This document shows, one piece after another, positions 1 through 64,000 of a DNA stretch of 64,000 nucleotides. A program made the position numbers and the translations under genes. The notes beneath the pieces are model-generated. The model was not told where the DNA came from, did not search any database, and worked only from the letters and a program-made list of their open reading frames with translations. The DNA comes from Bacteroidia bacterium (GTDB lineage: Bacteria > Bacteroidota > Bacteroidia > AKYH767-A > 2013-40CM-41-45), in NCBI GenBank assembly GCA_046330055.1, contig JAXLTM010000004.1:2547-66546 (forward strand), read 5' to 3'. Position 1 is the stretch's first letter; each line of letters starts with the position of its first letter.

Positions 1-1665
1 TCGAAATAAAGCCTGCATAATTTCCGGCAGAGGTCACCGGGAGATTCCAAACATTCAGCGTTTCAAATTTTTTCAGAACAGACTCCATGCTTTCATGAAC
101 ATCAATTGGATTTGAAGCAGGCTTCATCGTCAATTCATTTACATACTAACTTTCTCATACAAACTGAGAAAACATAACACTGCGAACATCATTATCCAGA
201 TAAATTACGCCGCTTTCTCCGGTTTCAACCACAGGGAATAAATTACGGTTGGGAATGCAGAGATGGCTTCAACAACGGCTCCCAGGTTATCATCAGGGCC
301 CAGCATTACAAAATCCGTTTCGATGTATGTTTTTAAATGCATTTTCGACAATATGGCTTTATCTACATTGGCTACAATGATATCTCCCTTCACTGCCAAT
401 TTTTTCGTATAAACTGAATAGGGCTCAAAATAACGGCTGATCATGTATGAAAGCGAAGACACAATCATCAACGGAACAAATAGTGCATAACCACCGGTGA
501 TTTCTCCCAGTAATGAGGAAAATCGCCGTCAGCGGCGCGTGGATAATTCCGCTCATCATTGCAGCCATTCCGATTACGGTAAAGGTCACTTCATTGAGGT
601 GCGCAATGCCTGCTATGTTTATTACTCTTGAAAAAGCAAATCCGGCCATTGCTCCTGTGAAAAGCGATGAACCAAACATACCTCCGTTTCCTCCTGCTCC
701 CACAGTAAGTGAAGTGGCAATTACTTTCAGCAACATGAGGGCAAGTGCAAGCAATGCAATGGTCCATATTCCTGCATCCGGCAGAAGAAGCTGATCGTTC
801 AGCATCGAATAAGGGTCACCATGAAGTAACAACTGAACGCTTTCATAACCCTCGCCATACAGCGGTGGAAAAATAAAGATCAATCCGCCAACGAGCAATC
901 CGCCCAGAATTGCCTTCAGATAAATCAATTTCTTTCCGGAAAACATTTCAACTCAATTCTGAAATAAACTCGATTGCATAAACAGAAATTAGTGCGCACA
1001 GAATTCCGAATGCGAGATAATACAATAAATGTCCACCGTGTCACGAATCAACTATGAGAACGAATGGTTGTCCCGAAAAAATCAGATGTGATAAAAAGCG
1101 ACGATGCAGCTGAAGCAATCAGCAATGGAATAATGACCGGGAATCGGCATATCGGCGAGTAGAATTTCAAAGGCGAAAATTACTCCTGCGATCGGCGCAT
1201 TGAAAATGGCTGAGATACCGGCAGCTGCGCCACAGCAAGCAGTAAGGTTCGTCTTTATCACGGAATCTTAGCCAGCGGGCAGTATGACTACCGATTGCCG
1301 AACTCGTTGAAGCAATCGGCGCTTCAAGTCCGGCAGAACCTCCGAAGCCTACCGTAAGAATGCTGGAAACAAGTTGTGAGTAAAGTTTATCCCGCTCTAC
1401 CTCAGCTGTTTTTTCTTGTAATCGTGTAGATGATATTCGCCACACCACGCCCCATTTTGCCGCCAAGAAAAACTTCCGAAAAATTACTGTGAGCAGAATT
1501 CCGAATGCAGGAAAGAGAAAGAGCATAGTGCAACCGTTGATTGACTGCCACTTCATGCACAATGTTCCTGATAAAGGAAACACCATTCTTCAACAAAACA
1601 GCGCTCAGAGCAGTTACCAATCCAATCACCACTGCCGCAATCATCAACGATGATCCCCGGACCAA
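1..1665 (-). pseudogene. ClC-family chloride channel with C-terminal CBS pair; split over at least 5 frames as sequenced; 3' end runs off the window
   Basis: ORFs 1402-1665, 1167-1586, 425-946 and 205-471, plus an unlisted frame in 1-150, read consecutively as a ClC TM core (GSAGLEAPI, GGNGGMFGSSLF) followed by CBS-like sequence (VHESMESVLKKFETLNVWNLPV). One break resolves at the homopolymer CCC 506-508, giving ITGEITGGYALFVPLMIVSS. Confidence 0.65.
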
Positions 1666-1743
1666 TGTACTTTACGCAATTCGCTACTAAATATCGCCTG
1701 TTCAAAGTGAGAGATTTGGGTAGAACGAAGGTAGTGAAAAAGT

Positions 1744-1778
1744 ATTAGCTAATTAGCTAATTAGCTAATTAGCTAATT
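1744..1778. repeat. (AATTAGCT)n self-complementary 8-mer array, about 4.5 units
   Basis: Direct reading: attagctaattagctaattagctaattagctaatt. Lies between the ClC start and the lepA end. Confidence 0.9.
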
Positions 1779-3567
1779 TATCAGAACTAACTTCAACATC
1801 GCTAAAAAAGGCCTGTTGCGGAATTTCTACGTTACGTATCTGACGCATACGCTTTTTACCTTCCTTCTGTTTCTCGAGGAGTTTACGCTGGAGATATCAC
1901 CTCCGTAACATTTTGCTGTTACGTCTTTACGCAAGGCTTTCACCGTTTCGCGGGCAATGATCTTTGTGCCAATGTTGGCCTGGATAATAATTTCAAACTG
2001 CTGACGCGTGATGAGCTCTTTCAGCTTTTCACACATCTTCTTTCCGAAATCATATAAGAATGCGAACGGTGAACGAGTGCCACAATGCATCCACCGGATC
2101 ACCACGAATGAATGTCGAGCTTCACCAGATCACTTCATGTAACTGATCGGATGATAGTCGAAAGAAGCATATCCTTTTGAAATAGATTTCAGTTTATCAT
2201 AAAAATCAAAAACGATTTCAGCAAGCGGCATGTTAAAAGCGTTCAACGCGATCTGTAGTGAGATAATGCTGACCCATGATGATACCGCGCTTTCCGATAC
2301 ACAAAGTCATGATAGCACCAATGAATTCTGCCTTGGTGATGATCTGTGCTTTGATGTATGGCTCTTCGATTTTCGAGGTGACCCGGATCCGGCATTTCAC
2401 TCTCGGATTGTGAATGTCGTTGACCTCGCCATTGGTCATATAGGCCTTATAAGAAACGTTGTGCACAGTGGTAATCACTGTCATGTTGAACTCGCGCTCA
2501 AGACGCTCCTGAATAATTTCCATGTGGAGCATTCCAAGGAAGCCGCAACGGAAACCAAAACCAAGAGCTGCTGATGATTCAGGCTGGAAAACTAACGAGG
2601 CATCATTCAGCTGAAGTTTCTCCATTGACTTGCGGAGCTCTTCGTACTCATCCGTATCAACCGGATAAATTCCGGCGAAGACCATCGGCTTCACATCTTC
2701 AAAACCTTTAACGGCCTCGGCACATGGTCTTTCAATCGAAGTAATCGTATCACCTACTTTTACTTCCGACGCTTCTTTGATACCGCTGATGATGTAACCA
2801 ACATCACCGGTTTTCACTACATCACGTTTTTCTTTATCGAGTTTTAAAATTCCGATTTCATCGGCGAGATATTCTTTTCCTGTCGCAACGAATTTTACTT
2901 TTTCGTTTGTGCGAATTTCACCATCCATTACGCGGAAGTAGGCAATGATTCCACGGAATGAATTGAAGACTGAATCGAAAATCAATGCCTTCAATGGTGC
3001 TGAAGGATCTCCTTTCGGAGACGGAATACGATTCACAATGGCTTCAAGAATTTCGTTGATGCCAAGACCGGTTTTGGCTGAGGCAGGAATAATCTCCTCA
3101 CGCTTACAACCAACCAGATCCACAATCTGATCTTTTACTACTTCCGGGTCGGCACTCGGTAAATCAATTTTGTTGAGGACAGGAATGATCTCCAATCCAT
3201 GCTCCAGCGCCAGATAAAGATTGGAGATAGTTTGCGCCTGAATACCCTGCGCTGCATCTACAATCAACAATGCACCTTCACAAGCTGCTATGGAACGGGA
3301 TACTTCGTAAGAAAAGTCTACGTGGCCCGGTGTGTCAATAAGATTCAGTGTATACTGTCCGCTTGCATTCTTATACTGCATCTGGATCGCATGGCTCTTA
3401 ATCGTGATACCACGCTCTCTTTCGAGGTCCATATCATCCAGTACCTGAGCCTGTAAATCTTTGGAACTGACCGTTTTAGTATACTCCAACAGTCGATCAG
3501 CCAGTGTGCTCTTACCGTGATCAATATGGGCAATAATGCAGAAATTGCGGATGTTTTTCATTTTCAA
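1773..3567 (-). pseudogene. lepA: Elongation factor 4 (LepA). The N-terminal 444 aa are intact; the C-terminal third is broken by several frameshifts as sequenced
   Basis: N-terminus [25 protein letters not shown] (GTPase G1). C-terminal pieces in other frames read [57 protein letters not shown] and QQAFLAMLK. Breaks at A4 2235-2238 and A6 1804-1809 are resolved by removing 1 nt. Confidence 0.8.
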
Positions 3568-3655
3568 CTCCTTGAACCTCTCCGTTCAGGGGCTGCGAAG
3601 GTAGGAAATTTGCGGGGAGGTGGCAAATGGTTGGCTGGTTGCCTGGTTGCACACA

Positions 3656-3691
3656 ATAATTCAGAATTCTGAATTCAGAATTCTGAATTAT
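3656..3691. repeat. Perfect 36-nt palindrome built from GAATTC words
   Basis: ataattcagaattctgaattcagaattctgaattat equals its own reverse complement. It lies 20 nt downstream of the histidine kinase stop. Confidence 0.9.
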
Positions 3692-3710
3692 CATCGAAAA
3701 CAACGGTTTC

Positions 3711-5069
3711 TTACCTTTCAAAAATCCACGTAAACACCGTCCCTTTGCCGGGAGTGGATTCGACGTGAATGAAGGCATGGTGGATGGCGCGGATTTTATC
3801 GACCAGTGCGAGGCCAATACCCTGACCTTTATACTCCCGTGCTTTGCTGGTACGGTAGAATGGCTGAAAAATGTTTGTGATGTTTTCCCTTTCGATACCG
3901 ATTCCGAGATCGGTAAAGGTAACGACAAGATTTTCATCTATGCAATACAGTCGAATGGTGACCGGTTTGTTGTCGGAAAATTTCAAACCGTTTCTGATCA
4001 GGTTTTGAAAAGCGATCGTTAGCAGTGCTCTATTTCCCTTGACGATGAGCATTGCAGGATCTTCAGGCAAACTATCCAGCGCAAGTAGCACAGGTAGTCC
4101 GCCGTCTTCGCGGTGCAAATCTTCAACGATATCAATCAGCAATTCATCGATGCGCAGTTCCTCCTTCTCTATTGCATTTCCGGAGTTGATGTATGCAAGA
4201 TTCAAAAGACCGCTGATAAGTTCATTCATCTGCTGCGCGTCATTTAAAACAGATTGCAATGCTTCTTTATACTCATCTGATGTACGGTTTCTGGAAAGAA
4301 ATACCTGCAACTCCCCAATAATTGAAGTCAACGGAGTCTTCAATTCATGTGATGCATTACTGACGAAATTTCGCTGTGAAATAAAAGCGTTCTCGATCCG
4401 GTCAAGCATACCGTTGAAGGTTTCTGCCATCTCATTGATTTCATCCTTATTCTTTCCTGCTTCTACTCTAAGATGCAAATTTGAAGCACTGATTTGCTGA
4501 ACACGATGAACCATGGTTGAAATCGGAAGCAATGCATTCTTTGAAAAATATCTGCCGGCAAAAAAGAGAACAATCAGACTTATGACAGAGGTAACAACCA
4601 ATAACATTCTCAGGTCATACAAATGCGCACGCCCGTAAACGTCGACAGCAGAAACGAAGATTACGAAATCACCTTCGTTATCGTGATGATATGAACCAAC
4701 GACCTGCGCGTCACCATCCATGTACGTAATATTCTTGCTTTTGCGAACCTGCTCAATTCGTTCAATCGGGAAATAGGAGTCAGGATTGTTTTCAATGAAT
4801 TTCTTTTCATTGGATTCATCAAAAATCTGAATGACTTCATGAGGAAGTGAGCGAAGATATTTTTTTTCGAAAGCTTCATACAAGGATTTATTCAGCTCAT
4901 CACGCTCGAGAAAGATATTAGCCGCAACTTCGTCACGCTCTTTCAATCGGTCATAGAATTCATTTTGCGTAATGATCACCGTAATGGCATACAATGAAAA
5001 AAGAAGGCCGATGATAATGAGTCCGGCCAGCAAAGTAAACTGGAGTGTAAGCCTGTTACGGATTTGCAT
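3711..5069 (-). CDS. Sensor histidine kinase (two TM segments, HAMP, HisKA, HATPase)
   Basis: 452-aa ORF with H-box SHELKTPLT and C-terminal ATPase motifs (DLGIGI, GQGIGLALV). Sits 3 nt downstream of the response regulator gene. Confidence 0.9.
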   Translation of the reverse strand: MQIRNRLTLQFTLLAGLIIIGLLFSLYAITVIITQNEFYDRLKERDEVAANIFLERDELNKSLYEAFEKKYLRSLPHEVIQIFDESNEKKFIENNPDSYFPIERIEQVRKSKNITYMDGDAQVVGSYHHDNEGDFVIFVSAVDVYGRAHLYDLRMLLVVTSVISLIVLFFAGRYFSKNALLPISTMVHRVQQISASNLHLRVEAGKNKDEINEMAETFNGMLDRIENAFISQRNFVSNASHELKTPLTSIIGELQVFLSRNRTSDEYKEALQSVLNDAQQMNELISGLLNLAYINSGNAIEKEELRIDELLIDIVEDLHREDGGLPVLLALDSLPEDPAMLIVKGNRALLTIAFQNLIRNGLKFSDNKPVTIRLYCIDENLVVTFTDLGIGIERENITNIFQPFYRTSKAREYKGQGIGLALVDKIRAIHHAFIHVESTPGKGTVFTWIFER

Positions 5070-5072
5070 TGA

Positions 5073-5747
5073 CTATTCGGATTTCAGAACGTATCCCGCC
5101 CCTACGATGGTATGAATCAATTTTTTCTCGAATGGTTTATCGATCTTATTTCGCAGATAGTTAACATACACATCAATCACATTACTTCCTGTGTCAAAAG
5201 TATAATCCCAGAGCGACTCAGCAATCTGCACGCGGCTTAACACACGATTTTTATTCTTGATAAACAATTCGAGCAAATTGAATTCCTTCGTCGTTAAGCG
5301 AATTGGCGTTCCGTTACGAACTACCTGATGTGTGCTTGAATTTAATTCCAGATCTGCAACGCGATGAATTACTTCTTCCTGAATTCTTTCTTTTCTACGT
5401 GCAAGTGCATTTATTCTGGCGAGTAACTCAGCGAACTGAAATGGCTTTACCAGATAATCGTCGGCGCCGCTTTCCAAACCGATGACTTTATCATCCGTTG
5501 TGCCGAGCGCCGTTAACATCAACACAGGGACGTTCTTTTTCTGATCGCGAATGTATTTGCATACTTCCAGCCCGTTTGATTTTGGGATGATCAGATCAAG
5601 AATGACCATATCAAAGTCAGTCGACATAATCATTCTTTTTGCCATGTCACCATCGAAAGCCTGATCAATTTCATGATGTTGCTCTTCGAGGCCTTTGCGG
5701 ATGAAGGCGGCGACCTTTACTTCATCCTCTACCAGTAGTATTTTCAT
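5073..5747 (-). CDS. OmpR/PhoB-family response regulator (start taken at MKILLVEDE)
   Basis: Receiver motifs LVEDE, DLIIP and KP, plus a C-terminal winged-helix (LTTKEFNLLELF...TIVGAGYVL). The longer ORF start at 5783 would overlap the upstream gene. Confidence 0.9.
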   Translation of the reverse strand: MKILLVEDEVKVAAFIRKGLEEQHHEIDQAFDGDMAKRMIMSTDFDMVILDLIIPKSNGLEVCKYIRDQKKNVPVLMLTALGTTDDKVIGLESGADDYLVKPFQFAELLARINALARRKERIQEEVIHRVADLELNSSTHQVVRNGTPIRLTTKEFNLLELFIKNKNRVLSRVQIAESLWDYTFDTGSNVIDVYVNYLRNKIDKPFEKKLIHTIVGAGYVLKSE

Positions 5748-5748
5748 T

Positions 5749-6435
5749 TCAGAAGGTTTTTGCGTAACCAAGACCGGTAACATAATTTACCGGCGGATTA
5801 TTGACGTTGAAATTATTTTCTATGAGATAATATACTTCGATTTCATTTTTCTTATTGATGGAATAAAATATTCCGGCGAAATATCTAATCCTGTTCAACC
5901 CGGGCTGATACTTCGTATTACGATCAAGAAAATCGTAAAACTCTGCTGCTGCATATGGCTTTATTTTGTACCAGGGATATTTCTCAAATGAATATTTTAC
6001 AGTTATCTTATTTCTCCAGTAATCTTCAGGAATCGCTCCGGCATCACTTGAATACACATCCTGAACCTGCTGCTGAAACATGGATCGAAAACTGATTGAC
6101 AACGGATCCATTTTTATTTTGTAACTCAAATCCACATACCATTGATGCCGTGTTGAAGGTGTATCTCTGATCTTCTTCAGCACTAAAACATAATCGACGG
6201 AGTAAGAAAGATTCTTTATGATTTCTCCCGTATAACCGAAATCACCGTATGCATAACTGAATTGTGAGATATTATTTGAAATCCGGCCTTCATGATTGAA
6301 GTGAATTGAGCTTTTCTTTGACAGCATTTTTTCCAGATAAATATTCTCCCAGAGTTGCGCATCCTGTGTTTGCGCCTTGACAAGTCCCGCAAAACCGCAC
6401 AGAATCAAAGTAAGCAGGGCCGCACTTTTTTTCAT
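5749..6435 (-). CDS. Signal-peptide protein, DUF2490-like putative outer-membrane beta-barrel
   Basis: MKKSAALLTLILCGFAGLVKAQ signal, an aromatic-rich alternating pattern and a terminal F. The family call is from memory of sequence style only. Confidence 0.45.
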   Translation of the reverse strand: MKKSAALLTLILCGFAGLVKAQTQDAQLWENIYLEKMLSKKSSIHFNHEGRISNNISQFSYAYGDFGYTGEIIKNLSYSVDYVLVLKKIRDTPSTRHQWYVDLSYKIKMDPLSISFRSMFQQQVQDVYSSDAGAIPEDYWRNKITVKYSFEKYPWYKIKPYAAAEFYDFLDRNTKYQPGLNRIRYFAGIFYSINKKNEIEVYYLIENNFNVNNPPVNYVTGLGYAKTF

Positions 6436-6608
6436 ACCAACATTAAAATGCAAGTTAACGAGGGATTTCATGAGCATGAAATGAAGACAGGGTGAATGGA
6501 AAATGTGTTTTTCCTCCGGGCGAAGAAAAGCAAGAATTCATTAACAAAAATTAATGGTTTTTAATGTGGCTCTAACCATCATCTAATTTTCTTCTAATAA
6601 GACCCGCG

Positions 6609-6616
6609 TACGTTTG
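6609..6616 (+). promoter_or_regulatory. Candidate Bacteroidota -7 box TACGTTTG for the czc operon
   Basis: Perfect match to TAnnTTTG, 12 nt upstream of the ATG at 6628. Confidence 0.45.
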
Positions 6617-6627
6617 TCCGAGTTATT

Positions 6628-7902
6628 TTGATTATGAAAAGTCGGACATTCCCTGCAATCCTGATCCTGCTTCACCTGTTTGCTTTTAAAGCCGGAGCTG
6701 AAAACAGCGATTCTCTTTCTCTCTCCCGTGATGAAGTTCACGATCTGTTTATCAAAAACAGCCTTGTACTGATTGCTGCACATTATGATATTGATGCTGC
6801 CAAGGCTGCAGTCTTGGATGCGCGTCTGTTGAACAATCCCTACCTCCAATATGCACAGCACTTATATGACCCGCATTCGAAGAAATTCTTCGATGTAAAT
6901 TCTGCTACCGGCGAGTGGAATGTACAAATGAGTCAGTTGTTCAGTATTGCCGGTCGTCACCGTAACTCTGTTCGACTTGCCGGAATCCGCGAAAAGATGT
7001 CGGAACTGGAATATGAAGATCTGGTGCGTTCTCTTATGTATGAACTGAATGACGCCTATTCGAAATCTGCCGTTGCCGGTCAACAGGTGAAATTGCTGGA
7101 CAATGAAAGTGCGAAATTGCAAGTACTGGTCAATGCAGTTGAACAGGAAATTCACCTCGGCCAGATAGCAGGAAATGAACTCATAAGAATCACTGCTGAA
7201 CTACAGGAGATTCAAAGCCGAAGAGCCGAAGCCTATTCTGATCTCAATGAAGCAGAAAACACTCTTCGAATTCTCCTGAATATAAATCAACCTACTTATA
7301 TCAATTGTACAATTGAAGAACCGAAAGCAGAATTGCCTTTGCCATCGATTGACAGTTTAGAATCCCTGGCTATGAATCGGCCCGACCTGCTTCTTTCTCA
7401 TGCAGAGCGAGATGCTTCGCAGCAGAATCTCCGGCTTCAAAAATCACTTGCCTGGCCTGATCTCACACTGATGGCCGAACACGACTTGAATTCTTCATCG
7501 GTTAATAATTACAATGGTATTGGTATCGGTTTACCATTACCGTTGTTTAGCAGAAATCAAGGTATGATTTCACAAGCAAATGCTTTTCTACAGCAAAGCG
7601 AAATCAACGACAGCATTGCGTCCGGAAAAGTTCGCAATGAAGTCGCAACGGCATACGCCGGTTATGCAGCAATACGAAAAACCATTTCAGGAAACTTTCC
7701 GAACCTTAGTCAGAAACTTGAAGAGATGAATAAAAATGCATTCAGCAATTATTCATCTCACTACATCAATCTGCTCGACTTTCTTGATCAGATCCGGACT
7801 TATACTGATGCTTACAACAGCTTGCTCAGCATACGTTACCAATATGTTGATGCAATAAACAAGTTGAATTACTCAACAGGAACAATTATTCTAAATCCAT
7901 AA
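6628..7902 (+). CDS. TolC/CzcC-family outer-membrane efflux protein
   Basis: 424-aa ORF with signal peptide and coiled-coil-rich OEP-type sequence. First gene of a three-gene RND operon. Confidence 0.85.
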   Translation: MIMKSRTFPAILILLHLFAFKAGAENSDSLSLSRDEVHDLFIKNSLVLIAAHYDIDAAKAAVLDARLLNNPYLQYAQHLYDPHSKKFFDVNSATGEWNVQMSQLFSIAGRHRNSVRLAGIREKMSELEYEDLVRSLMYELNDAYSKSAVAGQQVKLLDNESAKLQVLVNAVEQEIHLGQIAGNELIRITAELQEIQSRRAEAYSDLNEAENTLRILLNINQPTYINCTIEEPKAELPLPSIDSLESLAMNRPDLLLSHAERDASQQNLRLQKSLAWPDLTLMAEHDLNSSSVNNYNGIGIGLPLPLFSRNQGMISQANAFLQQSEINDSIASGKVRNEVATAYAGYAAIRKTISGNFPNLSQKLEEMNKNAFSNYSSHYINLLDFLDQIRTYTDAYNSLLSIRYQYVDAINKLNYSTGTIILNP

Positions 7903-7906
7903 TAAA

Positions 7907-9019
7907 ATGTTTAAATCCATCATCCTTCTCGCCCCTGCATTGCTCCTGCTTCAAGCCTGCGATAAGGAGAATGTACCTCATGCAGAAAAAGTTTCTTCAA
8001 ACGGGCTCATTCGTCTGGCTGAAGACCAGCTCCGCTTTATCAAAACTGATTCAGTGAGAGAAATGGAAGACATCAATGAACTTACACTAAACGGGAAAAT
8101 CAGCTTTGATCAGAATCATGTTGCTCAAGTCTATCCGATAACAGGCGGACTGGTGTCACGGGTCTTTGTTTCTGTTGGCGATAAAGTTCAAAAAGGTCAG
8201 GCACTCGCTGAGATTACCGGGGGTGATGTAAGTGCCGTTTCAAATGAATATGAAATTGCAAAAGCAAATACTGCACTTGCAAAAAAATCGCTCGATGCGG
8301 CAAATGAATTGTTTAAAACAAATGTGTATTCAGAAAAAGATCTGCTGAATGCACAGAATGATTACAGAAAGGCTTTGGCAGATGAAGAAAAAGCCAAACG
8401 CAACTCTCAGTTAATGGGCATGTCGGAAAATCAGCACAACTACACACTTACAGCGCCGGTTGACGGATACATCGTGGAAAAAAATGTTGCAGAAAACATG
8501 ATGATTCGCCCCGACAACTCAGGTAGTCTTTTCACGGTTTCATCGCTTGATAAAGTTTGGGTCATTGCAGATTTGTACGAAACCGATCTTTCCAAAATAA
8601 AAGAAGGAGATCCTGTAAAGGTGAGTACAATTGCTTATCCCGACAGAATTTTCACCGGCAACATTGCACAGATTGGCAATGCACTTGACCCGCAGTCGAG
8701 GGTAGCTAAGGTGAAAATCATTCTCGACAATCACGAAGGGCTGCTGAAGCCTGAAATGTATGCAAATGTAAAGTGCATTAACATCAACGATAAAAGCAAA
8801 GTCTTAGCCATACCGACTAAGTCTTTGATTCTGGAAGGCGATCACTATGTAGTGATGGTTAAACGAAGTGCGAATGAATTCTCAAAAGAGAAAATTAACA
8901 TCAATCGCACGATGCAGAATATTACAATTATCAATGGCGGATTGAAATGCGGAGACACTATCGTCACCGAAGGTAGTTTGCTGGTGAGCAATAATAACGC
9001 TGCACTTGCCAATCAATAA
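7907..9019 (+). CDS. RND efflux periplasmic adaptor (CzcB/HlyD family), lipoprotein
   Basis: LLLLQAC lipobox, biotinyl-lipoyl-like hairpin (GGLVSRVFVSVGDKVQKGQALAEI), and 4-nt spacing to flanking genes. Confidence 0.85.
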   Translation: MFKSIILLAPALLLLQACDKENVPHAEKVSSNGLIRLAEDQLRFIKTDSVREMEDINELTLNGKISFDQNHVAQVYPITGGLVSRVFVSVGDKVQKGQALAEITGGDVSAVSNEYEIAKANTALAKKSLDAANELFKTNVYSEKDLLNAQNDYRKALADEEKAKRNSQLMGMSENQHNYTLTAPVDGYIVEKNVAENMMIRPDNSGSLFTVSSLDKVWVIADLYETDLSKIKEGDPVKVSTIAYPDRIFTGNIAQIGNALDPQSRVAKVKIILDNHEGLLKPEMYANVKCININDKSKVLAIPTKSLILEGDHYVVMVKRSANEFSKEKININRTMQNITIINGGLKCGDTIVTEGSLLVSNNNAALANQ

Positions 9020-9058
9020 TTTTATTCGAACAGAAACATCGCCTGATAAAGAATTCGT

Positions 9059-12000
9059 ATGACTAAGTTCATCAGTAATATTCTTGCCTTTTCATTGAAG
9101 AACCGGATGCTGGTCATCTGGGCTACATTGCTCATTGTAGTTATCGGTGTGTTTTCCTACATAAATACGCCGATTGAAGCTTTCCCGGATTTTACGAATA
9201 CACAAATCAAGATTATCACACAGTGGCCGGGACGGAGTGCAGAAGAAGTAGAAAAGTTTGTTACAATTCCCATAGAGACCGAAATGAATGCCGTTCAGCG
9301 AAAAACGAATTTAAGATCGATTTCGCTGTTCGGCCTTTCGGTAGTAACCATCATCTTCGATGATGATGTAGATGATCAATTTGCCCGACAACAAGTTGCC
9401 AATAAACTTGTAAACGTAGATCTGCCTGAAGGTGTGAAAGCAGAAATGGAACCTCCTTATGGACCAACCGGAGAGATCTATCGTTTCACACTCACTTCAA
9501 AAACGAAAAGCCCGCGTGAGCTGAAAACGATTGAAGATTGGATAGTGGAACGTAATCTTAAATCCGTTCCCGGTGTTGCCGAAGTAGTAAGCTTCGGCGG
9601 TGAAGTGAAAACGTATGAGATCTCGGTACAACCGGAACTGCTTGCGAAATACAACATCTCTGCTATGGATGTGTACGATGCAGTTTCAAGAAGTAACGTA
9701 AATGTAGGTGGTGATATCATCGAAAAAAGTTCACAGGCTTATGTGGTTCGTGGTATCGGACTTTTAAACAACATTAGTGAAATTGAGAACATTGTTATAG
9801 ACAATATCAACGGTACGCCGCTGTTGGTGAAAAATGTGGCTATGGTTTCCGAATCTGCTCTTCCGCATCTTGGGCAGGTTGGACGAGATCATGATGATAA
9901 TGTGGTAGAAGGAATTGTTCTCCAGCGGAAAGGTGAAAACCCCGGAGAAGTATTGAAAGCCCTGAAAGAAAAACTCGCCGATTTAAATGAAAACATTCTT
10001 CCTCCCGATGTTCACACCAATGTTTTCTATGACCGCACCGACCTGACCAATTACACAACGCATACGGTCATGCATAATTTGCTGGAAGGAATTATTCTGG
10101 TTACCGTAATTGTTTTCATCTTCATGGCCGATTGGCGCACTACGGTTATTGTATCTCTGATCATTCCGCTCGCATTACTTTTTGCTTTCATACTCATGCG
10201 CATCAAAGGTATGTCGGCCAATCTGCTATCTATTGGCGCCATTGACTTTGGTATTATAATCGACGGCGCTGTGGTGATGGTTGAAGGGATTTTCGTTCTG
10301 CTTAGTCACAAAGCTGAAGAAATGGGAATGGGCCGCTATAACAAACGCAGCAAGCTCGGAATGATTCGTCATCGCGGAGTCGACATGGGTAAGAACATTT
10401 TCTTTGCCAAATTGATTATTATCACTGCTCTCATTCCAATTTTTGCCTTCCAGAAAGTAGAGGGGAAAATGTTCTCACCTCTCGCCTACACTCTTGGCTT
10501 TGCATTGCTTGGCGCTTTAATATTCAGCCTTACACTTGTTCCTGTGCTTGCCAGCATGCTGCTCAACAAAAACGTACATGAAAAAGAAAATAAGATTCTG
10601 AATTTTGTCTCAGGAATTTACAACAAGGCATTTTCATGGGTTTACAGACATAAAAGAAAAAGTCTTGCCGTCAGTATTCTCATTTTAATTCTCGGTTTTG
10701 GTTCGTTCACTTTTCTTGGTTCTGAATTCCTGCCACATTTGAACGAAGGCGCATTGTGGGTAGAAGCGCAATTGCCAATGAGTGTTTCGTTGAATGATGC
10801 AACGAAGATCACACATCGTATGCGGGAAATTCTTTTGCAGTTTCCTGAAGTGAAACAAGTGCTTAGTCAGACCGGACGACCGGACGACGGAACGGACCCG
10901 AGCGGATTCTTCAGCATTCAGTGTCACGTCGACCTCTATCCAAAAGAAGAATGGAAACGCAAAGAGACTCTTGAAGAGCTTGAAGATCGCATGAATGATA
11001 AGCTGAACGACATTCCCGGCCTTGTCTTTAACTTCTCACAACCGATTCTTGACAATGTGGAAGAAGCAGTGAGTGGAATCAATGCCTCTCAGGCGGTGAA
11101 AATTTTCGGAACGGATTTAAAGAAGATGGACGTTCTTGCTGATAGCGTGATGGCCATTCTGAAAACCGTAAAAGGTGTTGACGATCTGGGTATCCTCAGA
11201 AATCTTGGTCAGCCTGAAGTTGACATTGAATTAGACCAGCAAAAGATGGCGCATTACGGTGTAAGTACGGCTGAAGCCAATACCGTAATCGAAATGGCCA
11301 TTGGCGGAAAAGCAGCAACACAAGTTTACGAAGGCGAGAAGAAATTCGACTTGCGTATCCGCTACCAGCCGCAATACAGAAAAGACGAAACCGACATTGG
11401 AAATTTGCTTGTGCCTACAATGAACGGGACAAAAATTCCGATCAAAGAAATTGCAACCATTAAGACACTCACCGGTCCGGCATATGTGTATCGTGACAAC
11501 AATAAACGATTTATCGCCGTGAAATTTTCTATCCGTGACCGCGACCTTGGAAGTGCTATTAAAGAAGCACAGGCAAAAGTGAACAGCAGGGTTGATCTCG
11601 AAAAGGGATATTCAATTGTATGGTCAGGTGAATTTGAAAGTCAGGTCCGCGCACAAAACAGATTGCAGATGGTAGTACCTGTATCGCTGATTATGATTTT
11701 CATTATTCTCTTTGTGACATTCGGAAACAGTAAAGATGCATTACTTGTACTGGCCAATGTGCCGTTTGCGATGATTGGAGGAATTGGCGCATTGCTACTC
11801 ACAGGAACAAATTTCTCCATCAGTGCGGGAATTGGTTTCATCGCCTTGTTTGGTGTTTGTATTCAAAACGGTGTGTTATTGATTACGGAATTCAAACACA
11901 ATCTACACGATGGATTTACTCTGGATGAATCCATCTACAAAGGTGTGCAGTCGCGCCTCCGCGCAGTAATCATGACTGCACTGATGGCTTCCTGTGGTTT

Positions 12001-12157
12001 GCTCCCCGCAGCCATTTCAACCGGCATCGGCTCCGAAACACAAAAACCACTCGCCATCGTCGTCATCGGCGGCTTAGTCACAGCGACAGTACTGGTACTA
12101 CTTATACTTCCGGTGATTTACTATCTGGCAAATCATAAGGAGCATAATCGGCTGTGA
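9059..12157 (+). CDS. CusA/CzcA-family heavy-metal efflux RND permease
   Basis: 1032-aa ORF with 12-TM RND architecture and two large periplasmic loops. The N-terminus (RMLVIWATLLIVVIGVFSY...PIEAFPDFTNTQIKIITQWPGRSAEEVE) is typical of the HME-RND family. Confidence 0.9.
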   Translation: MTKFISNILAFSLKNRMLVIWATLLIVVIGVFSYINTPIEAFPDFTNTQIKIITQWPGRSAEEVEKFVTIPIETEMNAVQRKTNLRSISLFGLSVVTIIFDDDVDDQFARQQVANKLVNVDLPEGVKAEMEPPYGPTGEIYRFTLTSKTKSPRELKTIEDWIVERNLKSVPGVAEVVSFGGEVKTYEISVQPELLAKYNISAMDVYDAVSRSNVNVGGDIIEKSSQAYVVRGIGLLNNISEIENIVIDNINGTPLLVKNVAMVSESALPHLGQVGRDHDDNVVEGIVLQRKGENPGEVLKALKEKLADLNENILPPDVHTNVFYDRTDLTNYTTHTVMHNLLEGIILVTVIVFIFMADWRTTVIVSLIIPLALLFAFILMRIKGMSANLLSIGAIDFGIIIDGAVVMVEGIFVLLSHKAEEMGMGRYNKRSKLGMIRHRGVDMGKNIFFAKLIIITALIPIFAFQKVEGKMFSPLAYTLGFALLGALIFSLTLVPVLASMLLNKNVHEKENKILNFVSGIYNKAFSWVYRHKRKSLAVSILILILGFGSFTFLGSEFLPHLNEGALWVEAQLPMSVSLNDATKITHRMREILLQFPEVKQVLSQTGRPDDGTDPSGFFSIQCHVDLYPKEEWKRKETLEELEDRMNDKLNDIPGLVFNFSQPILDNVEEAVSGINASQAVKIFGTDLKKMDVLADSVMAILKTVKGVDDLGILRNLGQPEVDIELDQQKMAHYGVSTAEANTVIEMAIGGKAATQVYEGEKKFDLRIRYQPQYRKDETDIGNLLVPTMNGTKIPIKEIATIKTLTGPAYVYRDNNKRFIAVKFSIRDRDLGSAIKEAQAKVNSRVDLEKGYSIVWSGEFESQVRAQNRLQMVVPVSLIMIFIILFVTFGNSKDALLVLANVPFAMIGGIGALLLTGTNFSISAGIGFIALFGVCIQNGVLLITEFKHNLHDGFTLDESIYKGVQSRLRAVIMTALMASCGLLPAAISTGIGSETQKPLAIVVIGGLVTATVLVLLILPVIYYLANHKEHNRL

Positions 12158-12161
12158 AATC

Positions 12162-12491
12162 AATTAGCTAATTAGCTGATTAGCTAATTGAATGAGGGAA
12201 TTTAGTAGAGAGAAAAACCGCGGTTTCACTTTCCGGTCTTCGTAAGCAGGGTAAATCGAAGGCCGGGGGTGGCTGCGGGGGATTTGAATTGGCTAATTAG
12301 CTAATTAGCTGATTAGCTAATTAGCTAATTGAAAAAAGTTAATTGACACTGAAAGGAGATTTTAGGTTTTCAGCTTGTAAGAATTGGAATTTGCAGTCGT
12401 ATTTCAGTGCTAATTGGCCGCTATCAGCTATTGTCAGCTAATTGGCTAATCAGCTAATTGGCTAATCAGCTAATTGGCTAATCAGCTAATT
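12162..12491. repeat. Three AATTAGCT-type arrays filling the convergent czcA/metF gap
   Basis: Arrays at 12162-12189, 12287-12330 and 12409-12491. The last is a 16-mer variant (cagctaattggctaat, about 3.5 units). Confidence 0.9.
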
Positions 12492-13447
12492 TAAAACACC
12501 CTACGCGCCACCCTGCAAGTAATCTCCGCATTGCCCATCGTGTAATAGTGGAGACAAGGGACGCCGGCTTTTTTTAGTTCGATGGATTGATTGACGCACC
12601 ATTCGATGCCGAGTTCTTTTACTTCTTTTTCGGATTTGCAATTTTCGATAGCATCTGCGAGATCTTCGGGGAGATCGACGTGAAAAACTTTAGGCAGAAC
12701 GGTGGTTTGCTTTCTGGTGGTAATTGGTTTCAGGCCGGGAATGATTGGAACGTTGATGTCGTTCTCGCGGCATTTGTCGACGAATTCAAAATACTTTTTA
12801 TTATCGAAAAACATTTGCGTCACAATGTAATCGGCACCTGCGTCAACTTTTGCTTTAAGATATTTTAAATCACTTTTCAGGTTTGGCGCTTCGAAATGCT
12901 TCTCCGGATAGCCGGCAACTCCGAAACAAAAATCTGATGGTGTAACATCCTGCAATTCTTCGTCGAGATAAACACCACGGTTCATATTCGCAACCTGCTT
13001 CACCAGATCGAGAGCGTAGTGATGACCATCGGGATGCGGGTCAAAAGCACTTTCCGATTTTATGGCATCACCTCGAAGCAAGAGCAGATTGTCGATGCCG
13101 AGGTAGGACAATTCAACCAATGCATTTTCGGTTTCTTCTTTTGAAAAACCTCCGCAAATGATGTGCGGAACCGGATCAACTTTGTAATGATTGAGAATGG
13201 CCGCGCAAATACTTACCGTGCCCGGACGCTTGCGAATGGAAAATTTTTCCAGCAAACCATTCTCCCGTTTCTTATAAACATATTCCTCACGATGATAGGT
13301 GACATCCACAAACGAAGGCTTGAAATCCATAATTGGATCAAGGATGTTAAAGATGCTCTGAATACTTTTCCCTTTTAACGGGGGAAGTATTTCCACTGAA
13401 AACAACGTCTGGCCTTGTGTCTTTTTTAATTGATCAATTACTTTCAT
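12491..13447 (-). CDS. metF: 5,10-methylenetetrahydrofolate reductase
   Basis: 318-aa ORF. FSVEILPPLKG, ICGGF, LLLRGD and GYPEKH match the MetF family pattern. Confidence 0.85.
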   Translation of the reverse strand: MKVIDQLKKTQGQTLFSVEILPPLKGKSIQSIFNILDPIMDFKPSFVDVTYHREEYVYKKRENGLLEKFSIRKRPGTVSICAAILNHYKVDPVPHIICGGFSKEETENALVELSYLGIDNLLLLRGDAIKSESAFDPHPDGHHYALDLVKQVANMNRGVYLDEELQDVTPSDFCFGVAGYPEKHFEAPNLKSDLKYLKAKVDAGADYIVTQMFFDNKKYFEFVDKCRENDINVPIIPGLKPITTRKQTTVLPKVFHVDLPEDLADAIENCKSEKEVKELGIEWCVNQSIELKKAGVPCLHYYTMGNAEITCRVARRVF

Positions 13448-13459
13448 TTGCGAAACCGA

Positions 13460-14062
13460 TTACTTATTCAATGCAGGATTTGCTGCGGCTAATTTAGAAA
13501 GATATTTACCGATAATATCAAATTCAATATTCACTACTGTTCCTTCTTTGAAAGTGTGAAAATTGGTGTGTTCCCAGGTGTAAGGAATAATAGCGACAGA
13601 GAATGAATCAGCAACGGAGCGGACAACCGTCAGACTCACACCGTTTACACAAACTGAACCTTTCTCCACCGTAATGTAACCCGGAGCCGGTTTGTAGGTG
13701 AAATCAATTTCCCAACTTCCTCCGCTCTCTTTCACGGAAACTACTTTTGCTGTAGTATCAACATGGCCTTGCACGATATGACCGTCGAGACGGTCATTCA
13801 ATTTCATGCATCGCTCCAGATTCACTTCAGAGCCGGTTTCAAGCAAACCAAGATTGGTACGGCGCAGCGTCTCTTCAATCGCTACTACATCATATGTGTT
13901 ACCATTGACATTAACAACGGTGAGACAAACGCCATTGTGGGCCATGCTTTGATCTACTTTCAACTCATTGGCAAAAGCACATTCAAACGTAAAGCGAAGA
14001 TTAGTTCCTTCTTTACGAATCTGCTTAGTTTTGGCAATACCTTCAATGATTCCTGTAAACAT
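13460..14062 (-). CDS. ribE: Riboflavin synthase alpha chain
   Basis: 200 aa starting MFTGIIE, with two lumazine-binding repeats (SMAHNGVCLTV and GSVCVNGVSLTV). Confidence 0.9.
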   Translation of the reverse strand: MFTGIIEGIAKTKQIRKEGTNLRFTFECAFANELKVDQSMAHNGVCLTVVNVNGNTYDVVAIEETLRRTNLGLLETGSEVNLERCMKLNDRLDGHIVQGHVDTTAKVVSVKESGGSWEIDFTYKPAPGYITVEKGSVCVNGVSLTVVRSVADSFSVAIIPYTWEHTNFHTFKEGTVVNIEFDIIGKYLSKLAAANPALNK

Positions 14063-14071
14063 CCGGGATAA

Positions 14072-16750
14072 TTATTTTCCTCCGCGTATTAATTGAATTG
14101 TGCCGTGCAGCTCAACAGCTTCATCGCCGGAGATACGGAAGAAATATACTTTGCACGTGTAATAATAAACTCCTTCAGGACAATCTGCTTTACTGTCTTT
14201 ATTTTTTCCATCCCACTTAATATCCTTATCCGTTGTCTCATAAACGAGATTTCCCCAGCGGTTGAAAATCTTCATTTCAACACTCTTCACATTTTTATAC
14301 GGAGGGCAATTCTTTGCCTGCAACTCAGGTGAGGTGCTTGCATCACACGGATGGAATAGATCATTCACCCCGTCACTATTCGGTGTAAAGACGGAAGGAA
14401 GTACGTATTGGCGACATGTATCCACACAAACCACCTGCGGATTCAACGTTTGATTTCCTACTGAGTCAATAGCCACTACTTTGTAGCAACCGGAGATGAC
14501 CGACAAATTAGAATGCAGATAAGTAGTATCTGCAGGATTCAAAACAGAATCTATCAATTCAAAATTTCCGTCGGTAGACGGAGAGAAACAGATGTAATAC
14601 TTTAATACATCATCCGAACAAACATGATTCGGATTTACCCATTGCAGGAAATTAGCATTCGCATCACAATCTGATTGCACATCCAGCTCCGTTGCGCATG
14701 GAGGTAAATTATCAACGGGAACGGAACATTCCTGCTGACTGCGATTAAGAAGTGGTGTTATAATGCCGGGAAGAGAATATGCTCCGCGACTACGAACGTA
14801 ATAGCAATACGTGTCGCCATTCACCAATCCCGTATCTGCATACGATGAGGTAGTAACAGTGGTAATCGAATCATAAACAGAAGTTACACTATTCAATTTG
14901 AAAATATCGTAATGATCATTTGACCATGGAACGTGTTCTTCCCAGGTAAGGTTTATACGATTGTCAGTAGGCGATAATTTAAGAAATACACCGGATGCAA
15001 TAGTGGAATTTCCCTTCAGAACCAGATTGCCATTGTCAGTATAATAAAGATCGACACGATAACTCCACGGATGAGTTTTGGTATCAATCGGCTGATCAAT
15101 TATGGTTGTGTCATTCAAATCATTTAATACAGCAAATTGAGTAAAGTTTGTACCGAAGAAATCAGGTGACCGGAAAACTCTGTACTCAAATGGCGGACGA
15201 TAAATATTTGTATCAAGCTCATTCGGCTTACTCCATGCCACATAAATTTTACCGTTGACAGCATCCGTTTCCGTTACATCGACATTTGTTATAACCGGCA
15301 AATCCTTAATCAATGAAGCACATGCCTGAGGAGAAGCACAACTTTCTGAACCATCACTAAAAATTGCAGTAACGATGTAGCAATATTGTTTTCCGATTGC
15401 CAGACCACTGCCATGATTGTCGTCACGATAGGAAAGTGTATTGACACCATTCACACGTTCCAGCAACTGATAGCCTGTGTAGGATGGCGCTCCGTTGTCA
15501 CACGGACATTGAATGGTTCCTGTGTAAATATTCTCCCGCCTGTACACAAGATAGCCAATTGCATTTCCGCACGGTGAAATCGTCCACGTAAGATCAATTC
15601 CATTTCCATTTGCCGTTGCCGTGACTGATTGCACTGCAGGAGCTATCACGCGAATTGAAGTCGACTTCAGGCTCACCAAAGGAATATTATTGGATGAAGG
15701 CGGAATCACATCAACGGCTTTGAACAATGCAACGTAAGGTGAGTTGCGAACCTGTGAACAAATCGGAGTCCATTTAAAAACCGATTGTACTGTATCGTTA
15801 TTGATGATTGTCGGAGTAAACGTTGCCAGATTGCTCATGATAGCAGTATCGAACATTGCTCCGTAGGCAAAAAGATTTACCAGATTATGATCCGGATCGA
15901 TGGCATCAACCGTAATACTTAATGTGTCACCGGCAAGAACGCAGGTATCGGATACAACTTCCAGGTCAGGCGGATTATTGGTGCAATTGCTGATGAGAAT
16001 CTGCATATCCCGACGAACAAAGCCGGCGTATTGTCCTTGTTTATACTGCTTGACGATAAAAGCAACGTTATATTCACCGGTATCTATCGGAGAATCCCAG
16101 ATCAAATCTCCGGTATGCAAATCAATACCAAATGTACTTGACGTTGTCGGAAACGTATATCCGGGGATAGGAAGATTTCCATCGCCGTTACAAACTTCCA
16201 TCAGATACACCAGACTATCGCCTTCGGCATCATAGGCATTCGGATTGTGAATGAACACTCGTCCGACGCAGCCTTTGTCGATCGGAGGATAAGTGAGTAC
16301 CGGAGAACTGTTCGGCCCCAGATAAGGGTTTATCACCAGCTCACTTTCCACAGCAAACGGAACATCAACAGAATTCGGAATGTTAACTACACCTTCGTTA
16401 CGATTCGGATCAACGAAGTAGATTCTGAAAACTCCATTGCCTGAATACGTGTGGACATACTTATATTCATTGTATGAAATATCGTTTCCCAAACTTACAG
16501 GAGCAGAAGTTGTACGCTGAAATGAAACCACAGAGCCATCACCAAGGTGAACAGAATCCAACTGAGGCCTGTCTACATTCGGATAAGATGATGTACGTGT
16601 ATAAGTAATGATTGTGATTTCATAAGTGAGATCGGCAGCATTTACACCCACCCATTTATAAGTAATCTCCCCTGCGCGGTTGTGCGTAGCCATGACTACA
16701 ACACTATTCAGGATAAAAAGTGTAAAAAGAATTATTCGGAATAATTTCAT
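14072..16750 (-). CDS. Large secreted protein with gliding-motility-associated C-terminal domain (T9SS type B sorting domain)
   Basis: 892 aa with signal peptide. The C-terminus FTPNSDGVNDLFHP...KIFNRWGNLVYE...WDGKNK...GVYYY is the CHU_C / type-B sorting pattern. Confidence 0.8.
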   Translation of the reverse strand: MKLFRIILFTLFILNSVVVMATHNRAGEITYKWVGVNAADLTYEITIITYTRTSSYPNVDRPQLDSVHLGDGSVVSFQRTTSAPVSLGNDISYNEYKYVHTYSGNGVFRIYFVDPNRNEGVVNIPNSVDVPFAVESELVINPYLGPNSSPVLTYPPIDKGCVGRVFIHNPNAYDAEGDSLVYLMEVCNGDGNLPIPGYTFPTTSSTFGIDLHTGDLIWDSPIDTGEYNVAFIVKQYKQGQYAGFVRRDMQILISNCTNNPPDLEVVSDTCVLAGDTLSITVDAIDPDHNLVNLFAYGAMFDTAIMSNLATFTPTIINNDTVQSVFKWTPICSQVRNSPYVALFKAVDVIPPSSNNIPLVSLKSTSIRVIAPAVQSVTATANGNGIDLTWTISPCGNAIGYLVYRRENIYTGTIQCPCDNGAPSYTGYQLLERVNGVNTLSYRDDNHGSGLAIGKQYCYIVTAIFSDGSESCASPQACASLIKDLPVITNVDVTETDAVNGKIYVAWSKPNELDTNIYRPPFEYRVFRSPDFFGTNFTQFAVLNDLNDTTIIDQPIDTKTHPWSYRVDLYYTDNGNLVLKGNSTIASGVFLKLSPTDNRINLTWEEHVPWSNDHYDIFKLNSVTSVYDSITTVTTSSYADTGLVNGDTYCYYVRSRGAYSLPGIITPLLNRSQQECSVPVDNLPPCATELDVQSDCDANANFLQWVNPNHVCSDDVLKYYICFSPSTDGNFELIDSVLNPADTTYLHSNLSVISGCYKVVAIDSVGNQTLNPQVVCVDTCRQYVLPSVFTPNSDGVNDLFHPCDASTSPELQAKNCPPYKNVKSVEMKIFNRWGNLVYETTDKDIKWDGKNKDSKADCPEGVYYYTCKVYFFRISGDEAVELHGTIQLIRGGK

Positions 16751-16767
16751 CCTTCGGGAGAATAGGA

Positions 16768-17892
16768 TTAATAAGTGATTACTTGCTGTTCAAGTTGTAC
16801 GGGTAATTCACGGTATTCATATTGTTGATTACGCAACTGAGGAGTAAATCCTGCTTCACGGATAGCATTTTGAATTCCTTCGGAAGTAAAACGATGCGGC
16901 GCACCGGCAGCGCTTACGACATTTTCCTCAATCATGATAGAGCCGAAATCGTTGGCTCCGGAATGCAGGCAAATTTGTGCTACCTCTTTTCCAACCGTCA
17001 GCCAGCTGGCCTGAATGTTTTGAATATTCGGCAACATGATACGGCTTAAGGCAATGGTGCGGATATACTCCTCACCCGTTACATGATTCCTGACACCTTT
17101 GATGCGCTGCAACAACGTGCCTTCGTCCTGAAACGGCCATGGAATAAATGCAATAAACCCTTTTGCCGAGGCCGGCTTCTCACTCTGTACTTCACGTAAC
17201 CAGACTAAATGCTCGAAACGCTCTTCAATGGTCTCGACATGACCAAACATCATTGTCGCCGACGTGGTGAGATTAAGTTTGTGAGCTGCACGCATCACAT
17301 CAAGCCATTCTCGTCCGGAACATTTTCCTTTCGAGATCATTCGACGAACACGGTCGTTTAGAATTTATGCACCGGCGCCCGGCAATGAATCCAGTCCGGC
17401 GTCAATGAGAGCTTTTAAAACTTCCGTATGAGTAGAACCTTCCAGCTTGGTGATATGTGCAATTTCCGGTGGCCCTAATGCGTGAAGCTTAAGTTTCGGA
17501 TATAATTTTTTCAGTTCACGAAACAGATTCACGTAATACGACAATCCCAGTTCCGGATGATGTCCGCCCTGAAGCAGTAATTGCTCGCCACCGTAACGAA
17601 ATGTCTCTTCAATTTTTTTCTTGTACTGATCGATCGTCGTAATGTAGGCTTCCTCATGTCCGGGTATCCGGTAGAAGTTGCAGAATTTGCAATTGGCAAT
17701 ACACACATTAGTCGTATTGGAATTGCGGTCGATAATCCAGGTCACTATTGGTTCGGGATGCAGCTTCTTTTTCATGCTGAAAGCCACGTCCATCAGTTCG
17801 GCTGTGGGAGCATGTTCGAAAAGATATTGCCCTTCCGCTGCCGAAAGAAAATCAAAAGCTAATGCCCGTTGTAGGAGTTGGTCGGTATTCAT
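16768..17892 (-). pseudogene. CofH/MqnC/MqnE-type radical SAM enzyme (futalosine-pathway menaquinone biosynthesis) interrupted by one in-frame TAA
   Basis: ORFs 17365-17934 and 16768-17340 are in the same frame. The read-through is ...DSLPGAGA*ILNDRVRRMISKGK. CxxxCxxC = CIANCKFC. The stop at 17365-17367 sits where homologues have Glu (GAA). Confidence 0.7.
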
Positions 17893-17993
17893 CAAATAAA
17901 AACGGAATTTATCGCCCCGGCCCTTTCTTCGCAATCAGGCAAATGACGATGAATATTTTAGTAATTTTCCGCCCTTCAAAAATACAATATTAA

Positions 17994-19427
17994 ATGCAGA
18001 CCACAATCAGGCTGACGCCTACCTTCAAAACTGCGGATTCTATCATTTTACTCCTGGATGACAAAGGCACATTACCTGCCGGTCTCTTTTCGCCTGCGGA
18101 ATCTGATTTCATTAAAAAAGAGCTTAAAGCTGACCGTAAAAATATGGTCATCAATCAGTATAAACGACTGATTGCCATTTACAAACCTGATTACAGCAAG
18201 AATATCAATGCCTTAAAAGAACTTTGCCGGAAGGCTGGTGACGGCTTCCTTGCCGCCCTTAATAAGGCAAAAGCGGATCGCGTGGTTATTGCCGATATGG
18301 AGAATAATCATGATGTGGCTTTAGCGGTAGCCGAAGGTCTGGCTCTGGGTAACTATCAATTCCTGAAATACAGAAAGGAAAAGAAAAAGGAAGAGAATGC
18401 CCTTCGTGAAATCGCTGTCTACAGCAAAGGCCTGAGAAATGACCAGATTGCTCAATTGCAAAACGTAGTCGACGCCGTGTGGAATGCACGTACGCTTGTG
18501 AATGAACCTCAGTCGTTCCTTACTGCCACACAACTTTCGAAAGAATTTGTTCGTCTGGGCAAAGCCGCCGGCTTCAAAGTGAATGTTCTCACTAAAGGTC
18601 GTATCAAAGCGTTGAAGATGGGCGGACTTCTTTCAGTAAATGCCGGTTCAATCGAGCCGCCGACATTTACAATCATGGAATATAAACCCCGTAACGCACG
18701 AAATAAAAAACCGATTGTTCTTATCGGTAAGGGTGTAGTTTATGATACCGGTGGTTTGAGTCTCAAGCCAACTCCGAACTCCATGGATTATATGAAGAGT
18801 GATATGGCCGGAGCTGCTGCAGTTGCATGTGCAATGTATGCCGTTGCAAAATCCAAATTACCTGTTCATGTAGTAGCATTGGTTCCTGCAACAGACAACC
18901 GTCCTGCTGAAAATGCTTACACACCGGGTGATGTCATTAATATGATGAGCGGACACACGGTTGAAGTTCTTAATACCGATGCAGAAGGCCGAATGATCCT
19001 GGCTGATGCATTACATTATGCAAAAAAATACCGTCCTGAATTAGTACTCGACTTCGCAACTCTCACCGGCGCAGCAGCGATGGCTGTTGGTCCGTACGGA
19101 ATTGTGACGATGGGAACAGCCGATGCTGATCAGCGTGCACAGTTGCGCAATGCAGGTGAAGCTGTTTACGAACGTCTTGCCGAGTTCCCTTTCTGGGATG
19201 AATACGACGATCTCATCAAGAGTGACATTGCCGATATGAAAAACATCGGCGGTCCGATCGGTGGCGCCATCACTGCAGGAAAATTCCTTCAGCGCTACAC
19301 CGACTACCCATGGATGCACTTCGACATCGCCGGTCCATCCTTCCTTCACTCACCGTCCAGCTACAGAGGCAAAGGCGGAACAGGAGTGGCAGTGAGGCTT
19401 TTGTTTGAGTACTTGAAGAACTATTGA
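17994..19427 (+). CDS. pepA: Leucyl aminopeptidase (M17)
   Basis: 477 aa with the M17 signature NTDAEGRMILADAL and metal-site context VGKGVVYDTGG. Confidence 0.9.
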   Translation: MQTTIRLTPTFKTADSIILLLDDKGTLPAGLFSPAESDFIKKELKADRKNMVINQYKRLIAIYKPDYSKNINALKELCRKAGDGFLAALNKAKADRVVIADMENNHDVALAVAEGLALGNYQFLKYRKEKKKEENALREIAVYSKGLRNDQIAQLQNVVDAVWNARTLVNEPQSFLTATQLSKEFVRLGKAAGFKVNVLTKGRIKALKMGGLLSVNAGSIEPPTFTIMEYKPRNARNKKPIVLIGKGVVYDTGGLSLKPTPNSMDYMKSDMAGAAAVACAMYAVAKSKLPVHVVALVPATDNRPAENAYTPGDVINMMSGHTVEVLNTDAEGRMILADALHYAKKYRPELVLDFATLTGAAAMAVGPYGIVTMGTADADQRAQLRNAGEAVYERLAEFPFWDEYDDLIKSDIADMKNIGGPIGGAITAGKFLQRYTDYPWMHFDIAGPSFLHSPSSYRGKGGTGVAVRLLFEYLKNY

Positions 19428-19432
19428 TACTC

Positions 19433-19532
19433 AATTCTGAATTCTGAATTCTGAATTCTGAATTCTGAATTTCGAGTTTTGAAATTTAAAATCTAACATC
19501 ATATTCTGAATTCAGAATTCTGAATTCAGAAT
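19433..19532. repeat. (GAATTCT)5 array followed by a perfect 30-nt GAATTC-word palindrome
   Basis: Tandem array at 19433-19472. 19503-19532 (attctgaattcagaattctgaattcagaat) equals its reverse complement. Lies between pepA and pdxA. Confidence 0.9.
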
Positions 19533-19551
19533 TTAAACAAACCACTCTGCA

Positions 19552-20619
19552 ATGAGTCATCCTGAATCAGAAGGCAAAATAAAAGTCGGAATTACTTGCG
19601 GCGATGTGAATGGCATCGGCATTGAAGTGATCATGAAAACTTTTCTGGATAACAGAATGCATCAGATCTGCACGCCGGTGATCTATGCGAGCAATAAGAT
19701 GATTTCATTGCAAAGAAAGGCTCTTAACCAGAATGAGTTTCAATATCAGACGGTGAAGAACAGTAATGAAGTAATTCTGCGTAAGACGAATGTGATCAAT
19801 TGCTGGGAAGAAGAAGTAAATGTAGAATTCGGAAAAGCTAACGAAGCGAGCGGCAAGTATGCGCTACTCTCTTTGCGTGCTGCTGTTGCTGATTTGAAAG
19901 ACGGGAAAATCGATGTGCTTGTTACTGCTCCGATCAATAAACAAACGATGCATTCGGATTCATACCAGTTCAAAGGTCACACTGAGTATCTGGCTGAAGA
20001 ATTTAAGGCGCAGGAGCATCTGATGTTTTTAGTGAGTGATAATCTGAAAGTAGCAGTAGTGTCAGGACATATTCCCGTGAAAGAAGTAGCAGCTACGCTC
20101 AGCATTGATAAAATTGCACAGAAAGTAAAACTGATCAACTCTTCTCTCAAACGCGACTTTGGTATTCGCAAACCTCGCATTGCCGTTCTTGGTTTGAATC
20201 CGCATGCGGGTGATCAGGGATTGATCGGCAAGGAAGAAAGTGAAATCATCATTCCTGCAATTAAAAAGTGCTTTGATGAAGGTGTTTTTGTTTACGGTCC
20301 ATATCCGGCCGACGGATTTTTCGGATCAGGAACATATTTGAAATTTGATGCCGTGCTTGCCATGTATCATGATCAGGGTCTTGTACCGTTCAAGACGGTG
20401 AGCTTTTCGAATGGCGTAAATTTTACTGCGGGACTACCGATCGTACGTACGTCGCCGGATCATGGAACGGCGTATGACATTGCGGGTAAAGGTGTGGCGA
20501 AAGAAGATTCTTTCCGCGAAGCGATTTATACGGCGATTGATATTCTGCGGAAGCGGGAAGAGTTTGATGAGGTGAATGCGAATCCTTTGGCGTTTTCTAA
20601 GCAATCTTCTGACAGATAA
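19552..20619 (+). CDS. pdxA: 4-hydroxythreonine-4-phosphate dehydrogenase
   Basis: 355 aa with HTEYLA, NPHAGDQG, AMYHDQGL and RTSPDHGTAYDIAGKG motifs. Confidence 0.85.
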   Translation: MSHPESEGKIKVGITCGDVNGIGIEVIMKTFLDNRMHQICTPVIYASNKMISLQRKALNQNEFQYQTVKNSNEVILRKTNVINCWEEEVNVEFGKANEASGKYALLSLRAAVADLKDGKIDVLVTAPINKQTMHSDSYQFKGHTEYLAEEFKAQEHLMFLVSDNLKVAVVSGHIPVKEVAATLSIDKIAQKVKLINSSLKRDFGIRKPRIAVLGLNPHAGDQGLIGKEESEIIIPAIKKCFDEGVFVYGPYPADGFFGSGTYLKFDAVLAMYHDQGLVPFKTVSFSNGVNFTAGLPIVRTSPDHGTAYDIAGKGVAKEDSFREAIYTAIDILRKREEFDEVNANPLAFSKQSSDR

Positions 20620-20624
20620 CTTTT

Positions 20625-20690
20625 GCTCTTTGTGTCTAAAATTTTACCACTTAGACACGAGGCACAGAGAGTCACTTAGAGTGTTTAACA
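20625..20690. repeat. Hairpin element of the cacagag/cttagac word family in a convergent gap
   Basis: gtgtctaa (20631-20638) pairs with ttagacac (20651-20658). Followed by cacagagagtcacttagagtg. Related to the element at 46867-46936. Confidence 0.6.
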
Positions 20691-20698
20691 AAAGGATT

Positions 20699-21598
20699 TT
20701 ACTTACAAAGTACTAATTGCGAAGTTGAATTTCCGACGCGGAGGACGTAGACTCCTTTTGGCAAGTCGGAAAGGTCGATGTGATTTTTGCCGGGGAAGAC
20801 GGTAGTTGAATAAACCAATTGACCGACCGGACTTAACACCTGCAATGTCGACTGGTAAGTGTAATTTGAATTCAACATCACCATTCCGGATGTCGGATTT
20901 GGCGCGAGCTCGAGCGGAGCTTTTTCAGCGACATGATTTATGCCGGACAAGCCGCCGAAACTAACGTCATCGATATATAATCGGCTTCCAAGAGAAGGGT
21001 CGTTCGGATAATCAGCCGTTGAAAATTTTGTAGTGTAATTGAGTGAATAATAAACCACAGGATCGGAAGCAATGTAATTCACAGGTACGGAAACATACGT
21101 GTAATTAGATACTGTTGCCGGAAAAATGAACTGTGCCGTACCGACAACATTACCCATCGTATCATACAAAGCAAGATTCATAGCACCCGAATCACCGTTT
21201 ACCGAAGTGTATTTGTAGTAAAAGTCAATTGAAGTCGGACTTTGGTTGAAAGGAACAAACTCAAGTGATCCCCATGCCATGTACATCGTGTCAGTATCTA
21301 CGCTGGCACTGCCGCTAAAGCCGACGTTAGCCGTATAGTCCCAGGCATTGCTGAGCATCATGGCATAATTGCCGGAATGAGCATCGGTTGTAGGCTCATA
21401 GTAATATTCGCTGTCCCAGGCCATGGAATCGACTGTTGAATTTCCGAGGGAGTCAATCGTGATCATCCAGATGTACACATTTCCCCAATTTCTTAAAGTT
21501 CCGTCGGAATTGAGTGTTTCAAAATCGCCGTTCGGGATCTGAGCCATGGACGAAAAACCGGTAACAAGAAGGGCAAGGATGAGCGAGAGCTTTTTCAT
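20699..21598 (-). CDS. Secreted protein with T9SS (Por) C-terminal sorting domain
   Basis: Start taken at MKKLSLILALLVTGFSSMAQ. The C-terminus LAPNPTSGMVMLN...LSDLPKGVYVLRV is CTD-like. Confidence 0.75.
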   Translation of the reverse strand: MKKLSLILALLVTGFSSMAQIPNGDFETLNSDGTLRNWGNVYIWMITIDSLGNSTVDSMAWDSEYYYEPTTDAHSGNYAMMLSNAWDYTANVGFSGSASVDTDTMYMAWGSLEFVPFNQSPTSIDFYYKYTSVNGDSGAMNLALYDTMGNVVGTAQFIFPATVSNYTYVSVPVNYIASDPVVYYSLNYTTKFSTADYPNDPSLGSRLYIDDVSFGGLSGINHVAEKAPLELAPNPTSGMVMLNSNYTYQSTLQVLSPVGQLVYSTTVFPGKNHIDLSDLPKGVYVLRVGNSTSQLVLCK

Positions 21599-21714
21599 AA
21601 AATTACGTTTTGAGGTTCGACATGTTGTGAAGCTGTAAAAATAGAGCCGACAACCGTCTTTTTGCAAAAATTTCGGGTAGACATCAGGTAGACAAATCTA
21701 CAAATCAGGTCGAT

Positions 21715-23331
21715 TTACTGTAACGAAAGTATAAATTCGGTGAGATTGTCTTCCGTATTGAGCTGAAGTTTCTTTCTCAGCCTGTACCGGGCCGTCTTTA
21801 CGCTGTCAGGTGAAATGTTAAGAATGGCGGCCATTTCCTTGATGGAAAGATTCAATTTGATCAGCGCACAAATCTTCAGATCATTGGGGCTGATATCCGG
21901 ATATGCTGATTTAAGCTTTGCGTAGAAATTACGATTGACGCTTTCAAATTGGGCATTAAAATCGGCCCACTCCTTTTCTTCATTTCTAGCCTTGCCGATA
22001 GTTTTCATCAGCGGATTATCTCTGGTAACATTTTGATCCGACTGAATCTGTTCCTGCAATTCCTGTAACAATTCATTTTTACGAACCATCTGTAGTGTCA
22101 TTGCTGCCAACTGACTTTCCTTGTACTCGATTTCATTTTGTAAATGCTGTTCGCGCAATTTTTTCTGCTCTTCTTTGGTGACGAGCAATTCTTCCTTTGT
22201 TTTCAAAAGAAGCTTGTCGCGATTATGATTTCGGCGAATAAAGTATATAATAGTTGCGCCGATAATTAATAAGAAGGCCAGTGATGACCACAACAAATAG
22301 TTCACCCATTGCGAAACAGCCCTTTCTTCCTGAGCTTGTTTAAGCTGTCGTTCTTTTTCAGCTACATCAAACCGTACTTCGAGCGACTTTTGAATTTTTT
22401 CCTGTTCCCATTTTGTAAGCGAATCACGGGTTTTCAGAATTGATTCTGATGTTTGGTAGGCTGATTTAAAATCACCGACTTGTATATGATAGTTTTTAAT
22501 GGACTCGAGGACTTTTATATAGTATGTCCGGTCAGTCAGCCCTGAAGCGATAGTCAAAGCAGATTGAAAATAATTCCAGGAAGACTTTTTATCGCTTGAA
22601 AATTTCAATTGCCAGTTGCCCAGGCCCAGATTCACATCAGCCAAAGCCTGACGATTTCCTGTTGCTCCGGCAATATTGAGTGCAGAAGTGTACAATTCAA
22701 GGCTCTTGTCTTTATTTCCATTTTCAGCTTCCAGATCACCGACGAATTTCATGGAAACAGGAAGATAAACCGAATCCTTGATTTCAGTGAATAATGTCAA
22801 TGCTTTTCGATAGAAAAATTCCGACGAGTCATTTCTTCCGGTTTCGTGATATGCTTTTCCAAGACTATTATAAGCAACACCAAGATTGTTACTATCTCCT
22901 GTTTGTTCTAAAAGAGGAATAGCCGTTGTAGTCATATTAATAGCCTCTGAATAATTTCCCTGACGGCCTTTGATGGTACTGATCAGTTGCAGGCATCTTG
23001 CACGACCGAGCAAGGCCTTTTCAGGAGAGGATTTGGAAAATTTCTCATATTCTTTCATGGAACGCAGAGCGTAATCCATTCCATCGGCATAGCTGACACT
23101 GTAGGTGCAAATGCCCATGCGGTAGAGCGCTGTGGCAATATTGAAAGTGTCTTTTTCTGTAATGGCTTCTTCATAGGCGCGACCGAAAAGATTCAGTGCT
23201 TTTGTGTCGCTGTCGCGGATGAGCTCCTGCCAGCCGTTTTCCAGCAGTTGGTCGGATGCAGATTTGGCATGTGCGACTAACGTGGTGATTAGAAGAAAAG
23301 AAAGAAGAAAGAAATGCTTTAACGCTTTCAT
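21715..23331 (-). CDS. TPR-repeat, single-TM, LuxR-type HTH transcriptional regulator
   Basis: 538 aa with signal/TPR region, a TM segment (LLWSSLAFLLIIGATIIYFI), a coiled coil, and a C-terminal LuxR HTH (LSIKEMAAILNISPDSVKTARYRLRKKL). Confidence 0.8.
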   Translation of the reverse strand: MKALKHFFLLSFLLITTLVAHAKSASDQLLENGWQELIRDSDTKALNLFGRAYEEAITEKDTFNIATALYRMGICTYSVSYADGMDYALRSMKEYEKFSKSSPEKALLGRARCLQLISTIKGRQGNYSEAINMTTTAIPLLEQTGDSNNLGVAYNSLGKAYHETGRNDSSEFFYRKALTLFTEIKDSVYLPVSMKFVGDLEAENGNKDKSLELYTSALNIAGATGNRQALADVNLGLGNWQLKFSSDKKSSWNYFQSALTIASGLTDRTYYIKVLESIKNYHIQVGDFKSAYQTSESILKTRDSLTKWEQEKIQKSLEVRFDVAEKERQLKQAQEERAVSQWVNYLLWSSLAFLLIIGATIIYFIRRNHNRDKLLLKTKEELLVTKEEQKKLREQHLQNEIEYKESQLAAMTLQMVRKNELLQELQEQIQSDQNVTRDNPLMKTIGKARNEEKEWADFNAQFESVNRNFYAKLKSAYPDISPNDLKICALIKLNLSIKEMAAILNISPDSVKTARYRLRKKLQLNTEDNLTEFILSLQ

Positions 23332-23345
23332 TGATGTGTGTGCGT

Positions 23346-23353
23346 CAAAGATA
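23346..23353 (-). promoter_or_regulatory. Candidate -7 box TATCTTTG
   Basis: Perfect TAnnTTTG match on the minus strand, 15 nt upstream of the ATG at 23331. Confidence 0.45.
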
Positions 23354-23393
23354 GTCGATGCAATGCGAAATGTGATTGTGAAAGCTTAAAATA

Positions 23394-23534
23394 TTTCCCA
23401 CGGAAACTCACGGAAATAAAAATGAAATCACGGAGAGTGGGGTTTCCTGCAGATTAAAGCTGAAAAAAAAATGGACGGCGCAGAAAACAAAACTCTACTA
23501 AGCAACTAAGCAACTAAGCAACTAAGCAACCAAC
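23394..23534. repeat. About 140-bp 3'-flank element, copy 1 (cacgga words plus AAGCAACT array)
   Basis: tttcccacggaaactcacggaaat...aaatcacggagagtggggtttcctgcaga...(ctaagcaa)n. Closely parallels 54137-54260. Abuts the stop of the esterase gene. Confidence 0.75.
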
Positions 23535-24776
23535 TCACTTAACAAGCACGCTTTTGCTGATCACCCCACTGCCGAGTCTTGAGGAGAGTATGTACATTCC
23601 TGCAGGTAAATCTCCGACGGAGAGATGAACGACCCCGGACTGATTCCGGAGATGCAACACCTCCTGGCCTAGTGAATTCATTAAAGAAAGCTCGTTGACG
23701 AATTCATTTCCAAAGTCGATGTACAAATCATTTTGTGCAGGCTGAGGGAAGATTGAAATGTTCTCCTTTGAATTATTTTGAGAGATTGAAGTAGTGAGCG
23801 TATTCGGCAATGGATTCGGATCCGATGGCGTGCAGCCGAGGAAACGATAAAGGAAGTTGCTTACGAAGCGAACAGTCGTATCCATGTAAGCTATATTGCC
23901 ATAATAAGGAACATGATCGGCACCGAAGTACGTGTAGAACTCATTATACACTCCGATGGTGTTGGCATAATTGCAAATGGAATAACTTCCGTCCACTGTC
24001 ATGATCGGGAAAACGCCTAATAAATTAATGACTGCAGTGGCATATGGAACGACCTGATCGTTGGTTCCATGCATGGCAGCAAATGGAATATCGCCGGGAA
24101 CTATATATGCTTTATCACCGAGTGCACCACAGAGATCTACCACTGCATGCACGTTTGAAGCGTAACCCTGATTTCCGCTATTGCCTTCGAGATTACCTAA
24201 AGCATTTGTATCAATTGATGCAGGAATCTCACTCACTTCATTCAGATAGGCAAGATGCAATGCCGTAAATGCACCGGCAGAACTTCCTCCTCCGATGATG
24301 ATGTCCGGATTAATTCGAAATTGATTTGTTGATGCAGCATCTTTTCTAAAAAAACGAACGGCAGCTCTCATATCCTGAGTTGCACGATACACAGCAGCAG
24401 TAGCATTCGCCTGATTGTACGGAAAAGCGATACCCAGACGATAGTTAATAGTAGCACACACATAGCCCCGCTTCGCAAAATGCACACACAAGGAATCCAC
24501 ATCTACGTCATCCTTTGTTCCGCTGAGAAAACTACCACCATGAACCCAAACAATCAGCGGACGTTGTTGCATGGTATCATTTGACGGCTCATACACATCC
24601 ATGGTGAGCGTAAGCGGTTGACCATTGTAATCGTTGTTACTACCGTAAACAATATCTCTCGTTGTGTCAACTGACGAAAACACCTCCGTATCAAAACGAC
24701 CGGAGAAACAGTCGACCTGCTGGGCACTTATGCCGGTGGTAAGGAGTATGAGGATTGGTAGTAGAAGTTTTTTCAT
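23535..24776 (-). CDS. Secreted alpha/beta-hydrolase (esterase/lipase-like) with T9SS C-terminal domain
   Basis: Start taken at MKKLLLPILILLTTGISAQ. Has HGGSF oxyanion motif, GGSSAGA nucleophile elbow, and CTD (IFPQPAQNDLYIDF...LPAGMYIL). The longer ORF start at 24923 reads through repeat arrays. Confidence 0.8.
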   Translation of the reverse strand: MKKLLLPILILLTTGISAQQVDCFSGRFDTEVFSSVDTTRDIVYGSNNDYNGQPLTLTMDVYEPSNDTMQQRPLIVWVHGGSFLSGTKDDVDVDSLCVHFAKRGYVCATINYRLGIAFPYNQANATAAVYRATQDMRAAVRFFRKDAASTNQFRINPDIIIGGGSSAGAFTALHLAYLNEVSEIPASIDTNALGNLEGNSGNQGYASNVHAVVDLCGALGDKAYIVPGDIPFAAMHGTNDQVVPYATAVINLLGVFPIMTVDGSYSICNYANTIGVYNEFYTYFGADHVPYYGNIAYMDTTVRFVSNFLYRFLGCTPSDPNPLPNTLTTSISQNNSKENISIFPQPAQNDLYIDFGNEFVNELSLMNSLGQEVLHLRNQSGVVHLSVGDLPAGMYILSSRLGSGVISKSVLVK

Positions 24777-24780
24777 CGGA

Positions 24781-24891
24781 GGCTTGGTTGCTTGGTTGCT
24801 TAGATGCTTAGTTGCTTGGGTAAATATAGAAGTTTTTTGAAGTGCCGTGGTTGGGGGTTTATTGAATATTGAAAATAGAATATTGAATATT
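24781..24891. repeat. GCTTGGTT/GCTTAG word array plus left remnant of an ATTGAATATT array
   Basis: 24781-24818 reads ggcttggttgcttggttgcttagatgcttagttgcttggg. 24861-24891 reads attgaatattgaaaatagaatattgaatatt, directly abutting the IS end. Confidence 0.85.
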
Positions 24892-24919
24892 TGACCTAGC
24901 CTGAAATAGGTTGACTTTT

Positions 24920-25846
24920 TCAATGGTTGATATTACTATAGTTTTTTTCTTTTTTGCTACTTTTTTCTTTTTTGTTAATAACAGGCGATTCTGTTAGTAT
25001 CGGATGTTTCCATTTAAATATCCTTAATTTGGGGCGTTCTTTCACTGGTAAATTGTTGATACTTTGTTCGTATTGAGCAGGCGTTAGCATACCCAATTCT
25101 CTATGGGGTCTTTGGTGATTATAAAGATATCTAATGGATTTTATTTGACTTTTTAAATTTACTTCTGTTAGTTCCTTCTCGAAAAGGTATTCATACTTGA
25201 GGGTGCCTTGTACTCGCTCAACATAGGCATTTTCCTGTGGCAACTTACACATACTTGGTCTTAGCTTATGCTCTCCAACTATCTTTTTTACTAAGTCACT
25301 AATGTACTGAGTACCCCTGTCAGTATGAAAGATACATCCTTTCACAGATTGATTTTTTCGCTCTGCAACTGCTTCTAACAACGCCCTTCCGGTCTGTATT
25401 GCTTCAAGCGAACGGGAAGTGTACAGCGATAGTAAATAGCGGGAATAAATATCGATAATACTGACACCGTAGTAATTTTTACCCTCTACAGGCAGGTAAA
25501 AAATATCCGATTGCCATGCTTGATTTATTCCATTAATGATTGACCCCTCCAGTAAATTCGGATACACTTCAACCCTTTGTGACCAGGTCGTCTTGATAGT
25601 GTTTCGTTTTATCTTTACTTTAAAACCACTATCAAATCCTATCTGCTCAAAAATATCTCGCCCAACCGGGATCGAATCTTGAGCCATAACGTACATCTTA
25701 CGGCAACTCATCCGTTTGTGGTCTTTTCGGATTACCTGACATGCATCAATGACCTGCTCTCTCACCATTCTCATGTATTGTTTCCTCCGGCGATACTTTA
25801 ACAAGGATTGCTTGGTTAACCCCGCAATCAAATAGAGATCCTTCAT
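24920..25846 (-). CDS. IS3-family transposase OrfB (DDE/rve domain)
   Basis: Catalytic D (WQSDIFY), D (HTDRGTQY) and E (ENAYVER). The frame stays open upstream to the A-run at 25907-25915, allowing a -1 fusion with OrfA. Confidence 0.85.
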   Translation of the reverse strand: MKDLYLIAGLTKQSLLKYRRRKQYMRMVREQVIDACQVIRKDHKRMSCRKMYVMAQDSIPVGRDIFEQIGFDSGFKVKIKRNTIKTTWSQRVEVYPNLLEGSIINGINQAWQSDIFYLPVEGKNYYGVSIIDIYSRYLLSLYTSRSLEAIQTGRALLEAVAERKNQSVKGCIFHTDRGTQYISDLVKKIVGEHKLRPSMCKLPQENAYVERVQGTLKYEYLFEKELTEVNLKSQIKSIRYLYNHQRPHRELGMLTPAQYEQSINNLPVKERPKLRIFKWKHPILTESPVINKKEKSSKKEKNYSNINH

Positions 25847-25860
25847 CTTGTAAGTATGAT

Positions 25861-26283
25861 TTATCCCTTTGAAGAGTCGGAACCATTCGAGCGATTCTTT
25901 GATAAATTTTTTTTTAAGTCAGTCTTGTACTCAGTATTCCCGAAGTCAATAATCCTATTGAGCAGATCAATTTCCATTTGCTTTCTGCCAATGATGGCTT
26001 CCAGCTCTTTGATCTTCTTTTCAAGCTCCCGGCTTTTATAGGCTTCGCTATTATCCTCAACAACCATACGTCGATTTTTCTTTAAATATCGACTAAATTT
26101 ATGAATCCATCCATAAATTGCTTGTTGAGATACCTGCAGTTCATCTGCAGCTTGGCCTACAGAACACTTCCCGGATTCAATGTCACGGACCGTTTGACGA
26201 CGAATTTCCAGACTGAAAATTCGCTGTTGGCGTAGAGAGTAATTTTTTCGTTCTTTGGTTTTCATAGGTCGATTTTTGGTCAA
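25861..26283 (-). CDS. IS3-family transposase OrfA (HTH plus leucine-zipper-like region)
   Basis: 140 aa with an HTH region (VRDIESGKCSVGQAADELQVSQQAIYGWI) and a coiled coil. The A9 run lies near the 3' end. Confidence 0.85.
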   Translation of the reverse strand: MTKNRPMKTKERKNYSLRQQRIFSLEIRRQTVRDIESGKCSVGQAADELQVSQQAIYGWIHKFSRYLKKNRRMVVEDNSEAYKSRELEKKIKELEAIIGRKQMEIDLLNRIIDFGNTEYKTDLKKNLSKNRSNGSDSSKG

Positions 26284-26303
26284 CCTATTTCAGGCACGGA
26301 CAA

Positions 26304-26556
26304 TTGGGCTGAGATGCTGCAATTTTCAATACAAATTAGGTTTTTATTGAATATTGGATGGTGCTTCTACAATTTTCAATACAGCTTAGGATTTTATTGA
26401 ATATTGAAGATTGAATATAGAATATTAAAATCGGTCACCAACTCAATATTCAATTCAATATTCAATTCAATATTCAATTTTCAATATTCAATCTTCAATA
26501 TTCAATCTTCAATATTCAATCTTCAATATTCAATTTTCAATCTTCAATTTTCAATC
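26304..26556. repeat. CAATATT-family repeat field: two 50-bp hairpin units, then a pure array of about 110 bp
   Basis: Units at 26318-26359 and 26368-26409 (caattttcaata...tattgaatattg). The tandem array attcaat / tcttcaat runs 26444-26556. Confidence 0.9.
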
Positions 26557-26558
26557 AC

Positions 26559-26588
26559 AAAAAAGGCCCGTAATTACACGAGCCTTTT
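26559..26588 (-). terminator. Rho-independent terminator of the 26609-28147 gene
   Basis: The sense strand reads aaggctcg-tgtaatta-cgggcctt followed by TTTTTGTG. The stem is 8 bp with one G-U pair and lies 21 nt after the stop. Confidence 0.6.
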
Positions 26589-26608
26589 CCCAAATTCTAT
26601 GTGATGTT

Positions 26609-28147
26609 TTATTGCAGACTGAGTTGCTTGCTTACAACACCTTTTTCAGTAGTGATGCGGACAACATACATTCCGTCGGCAAGAGAGCCGCGGTTGAAGG
26701 TCATGTTATTGGTATGCAGATTAGATTCTTTGCGAACCATTTTACCTGTAACATCAAAAATTTCAACTGAGAGAATTTCTGATCTCACTCCGTCAAGGGC
26801 AACTGTGAACTGATTGGCTGCAGGGTTTGGATACACTGTAGCAATCTTGTTCAGTGATGTTTCATTAATTCCGTCAGGTAAACCGAGGCAATAAACGATA
26901 CGCGGGTTCAGATAATTCTGCATTGTGTCAATGTAAGAAAGTGCTTTTGCTTTTGACATGTCAGGGTTCGTCTGAATACCGTTTACATATGCAGCTGTTC
27001 CGGCAGAACCGGAAAGGCCAACAGCCTGTGCATATACAACAAGTGCAGTCGAGTCATACCATTCCCACGGACCGGCCTGATAACCGTTCACCAGAAGTGG
27101 GTACAAACCGTCTTGTCCGCCGTTGTTCTGATTTGCTGTTTGAGTATAGACATCAGTAAAACCTGCATTGATGAAACAGTTGTTGTTACCAAGTGCATTT
27201 GCTTTGGTGATCACAGTCTGACTTCCGCTTACATCAACTACGAATTGAGGAGGTGTAGTAGGAACGTAAACCGGACCATCACCATATGGAGCAAATGGAT
27301 CTGAAGGAACATGGAAGGCAACCATCGGTACATCACCGGCTTCTAACCAGCTGCTGTCGCCCATTGCACCGCCCATGTTAAACACAAAGCTGATCTTATT
27401 GCTGTATCCAACGTGATTATTCGGATTGTTCAACTGAGGAACACCGCCGTAACCGTCAAAGTCGCCCATCAATGTTTGATTGACATATGAGAATCCGGTC
27501 TGGAAACCATAAGTAGCATTATCACTATTTGACAAAAATTTTGTTAAGCCGATTTCACTCGTTTTATCAAGTGATGCATAAGCCAAAGCGATGTAACCGC
27601 CTGTTCCTTGTCCGCCGATGATGATGGCGTTTGTATCAATACGGAACGGATTTCCATTGGCAGCGCTTTCATACCAGAAGCGAACACAAACTTTCGCATC
27701 CTGAATGGCACGATACACGGCCTGAAGAAGTGTTCCTGTACGTACGTCCTGATCAGGATCAGTAGGTACCCAGCCCTGACGGTAGTCGGCATTTGCAACA
27801 ACATAACCGCGTTTTGCAAACTGACTGCTCATTTCAACAGCAGTACTGTCCATTTTTCCGCCGGTAGGATTTTGATTGAAAACTGCAGGAATGAAACTTC
27901 CGGTATGTAAATAGATGATGAGCGGACGAAGCGGCTCTACATCACCGGTTGGTTCATAGACATCCATTTTCAAATCCTGCGGAGTTGGAGTACCCGTAGG
28001 GAAAATGGTGATGTTGTTACCATACGTAGTGTCGTGTGTTACAGTAACTCCAGAGAACACCTCAGACAGGTAACGCTGTGCAGATAAGAGGTTAGATGAC
28101 AACACAGCCATTGCCACTAAACCCAATTTGAGTAGAGATTTTTTCAT
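26609..28147 (-). CDS. Secreted alpha/beta-hydrolase-fold protein (paralogue of 23535-24776) with T9SS C-terminal domain; nucleophile elbow lacks Ser
   Basis: 512 aa with signal peptide. FAKRGYV and FRI..N.IIIGG blocks align with the paralogue. The elbow reads GGQGTGGY where the paralogue has GGGSSAGAF. CTD is VYPNPAANQFTVAL...LADGMYVVRI. Confidence 0.75.
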   Translation of the reverse strand: MKKSLLKLGLVAMAVLSSNLLSAQRYLSEVFSGVTVTHDTTYGNNITIFPTGTPTPQDLKMDVYEPTGDVEPLRPLIIYLHTGSFIPAVFNQNPTGGKMDSTAVEMSSQFAKRGYVVANADYRQGWVPTDPDQDVRTGTLLQAVYRAIQDAKVCVRFWYESAANGNPFRIDTNAIIIGGQGTGGYIALAYASLDKTSEIGLTKFLSNSDNATYGFQTGFSYVNQTLMGDFDGYGGVPQLNNPNNHVGYSNKISFVFNMGGAMGDSSWLEAGDVPMVAFHVPSDPFAPYGDGPVYVPTTPPQFVVDVSGSQTVITKANALGNNNCFINAGFTDVYTQTANQNNGGQDGLYPLLVNGYQAGPWEWYDSTALVVYAQAVGLSGSAGTAAYVNGIQTNPDMSKAKALSYIDTMQNYLNPRIVYCLGLPDGINETSLNKIATVYPNPAANQFTVALDGVRSEILSVEIFDVTGKMVRKESNLHTNNMTFNRGSLADGMYVVRITTEKGVVSKQLSLQ

Positions 28148-28239
28148 GATTCGTTTTTTGGTCGGGTAAATTTAATGAAAGATATGGTTTCCTTGCAGGA
28201 AGAGGGAAAAAAGTCATTCACGCTTGAATTAGCCTATTA

Positions 28240-28273
28240 ACAAATTAGCTAATTAGCTAATTAGCTAATTTGT
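28240..28273. repeat. Perfect 34-nt palindrome built from AATTAGCT words
   Basis: acaaattagctaattagctaattagctaatttgt equals its reverse complement. It lies 49 nt downstream of the TonB-dependent receptor stop. Confidence 0.9.
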
Positions 28274-28321
28274 TCAAAATTCCGCTGTCTGAATGCTTCG
28301 ACAGATGGTAATGAAAGGCTG

Positions 28322-31144
28322 CTAATTTAATTCTACCAGGACAGCAGCATACGCTAATCTTCCTACAAGCGGGCCTCCGTAAACTTCGTAGTGCAAATTG
28401 TTGAGCAGATTGGAGGCGCCGATTTTGAAGGTGGAATGGATTTTCGGGATTTTTTTACTGACTTGGACGTCTACGATGTCGTAGCTTTCGATGGCGCCGG
28501 TGAATTGTGGAGAGCCTTCAAAGAGAAATCCCTGAACCCATTTGTAGTTGATATTAAAACTGACATTGTTCAATTTCAGTTGCGCGAATTCCAGATCGCG
28601 TGCGCTTAATCCGATGTTGTATTTGTTCTTAGGCGTATTGAATGCCGGAATGATCGGATCATCGCTGCCGCGCTTGTTCAATTCATTCCAGGAATAATTT
28701 GCATTTAAAGTGTATTTCTTGCCGAGATAATAATTGATACCGATGGAGAAACCCATAGAGCTTACCTGATCGGTTGCATTGCTGGCAACGCGGTAAATAT
28801 CGTCGATGCTAAGTTTCCAGCCACCTATCGATGTATAGGTTGGTGTCACCTTGGCTCCGATTACATATCCAATAAAGTCAGTGTAGAGGCTGTAATAGTA
28901 ATTTGCATCCAGATAAATTTTATTGAACAATGAAGCGCGATAACCAACTTCAAAAGTTTTCACTTTCTCCGGCCGAACCGGATCAACATTGAAATACTTC
29001 AGTTTCGCTGCATCGGCATAGCCGGTGTAAAAGTCGCGGATCGATTGTACGGTGACCAGTGAATCATAGCCGGAGATATTTCCGATAAGTTTTGCACGAC
29101 CGACATTATAAAACAAATACTGATCAGTCAGAGTTGGGTTTCGAATTGCCGAGCTGAATGAAAAACGGAAAATATTATTCGCATTCAAGGTGTAAACCAG
29201 TGAAGCAGCCGGTGAAAACAGATAATCAAAGTTTTCATTCTTATCCATTCGTGCAGTTATATTCACTTTCAATTTATCTTTCGAAAGTTTTTTCTCTAAT
29301 CCGGCATAAACACCAAATTCATAGTTTGTAATTTTTCTTCCTGATGTATCACTGAAAATTGTTCCATCAGATTCCGGACGATACCATCTCATATTTGCAC
29401 CGGTAATTACATCGCCGAAAGCCGGAGTAAATTTATACTCAGCCTGTGCATGATAGAGCTTTGACTTATCGTAAAATCTTGAACCTCCTTCGCTGAATGA
29501 TTTTCTCGAAGTAATCAATGCAAATAACGAATCAAAGCGACTTGTACCGGGCACATAAAACGGAAACTTATTCAGTGCTGCATTTGTCAGTGTATCGGCA
29601 TACAGGCTTGCGTTGTTGTGATACAGAACTAACGAGTCATAATAATTATTCATCAGAAACGGATTAATACTTGCCTGCCAGCTTGTATAGGCTGCCTGAT
29701 AAGCTGCAGTATCACCATTATAATTTGCAAGCAGAGGCTGAACAGGATAGCCCGGGAAATTTCTTTCCTTGTTATAGTAGTTTATTCCCGGCAACGACCA
29801 GAAATTAATGTAATCCTTACTCCAGTCTTCATCTGATTTTGCAGCGCTTTGCATCAGCAAGGCGGTAAAATAACTATCATAGGATTTCCCTGCATCTTCC
29901 TGCGTCATGTAAACTCTGACGAAGAACTTTCCTTCTTTCTTCAATTCCAATTTATGCTGAAAGAAAAGAATGTCTTTCAACGAATAGCGATTGTCGCCCT
30001 GATAAACTGTAGTTCCTGTTCCAAACGAAGTTCCGCCGATGAGCTCAACATCTTTCTTCACCTTATAATGCAATGCAAGCGCTGATTTAATATTCTGCGT
30101 TTTGTAATCTACGAGATCTTTTTCGGCGTAGCCGGTACGGTAGTAAATCATCACACCCGGACGCGAATTTGGAATTGCCGTAAAATCACTCGTTGCATAA
30201 TATTCATCACCATAAACATTCACAGCATCGTATCCGCCCGGATTATGGGTATCGCTGCGCGAATCGGTGGAGGCGCTCATATTGTTAGCTTCCCAGTCGT
30301 TGGCACGGAGGAAAAAGAGATTGAGTTTATAGGCCAACTTCTCTTCACCATTTTTATTTTTGATCACCTGTGCCCAGCGCACTGCTGTTTCCATCAGATT
30401 GCGTTCCCCGAATTTTGCAGAAACTTCTAAACCCGGTTTGATGAACGGACTGCGCGATGTCATGCTGATGACGCCGTTAAATGCATTCGGCCCGTAATAA
30501 GCCGAGCTTGCACCTGCAACGAGATCCACTTTCATTACATCCAGATCACAGGCACCAAGAAAATTTCCGAGAGAGAAGTTCAGTCCTGGCGATTGATTAT
30601 CGACGCCATCGATTAACTGCAATGAACGAACCGGTGAAGTACTGTTGAATCCGCGCGTATTCACGACGGTAAATCCAAGTGAAGCGCTGGTAAGGTCAAC
30701 ACCTTTCAATGTACCGAGTGCTTCGTAAAAAGAATTCTGCGGACACTCTTTAATGGCGATGATATCCATGCTCTCCACCGTGAGCGGAGCTTCCTTTTGT
30801 TTTTCGGTGACACGACTTTCAGAAACTTCTACTCCTTTGAGTTCAATATCCTTTGCCGCAAGTTTTAATGAAAGCGGTTTGGAATAATCTGTTACCACAA
30901 TTTCTTTGGAAACATATCCAACAAAACTAATAACCAGCGTAGCCGGAGCCGGGTGATTCAGCTTTAATTCGAACTTCCCATCGATGTCAGTGATGGCGCC
31001 ATTGGTTGTTCCTTTCTCAGCCACCGTTGCGCCAAATACCGTTTCATTATTCCCCTGATCGCGAACAACACCGGTAATACTTTGTGCAACAACTGATACT
31101 GAGGCCAATAAGGCAATCCACAACGCAGCGAATCTAAGCTTCAT
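28322..31144 (-). CDS. TonB-dependent receptor with N-terminal carboxypeptidase-regulatory-like domain
   Basis: 940 aa with signal peptide and a CarboxypepD_reg-like segment (ITGVVRDQGNNETVFGATV...DIDGKFEL). Has a plug region and beta-barrel, but the extreme C-terminus (AVLVELN) is not a canonical aromatic TonB-dependent-receptor terminus. No adjacent SusD-like gene. Confidence 0.85.
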   Translation of the reverse strand: MKLRFAALWIALLASVSVVAQSITGVVRDQGNNETVFGATVAEKGTTNGAITDIDGKFELKLNHPAPATLVISFVGYVSKEIVVTDYSKPLSLKLAAKDIELKGVEVSESRVTEKQKEAPLTVESMDIIAIKECPQNSFYEALGTLKGVDLTSASLGFTVVNTRGFNSTSPVRSLQLIDGVDNQSPGLNFSLGNFLGACDLDVMKVDLVAGASSAYYGPNAFNGVISMTSRSPFIKPGLEVSAKFGERNLMETAVRWAQVIKNKNGEEKLAYKLNLFFLRANDWEANNMSASTDSRSDTHNPGGYDAVNVYGDEYYATSDFTAIPNSRPGVMIYYRTGYAEKDLVDYKTQNIKSALALHYKVKKDVELIGGTSFGTGTTVYQGDNRYSLKDILFFQHKLELKKEGKFFVRVYMTQEDAGKSYDSYFTALLMQSAAKSDEDWSKDYINFWSLPGINYYNKERNFPGYPVQPLLANYNGDTAAYQAAYTSWQASINPFLMNNYYDSLVLYHNNASLYADTLTNAALNKFPFYVPGTSRFDSLFALITSRKSFSEGGSRFYDKSKLYHAQAEYKFTPAFGDVITGANMRWYRPESDGTIFSDTSGRKITNYEFGVYAGLEKKLSKDKLKVNITARMDKNENFDYLFSPAASLVYTLNANNIFRFSFSSAIRNPTLTDQYLFYNVGRAKLIGNISGYDSLVTVQSIRDFYTGYADAAKLKYFNVDPVRPEKVKTFEVGYRASLFNKIYLDANYYYSLYTDFIGYVIGAKVTPTYTSIGGWKLSIDDIYRVASNATDQVSSMGFSIGINYYLGKKYTLNANYSWNELNKRGSDDPIIPAFNTPKNKYNIGLSARDLEFAQLKLNNVSFNINYKWVQGFLFEGSPQFTGAIESYDIVDVQVSKKIPKIHSTFKIGASNLLNNLHYEVYGGPLVGRLAYAAVLVELN

Positions 31145-31161
31145 TCCTGAGGGTTTTCAAC

Positions 31162-31169
31162 CAAACATA
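31162..31169 (-). promoter_or_regulatory. Candidate -7 box TATGTTTG
   Basis: Perfect TAnnTTTG match on the minus strand, 17 nt upstream of the ATG at 31144. Confidence 0.45.
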
Positions 31170-31411
31170 GGGGATTTTTTGGGAAAAAACAATGGGCAGA
31201 TAGTAAGTAGTAAGTAGTAAGCAGCAGGGTGCAAATTTTCTCAATCTACGATTGCATATCAACTTTTACAACACGCTATATATAAGGCTCTGTACAGAAA
31301 AGCCTTTGCCCGATAGTATCTTAGTTGTTGATTGGAAAGTTTTGAAAGAATTGCCAAAAAAACTATCTTTATTTTGTTCTTTAACTTTTCAGTATCCAAA
31401 TACCTATTAAA

Positions 31412-33907
31412 ATGTCAATCAAAAATTTCTCCTTCATCTTGGTGGCTTTAATTTGCTTCATTCAAACTATTAAAGCCGCCTCTTCATTTGTCCCCAATCA
31501 CGGACAAATCAACCCAAAATTTACTTTTAACAATTTACCGGTCAGGTATTATTCGGAAGATCACAATTTAAGAGTATTTATCAATGACCAGGGAATCATT
31601 TATCAGTTTGTAAGGAATAATTCAGAAGGAAAAAAAGAAAAAATAAGAGTACATTCCGGAAATCCTACTTATGATGCTTTTACTTTTGAAATGAAATTAA
31701 TGAATTGCAATCAGACATCAAACTGGCAAAGCTCAGACTCAATGGATACTCGTTTAAATTTTTACAATGAAAATTGCGGAAAGGGCGTTGAGAATATTCA
31801 TCCCTGTAAACAAATTCTTCTTAAAAACATCTACAATAATATTGACTGGGAAATTATATTTGACAATGGTGAAATTAAATACAATTTCATCGTTCACCCG
31901 GGTGGCAATCCTTCAGACATAGAGATGCATTACTCTTATGCAGATAAAATTCAACTGTTGAATCATAATCTTCATATACAAACTTCACTCGGTCAGGTTT
32001 ATGAAAACCAGCCTGTGATTTTCCAAAATCAAAAATCTTTCTCAGCAAACTTTGTGCTTACAGAAAATACTGTAAAATTTCAATTGCCGGAATACTATTC
32101 ATCTTCAGAATTAATTATCGACCCCGGGGTTCGTTGGTCAACCTATTTTGGCGGAGCCAATGATGACTATGCACAAAATGTGGTCACGGATCTAGACCAG
32201 AATGTAATACTTTCCGGCGAAACATATAGTTTAGACGGAATATTTTTCGGTGGGTTTCAAAGCACTTTAAATGGCAACTCTGATATTTTCATTGCCAAGT
32301 ACAGTAATGATGGGCAATTATTATGGTCAACATATTATGGCGGTGAAGATCTGGAAGATCTTGCCAATACAATTACTGACTCCCTCAATTATATTTATTC
32401 TGCAATTTCTACATCTAGTTTTACCGGAATTGCTTACAATGGATATCAGGACACGATGCTGAACGGCTCAGACTACGCATTAATTAAATTAAATCCGCAA
32501 GGACAAAGAATTTGGAGTGAGTATTTTGACATGGGGGCACCTGGAAATGGTTCCAATACCGGAATCCTCCTTGATCATGAAAACAAACTCCTTCTTTACG
32601 GTAACGCCCCTGATTTCTGGGGTGGACCTGACTATCATTTTATGTCAATGTTCGACACGTCAGGTTACCATCTCAACGATACTTTGTTTTATAATTTTCT
32701 TGTAATTAATAATATCGTAAGTGATTCTCTAGGAAATTTAATTTTATGCGCTTCAACCGATATTTCTGGTCTTGCCAATAATGGCTTTAGAGATTCAATT
32801 ATCGGCGCATATGATCTATATATAAGCAAATTCCATCCCGGAAGTTCTAACTCAATTTGGGCGACCTATTATGGAGGAAGCAGGGATGAAGCCGGCAAAT
32901 GCATCATCGATAAAAATAATAGTGTTTACCTCTATGGAATCACTACTAGTTTGGATAATATCGCTTTTCATGGTTATCAAAGTACATATGAGAGTCTTAA
33001 TTTTACATGGGATGGTTTCGTTGTGAAGTTTGATTCTAGCGGGCAAAGAGAATGGGGATCTTATTTTGGCGGGAAAGAGAATGATGCAATCCATTCAGCA
33101 ACTACTGATAGCCAAGACCACCTGATTATTGCCGGTGAAACCTATAGCGATTCCGGTATGACAAAACTTGCTTACAAAAATACGATACAGGGCAATGATG
33201 CTTTTGTTTCTGAATTCAATCCGGATGGAAGCCTTGTATGGTCCACTTATTTTGGTGGTACTAATGGAGACTGGGCTACGTCTTGCACAGTTGACACCTT
33301 TGACAATATATACATCTGTGGCCCGACCGGTAGCACTGACCAAATTTCTATCAATGCATTTGATAGTTCTTTTGGTGGTTCAGGCGATGCATTTCTGGCA
33401 CAGCTAAATTGTGATGGTTGGAGCCAGAGTGCAGTTGTTTATGGAGAGAATTCACCAGATAATTTTTCAGATTACATCTACACTCTTGATACTTCAGGGG
33501 CATTAGGTTTTGAATGGGAAATTGAAGGCGGACACATCATCTCCGGTCAATACACCGATTCAGTTACTGTTCATTGGGATTCTCTCGGAACAGGAGCCAT
33601 TACCGGTTATGTGATGTACAGTCAGGGATGTTTTAGCGGGAATACTTTCACTACTCTAGTAAATGACTTGCCTAAAATTACCGATAGTCACGCACTAATT
33701 TATCCAAACCCTGCCACTAGCGAGTTTTACATTTCAGGCAAACAAATTTCAGAAATCAAAATTCTTGATGTAACCGGAAGAGATGTCTATTTTTCCAAAT
33801 CAGAAAATCCTTTTTACTCCACCACAGGCTTTTCGCCAGGAGTATATTTTGTTTCGTTTTTAGAAAACGGGAAATGTGTGAAAGGAAAATTGGTGATTAG
33901 TAAATAG
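31412..33907 (+). CDS. Secreted SBBP-type beta-propeller-repeat protein with T9SS C-terminal domain
   Basis: 831 aa. The motif W(S/A)TY(F/Y)GG..(D/E).(A/G) recurs about 6 times (SBBP-like). CTD is IYPNPATSEFYISG...SPGVYFVSF. Confidence 0.75.
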   Translation: MSIKNFSFILVALICFIQTIKAASSFVPNHGQINPKFTFNNLPVRYYSEDHNLRVFINDQGIIYQFVRNNSEGKKEKIRVHSGNPTYDAFTFEMKLMNCNQTSNWQSSDSMDTRLNFYNENCGKGVENIHPCKQILLKNIYNNIDWEIIFDNGEIKYNFIVHPGGNPSDIEMHYSYADKIQLLNHNLHIQTSLGQVYENQPVIFQNQKSFSANFVLTENTVKFQLPEYYSSSELIIDPGVRWSTYFGGANDDYAQNVVTDLDQNVILSGETYSLDGIFFGGFQSTLNGNSDIFIAKYSNDGQLLWSTYYGGEDLEDLANTITDSLNYIYSAISTSSFTGIAYNGYQDTMLNGSDYALIKLNPQGQRIWSEYFDMGAPGNGSNTGILLDHENKLLLYGNAPDFWGGPDYHFMSMFDTSGYHLNDTLFYNFLVINNIVSDSLGNLILCASTDISGLANNGFRDSIIGAYDLYISKFHPGSSNSIWATYYGGSRDEAGKCIIDKNNSVYLYGITTSLDNIAFHGYQSTYESLNFTWDGFVVKFDSSGQREWGSYFGGKENDAIHSATTDSQDHLIIAGETYSDSGMTKLAYKNTIQGNDAFVSEFNPDGSLVWSTYFGGTNGDWATSCTVDTFDNIYICGPTGSTDQISINAFDSSFGGSGDAFLAQLNCDGWSQSAVVYGENSPDNFSDYIYTLDTSGALGFEWEIEGGHIISGQYTDSVTVHWDSLGTGAITGYVMYSQGCFSGNTFTTLVNDLPKITDSHALIYPNPATSEFYISGKQISEIKILDVTGRDVYFSKSENPFYSTTGFSPGVYFVSFLENGKCVKGKLVISK

Positions 33908-34165
33908 TAATCAGTGATCGGTTTATCAGAGCGAAAATTTTTATTGTTAACTTTTTTGCTAATTTTTGAAAACCCTAAATTGCATAAAAGTTTATTTAGT
34001 GATTCCCTTAATAAGGTAGCAGGAAACTGTAATTTGCCTGAATTTAATTATTCAACAGACACTTTGAGATTGCCCATAGTAAAATCAATGAGGTGATTAT
34101 AACATACCTTAAAAATATTTAGTTGAAATTCTGCCGGGTGGAATAGATACGTCTCGAAGAGCTGC

Positions 34166-34432
34166 TTTTTTACCATACAGGTCACGAAGTACACAAGGAA
34201 CCACGTAGAGGCTGTTACTAAAGGCACCTTTGTGGTTCTTTGTGGATTATGTGAACTACGTGGTAAAAAAAGAAATTGCCCTCTCCGCCTGCAATACGTT
34301 TTTTTACCATACAGGTCACGAAATACACAAGGAACCACGTAGAGGCTGTTACTATAGGCACCTTTGTGGTTCTTTGTCGATTATGTGAACTAAGTGGTAA
34401 AAAAAGAGATTCTCCTCCCCGCCTGCGATATC
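34166..34432. repeat. Tandem duplication (2 x 134 bp) of a T-run / long imperfect hairpin / A-run element
   Basis: Copy starts are at 34166 and 34299. Each reads tttttt-accatacaggtcacgaa.tacacaaggaaccacgtagagg...cacctttgtggttctttgt.gattatgtgaacta.gtggt-aaaaaaa. Lies in a convergent gap. Confidence 0.85.
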
Positions 34433-34483
34433 GATATTCGTTACTCCAAAATCTGAATTCCCCAATCTCCAATACAAACCCGC

Positions 34484-34521
34484 TAATTACTAATTACTAA
34501 TTACTAATTACTAATTACTAT
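34484..34521. repeat. (TAATTAC)n array, about 5.5 units
   Basis: taattactaattactaattactaattactaattacta, lying 15 nt from the stop of the 34536 gene. Confidence 0.9.
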
Positions 34522-34535
34522 TCGCCATTCACCAA

Positions 34536-37500
34536 TCACTTCACCACCACCAACGCCCCCGTCTTCACAGCGCCGTTACTGAGGAATTTGTAGTAGTAAA
34601 CTCCTTTGGCGAGATCGAGCGTTTCGTAGCGGATCAGGTGTTCGCCTGCGCTTTGTTCGGAATTGAGAATGGTAGCGACTAAACTGCCGTCTGCTGTAAA
34701 GACTGAAAGATTCACCTGCTGCTGGGATTTCAATGTGAAGGCAAAAACGGTGTAGTCGTTTGCAGGATTTGGGAATACATACAATGTAGTGCTCTTCGTC
34801 AACTCCTCTATGCCGATGGATAAATCGAGAATTGCTACGGTATCGCACTTCATGCATTGATGTGCATCAGTAATACAAAGAGTATAAACGCCGGCAAGTA
34901 AAGAGTTCACTGAAACTGTGGTGTCATTTCCCGGTGTCCAGTTGTAATTGTATGGCGGTGTTCCTCCTGATACATTGGCAAGTGCGCTTCCGTCAGCACA
35001 GGTGGTGCAACTTGCATTCACATGGGTGATGGAAATTGAAAGGCTGTCGTCTTCCGTAATTACAAAGCTGACTGAATCCGGACAACCCATTGCATCGGTC
35101 ACAATCACGCGTGCCGTGCCTGCACAGGCGTTGGTGATGGTTTCTGATGTTGTTCCGTTGTTCCACAAATAAGAGTAGGGTGCTGTGCCTCCGCTTGCGA
35201 TTACACTTGCTTCGCCATTGCATTCGTTGAAGCAGGTGTGGCCGGCTGTTGTTCCGCTGAGTGAAATTGCCGGTGGCGCAGTGACGGTTCCTGATGTAGT
35301 AGCAGTACAACCGTGTGCATCGGTGAGCTGAAGTGCATACGTTCCGGTTGACAAACCAAAGGCTGTATCTGTGGTTTGATTTCCCGGCATCCATAAATAG
35401 GAATAGGGCATCGTTCCTCCGCCTGCTTCGGCAATCAACATTCCGTCGTTGGTGTTTGCGCACGATGGATTGTGCGCGAAGATCAATGCTCCCAATGGTG
35501 CGGGTTCTTCTACGAATGTGCCGATGGAGTCACGACAACCGTAAATATCGGTGACGATGATACTGTACAATCCTGCCGGCAATCCGCTCGCAGAAGCAGT
35601 TGATGAAACCGCCGGCGACCAGTCGTAAATAAACGGTCCGCTGCCGGAAGTTACATTCAATGATAACGCTCCGTCGTGATCGCCGTTGCATGTTGCCTGC
35701 GTCATTGAAGAAACAGTTAATTGTGGCGGTGATGTAGTAAGTACAGATACGACCGATGATAAACTACAACCATGCTGATCGGTCACCGTCACGGAATAAT
35801 TTCCGAATGCGAGATTTGTCGCGCTGTCGCTAACGGACACCGACGGATTCCAACTATAACTATACGCAGGTGTTCCGCCACCGGCAGTAACGACTGCACT
35901 TCCGTTGGCGCTGTTACAGGTTGAATTGACAATCTGACTGCTGATCGTAATCATTGAAGGCTGATTCACGCTTGCTCCTGCTGTTGCTGTGCAACCATGT
36001 GCATCAGCAATTGTCACAGAATAATTTCCTGCGTGAAGATTATTGGCAATCGAATCTGTTCCTCCCGATGGAGACCATTGAAACGTAAAAGGCGAAGTTC
36101 CTCCTATGGTATGTGCTGTTAAACGACCGCTGCTTTGAGAATAACATAATGCATCCTGCACGGCAATTGAAACAGAAATAGTTTCCGGCTCTCCGATCAC
36201 CACTTGTTGCACCGAAGTACAACCTGTCGCATCCTGAACAAGCACTGAATAATTTCCGGCCGATAGTCCGCCGGCAGAGGAAGAATTTCCGCCGGAAGGC
36301 GACCATTGATAAGTATAAGGCGCTACTCCGCCAACGGCTGATAAACTTGCCGAGCCATTGCTTCCGCCATGACAACTCACATCTTGTTGGGTGATGATAT
36401 TTGCCGTCATTCCGCTGTTGTTTTGCACAATCACAGAATCATACACTGAGCAACCATTGGCATCGGTTACGGTTACAAAATATTTTCCGGACAAAAGATT
36501 TTGTTCGGTTGAAGAAGCAGAATTATTGTGCTGCCACAAATAGGTGTAAGGCGAAGTTCCTCCGGATGCACTCACCGTTGCAGTTCCGTTTGCCATGGAG
36601 CACGATGAAGGATTTGAGGAAAGTGTTACTGTAAGAGCGGAAGGATTTGCAATCACTGCACTTCTCGTAGTTGTACAACCATTACCGTCGGTGATGATCA
36701 CTGAATAATTCCCTGATGAAAGTGAATTGACATTTGACGATGTACTTCCACCCGGACTCCACAAATAATTCAGCGTTCCTGTACCACCGGATGCAGTGAC
36801 AGAAACAGATCCGTCGTTTCCGTTGTGACAAGATACCGGTGAAGCATTTGTACTTGCTGTAATCACCGGGGCATCAGAAACCGTTGCTGATGAAGTTTGA
36901 GTACAACCTGCTGCGTCAGTAACGGTAACATTGTAGATGCCGGCTGCGACATTCGTCAACGATGCACTTGTTGCACCACCCGGTGACCAGAGATAAGTAT
37001 ATGCCGCCGTTCCTCCGCTTACTGATGAAGTCACACTTCCTCCGGCAACACCGAAGCAAGGTGTATTCGTGCTTTGTAAAGTTACGTTGAGGGCAGATGG
37101 TTGAGTAATGGTCACTGAAGTGGTAGCAGGACAATTCGTCGCATCCGTAACAGTAACGACATAGTTCCCTGCAGAAAGACCGCTTGCAGAAGAATTGCTT
37201 CCTCCCGAAGGCGACCATTGATAAGTATATGGTGCCGTTCCTCCTGCAACAGAAACTGATGCGCTTCCATTGGCAAGATTGAAACAACTTGCATTATTCG
37301 CTGTGCTAACACTCAAGGCAGGTGAAGAAGGATTGCTGATTGTTACAGATGAAACTGTAGTGCAATTATGTGCATCAGTTACAGTCACAGTATAAGTTCC
37401 CGAACATAAGCCGGTAGCAGAAGCTGTTGTATGTCCGCTTGACCATGAATAAGTGTACGGAGCTGTACCGCCGTTCACATTCACCGTCGCCGATCCCTGG

Positions 37501-39575
37501 CATCCGGAAGAATTACATGGTGCATTCGTACCATTGATGTTTGCAGTGAGTACCGAAGGAGCAGCAATCGTCACACTTGCCGAAGCAGTACAGCCGATGT
37601 CATCGGTCAGGCTCACAGAATATGGACCGGGACAAAGCGTGAATAATGAATCATCGGTGTTGCCATTGTCCCACAAATACGTTTTTGCATAAGATGAATG
37701 TCCGAGTGCGACAAGCTGACCATCGCACTGTCCTGCACAACTCACCGGTTGCTGTGCAAACGTGACTGAACAAGAACAATGTCCGGGAATATTTGCATCG
37801 AGCCACTGAAGACGGGTAGTCATCCAGTTTTTCAAATTCTGAATTTCACCTGCATAAGTAGTAGGATACGGTGAAGGATTCGGCCACACATACGTTCCGA
37901 GAATTGGCCATGTATTGAAATTCCATGCCTGAGATTCGTTGATCGTAGATGTGATTGAATCAATCACTGCATTGAGATGCGAATTGCTCAATGTAGTCTG
38001 ACGAAAATTATTCCAACGGCATTTCATGCGATTGGTATAATTGGTGTCCGATAAAAGTTTCTGCCACCAGAATGGCACCTGCCAGCTATCGCCCGTGCAG
38101 GAGAAAAGATAAGCCCAGCCGGTAGTGTCGGTACCGTTACAATAGTTTGCATTACCATAAGCAATATCGTAATCCCAAACCGGACCGGCTTTTAGTTTTT
38201 TGCTTTTATCTTTGTGTATGTACGAACTGATGCGATAACCATCGACATTTTTACTCAGCTCATTGACGAAGAAATAATCTATCCACGAATTCTCACTGAT
38301 GAATTTCGGATAACCGACAGAAGTGTCACGGAAATTCGGTCCGGCTAAAGCGTCTTCGAAACTATCCACGTAGGCCTGAATGTATGCTTCCTGCGCAGGA
38401 ACAATTGAATCCGGCTGCGGGAAGTCGTATTGAATGTAAATCGTTTGTCCGTTAGAATGATTGATCGGAGCATAAGGCGAAGTCCAGCCTCCTCCTCCGC
38501 TTCCGGTTGTTTTATCGATCTTGAGAATGTAACCGCCGCTTACATCAGGTTGTGTGGTTTCATAGGGATGAAGATTTGCAATATCAACACGGCCTGCATC
38601 ACGTTTGATACTTTCCATGAAGACATAAATTCCCTGATAGGTTCCGTTCAGAACTACGTCAACGTATTTTGTGCGAACAGCGTAGTGTCCCATTTCATTC
38701 GACAACTGATATGATAATACGTTTCGGCAAAAAGATTTGTCGGTATAATTTGCACTGAGAATCCAGTCGTGCTCGGCCGGCATTCCGAAAATTGAAACAT
38801 CGAGTTTGTTGTTGCCGCTTGCATCTCTCGTCTCAAAGCCCCAGGATTTTTTGGGAAACATCTGCGAACTGGAGCCGCGGATTTCAATGGCAATTTTTCC
38901 ATTGTAAGCATTGGCCGCATCGGTGAGATGATTTCGTACACCGGTACCATTGTCGATGATCGACATATCGGCAATGATTTTTGGATCATCAACAATATTT
39001 TGCCCGTTCGTATTGATTACAACAATCGGCAAATTGGATTGAGAAAAAATAAATGTCTGCGCCGGTGTATTACTAAATTTCAAACTCCAGGAAGTTACCG
39101 AACCGGTGATTAAATTATTGGCATCATCAATTACGCGCAACTGCCAGGTGCCATTTCCATTTTGTCCGTTGTTAACACGCCAGAGCGATCCTTCCGGTCT
39201 GTAATTTCCCGTGAACGGAGCAGTACCTGAAGTAATGGACGTGGAAGCATCATTTCTGAAAACGGTATTGGTATAATTATCTCCTGTACCGCCATTGTCT
39301 GTCGTTAATTCAATGAGCGTTCCATCCGGTGCAGCCAGAAAACAATCGATATCTCTGTCCTGAGTATGTGTGATGTTGATGGTGACCGATTCCAAACCAT
39401 AATTAAAATCAATCGCCGACGGCGATAAACCGGAGACATTGATATTAAAACGCGATGTATCGGTAAGCGTGATGATGGAACCACCGCTGCCGGTGAAAGT
39501 CTGAGCGAACGTGAGTTGTGTTGCCGAGATAAAAATCAACAGCAGAAGAGTACAAAATTTCTTTTTCGTGATCAT
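34536..39575 (-). CDS. Giant secreted protein: P-domain (proprotein-convertase type), CotH kinase-like domain, about 13 SprB repeats, T9SS C-terminal domain
   Basis: Start taken at MITKKKFCTLLLLIF. P-domain-like segment: NITHTQDRDIDCFLAAPDGTLIELT. CotH-like segment: IEIRGSSSQMFPKKSWGFETRD...YILKIDK. GGTxPYxYxWSP..G...L.AGxYxVTVTDxxGC repeats 12-13 times. CTD is VFPNPANDYTVFAF. Confidence 0.8.
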   Translation of the reverse strand: MITKKKFCTLLLLIFISATQLTFAQTFTGSGGSIITLTDTSRFNINVSGLSPSAIDFNYGLESVTINITHTQDRDIDCFLAAPDGTLIELTTDNGGTGDNYTNTVFRNDASTSITSGTAPFTGNYRPEGSLWRVNNGQNGNGTWQLRVIDDANNLITGSVTSWSLKFSNTPAQTFIFSQSNLPIVVINTNGQNIVDDPKIIADMSIIDNGTGVRNHLTDAANAYNGKIAIEIRGSSSQMFPKKSWGFETRDASGNNKLDVSIFGMPAEHDWILSANYTDKSFCRNVLSYQLSNEMGHYAVRTKYVDVVLNGTYQGIYVFMESIKRDAGRVDIANLHPYETTQPDVSGGYILKIDKTTGSGGGGWTSPYAPINHSNGQTIYIQYDFPQPDSIVPAQEAYIQAYVDSFEDALAGPNFRDTSVGYPKFISENSWIDYFFVNELSKNVDGYRISSYIHKDKSKKLKAGPVWDYDIAYGNANYCNGTDTTGWAYLFSCTGDSWQVPFWWQKLLSDTNYTNRMKCRWNNFRQTTLSNSHLNAVIDSITSTINESQAWNFNTWPILGTYVWPNPSPYPTTYAGEIQNLKNWMTTRLQWLDANIPGHCSCSVTFAQQPVSCAGQCDGQLVALGHSSYAKTYLWDNGNTDDSLFTLCPGPYSVSLTDDIGCTASASVTIAAPSVLTANINGTNAPCNSSGCQGSATVNVNGGTAPYTYSWSSGHTTASATGLCSGTYTVTVTDAHNCTTVSSVTISNPSSPALSVSTANNASCFNLANGSASVSVAGGTAPYTYQWSPSGGSNSSASGLSAGNYVVTVTDATNCPATTSVTITQPSALNVTLQSTNTPCFGVAGGSVTSSVSGGTAAYTYLWSPGGATSASLTNVAAGIYNVTVTDAAGCTQTSSATVSDAPVITASTNASPVSCHNGNDGSVSVTASGGTGTLNYLWSPGGSTSSNVNSLSSGNYSVIITDGNGCTTTRSAVIANPSALTVTLSSNPSSCSMANGTATVSASGGTSPYTYLWQHNNSASSTEQNLLSGKYFVTVTDANGCSVYDSVIVQNNSGMTANIITQQDVSCHGGSNGSASLSAVGGVAPYTYQWSPSGGNSSSAGGLSAGNYSVLVQDATGCTSVQQVVIGEPETISVSIAVQDALCYSQSSGRLTAHTIGGTSPFTFQWSPSGGTDSIANNLHAGNYSVTIADAHGCTATAGASVNQPSMITISSQIVNSTCNSANGSAVVTAGGGTPAYSYSWNPSVSVSDSATNLAFGNYSVTVTDQHGCSLSSVVSVLTTSPPQLTVSSMTQATCNGDHDGALSLNVTSGSGPFIYDWSPAVSSTASASGLPAGLYSIIVTDIYGCRDSIGTFVEEPAPLGALIFAHNPSCANTNDGMLIAEAGGGTMPYSYLWMPGNQTTDTAFGLSTGTYALQLTDAHGCTATTSGTVTAPPAISLSGTTAGHTCFNECNGEASVIASGGTAPYSYLWNNGTTSETITNACAGTARVIVTDAMGCPDSVSFVITEDDSLSISITHVNASCTTCADGSALANVSGGTPPYNYNWTPGNDTTVSVNSLLAGVYTLCITDAHQCMKCDTVAILDLSIGIEELTKSTTLYVFPNPANDYTVFAFTLKSQQQVNLSVFTADGSLVATILNSEQSAGEHLIRYETLDLAKGVYYYKFLSNGAVKTGALVVVK

Positions 39576-39777
39576 GTAATTCATACAGAAAGCCGTCAGA
39601 AAAAAGACGGATGGATTCACTAAATTTTACTCGAAGAAGAAGCTGAAAGTTCCTTCCGGAACGGGTAATAAGCACTTATTAATTACAGGGAAATATCACT
39701 GAAAAAACTGCTACTGATCAATCGTAGAATAGAAAAATGTAAGAAAGCGTTGATTTTTTGACGAAGAAAAAAAGGTA

Positions 39778-40275
39778 TTAATCCAGATTCACCATTACCT
39801 GATTCTTCTCGACTTTATCGCCTTTTGTAACCAGTATTTTTCTTACAATTCCATCAGCAGGCGACTTGAGAATATTTTCCATTTTCATCGCCTCCAGTAC
39901 CACAAGTGCGTCACCTTTTTTAATCTCCTGACCACTTTCTACCATCACGTTCAAAACCATTCCCGGCATCGGTGCTTTAATGTCGTTTACTTTTTTACCG
40001 GCACCACCGTCAATTCCCATCTGACGAAGCAATTCATCATAACGATCCTTGACATCGACCGTGTAGGTATTCGAATTAATACGAATCACCACTGTCTTGC
40101 TATCCTTATCAAACGAAACAATCTCCGCCGAATACGATTGGTGATCTTTCAGAACATGAAAACGACCCTTACCGGTTTCGATAATATCCGTTTTCACTTC
40201 TTTTCCATCCACCAGATAACCCGAATCAACAGGCTCCACAGCATATTCCTTTCCGGAGATTTTAGCTTTGAACAT
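39778..40275 (-). CDS. Biotin/lipoyl-attachment protein (biotin carboxyl carrier-type subunit)
   Basis: 165 aa with a C-terminal biotinylation motif (VLEAMKMEN) inside a hammerhead-type domain. Confidence 0.8.
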   Translation of the reverse strand: MFKAKISGKEYAVEPVDSGYLVDGKEVKTDIIETGKGRFHVLKDHQSYSAEIVSFDKDSKTVVIRINSNTYTVDVKDRYDELLRQMGIDGGAGKKVNDIKAPMPGMVLNVMVESGQEIKKGDALVVLEAMKMENILKSPADGIVRKILVTKGDKVEKNQVMVNLD

Positions 40276-40293
40276 GGGGCGAAGGTAGGGGGA

Positions 40294-40486
40294 AATTGGC
40301 TAATTAGCTAATTGGCTGATGTGCTAATTAGCTAATGTGCTAATTGGCTAATATACCAATGGGTTGGGCTAAAAACTGTGAATCGTAAAGATACTTCTTA
40401 GAATCTGCAAACAGGATTGCCATTGTTCAACTCCTTTTTTGCCGGAATCCATTAGCTAATTAGCTAATCAGCCAATTAGCTAATTC
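40294..40486. repeat. Two inverted AATTAGCT/AATTGGCT arrays forming the arms of a 226-bp intergenic palindrome
   Basis: The arrays at 40294-40352 and 40451-40486 are roughly reverse-complementary. The outer ends carry ggggcgaaggta / taccttcgcccc, abutting both start codons. Confidence 0.85.
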
Positions 40487-40501
40487 CTTACCTTCGCCCC
40501 C

Positions 40502-43089
40502 ATGTCCATTCAAAAAACACTAATACCGGCTATGATGCTGGGGTTGATGGCAGGGTGTGCGGGGACGAAGGAGGTGGCTGGGCTCCGGTTGTGGAAACGT
40601 CAACAATTGCAGAATTGCCGGAGTACCGGTCGGCTTATACGAGGTACTTTGATCTGATACATACGGCGCTTGAACTGACTCCGGTCTGGCAGAAAAAGGA
40701 GATGGAAGGTACAGCAGTCATTACCGCCCATCCGCATTTTTACCCGACTGACTCTCTGGTTTTGCATGCGCGAGGAATGATCATACACGAGGTAGGTTTG
40801 AAGGAGAATGATAATTCAAAACAGCTTTTATACGATTATAAAAATGATGATCTGACGATTTACCTTCCGCGGAAAATGCAGAGGACGGATACGGTAACCG
40901 TCAGTATCCGGTACACTGCACGACCGGAAACTTTGCCGCCGGGCGGTAGTCGTGCGATCATAAAGGACAAAGGCCTTTACTTCATTAATGCCGACAGCAG
41001 CGATCACTCTACTCCTACTCAGCTTTGGTCGCAGGGTGAGACCGAAAGTAATTCGGCGTGGTTTCCTACGATTGAATCGCCGGAACAGAAAATGACGAGT
41101 GAGATTACGCTGCATGTAGATACGGCATTTGAAACTGTTTCGAACGGAATTTTAGTAAGCTCGGTTGTAAATGGTGACGGTACTCGTACCGATCATTGGA
41201 AACAGGATTTGCCAATGGCACCGTATCTGGTCATGATTGCTGTCGGAAATTTTGCAAAAGTTACCGATCAGTGGAATGGAATGGAAGTATCCTACTACGT
41301 GGACCCGCATTTTGAAAAGATGACGAGAAATGTTTTCGGACACACTCCGGAGATGATCGATTACTTTTCAAAATTGTTGAACTACCCTTATCCGTGGGCG
41401 AAGTATAGTCAGATCGTTGTTCATGATTATGTCTCCGGCGCCATGGAAAATACTTCAGCCGTTATACACGGCACCAATATGCAGCTCACTACGCGTGAAT
41501 TGCTCGACAGAAATTACGAATACTATATTTCGCACGAACTTTTTCATCATTGGTTTGGCGACTTAGTAACTTGTCGAAGCTGGAGCAACATTACACTGAA
41601 CGAAGGCTTCGCCAATTACGCCGAGTACTTGTGGAATGAACACAAATACGGAAAACAATACGCCGATGAAAACTTGCTCGATGAACTCTCCGGTTATCTG
41701 AATGCATCGGAAAAAGCTGATCCGCCATTGATCCGCTATTATTACAACGACCGTGAAGACATGTACGATCGCATCTCCTATAACAAAGGCGGTTGTGTAC
41801 TTCACATGCTCAGGAAATACGTAGGTGATGAAGCTTTTTTCTCTGCACTTCATCTTTATCTGACTCGTCACGCTTTCGGTACCGCAGAAGTAGATGATCT
41901 GCGACAAGCATTCGAAGATATCTGCGGCGAAGATCTGCATTGGTTTTTCAATCAATGGTTCCTGAGTAATGGCTATCCGATTCTGCAGATGGATTACAAC
42001 TGGAAGAGCGATAATCATTCACAACAAATTACACTCACGCAACTTCAGGATCTGAAAAAGAATCCGCTTTTCCGTTTACCGCTTGATGTGGATTTTTATT
42101 TCGGAGAGAAGAAGATTACGAAGAAGATAGTAATGACGAAGCAAAAGCAGGATTTCACCTTCGTCTTTGAAACAAAACCGGATATGATCATCGTTGATCC
42201 GGAGCGAAGTATGGTTGGCAAGAGAAAAGACAATAAGAGTTTCGATGATTATGTTTACCAGTATTACCACACGAGCTCTTACATGCTCCGCTTGTCGCCG
42301 GTGCTGGCAATCAACTCCAACTTCATTTCCGGCACACCGGCTGAGAAAATGATGATTGATGCACTGAAAGACAGTTCGGGTGAAATCCGTTCCTATGCAT
42401 TAAGCTATTTGAAATCCGATATCGAAGCACAGCCGGATTCATTTTACAACCACTTAGTTGAGATCGCTCTGCATGATACATCAACTGATAACCGAACGAT
42501 GGCATATGATTATCTTGGAAATAATTTTCCTTTCGAAAAAGTCAGGCCGTTGTTTTTGAATGCACTTTCCGACAGTTCGTATCATGTGATTGCGAAAGCT
42601 TTTAAGATTACGGCAAAGAAAGGCAATGAAAATATTGATTCCATTACGACGAAACTGGAAGAGTTGAATACGGCTTCAATCTATGTCACTTTAACGGATT
42701 ACTATTCCGAAAACACCAAAGCAGGCATCGACAAGAGCGATTATTTCCTGCGGGCGCTTGACAATACCAATTCCTGGAGCAAATATTATGTGATTGAAAA
42801 TTACAACGACTACATTCAACGCAGCAATGATGTAAGCATCATTTCTCGTTCTATTGACAAGCTGCGAATGATTGGCTCCACCAGTAACAATCGTTCTATT
42901 TCGCGAAGTTGTATCAAGGCCTTGAATTCCGGGAAGAATATTCTCGATGCGAAACTGAAAGAGATAGAGGAGAAAGAAAAAGATTCTTCAACTGAACATT
43001 TATCACCAACTGATCAGCGCAACAAGATTGATTATCAGAAGATGAAGGAGAAGATTGAAGCGGCTGTTGCGGGGATAAAGAATAAATAG
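40502..43089 (+). CDS. pepN: M1-family aminopeptidase N, lipoprotein; the signal peptide is in a different frame from the body as sequenced
   Basis: Has GAMEN and HELFHHWFGDLVTCRSWSNITLNE (HExxH+18E). The ATG at 40502 encodes MSIQKTLIPAMMLGLMAGC (lipobox). The listed ORF starts at GTG 40555 in another frame. The shift is consistent with the G4 run at 40561-40564. Confidence 0.8.
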
Positions 43090-43147
43090 ACTTTTTCTGT
43101 TGTCAATTTATTGCGAGCGCAAATCTTGGGATTTACGAGAAACATCA

Positions 43148-43236
43148 TTTTAAACCACGGACACGAAGAATCACAGAGGAGTCTGAGTATCGTTATTTCA
43201 GTGAGCCACTGTGCGCCTTGTGTCCTTCGTGGAAAA
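43148..43236. repeat. T-run / hairpin / A-run element (cacgga/cacagag word family) in a convergent gap
   Basis: ttttaaaccacggacacgaagaatcacagagg...cactgtgcgccttgtgtccttcgtggaaaaaa. The arms ccacggacacgaag and cttgtgtccttcgtgg are largely complementary. Confidence 0.7.
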
Positions 43237-43248
43237 AATCTCCTTCGT

Positions 43249-44555
43249 TTAATTGGATAGCCGAATAAGCGTCTTACCAATCTCGTCTCTCAACTTCGGC
43301 GACACTTTTACTTCATCGGCGTAATTTTTCCAGCGGCTAACGATTTTACTGATATCAAAAATAATATCCTCTGCATTTTTACATCGGATCGATTTTCCGA
43401 TTACAAGTAAATCATCCTTTGTGATATTCGTCCGCCTTCCGTTTATACTCAACGCATGTTGACTCACCCACTGATGTTTTGGCTGATAGGCGTGGCATAC
43501 ATCATAAGCAGGAGATAACTCCCAGGTCTGACCTTTCTTCAGACGAAACGAAAAGTTCTTGGTATGATCATCGCAATTGCGTGCAAGAACATTGAAAACC
43601 ATTCTTCGGAACATTTGTTCGGCTTCAGGATACGGTAATTTCAATTCGCGCATGGTTTGAAACAATTGTTCATAGCTAAAACTGGTGATGGCATTGAAAT
43701 CAAAATGTTTCATTGCACAGAACGTTGAATGTGATGCTTTACTGTACCATTCTCACGATCAAAACGCTTTGTCATGAAATGTGCCCGACCATTTTCTTCG
43801 AGCAAACGAGATGGCATCATTTCAATGCCGCAGGCCTGAGCCATATTGTAATAGGCCATCTCTACACGTCCATATCCTTTGCTTGCACCAAGCTGCACAT
43901 CACTTACTCCGTCGAGTTTCAGAAGCCAGTGATCAAATCCCTTCGGTGCCTGAGTTTGCCCTGATTTTACTTCACCCGTTTTTTCATTGTAAGCAATGAC
44001 GGCCTTCGGTCGTGCTCCTCCTGCTGATGTACCAATCCGCAATAAATCCATCAATGCTTTTGCTTCTTCTGATTTTAGGTTTGTCTTGAATTCTTTTTTT
44101 GAAGAAAGAATTTTTTGCGCCATCTCCACCAGACTTTCGATTTCGACAGAAAATGTTTTCGGTCCATCTTTCAAAACCGCAGGCTCAAATTCGAGCGCGC
44201 CCATTCCGCGTGTTCCTATAAAGCAAAGCATTTCTACGGGATTCATACTATCCGAAGAACGACCTTGTTGAGCCAGCCATACATTGATTAAATCACTTCC
44301 GTATCGATCCGGCAAGACATCTGCAAGTAATCCCGGCAGTCCTTTAAAAGTATCATCATTCTGATCTGCTTTTTTCCGGAGCGCAGGAAATGAAAAAATA
44401 TTTTTCGAAGAATTAATTGGCATCATTAACGGAGCAAGATCCCACCGGAGGCTTTTAAACTTCGGATCATATTCAAAAGATGCCCATCCGTTTGCATCGT
44501 TCCATGCAACGGCACCAACAACTTCTCCCCAGATTTTTACAAATGCCGTATTCAT
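43249..44555 (-). pseudogene. hipA: HipA-family toxin kinase, split by one frameshift as sequenced
   Basis: ORFs 43710-44555 (HipA N-terminal/coupling domains) and 43249-43713 (C-terminal domain with DDHTKNFSF). Adding one A at TT 43725-43726 gives the continuous reading HHIQTFCAMKHFDF. Confidence 0.8.
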
Positions 44556-44558
44556 TTT

Positions 44559-44906
44559 TTACCAATCCGATTTTTTCGATGAATCACTTTTCTTTTTCCC
44601 GGCTCGTAGTCGTTGTTCCTGTTCGATTTTTGCCAAAGCAATTGGACTGATTTCTTTCTTTACAACAAAGACGTCCATTACCTGCAACAAATTCAGAACG
44701 CGAAGCACCTGAATGAGTGTTGCGACAGTAACCGTTTCCCCTTTCTCCAACAAACTCAATGTGGAACGACTAATGCCGGCGGCATGTGAGATGTCCTGCT
44801 GCGTTTTGTTCTGCTCCAACCGATGATGTTTTACATACTCGCCAATCACTCCGGCAAGGGCCTGATCACTCATTGAATTCCAATTTTTGAATGATATATC
44901 AGTCAT
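44559..44906 (-). CDS. hipB: XRE-family HTH antitoxin (HipB-like)
   Basis: 115 aa with an HTH (QQDISHAAGISRSTLSLLEKG). Its stop lies 3 nt upstream of the hipA start. Confidence 0.75.
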   Translation of the reverse strand: MTDISFKNWNSMSDQALAGVIGEYVKHHRLEQNKTQQDISHAAGISRSTLSLLEKGETVTVATLIQVLRVLNLLQVMDVFVVKKEISPIALAKIEQEQRLRAGKKKSDSSKKSDW

Positions 44907-45039
44907 TTTAGTATATTTTTGATACTTAGGAATGATTTATCATACGAATATAAGTGATTAAAGTTCCGGAATCAAGTTTCTTGTCTGATTTATCATTCAT
45001 TGTAGTAATATTTCAAGAATTATGAATGATATTTCATTC
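44889..45039. promoter_or_regulatory. Four TGAT-N4-(A/T)TCA operator-like palindromes at the hipBA 5' end
   Basis: tgatatatca at 44892, tgatttatca at 44933, tgatttatca at 44986 and tgatatttca at 45027. Most sit within GAATGAT...TCATTC. Spacings are 41, 53 and 41 bp. Confidence 0.45.
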
Positions 45040-45079
45040 AGATAGAGCTAAAAATGAAGCCGGGGCTGCGTACTACTTC

Positions 45080-45187
45080 TTTTTTCACCACAGAGATCAC
45101 ATAGTCCACGGAGGACCACATAGAGGTCTCTCGCGAGGGCACCTTTGTGATCCTTCGTGAATCTTGTGTCCTCTGTGGTAAAAAAAA
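45080..45187. repeat. T-run / long hairpin / A-run element, same family as 34166-34432
   Basis: ttttttcaccacagagatcacatagtccacggaggaccacatagagg...ggcacctttgtgatccttcgtgaatcttgtgtcctctgtggtaaaaaaaa. Shares the core ccac.tagagg...ggcacctttgtg.t.ctt.gtg.at. Lies 3' of rnhA. Confidence 0.8.
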
Positions 45188-45203
45188 TTATAAGAATAGG
45201 CGC

Positions 45204-45659
45204 TCAATCCTGATTCTCCTCGTAGTAAATATCCACTTTAAGATTTTCTCCGAAAGATGCAGCAACAGCAAGTTCATCACAGTGATTATTCTCTTTGTTC
45301 GAAGCGTGGCCTTTCACCCAGTGAAATTTTACTTTATGCTTTCGGTAGATGCGCAGAAATCTTGACCAGAGATCGGGATTCTTCTTTCCGGAAAAACCTT
45401 TTTTCTCCCAACCGAAAACCCATTTTTTTTCTACACTGTCGACAACATATTTTGAATCTGAAAAAACAACAACCTCCGAGCCTGCATTCTTCAACGCTTC
45501 AAGTGCAACGCAGACACTCATCAGCTCCATGCGGTTGTTGGTGGTCAGGCGATATCCTTCCGACATTTCTTTTCGATGTTTTCCTGAGATAAGTACAATG
45601 CCATATCCGCCCGGACCGGGATTGCCGCGTGATGAACCATCGGTATAAACGTGAATCAT
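45204..45659 (-). CDS. rnhA: Ribonuclease HI
   Basis: 151 aa. [26 protein letters not shown] and WVKGHA..ENN.CD match the RNase H pattern. Confidence 0.9.
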
Positions 45660-46858
45660 CCGATGGCCTCTTTCTTCAATACGCCAAGCTCTCGGCCTAC
45701 TTTGGTGAAGGCAGCAATTGCTTTGTCGAGATGATGACGATCGTGACCGGCTGAAATCTGCACGCGGATGCGGGCATTGCCTTTTGCCACTACAGGATAG
45801 AAAAAGCCGACAACGTAAATTCCTTCGTCGAGCAGTTTTGCTGCGAAGTCTTGTGCAAGCTTGGCATCGTATAACATGATCGGTACAATCGGATGCTCGC
45901 CGGGTTTGATGTCAAATCCTGCCTTCGTGATTTGCTCACGGAAGTACTTTGTGTTTTCCCAGAGTTTATCGCGTAGTGCTGTAGTTGAACTAAGCATGTC
46001 AATCACGGCAATCGATGCACCGACAATACTTGGTGCCAATGAATTTGAAAACAGATATGGCCGTGAACGCTGACGAAGCATTTCGATAATTTCTTTTCTA
46101 CCACTGGTGAATCCGCCCATGGCGCCACCTAAGGCTTTGCCAAGCGTGCCGGTGATGATGTCAATTTTTCCCATCACATTACGATACTCGTGTGTACCTC
46201 GACCGGTTTTTCCCATGAAGCCGGAAGCATGACACTCGTCGATCATAATCAAAGCGCGGTATTTCTCTGCGAGTGCTACAATTTTATCGAGTTGCGCAAT
46301 CGTGCCGTCCATGCTGAACACACCGTCAGTCACTACAATGCGGTGACGAAGATTTTGTGTTTCGAGAAGTACTTTCTCGAGCTCTGCCATGTCGTTGTGT
46401 TTGTAACGAAAGCGTTGTGCTTTGCAAAGACGAACACCGTCGATAATGGAAGCGTGATTCAATTCATCGCTGATGATGGCATCCTGCTCGTTGAGTAGTG
46501 GTTCGAATACACCGCCGTTGGCGTCGAAGGCGGCAGCGTAGAGAATGGTGTCTTCCGTGCCGAGAAAGGCGGAGATTTTTTGTTCGAGTTCTTTGTGAAT
46601 GTCCTGCGTGCCGCAAATAAAGCGGACTGATGACATGCCGTAGCCGTGAGTATCGATGGCTTTCTTGGCGGCTTCAATGACTTTCGGGTGAGAGGAAAGT
46701 CCGAGGTAATTATTGGCGCAGAAATTAATCACCTGCTTGCCGTTGGCAACGATATCGGCTCCTTGCGGAGTAGTGATGATGCGCTCTTTTTTGTAGAGAC
46801 CGGCGTCGGTGATTTCCTGAAGTTCTTTTTGGAGGAGGGGGTGGAGAGTGTCGTACAT
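45656..46858 (-). CDS. kbl: Glycine C-acetyltransferase (2-amino-3-ketobutyrate CoA ligase), PLP-dependent
   Basis: [33 protein letters not shown] and the lysine motif [10 protein letters not shown]. Start taken at MYDTLHPLL, because the longer start reads into a hairpin repeat. Confidence 0.8.
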
Positions 46859-46866
46859 TGTTTCAG

Positions 46867-46936
46867 TTTTTTTTACCACTAAGGCACTAAGTCACAGAGA
46901 AGCACTAAGTGTCTCTGTGTCTAAGTGGTTATTTTT
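46867..46936. repeat. T-run / hairpin / A-T-run element (ctaagt/cacagag words)
   Basis: ttttttttaccactaaggcactaagtcacagagaagcactaagtgtctctgtgtctaagtggttattttt. The accacttag / ctaagtggt arms are complementary. Confidence 0.75.
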
Positions 46937-46945
46937 CGCCTTGAC

Positions 46946-47350
46946 TCAAGGTAATTCTGCAAATTTATCAGTCACCATTGGGACCATTTGAGATACAATA
47001 TTAGAACAATTGAAATTAATCAACAACCCTTTTGGTAATCCGGTAAGTTTTAGATATGTGAGCAATTGAGCCTTAAACACCGGGTTCAACGCTTCAACTG
47101 CCTTCAACTCCACAATCAGAATATCGTCTACTATCAAATCCGGGACATGATACGTTTTAATTTCCCTTCCTTTATAAAATACAGGAATTGCTTGCTGTGA
47201 TTTTACGGAATGACCTCTTGTTCTCAATTCTTCAATTAAACACAATTCATAAAAAGATTCCAGCAAACCCGGGCCGAGCTCTTTATGAACTTCAATTGCT
47301 GCGCCAATAACAGAATATGCAATCTTATTTACGATCTCTTTAGTAATCAC
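46946..47350 (-). CDS. GxxExxY-family protein (PD-(D/E)xK nuclease-like fold)
   Basis: 134 aa. VHKELGPGLLESFYELCL contains the GxxExxY signature. DLIVDDILIVELK is a D...ExK-like core. Confidence 0.75.
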   Translation of the reverse strand: MITKEIVNKIAYSVIGAAIEVHKELGPGLLESFYELCLIEELRTRGHSVKSQQAIPVFYKGREIKTYHVPDLIVDDILIVELKAVEALNPVFKAQLLTYLKLTGLPKGLLINFNCSNIVSQMVPMVTDKFAELP

Positions 47351-47477
47351 AAGACAAAAATAGATAGCTCACGACCAAGCTAAAACCAATATAATAAGGA
47401 ACTTAAATTGCTGAAAAAATACGGATGGGGTTTGGGGGTTTGTTGTATATTTAAGCACCCGAATTCTGAAAATCAGT

Positions 47478-49883
47478 ATGTTAGAGGCAGCGGCAAGGAT
47501 AATTTTACGGTACAGGCTCGTTACACTGATTGTGCTTTTAGCACTCACAGGCTTCATGGCCTATATGGCCACTTTTGTGAAGCTCAGTTATGAAGGCGCT
47601 AAGATTTTACCTCCCTCCGACTCCACCTATGCCGAGTATCTGAAGTTTAAGCAGAAATTCGGCGAAGACGGTACCGTCATGGTCATCGGTTTTCAAAGCG
47701 ACAGCATCTGGAACCGCCCGATGCTGGCCGACTGGTACGATCTGAGCATGAACGTCAAGTCAATCGAAGGAATTCAGGAAGTGATTTCGATTGCACGTGC
47801 TTTTTACGTCACACGAAACGACAGTCTGCACAAACTCGACTTCAAACCGCTGCTCAATCACCGGCCGGAATCACAGGCTGAAGCAGATTCACTGCGGGAG
47901 AAAATCAATCAGCTTCCGTTTTACGAAGGACTTCTCTACAATCCGGAAACGAAAGTTACGCTGATGGCGATTACACTCGATCAGACAAAGCTGAACACGA
48001 AAAGCCGCATCGACATCGTTAATCACGTTAAAGATCTGTCTGAACAATTTGCACAAAATCATAAAGTGCAATTGCACTACTCCGGATTGCCATATATCCG
48101 TACCGCTGTTTCGCAGAAAATTCTGGCGGAGATGAAAATGTTCATGGCCCTGGCTATTCTCGTGACGGCACTGATTCTTTTCTTCTTCTTCCGAAGTCTA
48201 TATCCGGTTATCTTCCCGATGATCGTCGTTATCTTCGGCGTTATTTTCTCCTTTGGCACACTTCATCTTTTCGGATTTAAAATTACCATTCTCACCAGTC
48301 TCATTGCTCCGCTGATCATCGTCATCGGCTTACCGAATTGCATTCTTCTTCTCAACAAATACCAGCAGGAATATGCGCGTCATGGAAATAAAGTAAAAGC
48401 TCTTGCCCGTTCCATCTATAAAATCGGCGTCTCTACTTTCTTTGCCAACGTTACGACTTCTATCGGATTTTTAGTTTTCGCCTTTACACAAAGTGATGTA
48501 TTGATTGAATTCGGTTTGATCGCTTCTATCAATGTAATGATCACTTATCTGATTTCATTGATTCTTATTCCGATTGTCTTTAGTTATCTTCCTGCTCCTT
48601 CGCCGAAACAAATTCGTCACCTCGACAGAAAAGCACTCAACTTCATTCTAGACAAAATCGATCATTGGGTGCATGCTTATCGTCCGCGCATTTATGTGAC
48701 TGTAATTCTCATTGTTGCCATCAGTATTTATGGCATGTTGAAGATTACAACCGTTGGCTACGTAGTGGATGATCTTCCGAAGAAAGACATCATTTACCGT
48801 GACCTGAAATTCTTCGAAGCTAACGTTCGCGGTGTGCTTCCTTTTGAAATCACGATTGACACGAAAAAAGAACGCGGTGCGCTTGAACTGAAGACACTTT
48901 ACAAAATCAATCGCGTTCAGAAAATTCTGGCCAACTACAAAGAATTCAGCGAGCCTGTTTCTATTGCGGAAGGAATTAAATTCTCCTATCAGGGCCTGAA
49001 CGATAACGATCCTAAACGTTACATCATTCCAACAGCGCAGGAACTTGCCCGTTTATCAGGCTATGCGACGGATGCGAAAGGAAATTCAAAAATGTTCAAG
49101 TCGATTATCGACAGCACCAAGCAGGTAACGCGCATCAGTTTTCAGGTAGCAGATATCGGATCAATAAAAATGAAAGCGCTGCTCGGCGAATTACGTCCGC
49201 GTATTGATAGTATTCTTGACCCGAAGGAGTACAATGTCCGAATCACCGGCAACTCCATCATCTTCCTGAAGAATAACGACTACCTCCTGCTTAATCTGAA
49301 AGAAAGTATTTTACTCGCCATTCTTCTGATCGGTTCGGTGATGTTCTTCCTGTTTATGTCGGTGCGAATGGTAGTGATTGCACTCATCCCAAGCATGACA
49401 CCGCTACTACTTACAGCTGCAATGATGGGCTACTTCGACATTGCACTTAAGCCATCAACGATTCTGATTTTCTCGATTGCCTTCGGTATTGCCTCTGACG
49501 GGACGATGTATTTCCTCACCAAGTATCGTCAGGAATTACGCAAGCATGGCGGAAGTATTTCAAAAACCGTTTCCACTGCCATTCAGGAAACAGGTCCGAG
49601 TATGATCTACACGGCCGTTATCCTCTTCTCCGGCTTTTTCATTTTCACTGCCTCCAGTTTCGGAGGAACTTCTGCACTCGGCATTCTGATCTCTGTAACG
49701 CTATTGATCGCCATGATTTCCAATTTGGTTTTCCTGCCAACACTTCTTCTTTCACTTGAAAAACGAATCATCACCCGTGCCTTCCTGAAGGAACCACTCT
49801 TCGTAGTCTTTGATGAAGATTCAGATGTGGAGTTGGAGGAGTTGGAGGTGAAGGTCGAAAGCGGGGAAGCGAAGGAAGATTAA
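47478..49883 (+). CDS. MMPL/RND-superfamily exporter (12 TM, two sterol-sensing-like bundles)
   Basis: 801 aa with two six-helix bundles, each preceded by a soluble loop. No adaptor or outer-membrane factor gene is adjacent. Confidence 0.75.
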   Translation: MLEAAARIILRYRLVTLIVLLALTGFMAYMATFVKLSYEGAKILPPSDSTYAEYLKFKQKFGEDGTVMVIGFQSDSIWNRPMLADWYDLSMNVKSIEGIQEVISIARAFYVTRNDSLHKLDFKPLLNHRPESQAEADSLREKINQLPFYEGLLYNPETKVTLMAITLDQTKLNTKSRIDIVNHVKDLSEQFAQNHKVQLHYSGLPYIRTAVSQKILAEMKMFMALAILVTALILFFFFRSLYPVIFPMIVVIFGVIFSFGTLHLFGFKITILTSLIAPLIIVIGLPNCILLLNKYQQEYARHGNKVKALARSIYKIGVSTFFANVTTSIGFLVFAFTQSDVLIEFGLIASINVMITYLISLILIPIVFSYLPAPSPKQIRHLDRKALNFILDKIDHWVHAYRPRIYVTVILIVAISIYGMLKITTVGYVVDDLPKKDIIYRDLKFFEANVRGVLPFEITIDTKKERGALELKTLYKINRVQKILANYKEFSEPVSIAEGIKFSYQGLNDNDPKRYIIPTAQELARLSGYATDAKGNSKMFKSIIDSTKQVTRISFQVADIGSIKMKALLGELRPRIDSILDPKEYNVRITGNSIIFLKNNDYLLLNLKESILLAILLIGSVMFFLFMSVRMVVIALIPSMTPLLLTAAMMGYFDIALKPSTILIFSIAFGIASDGTMYFLTKYRQELRKHGGSISKTVSTAIQETGPSMIYTAVILFSGFFIFTASSFGGTSALGILISVTLLIAMISNLVFLPTLLLSLEKRIITRAFLKEPLFVVFDEDSDVELEELEVKVESGEAKED

Positions 49884-50143
49884 TTCTGAATTCTGAATTC
49901 TGAATTCTGAATTCTGAATTCTGAATTCTGAATTCTGAATTCTGAATTCTGAATTCTGAATTTTAATTCTATAGGATTGAGATTGTGAAATAAAATTAAT
50001 TCTGAATTCTGAATTCTAAACTCAAATTCGAGAGGATTGAGATTGCGAAAGAAGATTAATGCTGAATTATAAATTCTAATTCTATAGGATTTAGATTGCA
50101 CAAGGAAATCAATTCAGAATTCAGAATTCAGAATTCAGAATTT
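49883..50143. repeat. Composite satellite: (GAATTCT)~11.5, three 53-60-bp units, then inverted (AGAATTC)~4.5
   Basis: The pure 7-mer array runs 49883-49963. aggatt(g/t)agattg cores sit at 49973, 50033 and 50086. The opposite-orientation array runs 50111-50143. Confidence 0.9.
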
Positions 50144-50173
50144 CACCTCACCTCTAGCCCACTCCCCCCTACT

Positions 50174-50440
50174 ATGTATACTATAAATTCATTTATTCTG
50201 TCGAGAATAAAAACGATTGAGATGATCGGTGTGCTCATGCGCATCTTTAGCTTTTCACTCGTAAGCTGGCTGGGACCGAATAGTCCGTTCGTTTTTGTTT
50301 GGGTCTTTAATACGACAGACGCTATACTTCTCTCCTGGTGCGCAATTCTGAAAAAAGACAAGGCTTATACTGTGCTAAACGTTTTCTGGGTGTTGATTGG
50401 GGTGATAGGGGTGGCAAGGGCGATGGGGTGGTTGCATTAG
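50174..50440 (+). CDS. Small hypothetical membrane protein (about 88 aa, 3 predicted TM)
   Basis: Start taken at MYTINSF, after the repeat-derived part of ORF 50096-50440. The body is hydrophobic (FSFSLVSWLG, FVFVWVF, VFWVLIGVIGV). No family recognised. Confidence 0.4.
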   Translation: MYTINSFILSRIKTIEMIGVLMRIFSFSLVSWLGPNSPFVFVWVFNTTDAILLSWCAILKKDKAYTVLNVFWVLIGVIGVARAMGWLH

Positions 50441-50487
50441 AATTCTGAATTCAAAATTCTGAATTCAGAATTCAAATTCGAAATTCC
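50439..50487. repeat. GAATTC-word array with internal orientation switches
   Basis: agaattctgaattcaaaattctgaattcagaattcaaattcgaaatt. It starts inside the TAG stop of the preceding ORF. Confidence 0.85.
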
Positions 50488-50693
50488 CCATAAATTAACC
50501 CTATAGTTATCGATGCCTTTTCTCTACTTAGAACTCATCTTATATTCCATCCATGAAAAGCTGATTAGTCGTTCATTAAACGAAGTTGGTTACGCAACAA
50601 AATGTAAATATCGCCACCATAGTTTGATGAACGACACGACACGTTCCTAATCTTTTAATTCGCAAAGGCGAACCTTGTGTCTTATTAGAGAGG

Positions 50694-50797
50694 GCAGAAA
50701 TAATTCAGAATTCAGAATTCAGAATTTTGATTCCCCTACCCTTGCCCAATTCAATATTCAATATCCAATATTCAATTTTCAATATTCAATATTCAAC
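50694..50797. repeat. Composite repeat, left copy: GCAGAAATAA, (AGAATTC)3, C-rich spacer, (ATTCAAT)n
   Basis: Read directly. It ends 3 nt before the decaheme cytochrome stop codon (50801-50803, minus strand). The partner copy is at 52317-52413. Confidence 0.8.
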
Positions 50798-50800
50798 CCC

Positions 50801-51634
50801 TCAATCCCCCTCACGCTCCTCGCCACCTTCATGCCCTTCTCCTCCTTCGTGTTCTTCGGCGCTTTTGTGGCAGGCAACGCAGTTTTGGAAATTACTGATT
50901 CCTTCCTTTAAATGCTTGCGTTCAATTTTGGATGGAGAATGCTCGTGACAATTGTAACAGGTGTACGATTTGTAATCACTTTGCTGATGACACGTTTTAC
51001 ATTCGGCATTGTGATCATGGTCGAGTACAAAATATTGGTCATGCTCAAATGTTGCAGGCTTCCATTGATCTGTCGAATGACAGGATTTGCAATTCCCGCG
51101 GATTTGAGAGTGCAGTTGGTCGGAAGGACGCTCATGGCAATCAGTGCATGAAACATTGTCGGCAAGACGTGAGTGATCAAAATGAGCCCCTTTCCATTGA
51201 TCGGTTTGGTGACAATCAACACACCTGTTTTCGAATTTGGAATGCACGTTGTCGGCAGGCGCCTGATGACACTTTGAACAATCATCCCTTACGGCAGATT
51301 GAATTAAGTCGTGTTGAAATTTCTGCAGACTGTTTGCCGGCTTTAACCCTTTGTGGTCGGTATGACAAGCCAGGCAATTATTTTCAGATAAAAACTTATG
51401 GAATATCGTTTTTGTAGAATCCCCCTTATCGTCTTTGCCGATTTCATCCGGCTTATGACATTCCAGACATTTTTCCACCACCACTCCGCGCATTGGCGAA
51501 TGGCATGAAGAACATTTCTCTTTTAATTTAATGTGGCCCTCTGACAGTGGTCCGGGATTAATCATCACCTGAGGGAAGAAATATATCAGTCCGATTAAGA
51601 TAATGACAAAAACAGTAAGCAGAATGTTTCGCAT
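50801..51634 (-). CDS. Membrane-anchored decaheme c-type cytochrome
   Basis: 277 aa with an N-terminal TM helix and ten CxxCH motifs (CSSCH, CLECH, CLACH, CSKCH, CVDCH, CTDCH, CKSCH, CKTCH, CYNCH, CVACH). Has an acidic/His tail EEHEGGEGHEGGEEREGD. Confidence 0.9.
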   Translation of the reverse strand: MRNILLTVFVIILIGLIYFFPQVMINPGPLSEGHIKLKEKCSSCHSPMRGVVVEKCLECHKPDEIGKDDKGDSTKTIFHKFLSENNCLACHTDHKGLKPANSLQKFQHDLIQSAVRDDCSKCHQAPADNVHSKFENRCVDCHQTDQWKGAHFDHSRLADNVSCTDCHERPSDQLHSQIRGNCKSCHSTDQWKPATFEHDQYFVLDHDHNAECKTCHQQSDYKSYTCYNCHEHSPSKIERKHLKEGISNFQNCVACHKSAEEHEGGEGHEGGEEREGD

Positions 51635-51637
51635 AGC

Positions 51638-52204
51638 TTAAAAGATCAAGACTGTGATAATGTGTAAGGCAGATAAAATTCCCAGCACTGCAGTAAACGG
51701 AAGATGAACGCTCCGCCATTTCTTCATGGCATCAACCATGATTGAATCGTAGTACAATTTATTTTCAACTTCCTCTTTTGACAGTCCGCTTTTGGTGAAA
51801 TACTCCTGCTTCTCTTTAAGTGTCTGTACTGATTTTTTGAGAAGGAATTTTCCTACTAATCCGCTCGCCACATTTACAAGCAATGCAACTATTGCCAGCC
51901 ATGGTAGTAATGCATTAAAGTGAATTCCGGCATGCACTAAGATCAGGACTGAGCCAATCCACGCCATGTATTCATGCGCCAGTAAAAGCGATTTAGGATT
52001 CCCCGAAGAAATAATTTTACGTTTCCGTAATGAATAGACAAAAGACACCAGAATGATACCCGTTCCAAAGTACCCCAGATAACGCCCTACATTCACCAAT
52101 TTGTATACATGCAACGCATAATCAATTCCCAATGCCACAATGATCATCAGTATGTACCATTGGAAAAACGGAAACACATACCGCACAAATACCGATCGGT
52201 TCAT
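51638..52204 (-). CDS. His-rich 5-TM membrane protein, putative haem-b/quinone-side partner of the decaheme cytochrome
   Basis: 188 aa. Its stop lies 3 nt from the cytochrome start. Intramembrane His residues occur in LHVY, AHEYMAW, LVHAGIHF, SVHLPF and SALHIIT. The function is inferred only. Confidence 0.55.
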   Translation of the reverse strand: MNRSVFVRYVFPFFQWYILMIIVALGIDYALHVYKLVNVGRYLGYFGTGIILVSFVYSLRKRKIISSGNPKSLLLAHEYMAWIGSVLILVHAGIHFNALLPWLAIVALLVNVASGLVGKFLLKKSVQTLKEKQEYFTKSGLSKEEVENKLYYDSIMVDAMKKWRSVHLPFTAVLGILSALHIITVLIF

Positions 52205-52316
52205 TTTCTCTCCCCCTAAATATTACACGGCAAATTTAATTGCAACACCACATTTTAAATATGACGTTGCTCAGCGGGTCGAGTTAAACAATGTTAAAAC
52301 AAGCCAAAAGCCAGAA

Positions 52317-52413
52317 GCAGGAAATAAAATTCTGAATTCTGAATTCTGAATTTGCAATACCCCGCAGCTCACCGCAATTTTCAATATTCAATATTCAATA
52401 TTCAATATTCAAT
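52317..52413. repeat. Composite repeat, right copy: GCAGGAAATAA, (GAATTCT)3, C-rich spacer, (ATTCAAT)n
   Basis: Read directly. The last 19 nt overlap the 3' end and stop codon of the 52395-53570 gene. Confidence 0.8.
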
Positions 52414-53570
52414 GCGACTGCCAACCACATTGCACCAAACGTAATCAGCTTGTATTGTTGAGTGAGTTGATTCAGCGAGCGGCCAATAAGACCGTCGGTG
52501 GTGAGAGTGGTGAGAGCGAAAACGAGAATGACTGAAATTAGAATAAACATCCACATCCTGCTTCTTGTTGTACTGCTGATTAAAAAGAAAAGAACATAAA
52601 ACATCGCAGGCAGCATGAGAAGAAAAGCATATTTGCCCTGATGAGGGAAGATAAGTGGCGTGATAAGGATGATGTAAGAGAGTTCTCTAAGACGGGAAGA
52701 ATTATTATTGGCAGGCTTGAATGGCGGCCAACGCAGGATATATAAGGTGAGACCGATGAAAATCAGACGGAGGATATTCACAATCATCAATACATGGTTT
52801 GCATCCCCTGAATAATAAGCCGGCACAAGAGCAGTAAATCCATGCATGCCGATTTCAGTTTCAAGTGTATGGTCAGCATTGAGCGGATTGATCGCTGACC
52901 ACCACTCTTTATGAATCATCAGATTCCAATCCCAGCCGGAATAAAACGCAGGGATGAACAGGCAGAGAATAGAAAAAAGAATTGTCCAGGTAAACGCCTG
53001 CCATCTGCTTCTGTAAATCAGATAAGGAAGAATTACAATCGGAAGAATCTTAATATTAATGGCGAGGGCAAGCAATATTCCGCCCTGTATGTTCTTGTTT
53101 TTTTCGAAAAGGTAATCGCTCTCCAGCATTGACCACAAAATGAAAATCGTCATTTGTATCATTCCGAAATTGTATTCGATGAAGCGATATGTCATTAATG
53201 TGGTTAGAAAAAGCAGGAGGGCTTTCTTCCCGTCACTAAGTTTTCCAAAAGCGACAAGACGTGTAAGCAATTTCCAAATTCGCAAGAGGAAGAGGACACT
53301 TAGTGTCAACCATAGAAAATTCGGGATGAAGGATGGGACATAGGTGAAAGGCAAAAGTATCAGCGAGAAAAGCGGACTGTAAAAGTAAAGGCAAGCTCCG
53401 CCATCGCCTGCAGGCAACCATTGATTGTACATTACCTTTCCGTCGCGGTAAAACTCCGAGGCTTCGAGAAATATCCGAAAATCGCCGGATGTGCGAAAGA
53501 ATCGCAGCACTAAAAGCGAGAGGGCGAACAAAATGATCGCCCCTGCTATTTTATATGTTTTACCTTTCAA
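52395..53570 (-). CDS. Polytopic membrane protein, GT87/DUF2029-like glycosyltransferase
   Basis: 391 aa with about 10 TM segments. The N-terminal loop motif (FYRDGKVMY...YFYSPLFSLILLPF) resembles DUF2029. The family call is from memory only. Confidence 0.45.
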   Translation of the reverse strand: MKGKTYKIAGAIILFALSLLVLRFFRTSGDFRIFLEASEFYRDGKVMYNQWLPAGDGGACLYFYSPLFSLILLPFTYVPSFIPNFLWLTLSVLFLLRIWKLLTRLVAFGKLSDGKKALLLFLTTLMTYRFIEYNFGMIQMTIFILWSMLESDYLFEKNKNIQGGILLALAINIKILPIVILPYLIYRSRWQAFTWTILFSILCLFIPAFYSGWDWNLMIHKEWWSAINPLNADHTLETEIGMHGFTALVPAYYSGDANHVLMIVNILRLIFIGLTLYILRWPPFKPANNNSSRLRELSYIILITPLIFPHQGKYAFLLMLPAMFYVLFFLISSTTRSRMWMFILISVILVFALTTLTTDGLIGRSLNQLTQQYKLITFGAMWLAVALNIEY

Positions 53571-53583
53571 TTGTCGGTAGAGA

Positions 53584-54096
53584 TTAATCCTTCAGATCAA
53601 AAGCCGCCTTCACTGCGGAGTAATTTGTCCAGTCAAGATCAGGATTCGCTTTTCTGCCTGCAGATGCAACAGCCACTACTTTTACAAAAACCGTTGAAGT
53701 AGGTGCCTGAGTAAAGAAGTCGCTGTCCTGCATATCGAGAACGAGATTATTCAACTGATAGGAAAAAATCCAAGACTCTGAGTAATTTGCAGAGCCGGTA
53801 CCTGTCGGATAGGTATATGGTAAGGCAGTCCACAATGTTCCGTTTCCGCTAACATACACATTCACGGCACCGGTATTTACGATGTCTTGTGTAAGAATGG
53901 AAATTATCTGCGATGTTTCCCAACGTTCTCCGGGTACGCCGCTGGTTCCGATATGATACCATTGATTGGCCGGAATGGAAAGTGTGACGGATTGCACATT
54001 GGCATTTCCCTGCGGGCCTTGCGGGCCTTCAGGGCCGCGTTCACAAGCTGAGAAGGAAATGACGAGAAGAAGAATGGCTAAGAATGGGGTTTTCAT
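53584..54096 (-). CDS. Lipoprotein with a short collagen-like G-X-Y stretch
   Basis: Has a LLLVISFSAC lipobox followed immediately by ERGPEGPQGPQGNA. No family recognised for the remainder. Confidence 0.6.
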   Translation of the reverse strand: MKTPFLAILLLVISFSACERGPEGPQGPQGNANVQSVTLSIPANQWYHIGTSGVPGERWETSQIISILTQDIVNTGAVNVYVSGNGTLWTALPYTYPTGTGSANYSESWIFSYQLNNLVLDMQDSDFFTQAPTSTVFVKVVAVASAGRKANPDLDWTNYSAVKAAFDLKD

Positions 54097-54136
54097 TGAT
54101 CTGATTTTTTTTCAAAGATAGAAGGATTGAGGTTTG

Positions 54137-54260
54137 TTTCCCACGGAAAGCGCGGAAATTAAATATTGAAATCACGGAAAGGGGTTCCCGCAGAAACGCG
54201 GACAAAAAGATAAAAGCGCAGACTTTCCCAACAAAGCAACCAAGCAACAAGGCAACTAAA
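54137..54260. repeat. About 125-bp 3'-flank element, copy 2
   Basis: tttcccacggaaagcgcggaaattaaatattgaaatcacggaaaggggttcccgcagaaacgcgg...aagcaaccaagcaacaaggcaac. Parallels 23394-23534 and lies 3' of a T9SS cargo gene. Confidence 0.75.
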
Positions 54261-54314
54261 AAAGGGGAGCTCCGCCCAACACAGAACTCCCCTGACCTGC
54301 AAGCAGGTTTATCT

Positions 54315-56552
54315 TTAATGTATCACACTGATGCCGGTATTATAAACGCCTTTGTCGGTAATGCAACGGAGATGATACATGCCGGTGCTGAGCGAAGAAA
54401 GCGAAATATTTGTGTGCGAATTTTCAGTGCGACGGAAATACACTTCTCTTCCGGCGGCATCGAAAATGCTGATGGAACGAATTTGTAAATCGTGGCTGTA
54501 CACATTCAGCTCTGTACTTGCAGGATTAGGATACAGGAGAAAATGTGAAGTGAGATCAGCTTCTGCAATGGCATTGTAATTCGGATCGATTGTTACGGTG
54601 TCGTTCTGACGCGCAACAGGAAGTACCATCTGAGAATAAGTAATGGCATTCACATTTGTCAATCGGAACAATGCATCAGTAACAGTCGAAATATTGTCAA
54701 CTACCACTACATCGAACATTCCAAGATGCCCGATTCCGTTTCCGACATTATTATGATCTGTGCGAGTCAGTGCTACATCAATTCTTCCAATCGTCGGGAA
54801 ATGACGAACAAAAGCAATCATATCTGAACCGAGTGTTCCCAACCAGGAACCTGTCCAGTCCATGACAATGGAATTGGTATCAATTAAAGTAGGATCGTAT
54901 TCGAGTGAGAAGGCAATGCCGTACATACTGTCGACAGGAAGCTGGTTTGTTCCCATTTGGATGTCGACGTGAACGCTGCCGCTTGGCAATACCGTATCAG
55001 GAAATGCTTCCAGATAAAGTGGCGGTGCATTGACGGCATCGGTCGTATTCACCGGACCTGCATAACGGGCGGGATGATTGAGTCCGTAGTTCTGAGAAAT
55101 AGCAATTGTATCTGACAAATCTACTACACCGTTTCCGTCGCAATCGGCATGTTTCATATTTACTCCTGTGTTGAAGTAATGCGTGAAATCCTGCACCGGT
55201 TGTGCTGTCCATGATGTGCTTGCACCACTTCTTACCGGACCGGTTTCATTCATTGCCACACCGATGTTGAGGATGTCAAGATTATCACAATTGAGATCGT
55301 AGTTGGCATCACCCGGCCACACATCGGAAGTAACTGTGCACGGAGTGAATTGCCATCCGGTATTTCCTCCGAGATCCACACAGCCGTTTCCTGCAAAGCA
55401 TTGTGCTGTACCAAACATCTGCATGTTTTCGAGTAGTGCATTGCTCAAACAAACATCGTTGCCATTTACAGTGAAATTTAAAAATGAAGAACCTTTCAAA
55501 TAACATGGAAATGCTGCAGTACCATTTGAAAGCAACAAATTATTCACCTGAATATTCCCTTGCAGATTGGTGATTTGTCCGGGGTTGTTGAAGAATAATG
55601 TATCAATGACGAAAGCTCCTCCCATCGTTGTATAATCAAAGAAGATGGCTTTACCAATGGTATCGGGACTCACACCGTTTGCAGTGATTTGTGTAAGACC
55701 GTACGCAATAAGCTGATTACACTTAAACGGCACCGACCAGAAAGAAGCATTTGGCATAAGTGCTGTAATGTTGTGAAACGTGCCGCCCGTGCGGAATGTA
55801 TTTCCAAATGAATAATAACCGGGAGCGAAAACATCCATGATGACATCGGTCGATTTGGAATTGATCACCGTTCCATCCAGTTGAAGGTGTGTAATAGTAA
55901 GAGTGAGCGGACCTAATTCGATGGTTGTACCGACACTGCTTATAATTCTCGACGATTTAATATCGTGATTTTGTGCATTGAATCCGCCGCTGAGCAGTTG
56001 AATATCCTGAGCAATTAAATCATCATCGATCAAAACCGTACCTGTTCCGTCGAATACCAGGTTCAATACCGTATTTCCGGCTACATGAAAAACAACATTC
56101 TGAGATCCGCCTGCACGAAGTGTCAGATTGGTCAACCCCCAGTTCATCGCAGGAGCCAGGGTAATTGCTCCATACACCGTAAGAGAACTTCCGTTGATTT
56201 GAATATCATTTCCGGCATTTGTAAAATCAATTGACTTGCAACTTGCATTTGAATTATCAACTGATACAGTACCTGAAGCTACACCGGAGGAAGCATCGAA
56301 AATAATGTCATCATTCAATGTCGGCAGACATTCACCGCCTGTGCCGCCGCTGCTTAACGACCAATGTAACGGATCACTCCAGTTTCCGCTTCCTCCAACC
56401 CAATAGAGAGTACGAGGGGACGAACCTGTGATTGTCCAGCCGCTGTTACCTCCGGCATCAATACTATTCGTTGCCGTAAAACTTGCACCTCCGGAAGCGG
56501 CAATGCCGGATAAACTTACATAGCTCACGGAAACGTTTCCACTATTGGTACA
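54315..56552 (-). pseudogene. C-terminal part of a modular T9SS adhesin (module 3, cohesin/dockerin-like region, CTD), severed by IS insertion
   Basis: The frame is open right up to the IS boundary (..CTNSGNVSVSYVSLSGIAASGG). Has a YWVGGSGNWSDPLHWSLSSGG module start, DCDGNGVVDLSD (dockerin-like), and CTD LLYPNPASTELNVY...STGMYHL. Confidence 0.8.
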
Positions 56553-56615
56553 TGGCTGACTTTTTCGGACAGGTTAAAAATAGATTTTATATCTTAACCT
56601 CAATGAAAAACAACA

Positions 56616-56877
56616 ATGAAAAAGTCAAAATTCACAGAAGAACAGATTATTTCCATTCTTAAGGAACAAGAACAAGGATTGAAAGTGGCAGAGATTTGCC
56701 GTAAGCATGGCATAGCCGATCAAACATTTCACAACTGGAAAAAGAAGTATGGCGGTCTTTCTATGAACTTCGCCGTTGAAAGAACTGGAACAGGAGAATA
56801 GCCGACTCAAACGAGCAGTTGCAGACCTGACACTGGACAATCAAATTCTTCGGGACGTCAACTCAAAAAAATGGTAA
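56616..56877 (+). pseudogene. IS3-family transposase OrfA, 1-nt frame break as sequenced
   Basis: MKKSKFTEEQIISILKEQEQGLKVAEICRKHGIADQTFHNWKKKYGGLS, then a shift to LKELEQENSRLKRAVADLTLDNQILRDVNSKKW. The break is at the AA run 56766-56767. Confidence 0.75.
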
Positions 56878-57683
56878 CGGCCGAGCATAAGGAGCAATGC
56901 GTTACTTATGTTGTGAATACCTACCAAGTAAAGCATGCTCGGGCGTGTAGATTATTTAATTGTTCCAGAAAGAACAGATATTATCAAAAGCGAATGCCGC
57001 TCAAAGATGAGCCCATTAAAGAAGCGATTCAAGAAGTTCTTAAAAACAAGAAACGCGGACGTAGAAAGGTGATAAAAATGGTTCAGAAAAATTATCCTCA
57101 ATTTACAGAGAGTAAAATTCGGAGAGTTTATACTCAGAATGGATTTTCTCTGCATAAAAAATTAAAGCGCAGGACAAAAGACAATCCGAAAAACCCAATA
57201 GAAATTGCTCTGGCTCCTAACTTAGAATGGGCAATTGACTTTATGAGTGATTCGCTGGCTACCGGCAGAACTTTCAGAACCTTGAATGTGATTGACCATT
57301 ATAACAGAGAATGTAAAGGAATTCAAATCGGATACAGTTTACCGGCTGTACGAGTAATCGAATTCCTGGAAGAGATTATCTCAACTCATGGAAAGCCCAA
57401 TCGGATTCGCACAGATAATGGACCGGAGTTTACGTCAAAAGCATTTCAACTATGGCTTTGGAATAATAATATTGAATGGAGTAAAATCCAAAAAGGAAAG
57501 CCACAGCAGAACGCAATTATTGAACGATTCAATAAAACCGTTCGGGAGGACTTGTTAGACGCAAACTTATTCTTCAGTCTGGAACACGCGCACGAACTGA
57601 AAGACGAATTTGTTCGTGAATATAATTGCGAACGTCCGCATGAATCATTAAACGATAAAACACCAATGGAATATGCTGCGTAG
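56871..57683 (+). CDS. IS3-family transposase OrfB (DDE/rve)
   Basis: WAIDFMSD, IRTDNGPEFTS and QQNAIIERFN form the DDE triad context. The ATG lies within the A7/TGG overlap with orfA. Confidence 0.85.
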   Translation: MVTAEHKEQCVTYVVNTYQVKHARACRLFNCSRKNRYYQKRMPLKDEPIKEAIQEVLKNKKRGRRKVIKMVQKNYPQFTESKIRRVYTQNGFSLHKKLKRRTKDNPKNPIEIALAPNLEWAIDFMSDSLATGRTFRTLNVIDHYNRECKGIQIGYSLPAVRVIEFLEEIISTHGKPNRIRTDNGPEFTSKAFQLWLWNNNIEWSKIQKGKPQQNAIIERFNKTVREDLLDANLFFSLEHAHELKDEFVREYNCERPHESLNDKTPMEYAA

Positions 57684-57872
57684 GTTTTCTTCAGGCATGG
57701 TCCCTCTGAAATGTAAAAAGCAGGCACAACTTGTACCTGCCTTTGTTACGACATTTCGTCGGGCGAACCTATCCCTGGCAAGTTGCACCTCTGCAGAGCT
57801 CGCTTCCGTTTTAGTTCAAAACAATATTCAGCGGATTAAACTATATTTACAAACTGTCGAAAAAAGCAGCCA

Positions 57873-59941
57873 TGTTCATATTCCTTACAATCGATGAACT
57901 TGAAGAGGCAGAAGAGGATTGAATTGTCACCATGCCGTTACAGTTGGCATCTACCTGCATGTGAGCATTGATGGTAAATGCTTCCTGCGTTCAGTGTGAC
58001 AGTAGAGCCGATTCTGCAAAAAGAGTGAGTCGGCCTGATTATCACCCTGTGTTTTCCAAATCACCTGTAACATAAAATGATTTGAAATAATTTCCGTGAG
58101 TCATTAAAAAACTCTGATCGGCCACAACAAGATTTGCCGTTACGTTTGTATCACATGAACCGCCAATCGGCCAATAAATTTATCATATCACCGCTGTTGT
58201 ACAATGTGCCATTGTTTTGATCAAAATCAGCGTAGTTGAAGTCGAGCCGGTCTGCAAACCACGAACCATAATTCCCCCTGCATAGATGGTCGCATTAGTC
58301 ATATTTACTTCAGCGTTCGGATTAGATGAAAGCACTCCTACCTGAATGGCATGACCTCCTAAATTCAACACTCCAATACTGCTGACAAGCGTATTGATTC
58401 GCGTTGAGTCGGTAATTGTATATTCTCCTCCGCCAACTACTTCTACCCAGTTAAAGGAATTTCCTGAAGTTGTAAAATGCATTCCGGTGTTTGGCGAATT
58501 CAAATGAAGCGTTGTATTCGGCCACAGGATCGGCGACAATACGTCGAAGTTACCATACACATAAAAATTATCGCCGGAGAATGACGGAACTGCAGTGAGA
58601 CCGCTGATAGTTACATCGCCGGCTGATGCACTTGTTCCAAAATTCACAGTCGCACTGCCTGAAAACGATAATGCATCAAAGAAAACATTATCGGCCTCAT
58701 TCGGACTACAAACGGTTGGTGCTCCGCCGCTGGTGAGCGACCAGTGATTGACATCGCTCAGTCTCCGCTTCCGCCTACCCAGTACATGTTGCGTGGCGTA
58801 ACACCGGTAATTGTCCAGCCGGTATTATTTCCTGCATCAAATGAGTTGTCAGCTAAAAACGTTGCACTGCCGTAGCATTTATACCATAGATTTTTACATA
58901 ACTGATATGGACGTTCGATGATGTCACATTCAATGTTGCTGAAGCACCGCTTCCGATGCCTCCGCCTATCAATGAGCCGAAACTGTTACAATCGCCCAGC
59001 ATTTGAAAGGATCCGCTTACACTCAAAGTCACACTCTGTTGCAGATATACATCCTTACCGGAAAAATTAACAAAGTTACCACTCACCACATAGCTCGAGC
59101 CGGGAAATACTCCATCGGTTGCATTCACACTCTGAATAATTGCATTGTTGCCTGAGTACACATAATTAGCAGTGATACCTCTGACTGCACCGCTGGTGAA
59201 TATGACAGAGTCAATTGCAGAGAAGCAATTCACTGCAGTTAAATCAACTAATGGTGCATCGGATTTAATTACAAATTGTGAAGAGTTCAGAATGTTGCCA
59301 TTGATATTAATTTGTCGTGCGTAGAGATCGGTTGGTAATCCGTGGATAAATAATGTCGACTGGCCGGCATCCATCGCTGCTGTTCCGGCTTTGGTAAAGG
59401 AGTAGCAACTCAAATCATATCCATTGCAATCCAACGTTCCATATTCAATATCGATTTGATTGCCTGAACTAAGATCGCTTCCAAGTTGATAGGTTGCAGT
59501 TCCTGTTTGTGTCACACCTGAAAAAGTTTTGCCGAATGTGCTGAGCACATTTACGCCTGAGTTTGACGGCAATTTCAATTCAAGGTAAGTAACATCCATT
59601 CCGGTATCTAAAACCAGTGAGCCATAAAGATTCAACGCACCTCCGTTTCCGGAAAATTCCGGATGGTTGGTTACACCGGCCCAGGTCATATTATGACAGA
59701 AATAGAATGTAGAATCGAATAGCAACTTTTGTCCGGGAGCTGTAAACGAGTTGGCGTCAATTACGATATCATCATTAATCGTCGGTATGCCGGACTGAAA
59801 CACATTACCGCCACTTGTGGTTGCCCAGTGATTTGCAAAATCACTCCAACTGCCGGTACCCCCGACCCAATAGAAGGTTGCTGCCCTGGTGGCAGATGAT
59901 AGCAGCAGGATGAGTAGCGACAGAGAGGTAAACTTTTTCAT
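57873..59941 (-). pseudogene. N-terminal part of the modular T9SS adhesin (signal peptide, module 1, module 2), with several frame breaks
   Basis: MKKFTSLSLLILLLSSATRAATFYWVGGTGSWSD starts at 59941. Module 2 (MYWVGGSGD-WSDVNHWSLTSGG) starts near 58775. ORFs 58853-60040 and 58183-58647, plus unlisted frames, read consecutively. Confidence 0.7.
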
Positions 59942-59986
59942 AAGCAGGTATATTAATCGGGTATGACAAGATACATTTTCACGATA

Positions 59987-59994
59987 CAAACATA
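59987..59994 (-). promoter_or_regulatory. Candidate -7 box TATGTTTG for the adhesin gene
   Basis: Perfect TAnnTTTG match on the minus strand, 45 nt upstream of the ATG at 59941. Confidence 0.35.
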
Positions 59995-60129
59995 TTCCGA
60001 ACCTCAGGAAATAAAAAATACATTTTAATGCGTTTGCCACCTACCTTTTTTCATGAATTTAACACTTTTACCCATAAATGCCTATTTTTTTATTGATTTT
60101 TTGCCTGTTTGCCGAATAGCTGATTTTTG

Positions 60130-60137
60130 TATATTTG
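60130..60137 (+). promoter_or_regulatory. Candidate -7 box TATATTTG
   Basis: Perfect TAnnTTTG match, 16 nt upstream of the ATG at 60154. Confidence 0.45.
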
Positions 60138-60153
60138 ACCAACCCCGCCAACC

Positions 60154-61566
60154 ATGCGCATTTTCAAGGTATCTGAGCTCCTGTCTGCACTCAAGCCACA
60201 TGAAAAAACGGCTTTCGGTGATTTCCTGCGCTCGCCATTTCATAATCAAAACGGGACTTTGCCGCAACTGTATTCGTTATTGCTCGAAGACTCTTCCCTG
60301 CACCTTGAGGCCAACAGAAAAGACATCTACCGACATTTGTTTCCGGGGAAAAATTATAGCGACAAAGAAGTACGCTACATTTTTACAGAATTCAATCGCT
60401 TGCTTGAACATTTCTTTGCCATCCGTGAATTCGAAAAAGACAGCAGAGAATATTTGCTCACTACTCAGCGTGCCTTGTTAAAGAGAAAAGCCGGCAAGGC
60501 ATATGCACATGCACGACTTCGCTTTAACGGCCTGGAGAAAACCGAAAACGCTTACTATTATTTAGACCGGTTTCGTGCTGCTGAATTATTTCACAGCTTT
60601 CAGAGCTCATCGCTATCCCGCTTGAGTGAAAGCGACTATGATGAAATCCTTTCCGGTCTCGACAAATTTTACTTCCTGCGGAAATTACAATTGCAGTGCG
60701 AGCTTGTCAATTTGAAAAACATTCTGAAAAAAGAATACAACAACCAACTGATCCGCGAAATTTCTATTCTTACCGTTGCCTACAACTATTTCAATTCACC
60801 GTTTCTTGAAATTTACTATCACATTCTTCAGATGCTGACAATTGACGACGAAGAAACAGAGAATCATTTCAATTCTGTCGTCCTTCTGATCAAAAAGCAT
60901 CAGAGTAACTTTCCTGTTGCCGATGTAAATTACATTTATCAGTACGTAAAGAATTTTTGTATCCGCAGAATCAATAAAGGTGAAGATGCTTACCGGCAAA
61001 AGCTCTTTGAAATTTATAAAGAGATTTTATCGAACAGGCGAATCATGAACCACGATTACTTTTCTCCGTTTGAGTACAAAAATATCGTCACACTTGGTCT
61101 GCGACTGAATGAAGACAAATGGGTAAAACAATTTATTCCGAAATACATTAACTACCTCCCTCCTGCCGACCGCAAAAATGCGCTGACCTACAATACCGCT
61201 ATGCTGAATTTTTATCTGAAGAATTACCGAATGGTGATCAAAGGTCTGCAGGAAGTTGAATTCACCGATCTTTATTATCAAATGGACTCCCGCTCCATCC
61301 TCCTGAAAGTTTATTTTGAAACCGACGAAACAGAAACTATGCTCCACCATATTTCCGCTTTCAAAATCTTCTTACGGCGCAATAAACTCATTTCCGATTT
61401 CCAACGAAGTATTTACCAGAATTTCATTCGCTATACATTGAAAATATTCCGCGCCGGCCAAAGTAAATCCAAACTTGAAAAGCTGCGCTCCGAAATCCTT
61501 TCTGCCGGAAATATTTCGGACAGGAATTGGTTGCTGGAGAAGGTGAATGAAGAATTAGCAGATTAG
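60154..61566 (+). CDS. Hypothetical all-alpha protein (470 aa), no family recognised
   Basis: Long uninterrupted ORF with helical-repeat-like composition and no signal peptide or TM segment. Its stop codon lies in an ATTAGC-word array. Confidence 0.6.
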   Translation: MRIFKVSELLSALKPHEKTAFGDFLRSPFHNQNGTLPQLYSLLLEDSSLHLEANRKDIYRHLFPGKNYSDKEVRYIFTEFNRLLEHFFAIREFEKDSREYLLTTQRALLKRKAGKAYAHARLRFNGLEKTENAYYYLDRFRAAELFHSFQSSSLSRLSESDYDEILSGLDKFYFLRKLQLQCELVNLKNILKKEYNNQLIREISILTVAYNYFNSPFLEIYYHILQMLTIDDEETENHFNSVVLLIKKHQSNFPVADVNYIYQYVKNFCIRRINKGEDAYRQKLFEIYKEILSNRRIMNHDYFSPFEYKNIVTLGLRLNEDKWVKQFIPKYINYLPPADRKNALTYNTAMLNFYLKNYRMVIKGLQEVEFTDLYYQMDSRSILLKVYFETDETETMLHHISAFKIFLRRNKLISDFQRSIYQNFIRYTLKIFRAGQSKSKLEKLRSEILSAGNISDRNWLLEKVNEELAD

Positions 61567-61728
61567 CAGATTAGCTAATTTGCTAATTTGCCAATTCACC
61601 TTTACAAACTCCATTCTTATAAAGACTGAGCACACTTTATTGCTGAAGAAATAATTTAAGTCTCATATTAGCGTATTAGCTAATGAGCTAATTAGCTAAT
61701 TAGCTCATTAGCTAATTGATTTTAACAA
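61553..61728. repeat. Two ATTAGC(T/A)-word arrays in the convergent gap
   Basis: 61553-61595 reads attagcagattagcagattagctaatttgctaatttgccaatt. 61666-61728 reads attagcgtattagctaatgagctaattagctaattagctcattagctaattg. Confidence 0.9.
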
Positions 61729-62734
61729 ACTCCACCCTCCTGTTATTCCCCCTCCCTTCCGGAGTGCTATTCTTATCGATCGGAGCAGATTCACCGTAGC
61801 CTTTGGTTTGCAGTTGGGATTCCTTTACTCCGAGACTGACGAGGAGTTCTTTTACTGCCTGTGCACGGTGATCGGACAGTGTAAGATTAGAAGCATCATC
61901 TCCATCGCTGTCGGTGTGACCGCCGATTTCGAAAACAGAGGCCGGGTTTGCCTTCAGAAAAGAAACGAGTTCATTGATGACTCCCATGCTTTCGGGTTTG
62001 ATCACCCATTTGTTGACATCAAATTTAATGGCATGTGTCACAAATTTTCCGTTCGTGAGTTTGACGGCTTTGTCTTGCAGAGATTCTGCAAGCCGAAAGT
62101 TCTTCAAAAGGATTTTCATATCCTGGCTCGTGTTGCCGGTAACAACGACCTTATCAGGTGAGACCTGACAATCGGCTAAATCAATTTGCTTGTATTGATC
62201 AAGATAAACAGTCAGATGCTTTTTGGAATAGCCAATTGAGATGTGCACCCAGCGATCGTAAAATTTGTTTTCTCCAAAATAGGCTTCCGGATTATCTTTT
62301 GCCTGCCGTACATCATTCGGACAAGAAACTGTCAGCTCGTGTTTGTTAGGAGTAATCACTGCTTCCTGATCACCATTCATCAAATGAATTTCTATGCCAG
62401 GATTTCCATCGTAACCATGATCCAGCCAGGTGTCGTATTCAATGGTAAAAGCATCCGGAAGTTTCGACCCGACCGGTAGCTTTGGTGACATCTTCGTATA
62501 ATATTCCAAAATTGAAATTACTTTTTCTTCACCGAAACTAATCACACTTGCCTTTCCTCCTTCGACTGTCCAACCAGCGGGAGGCAGATCTGATTTGTCA
62601 GTTTGCAGGTTATCTTCAAAAATTGTTTTCTCTCCCGGAATAAAATCAAAGCTCTTGTATTCACTTGTGCTTTGTGCTGAAAGAAGATTAACCAAGCACA
62701 AACTTATAAATGCTAATGAAAGCTGCCTTTTCAT
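61712..62734 (-). CDS. OmpA-family protein (signal peptide, N-terminal domain of unknown type, C-terminal OmpA/peptidoglycan-binding domain)
   Basis: 340 aa. The C-terminus GHTDSDGDDASNLTLSDHRAQAVKELL...NRRVEFV is the OmpA_C pattern. Confidence 0.85.
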   Translation of the reverse strand: MKRQLSLAFISLCLVNLLSAQSTSEYKSFDFIPGEKTIFEDNLQTDKSDLPPAGWTVEGGKASVISFGEEKVISILEYYTKMSPKLPVGSKLPDAFTIEYDTWLDHGYDGNPGIEIHLMNGDQEAVITPNKHELTVSCPNDVRQAKDNPEAYFGENKFYDRWVHISIGYSKKHLTVYLDQYKQIDLADCQVSPDKVVVTGNTSQDMKILLKNFRLAESLQDKAVKLTNGKFVTHAIKFDVNKWVIKPESMGVINELVSFLKANPASVFEIGGHTDSDGDDASNLTLSDHRAQAVKELLVSLGVKESQLQTKGYGESAPIDKNSTPEGRGNNRRVEFVKIN

Positions 62735-62778
62735 AATGCGATGTTATTTAGCGGTAAAAATATTGCTTTTTCTCAATT

Positions 62779-62790
62779 CAAATATATTTG
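62779..62790. promoter_or_regulatory. Palindromic double -7 box CAAATATATTTG (TATATTTG on both strands)
   Basis: Self-complementary 12-mer between divergent genes. It lies 44 nt upstream of the OmpA-family ATG and about 108 nt upstream of the GTG at 62899. Confidence 0.4.
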
Positions 62791-62898
62791 AAGTCATATG
62801 CTCATAAGTTAATTTGAGAGAGAACTCCATAGTATTTGAATTTACCATCACCATCCGGCGTAGAACCCATCACATCTGAATTTGTTACATTCGCCCCT

Positions 62899-64000
62899 GT
62901 GCATTCAAGTCACTCCATAAAACTCTTCGTCGTCTCCATTGTATTGCTACTGGTCCTTCCCTGGCTAATGCAGGAAGGAATGTTTATGGATGGAATGATT
63001 TACGCAACAGTGGCGAAAAATTTAGCGAATGGAAGCGGAACCATATGGGATCTCCATCTCACCGATTTTGTTTCGCCACACTATCATGATCAACCACCAC
63101 TGACAATCTGGTTAACCGCAGGGCTTTTCAAACTAATCGGTAATTCCATATACACCGAGCGACTTTACAGTTTACTGATGTTGCTTTTGAATTTAATTCT
63201 CCTCAGAGCAATCTGGAAAACAATTTTCAGGAATACCGAAACATCACATCTGTGGTTTCTGCCGGTTTTGTTATGGATCATCCCTCCTGCCTGCTTTTGG
63301 TCGTATACCAATAATATGGAAGAAAATACTGTGAGTGTTTTTTCCCTTCTTGCATTTTACTTTCTTTCAAATATCATCTTTCAAAAAAAGAACATTGTAA
63401 CTTTCTCCATACTTGCCGGCTTATCAATCTTTCTTGCCGGTATGAGCAAAGGAATACAAAGCACCTTTCTTCTGGCTTCGCCTTTTTTCTTTTTCATTAT
63501 GGGCAAAAGTGATCGAACCCTATCAATAAAAATCATTTTAATTACGTGGGCGACTTTTCTGGTGTTATCGGTCCTGCTATTTACCTATGAACCTGCTAGA
63601 AATTATTTTAAAGAATATTATACAACCCGCTTAGTTTCTACCTTCAATAATCCCGAAACCGCCACCACTTCAAATCGCTTTTACCTCTTGTGGCGATTGA
63701 CGATGGAAGAAATTTCACCCATACTGTTATGTATACTGATTCTAACTGTAAAACGACCGGAGAAGTCAGCCTTTAAAAAGCAATTCAAAGTAGCAGGAGT
63801 GTTTTTTCTTATTGCCTTATCTGCCACTTTGCCGCTTCTGATTACAAATGAACAAAGGCGCTTTTACCTTGTACCGGCTTATCCGTATTACGCACTTGGG
63901 TTTGCTTATCTGGTATACCCTTCACTTCAAACTCTACTGCAAAAAGCAAATAAAAGAACAACTACTTTCATTTATTCCGTGACGATGGTGATTTTGTTTT
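62899..64000 (+). CDS. ArnT/PMT-like (GT39/GT83-type) polytopic membrane glycosyltransferase, partial (runs off the window)
   Basis: An unlisted open frame runs from 62833 to the window end. DGMIYATVAKNLANGSG...HYHDQPPL resembles the first loop of ArnT/PMT_2 enzymes, followed by many TM segments. The start (GTG 62899 or ATG 62968) is uncertain. Confidence 0.5.
   Translation, partial: MHSSHSIKLFVVSIVLLLVLPWLMQEGMFMDGMIYATVAKNLANGSGTIWDLHLTDFVSPHYHDQPPLTIWLTAGLFKLIGNSIYTERLYSLLMLLLNLILLRAIWKTIFRNTETSHLWFLPVLLWIIPPACFWSYTNNMEENTVSVFSLLAFYFLSNIIFQKKNIVTFSILAGLSIFLAGMSKGIQSTFLLASPFFFFIMGKSDRTLSIKIILITWATFLVLSVLLFTYEPARNYFKEYYTTRLVSTFNNPETATTSNRFYLLWRLTMEEISPILLCILILTVKRPEKSAFKKQFKVAGVFFLIALSATLPLLITNEQRRFYLVPAYPYYALGFAYLVYPSLQTLLQKANKRTTTFIYSVTMVILF

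Follow-up and report, generated by a model that had tools for sequence, protein, structure and literature searches.

Palindromic 7- and 8-nt tandem arrays between the genes of a Bacteroidia bacterium as probable slippage products

Why are the gaps between the chromosomal genes of an uncultured Bacteroidia bacterium so rich in tandem arrays of short, mostly palindromic words? We studied this question in a window of 64,000 nucleotides, the whole stretch of DNA that was analysed. The initial annotation had proposed a lineage-specific, slippage-expandable system of hairpins, terminators or protein-binding repeats. We consider that they are simple-sequence arrays with units of 7 or 8 nt, which arose by slippage and are mostly neutral or weakly useful. 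We give this reading a probability of about 0.55. The arrays belong to a known class, the long simple-sequence repeats (SSRs). No evidence shows a specific function for them.

Arrays of the window and their design

The array map was built with TRF. It has 30 rows of period 7 or 8 with at least 2.8 copies, compared with 0.57 in dinucleotide shuffles of the whole window and 0.1 when shuffled gap by gap. Therefore, the tandem structure is far past chance. At every place where the initial annotation had reported an array, TRF finds one of period 7 or 8. The AATTAGCT family is at 1744, 12162-12491, 28227, 40294, 40451, and 61554-61717. The words GAATTC+T/A are at 3658, 19433, 49882-50142, 50439, 50702, and 52328. 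AATATT+C/G is found at 24860, 26395-26555, 50749, and 52375, with TAATTAC at 34483. Finally, non-palindromic AAGCAACT-like arrays are at 23497, 24782, and 54229. The curated map holds 28 arrays, given here with their copy numbers, and with the strand where one is assigned.

1744-1778: (AATTAGCT)4.4, a perfect 34-nt palindrome starting 2-3 nt past the lepA stop; the minus strand continues with ACTTTTTC and a TACCTTCG box
3628-3650 (-): (GCAACCAG)2.9, non-palindromic, located about 60 nt ahead of the lepA start
3658-3689: (AATTCAGAATTCTG)2.3, within a 36-nt perfect palindrome (3656-3691), 21 nt past a histidine-kinase stop
12162-12189: (AATTAGCT)3.5, 4 nt past the stop of an RND pump gene
12287-12330: (AATTAGCT)5.5, midway in a convergent gap; contigs from Logan break off inside it
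12434-12491: a 16-nt higher-order unit (AATCAGCT+AATTGGCT) in 3.6 copies, adjoining the MTHFR stop
19433-19533 (+): (AATTCTG)5, a spacer and alternating AATTCTG/AATTCAG, between pepA (M17) and pdxA
23497-23530 (+): (AAGCAACT)4.2, non-palindromic, no folding, 4 nt past the stop of the 23535 gene
24782-24819 (-): (AAGCAACY)4.8, read in the sense direction, its end 5 nt short of the ATG at 24776 (a 5'-UTR position)
24860-24891: (TATTGAA)4.6, beside the end of an IS3 element
26395-26426: (TATTGAA)4.6, in the opposite orientation to the array that follows
26443-26555: (TCAATAT)16.7 with a 14-nt higher-order unit, immediately behind the terminator 26559-26588
28227-28270: (AATTAGCT)5.5, including a 36-nt perfect palindrome (28239-28274)
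31201-31221 (+): (TAGTAAG)3, non-palindromic, in a divergent gap
34483-34520: (CTAATTA)5.4, 15 nt past the stop of an SprB/CotH gene
40294-40352: a degenerate AATTAGCT array of 7.4 copies within a divergent gap; its end is about 9 nt upstream of a TACCTTCG box
40451-40485: (ATTAGCTA)4.4, sharing that divergent gap; its end lies 3 nt upstream of a TACCTTCG box
49882-49970 (+): (AATTCTG)12.9, beginning within the TAA stop of an MMPL gene
49998-50017 (+): (AATTCTG)2.9
50111-50142 (+): (AATTCAG)4.6, inverted relative to the 49882 array
50439-50486: mixed AATTCTG/AATTCAG/AATTCAA, starting from the TAG that ends a 72-aa gene
50702-50726 (+): (AATTCAG)3.6
50749-50796: (ATTCAAT)6.9, with the stop of the 50801 gene 4 nt away
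52328-52352 (+): (AATTCTG)3.6
52375-52413: (CAATATT)5.6, overlapping the final 19 nt and the stop of a GT87 gene
54229-54256 (+): (CAACAAAG/AAGCAACC)3.5, non-palindromic, immediately behind the terminator 54293-54263
61554-61596: degenerate ATTAGCAG/ATTTGCTA, overlapping the stop of the 60154-61566 gene
61667-61717: (ATTAGCTA)6.4, including a 42-nt perfect palindrome and overlapping the stop of an OmpA-family gene

The arrays at 24782-24891 and 26395-26555 lie on either side of an IS3 insertion, and not in a simple gene gap. TRF also detects higher-order units of 14 and 16 nt. Arrays are frequently paired, with a unique core between them and 70-220 nt from one to the other.

Arrays are present in 17 of the 31 gaps of at least 30 nt and make up 18% of the gap bases, so the earlier statement that nearly every gap is filled was too strong. 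Almost all of them (28 of 30) fall in non-coding DNA, which is about 10% of the window. Likewise, the pooled Bacteroidota loci (661 kb, 81% coding) have 276 of their 290 period-7/8 arrays outside ORFs, and none of 91 perfect AATTAGCT runs is inside an ORF. In the comparison with the contingency SSRs of phase variation, no real ORF had an array inside. Two of the seven divergent gaps of the window have an array; outside the window, divergent gaps hold 13 of 82 AATTAGCT arrays.

The initial annotation attributed to the arrays a common palindromic design. The design is confirmed: random words would show it in 12.7% of cases, and among the heptamer arrays 14 of 15 do. The octamer arrays present it in 7 of 13, above the expected 2%. 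AATTAGCT accounts for nine of these 13 and is essentially absent outside arrays. The long perfect palindromes reported earlier are also there: five, of 30-42 nt (1744-1777, 3656-3691, 19503-19532, 28239-28274, and 61675-61716). Since their words are palindromic, the arrays are self-complementary and fold (z -3.3 to -9.4, dG -9 to -33 kcal/mol). The same analysis gave no folding for the AAGCAACT and TAGTAAG arrays. Consequently, the hairpin potential claimed before is valid for the palindromic words and not for AAGCAACT.

Whole-unit slippage and the known class of repeats

More than 10 assemblies of this organism, made independently (ENA and Logan), also contain the arrays. Their presence there excludes the assembly artefact that the initial annotation had considered. 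Among assemblies with 98.7-99.9% identity, nearly all indels are whole-unit steps within arrays. Six of about 21 comparable arrays vary by 7, 16, 21 or 28 nt. The steps are of 7 nt at 19433, 26529, 50111, and 50702, of 21 or 28 nt at 49882, and of multiples of 16 nt at 12409-12445. More precisely, the 16-nt unit of 12434-12491 has 2, 3.6, and 5 copies in three assemblies. Strain L001 has one extra unit in the 19433-19533 array, and four other assemblies have one unit fewer in 26443-26555. The 49882-49970 array has 9 copies in L086 and 8 in L087, and three short-read contigs break off there. One unit fewer is present at 50111 in L086 and L087, and at 50702 in L086. Outside the arrays, about 40 kb of alignment contains a single 1-nt indel and one replaced hairpin. 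Whole-unit indels between near-identical strains show slippage, as the initial annotation had proposed.

A second class of hairpin elements occurs in the window. These elements are replaced between strains.

The gain and loss of whole units, or of whole higher-order double units, between strains is the mark of replication slippage, and the arrays are tolerated almost solely in non-coding DNA. In this genome, the words that expanded would mostly be a palindrome plus one base, or two 4-nt palindromes, and their arrays would be self-complementary. Slipped-strand hairpins probably stabilise the misalignment, so such words may expand more readily. The arrays would settle where DNA is dispensable, after a stop codon and before the next promoter. 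Probably most of them are neutral or of weak use, serving as a spacer or as a generic 3' hairpin rich in AU, and would not be dedicated terminators or operator sites. Slippage leaves unexplained the presence of one word at many unlinked loci and the recurrence of (AATTAGCT)n in at least 45 genomes. It cannot shift the edge of an array towards a stop codon.

The arrays share with long SSRs their head-to-tail units of 7-8 nt, longer than chance permits, and their confinement to non-coding DNA, due to a unit length that is not a multiple of three. They also share the whole-unit length polymorphism, for which slippage is the accepted mechanism there, the dominance of heptamers, and a patchy phylogenetic distribution. 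Long SSRs with units of 5-11 nt were described by Mrazek et al. 2007, as reported in PMC4679880. Heptamer tandems are weakly over-represented in Bacteroidetes (Huang & Mrazek 2014, PMC4060949), and long heptamer arrays were already reported in Flexibacter, Gramella, and Aequorivita (PMC4679880). In agreement with these surveys (PMC4679880, PMC4060949), the dominant periods at 80 lepA loci taken from Bacteroidota without selection are also 7 and 8. The arrays of the window differ in that most words are palindromic, each array being its own inverted repeat. They are also about six times denser (about 0.45/kb, against 0.07/kb in the 80 loci), and many begin at a stop.

The TAACTGA direct repeats, found in Beggiatoaceae, cyanobacteria, and a few Bacteroidetes (MacGregor 2015, PMC4679880), are another case. 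With these and the cyanobacterial STRRs, the arrays share a few lineage-specific heptamer words in many intergenic arrays of 2 to about 40 copies, and, like them, have no known dispersal mechanism. In Orange Guaymas (BOGUAY), the TAACTGA sets are just upstream of starts and in one orientation (PMC4679880). In contrast, the palindromic arrays are found preferentially at stop codons and lack an orientation; the 24782-24819 AAGCAACY array alone matches the upstream placement. The STRR words CCCCAGT, TTGGTCA, and CAACAGT are absent from the TRF consensus units, as is TAACTGA.

At least 45 genomes of Bacteroidota, most of them Chitinophagales, contain the (AATTAGCT)n array. Possible cultured carriers include Longitalea luteola SYSU D00799, Capnocytophaga gingivalis CCUG 13096, and Dysgonomonas sp. 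511. So, the lineage specificity claimed at first applies to the palindromic heptamer repertoire and not to this octamer. The claim of an undescribed family must also be divided. A text search of the literature did not find the exact words, while the class is described (PMC4679880, PMC4060949). Three aspects appear to be undescribed. One is the set of palindromic words in this genome, another is the presence of (AATTAGCT)n in those 45 or more genomes, and the third is the rate of starts at stop codons, far above random placement and including a lepA array common to two species.

Stop codons and 3'-end hairpins

In the curated map, a stop codon coincides with the start of the array or lies within 5 nt of it in 11 of 28 cases (the 50439 array included). 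Twelve of 28 lie 0-20 nt from one, counted as 11 plus the 50439 array at the TAG of the 72-aa gene. Hence the earlier claim that most arrays do so describes a strong enrichment, not a majority. Placement relative to gene ends is above the random-placement null, with each array moved within its own gap. Starts at or within 5 nt of a stop reach 32% against 4% in the window, 62% against 25% for AATTAGCT elsewhere, and 28% against 7% for other words. At the lepA stop of a second species, JADKIH (L041), the word, position, and copy number are those of 1744-1778, and LepA is 85-91% identical. The TAGTAAG word also forms arrays in JADKIH. Other Bacteroidota have, 3' of lepA, classical terminators or hairpins made of an array and an inverted array. 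Among non-palindromic arrays, 15-23% have an inverted partner within 150 nt.

The stop anchoring, the recurrence of the AATTAGCT word, and the lepA conservation, with terminators or hairpins at that spot elsewhere, hint at selection for a 3' hairpin. According to this alternative, the palindromic arrays, and (AATTAGCT)n above all, are selected REP-like RNA hairpins of 3' ends, regenerated by slippage. They might act as U-tract-free terminators, as barriers to 3' exonucleases or as insulators starting at the stop codon. The strong folding and the inverted partners also favour it, and the 1777-1744(-) array followed by ACTTTTTC scores as terminator-like. However, we find it rather doubtful. After 55 stop-abutting AATTAGCT arrays, the mean is 2.6 T per 10 nt, and 48 of them lack a U-tract (at least 5 T in just 7 of 55). 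Arrays are found in divergent gaps, in a 5' UTR, and downstream of two genuine terminators (26559-88 and 54263-93). Between pepA and pdxA, the 101-nt array fills most of the 124-nt gap and leaves just 18 nt before the next start. Mirror-compensated variants are not in excess (14 observed, null 26 ± 5.6), and variant units propagate as copies to direct neighbours, not as mirror-image pairs. In addition, copy number drifts among near-identical strains, and the array words of relatives, most heptamers included, are mostly not palindromic.

As Rho-independent terminators do, the arrays place a hairpin-forming sequence soon after the stop. They differ in their AU-rich stems (GC-rich in intrinsic terminators), the missing U-tract, and their presence behind genuine terminators. 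Because of this, together with the divergent gaps and the non-mirrored variants, a canonical terminator role, as the initial annotation allowed, is not supported. A generic terminator scan stayed at shuffle level. Besides 26559-26588, given before as the only classical terminator, 54293-54263(-) is a second good one (a 13-bp stem with 7 GC, then TTTTTT). There are several other long hairpins with flanking T/A runs, for example 45075-45200 (-56 kcal/mol).

One end of a REP carries a tag, GTAG or CGTC, and REPs are tied to the RAYT transposase (PMC3733652); mRNA stabilisation and termination were proposed as their roles (PMC3733652, PMC3116915). The arrays resemble REP, BIME, and REPIN sequences as many-copy extragenic palindromes (24-45 nt there, perfect palindromes of 30-42 nt here), often 3' of genes and some in inverted pairs. 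On the other hand, REPs are non-periodic, imperfect palindromes, and the arrays are strictly periodic and change by unit steps. No tag was found in 55 arrays and their flanks, and no RAYT (Y1) gene among the annotated genes of the window and the strain loci. A more specific proposal is that (AATTAGCT)n and its palindromic sisters are a selected 3'-end hairpin, beginning at the stop codon and recognised by a specific factor, which would serve Chitinophagales-like Bacteroidota as a U-tract-independent terminator or mRNA-end protector. We judge it unlikely. If true, (AATTAGCT)n arrays would be a new REP-like kind, maintained by their own slippage dynamics and not by a transposase.

Sites in DNA, mobility and significance

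GAATTC, AATATT, AATT, and AGCT are classic restriction sites. The arrays could act as DNA, through the binding of a putative dimeric or nucleoid protein, as cruciforms or as restriction-modification decoys or targets. Dimeric proteins and type II enzymes recognise palindromes of this type, and a small set of words comes back at many loci. In several cases, a TACCTTCG box, which resembles a -7 promoter element, lies 3-11 nt downstream of the array end; copy number would thus leave the core promoter spacing unchanged. Nevertheless, this reading is quite improbable. Outside arrays, the hexamers have the frequencies expected from a Markov model (GAATTC 40 observed and 40.0 expected, AATATT 53 and 48.7, TAATTA 19 and 22.1), so they are neither avoided nor enriched, and a restriction-modification signal is absent. 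A period of 7-8 bp puts successive sites on different faces of the helix, non-palindromic words behave alike, and a candidate protein for the binding did not emerge.

Spread by a mobile element or enzyme (MITE- or REPIN-like, or by templated insertion) would account for one word at many unlinked sites in many genomes, for the paired arrays, and for hairpin elements replaced between strains, but it is very improbable, given that the cores of the pairs are unrelated, 55 aligned flanks have no conserved sequence, terminal repeats or target-site duplications, no REP tag or RAYT gene was found in the sequences given above, and 2.9 million viral contigs gave just 1 and 2 matches.

The slippage reading has practical sides. 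The arrays break short-read assemblies, and several contigs end inside them. They are also hypervariable strain markers for uncultured Bacteroidia. A lineage with about a fifth of its intergenic DNA in self-complementary repeats raises the question of how long palindromes are tolerated. If the stop anchoring and the spread of (AATTAGCT)n reflect selection, this would suggest a way to end or protect transcripts without the hairpin and U-tract of classical terminators.

Words and placement of the arrays

The source of the window is an uncultured Bacteroidota bacterium. The large genes in the window encode type IX secretion tails (Por_Secre_tail, CHU_C), SprB repeats and TonB-dependent receptor domains. 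The G+C content lies between 38 and 47% (2-kb windows), and the window holds no tRNA or tmRNA genes. An Rfam gathering search of the window returned no family, and in an E-value search the repeat hairpins matched only models of eukaryotic miRNA precursors, all below threshold. No known RNA family was found for the arrays.

The initial annotation had placed tandem arrays of 7- and 8-nt words in the gaps between genes. Tandem Repeats Finder has period-7/8 arrays at every one of these positions, and 30 such rows in the window at a cut-off of 2.8 copies. Shuffling gave 0.57 rows (dinucleotides, whole window) or 0.1 (within each gap). The non-coding part, about 10% of the window, holds 28 of the arrays. 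Their words agree with the first reading: AATTAGCT and its one-base variants, GAATTC plus T or A, AATATT plus C or G, TAATTAC, and the non-palindromic AAGCAACT and GCAACCAG; TAGTAAG is also present. Fourteen of the 15 heptamer arrays have the maximal self-complementarity possible for a 7-mer (12.7% expected for random words), and self-complementarity is perfect in 7 of the 13 octamer arrays (2% expected). Nine of these 13 belong to the AATTAGCT family, although the window has practically no copy of that octamer outside arrays. The arrays produce five perfect palindromes of 30-42 nt.

The extent of the arrays had been overstated. They were said to fill nearly every gap, but occur in 17 of the 31 gaps of at least 30 nt and occupy 18% of gap bases. 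Likewise, 12 of 28, rather than most, have their start no more than 20 nt from a stop codon, and for 11 the distance is at most 5 nt. These counts include a correction for a 72-aa gene, whose stop codon TAG (50436-50438) directly adjoins the 50439 array. Only one classical terminator had been reported. A second good one is present at 54293-54263 on the minus strand (13-bp stem, 7 G-C pairs, then TTTTTT).

The window also presents the following elements.

Other repeats and mobile elements in the window
20620-20698: long hairpin of a second repeat class; a different class member is in its place in strain L001
34166-34430: long hairpin of the second class, a 134-nt tandem duplicate; single copy in the short-read contig L092
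43125-43248: long hairpin of the second class
45075-45200: long hairpin of the second class (-56 kcal/mol, z -8)
46880-46945: long hairpin of the second class
49938-50136: 53-60-nt higher-order repeat (ATTCTATAGGATTGAGATTG...), about three occurrences, between inverted (AATTCTG)n and (AATTCAG)n arrays
24899-26295: IS3-family element between AATATT arrays, 16-nt inverted ends CCTGAAATAGGTTGAC at about 24899 and 26295; short-read contigs L091-L095 end within it
56547-57878: IS3-family element, missing from strains L086 and L087
23390-23450 and 54140-54200: two similar TTTCCGTG-type repeat blocks, about 50 nt upstream of TATCTTTG boxes
1733, 3603, 40287 (minus strand) and 40489 (plus strand): copies of the TACCTTCG motif, which occurs five times

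The arms of the second-class hairpins consist of degenerate units of about 9-10 nt (CAC(A/G)NAG type), with T and A runs on their flanks. In appearance they resemble bidirectional terminators or mobile REP-like elements. The two IS3-family elements are mutually unrelated, each with HTH_Tnp_1 and rve domains; arrays at 24782-24891 and 26395-26555 flank the first. The TATCTTTG boxes resemble -7 promoter elements. The TTTCCGTG blocks precede minus-strand genes for a TPR/sigma-70 r4 protein (21715-23331) and a 170-aa protein (53584-54096), and could be a shared operator. Four copies of TACCTTCG lie between genes and are oriented towards the gene downstream, three of them directly behind an array. 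Those at 40287 and 40489 lie 4-5 nt before an ATG, so very short or absent leaders are suggested.

The 23535 gene, a T9SS esterase gene, has its true start at the ATG at 24776. The non-palindromic (AAGCAACY)4.8 array at 24782-24819, in sense orientation, ends 5 nt before this ATG and is therefore in the 5'-UTR, a placement similar to that of the TAACTGA repeats in the literature. About 60 nt upstream of lepA there is a related array, of GCAACCAG.

Copy number in independent assemblies

More than 10 independent assemblies (ENA, Logan; other samples) contain the same arrays. Several short-read contigs end inside arrays, as real repeats would cause. The assembler k-mer implied by the k141 contig names exceeds the length of all arrays. 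Two short-read assemblies differ in copy number, so the polymorphism is real. With the independent assemblies, this excludes an assembly artefact.

Other assemblies of the organism, 98.7-99.9% identical, were aligned to the window. Beyond the first 2.4 kb, almost all indels are whole-unit steps within arrays. Apart from these steps there are only a 1-nt change in a T run and a single replaced hairpin.

Length differences of arrays in the assembly alignment
19433 array: +7 nt
26529 array: -7 nt, in four assemblies
49882 array: -21 and -28 nt
50111 and 50702 arrays: -7 nt each
12409-12445 array: multiples of a 16-nt double unit (2, 3.6 and 5 copies)

These whole-unit indels between near-identical assemblies show that the arrays slip, and the earlier description of them as slippage-expandable stands. 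Variant units propagate to the adjacent copies and as higher-order units of 14 or 16 nt, matching the expectation from slippage. The arrays hold 4 point substitutions in 839 nt, which is not an elevated level compared with coding sequence (0.29%).

Positions 1-2400 carry about 30 small indels relative to L001, which split lepA (596 aa in L001). The radical-SAM gene at 16768-17934 is likewise split (374 aa in L001). Both are either indel errors of the window assembly or real pseudogenes.

Stop-codon anchoring and a proposed hairpin function

We consider the arrays largely neutral products of slippage, in which palindromic words favour their own expansion (probability about 0.55). However, slippage does not explain the presence of a single word at many unlinked loci. 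Nor does it explain the anchoring at stop codons, far above random placement.

Arrays starting within 5 nt of a stop codon, with the null of random placement within the same gap; figures rest on rough ORF-based gene calls, window cases being hand-checked
AATTAGCT arrays, other genomes: 62% (null 25%)
Other words, those same genomes: 28% (null 7%)
Window arrays: 32% (null 4%)

Both points hint at the main rival, a selected, REP-like role as 3' hairpins, which we regard as rather unlikely. The lepA gene points the same way. L041, a locus from the related MAG JADKIH (a second species), shares synteny with the left end of the window; its LepA is 85-91% identical, and the (ATTAGCTA)4.4 array of the window recurs there, starting at the stop codon of lepA. 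The site immediately 3' of lepA is variously occupied in other Bacteroidota: by a classical hairpin and U-run terminator, by a long hairpin whose arms are an array and its inverted copy (loci L103, L169, L102, L109 and L110), or by a plain array. RNA folding is strong in palindromic arrays (z -3.3 to -9.4, dG -9 to -33 kcal/mol) and absent in arrays of the AAGCAACT type (z +0.3 and +0.6).

Nevertheless, no U-tract follows the 55 stop-abutting AATTAGCT arrays from many genomes. The 10 nt after them have a mean of 2.6 T, with at least 5 T in only 7 of 55. A generic terminator scan gave no more than the shuffle level. These results speak against canonical terminators, and the proposal of the initial annotation is unsupported in that sense. 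Genuine terminators (26559-88 and 54263-93) immediately precede two arrays, and arrays occur in 2 of the 7 divergent gaps of the window. After the 101-nt pepA-pdxA array, just 18 nt remain to the next start codon. Among 245 variant positions in 116 AATTAGCT arrays, complementary variants in mirror-symmetric positions show no enrichment (14 against a null of 26 +/- 5.6). Selection for stem pairing is thus unsupported, and the compensated pair in 61675-61716 is within chance. Palindromic hexamers outside arrays have their Markov-expected frequency, so nothing indicates restriction-modification, and this link was dismissed. The U-tract, terminator-adjacent, divergent-gap, pepA-pdxA, mirror-variant and hexamer tests argue against a dedicated hairpin function.

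Array orientation supplies sense-strand stops to the upstream gene in 6 of 7 cases, a count that is partly circular, because a stop-free array reads as an ORF. The false TTG start at 24923 is an instance of such an array called as an ORF.

The anchoring would also have a neutral explanation. A deletion bias would remove the unique spacer while arrays regenerate, so that stop codon, array and promoter would come to lie edge to edge. In three cases, 3-11 nt separate the end of an array from a downstream TACCTTCG box, which resembles a Bacteroidetes -7 promoter element. DNA-binding and mobile-element explanations jointly take the remaining probability. A phage origin is excluded, with only 1 and 2 array matches in viral contigs.

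Other genomes and described repeats

A scan for (AATTAGCT)3 in one genome per GTDB species gave at least 81 stretches. Among the matches listed, almost all are in Bacteroidota, chiefly Chitinophagales (Ferruginibacter, Ginsengibacter, Segetibacter, Flavisolibacter, Hanamia, Taibaiella, Longitalea). Other carriers among them are Sphingobacteriales, Lentimicrobiaceae, Saprospiraceae, Capnocytophaga and Dysgonomonas, and one stretch is in a Deferribacteraceae MAG. The cultured carriers include Longitalea luteola SYSU D00799, Capnocytophaga gingivalis CCUG 13096 and Dysgonomonas sp. 511. The AATTAGCT loci were fetched by a 24-nt seed, which confounds the length distribution of perfect runs.

MAG JADKIH01 alone has at least 21 stretches. 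Its further words are AATCAGCT, AAGTAGT, AACCCGC, AACTCGC, AAAGTTC, AATATTC and AATTCAG, the palindromic ones being a minority. Upstream of lepA, L041 has a non-palindromic (CCCGCAA)23 array (4270-4431, JADKIH010000008.1), whereas the window has GCAACCAG and GAATTCW arrays. That array is G+C-rich, so word choice is independent of A+T richness.

For an unselected comparison we used 80 Bacteroidota loci picked solely for encoding LepA. Periods 7 and 8 dominate the tandem repeats in these loci and in the (AATTAGCT)3 genomes, and the self-complementarity of the heptamer words is about random in both. Array density is 0.07 per kb in the unselected loci versus about 0.45 per kb in the window.

Long simple-sequence repeats have units of 5-11 nt, most commonly heptamers (Mrazek and colleagues, as summarised in PMC4679880). 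The window arrays have these defining features. Heptamer tandems are listed as weakly over-represented in Bacteroidetes (Huang and Mrazek, PMC4060949). TAACTGA arrays have been described from Beggiatoaceae, cyanobacteria and five Bacteroidetes, with Gramella and Aequorivita noted for other heptamer arrays (MacGregor, PMC4679880). REP elements carry a GTAG or CGTC tag (PMC3733652), whereas the window arrays have no tag and are strictly periodic. The arrays also lack the defining features of intrinsic terminators and of MITEs. A literature text search for the literal array sequences gave nothing relevant.

The palindromic word set of this genome appears to be undescribed, as do the spread of (AATTAGCT)n over many Bacteroidota genomes and the anchoring of arrays at stop codons. 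The arrays themselves are real and dense; they form a family of intergenic simple-sequence repeats driven by slippage, of a class already described.
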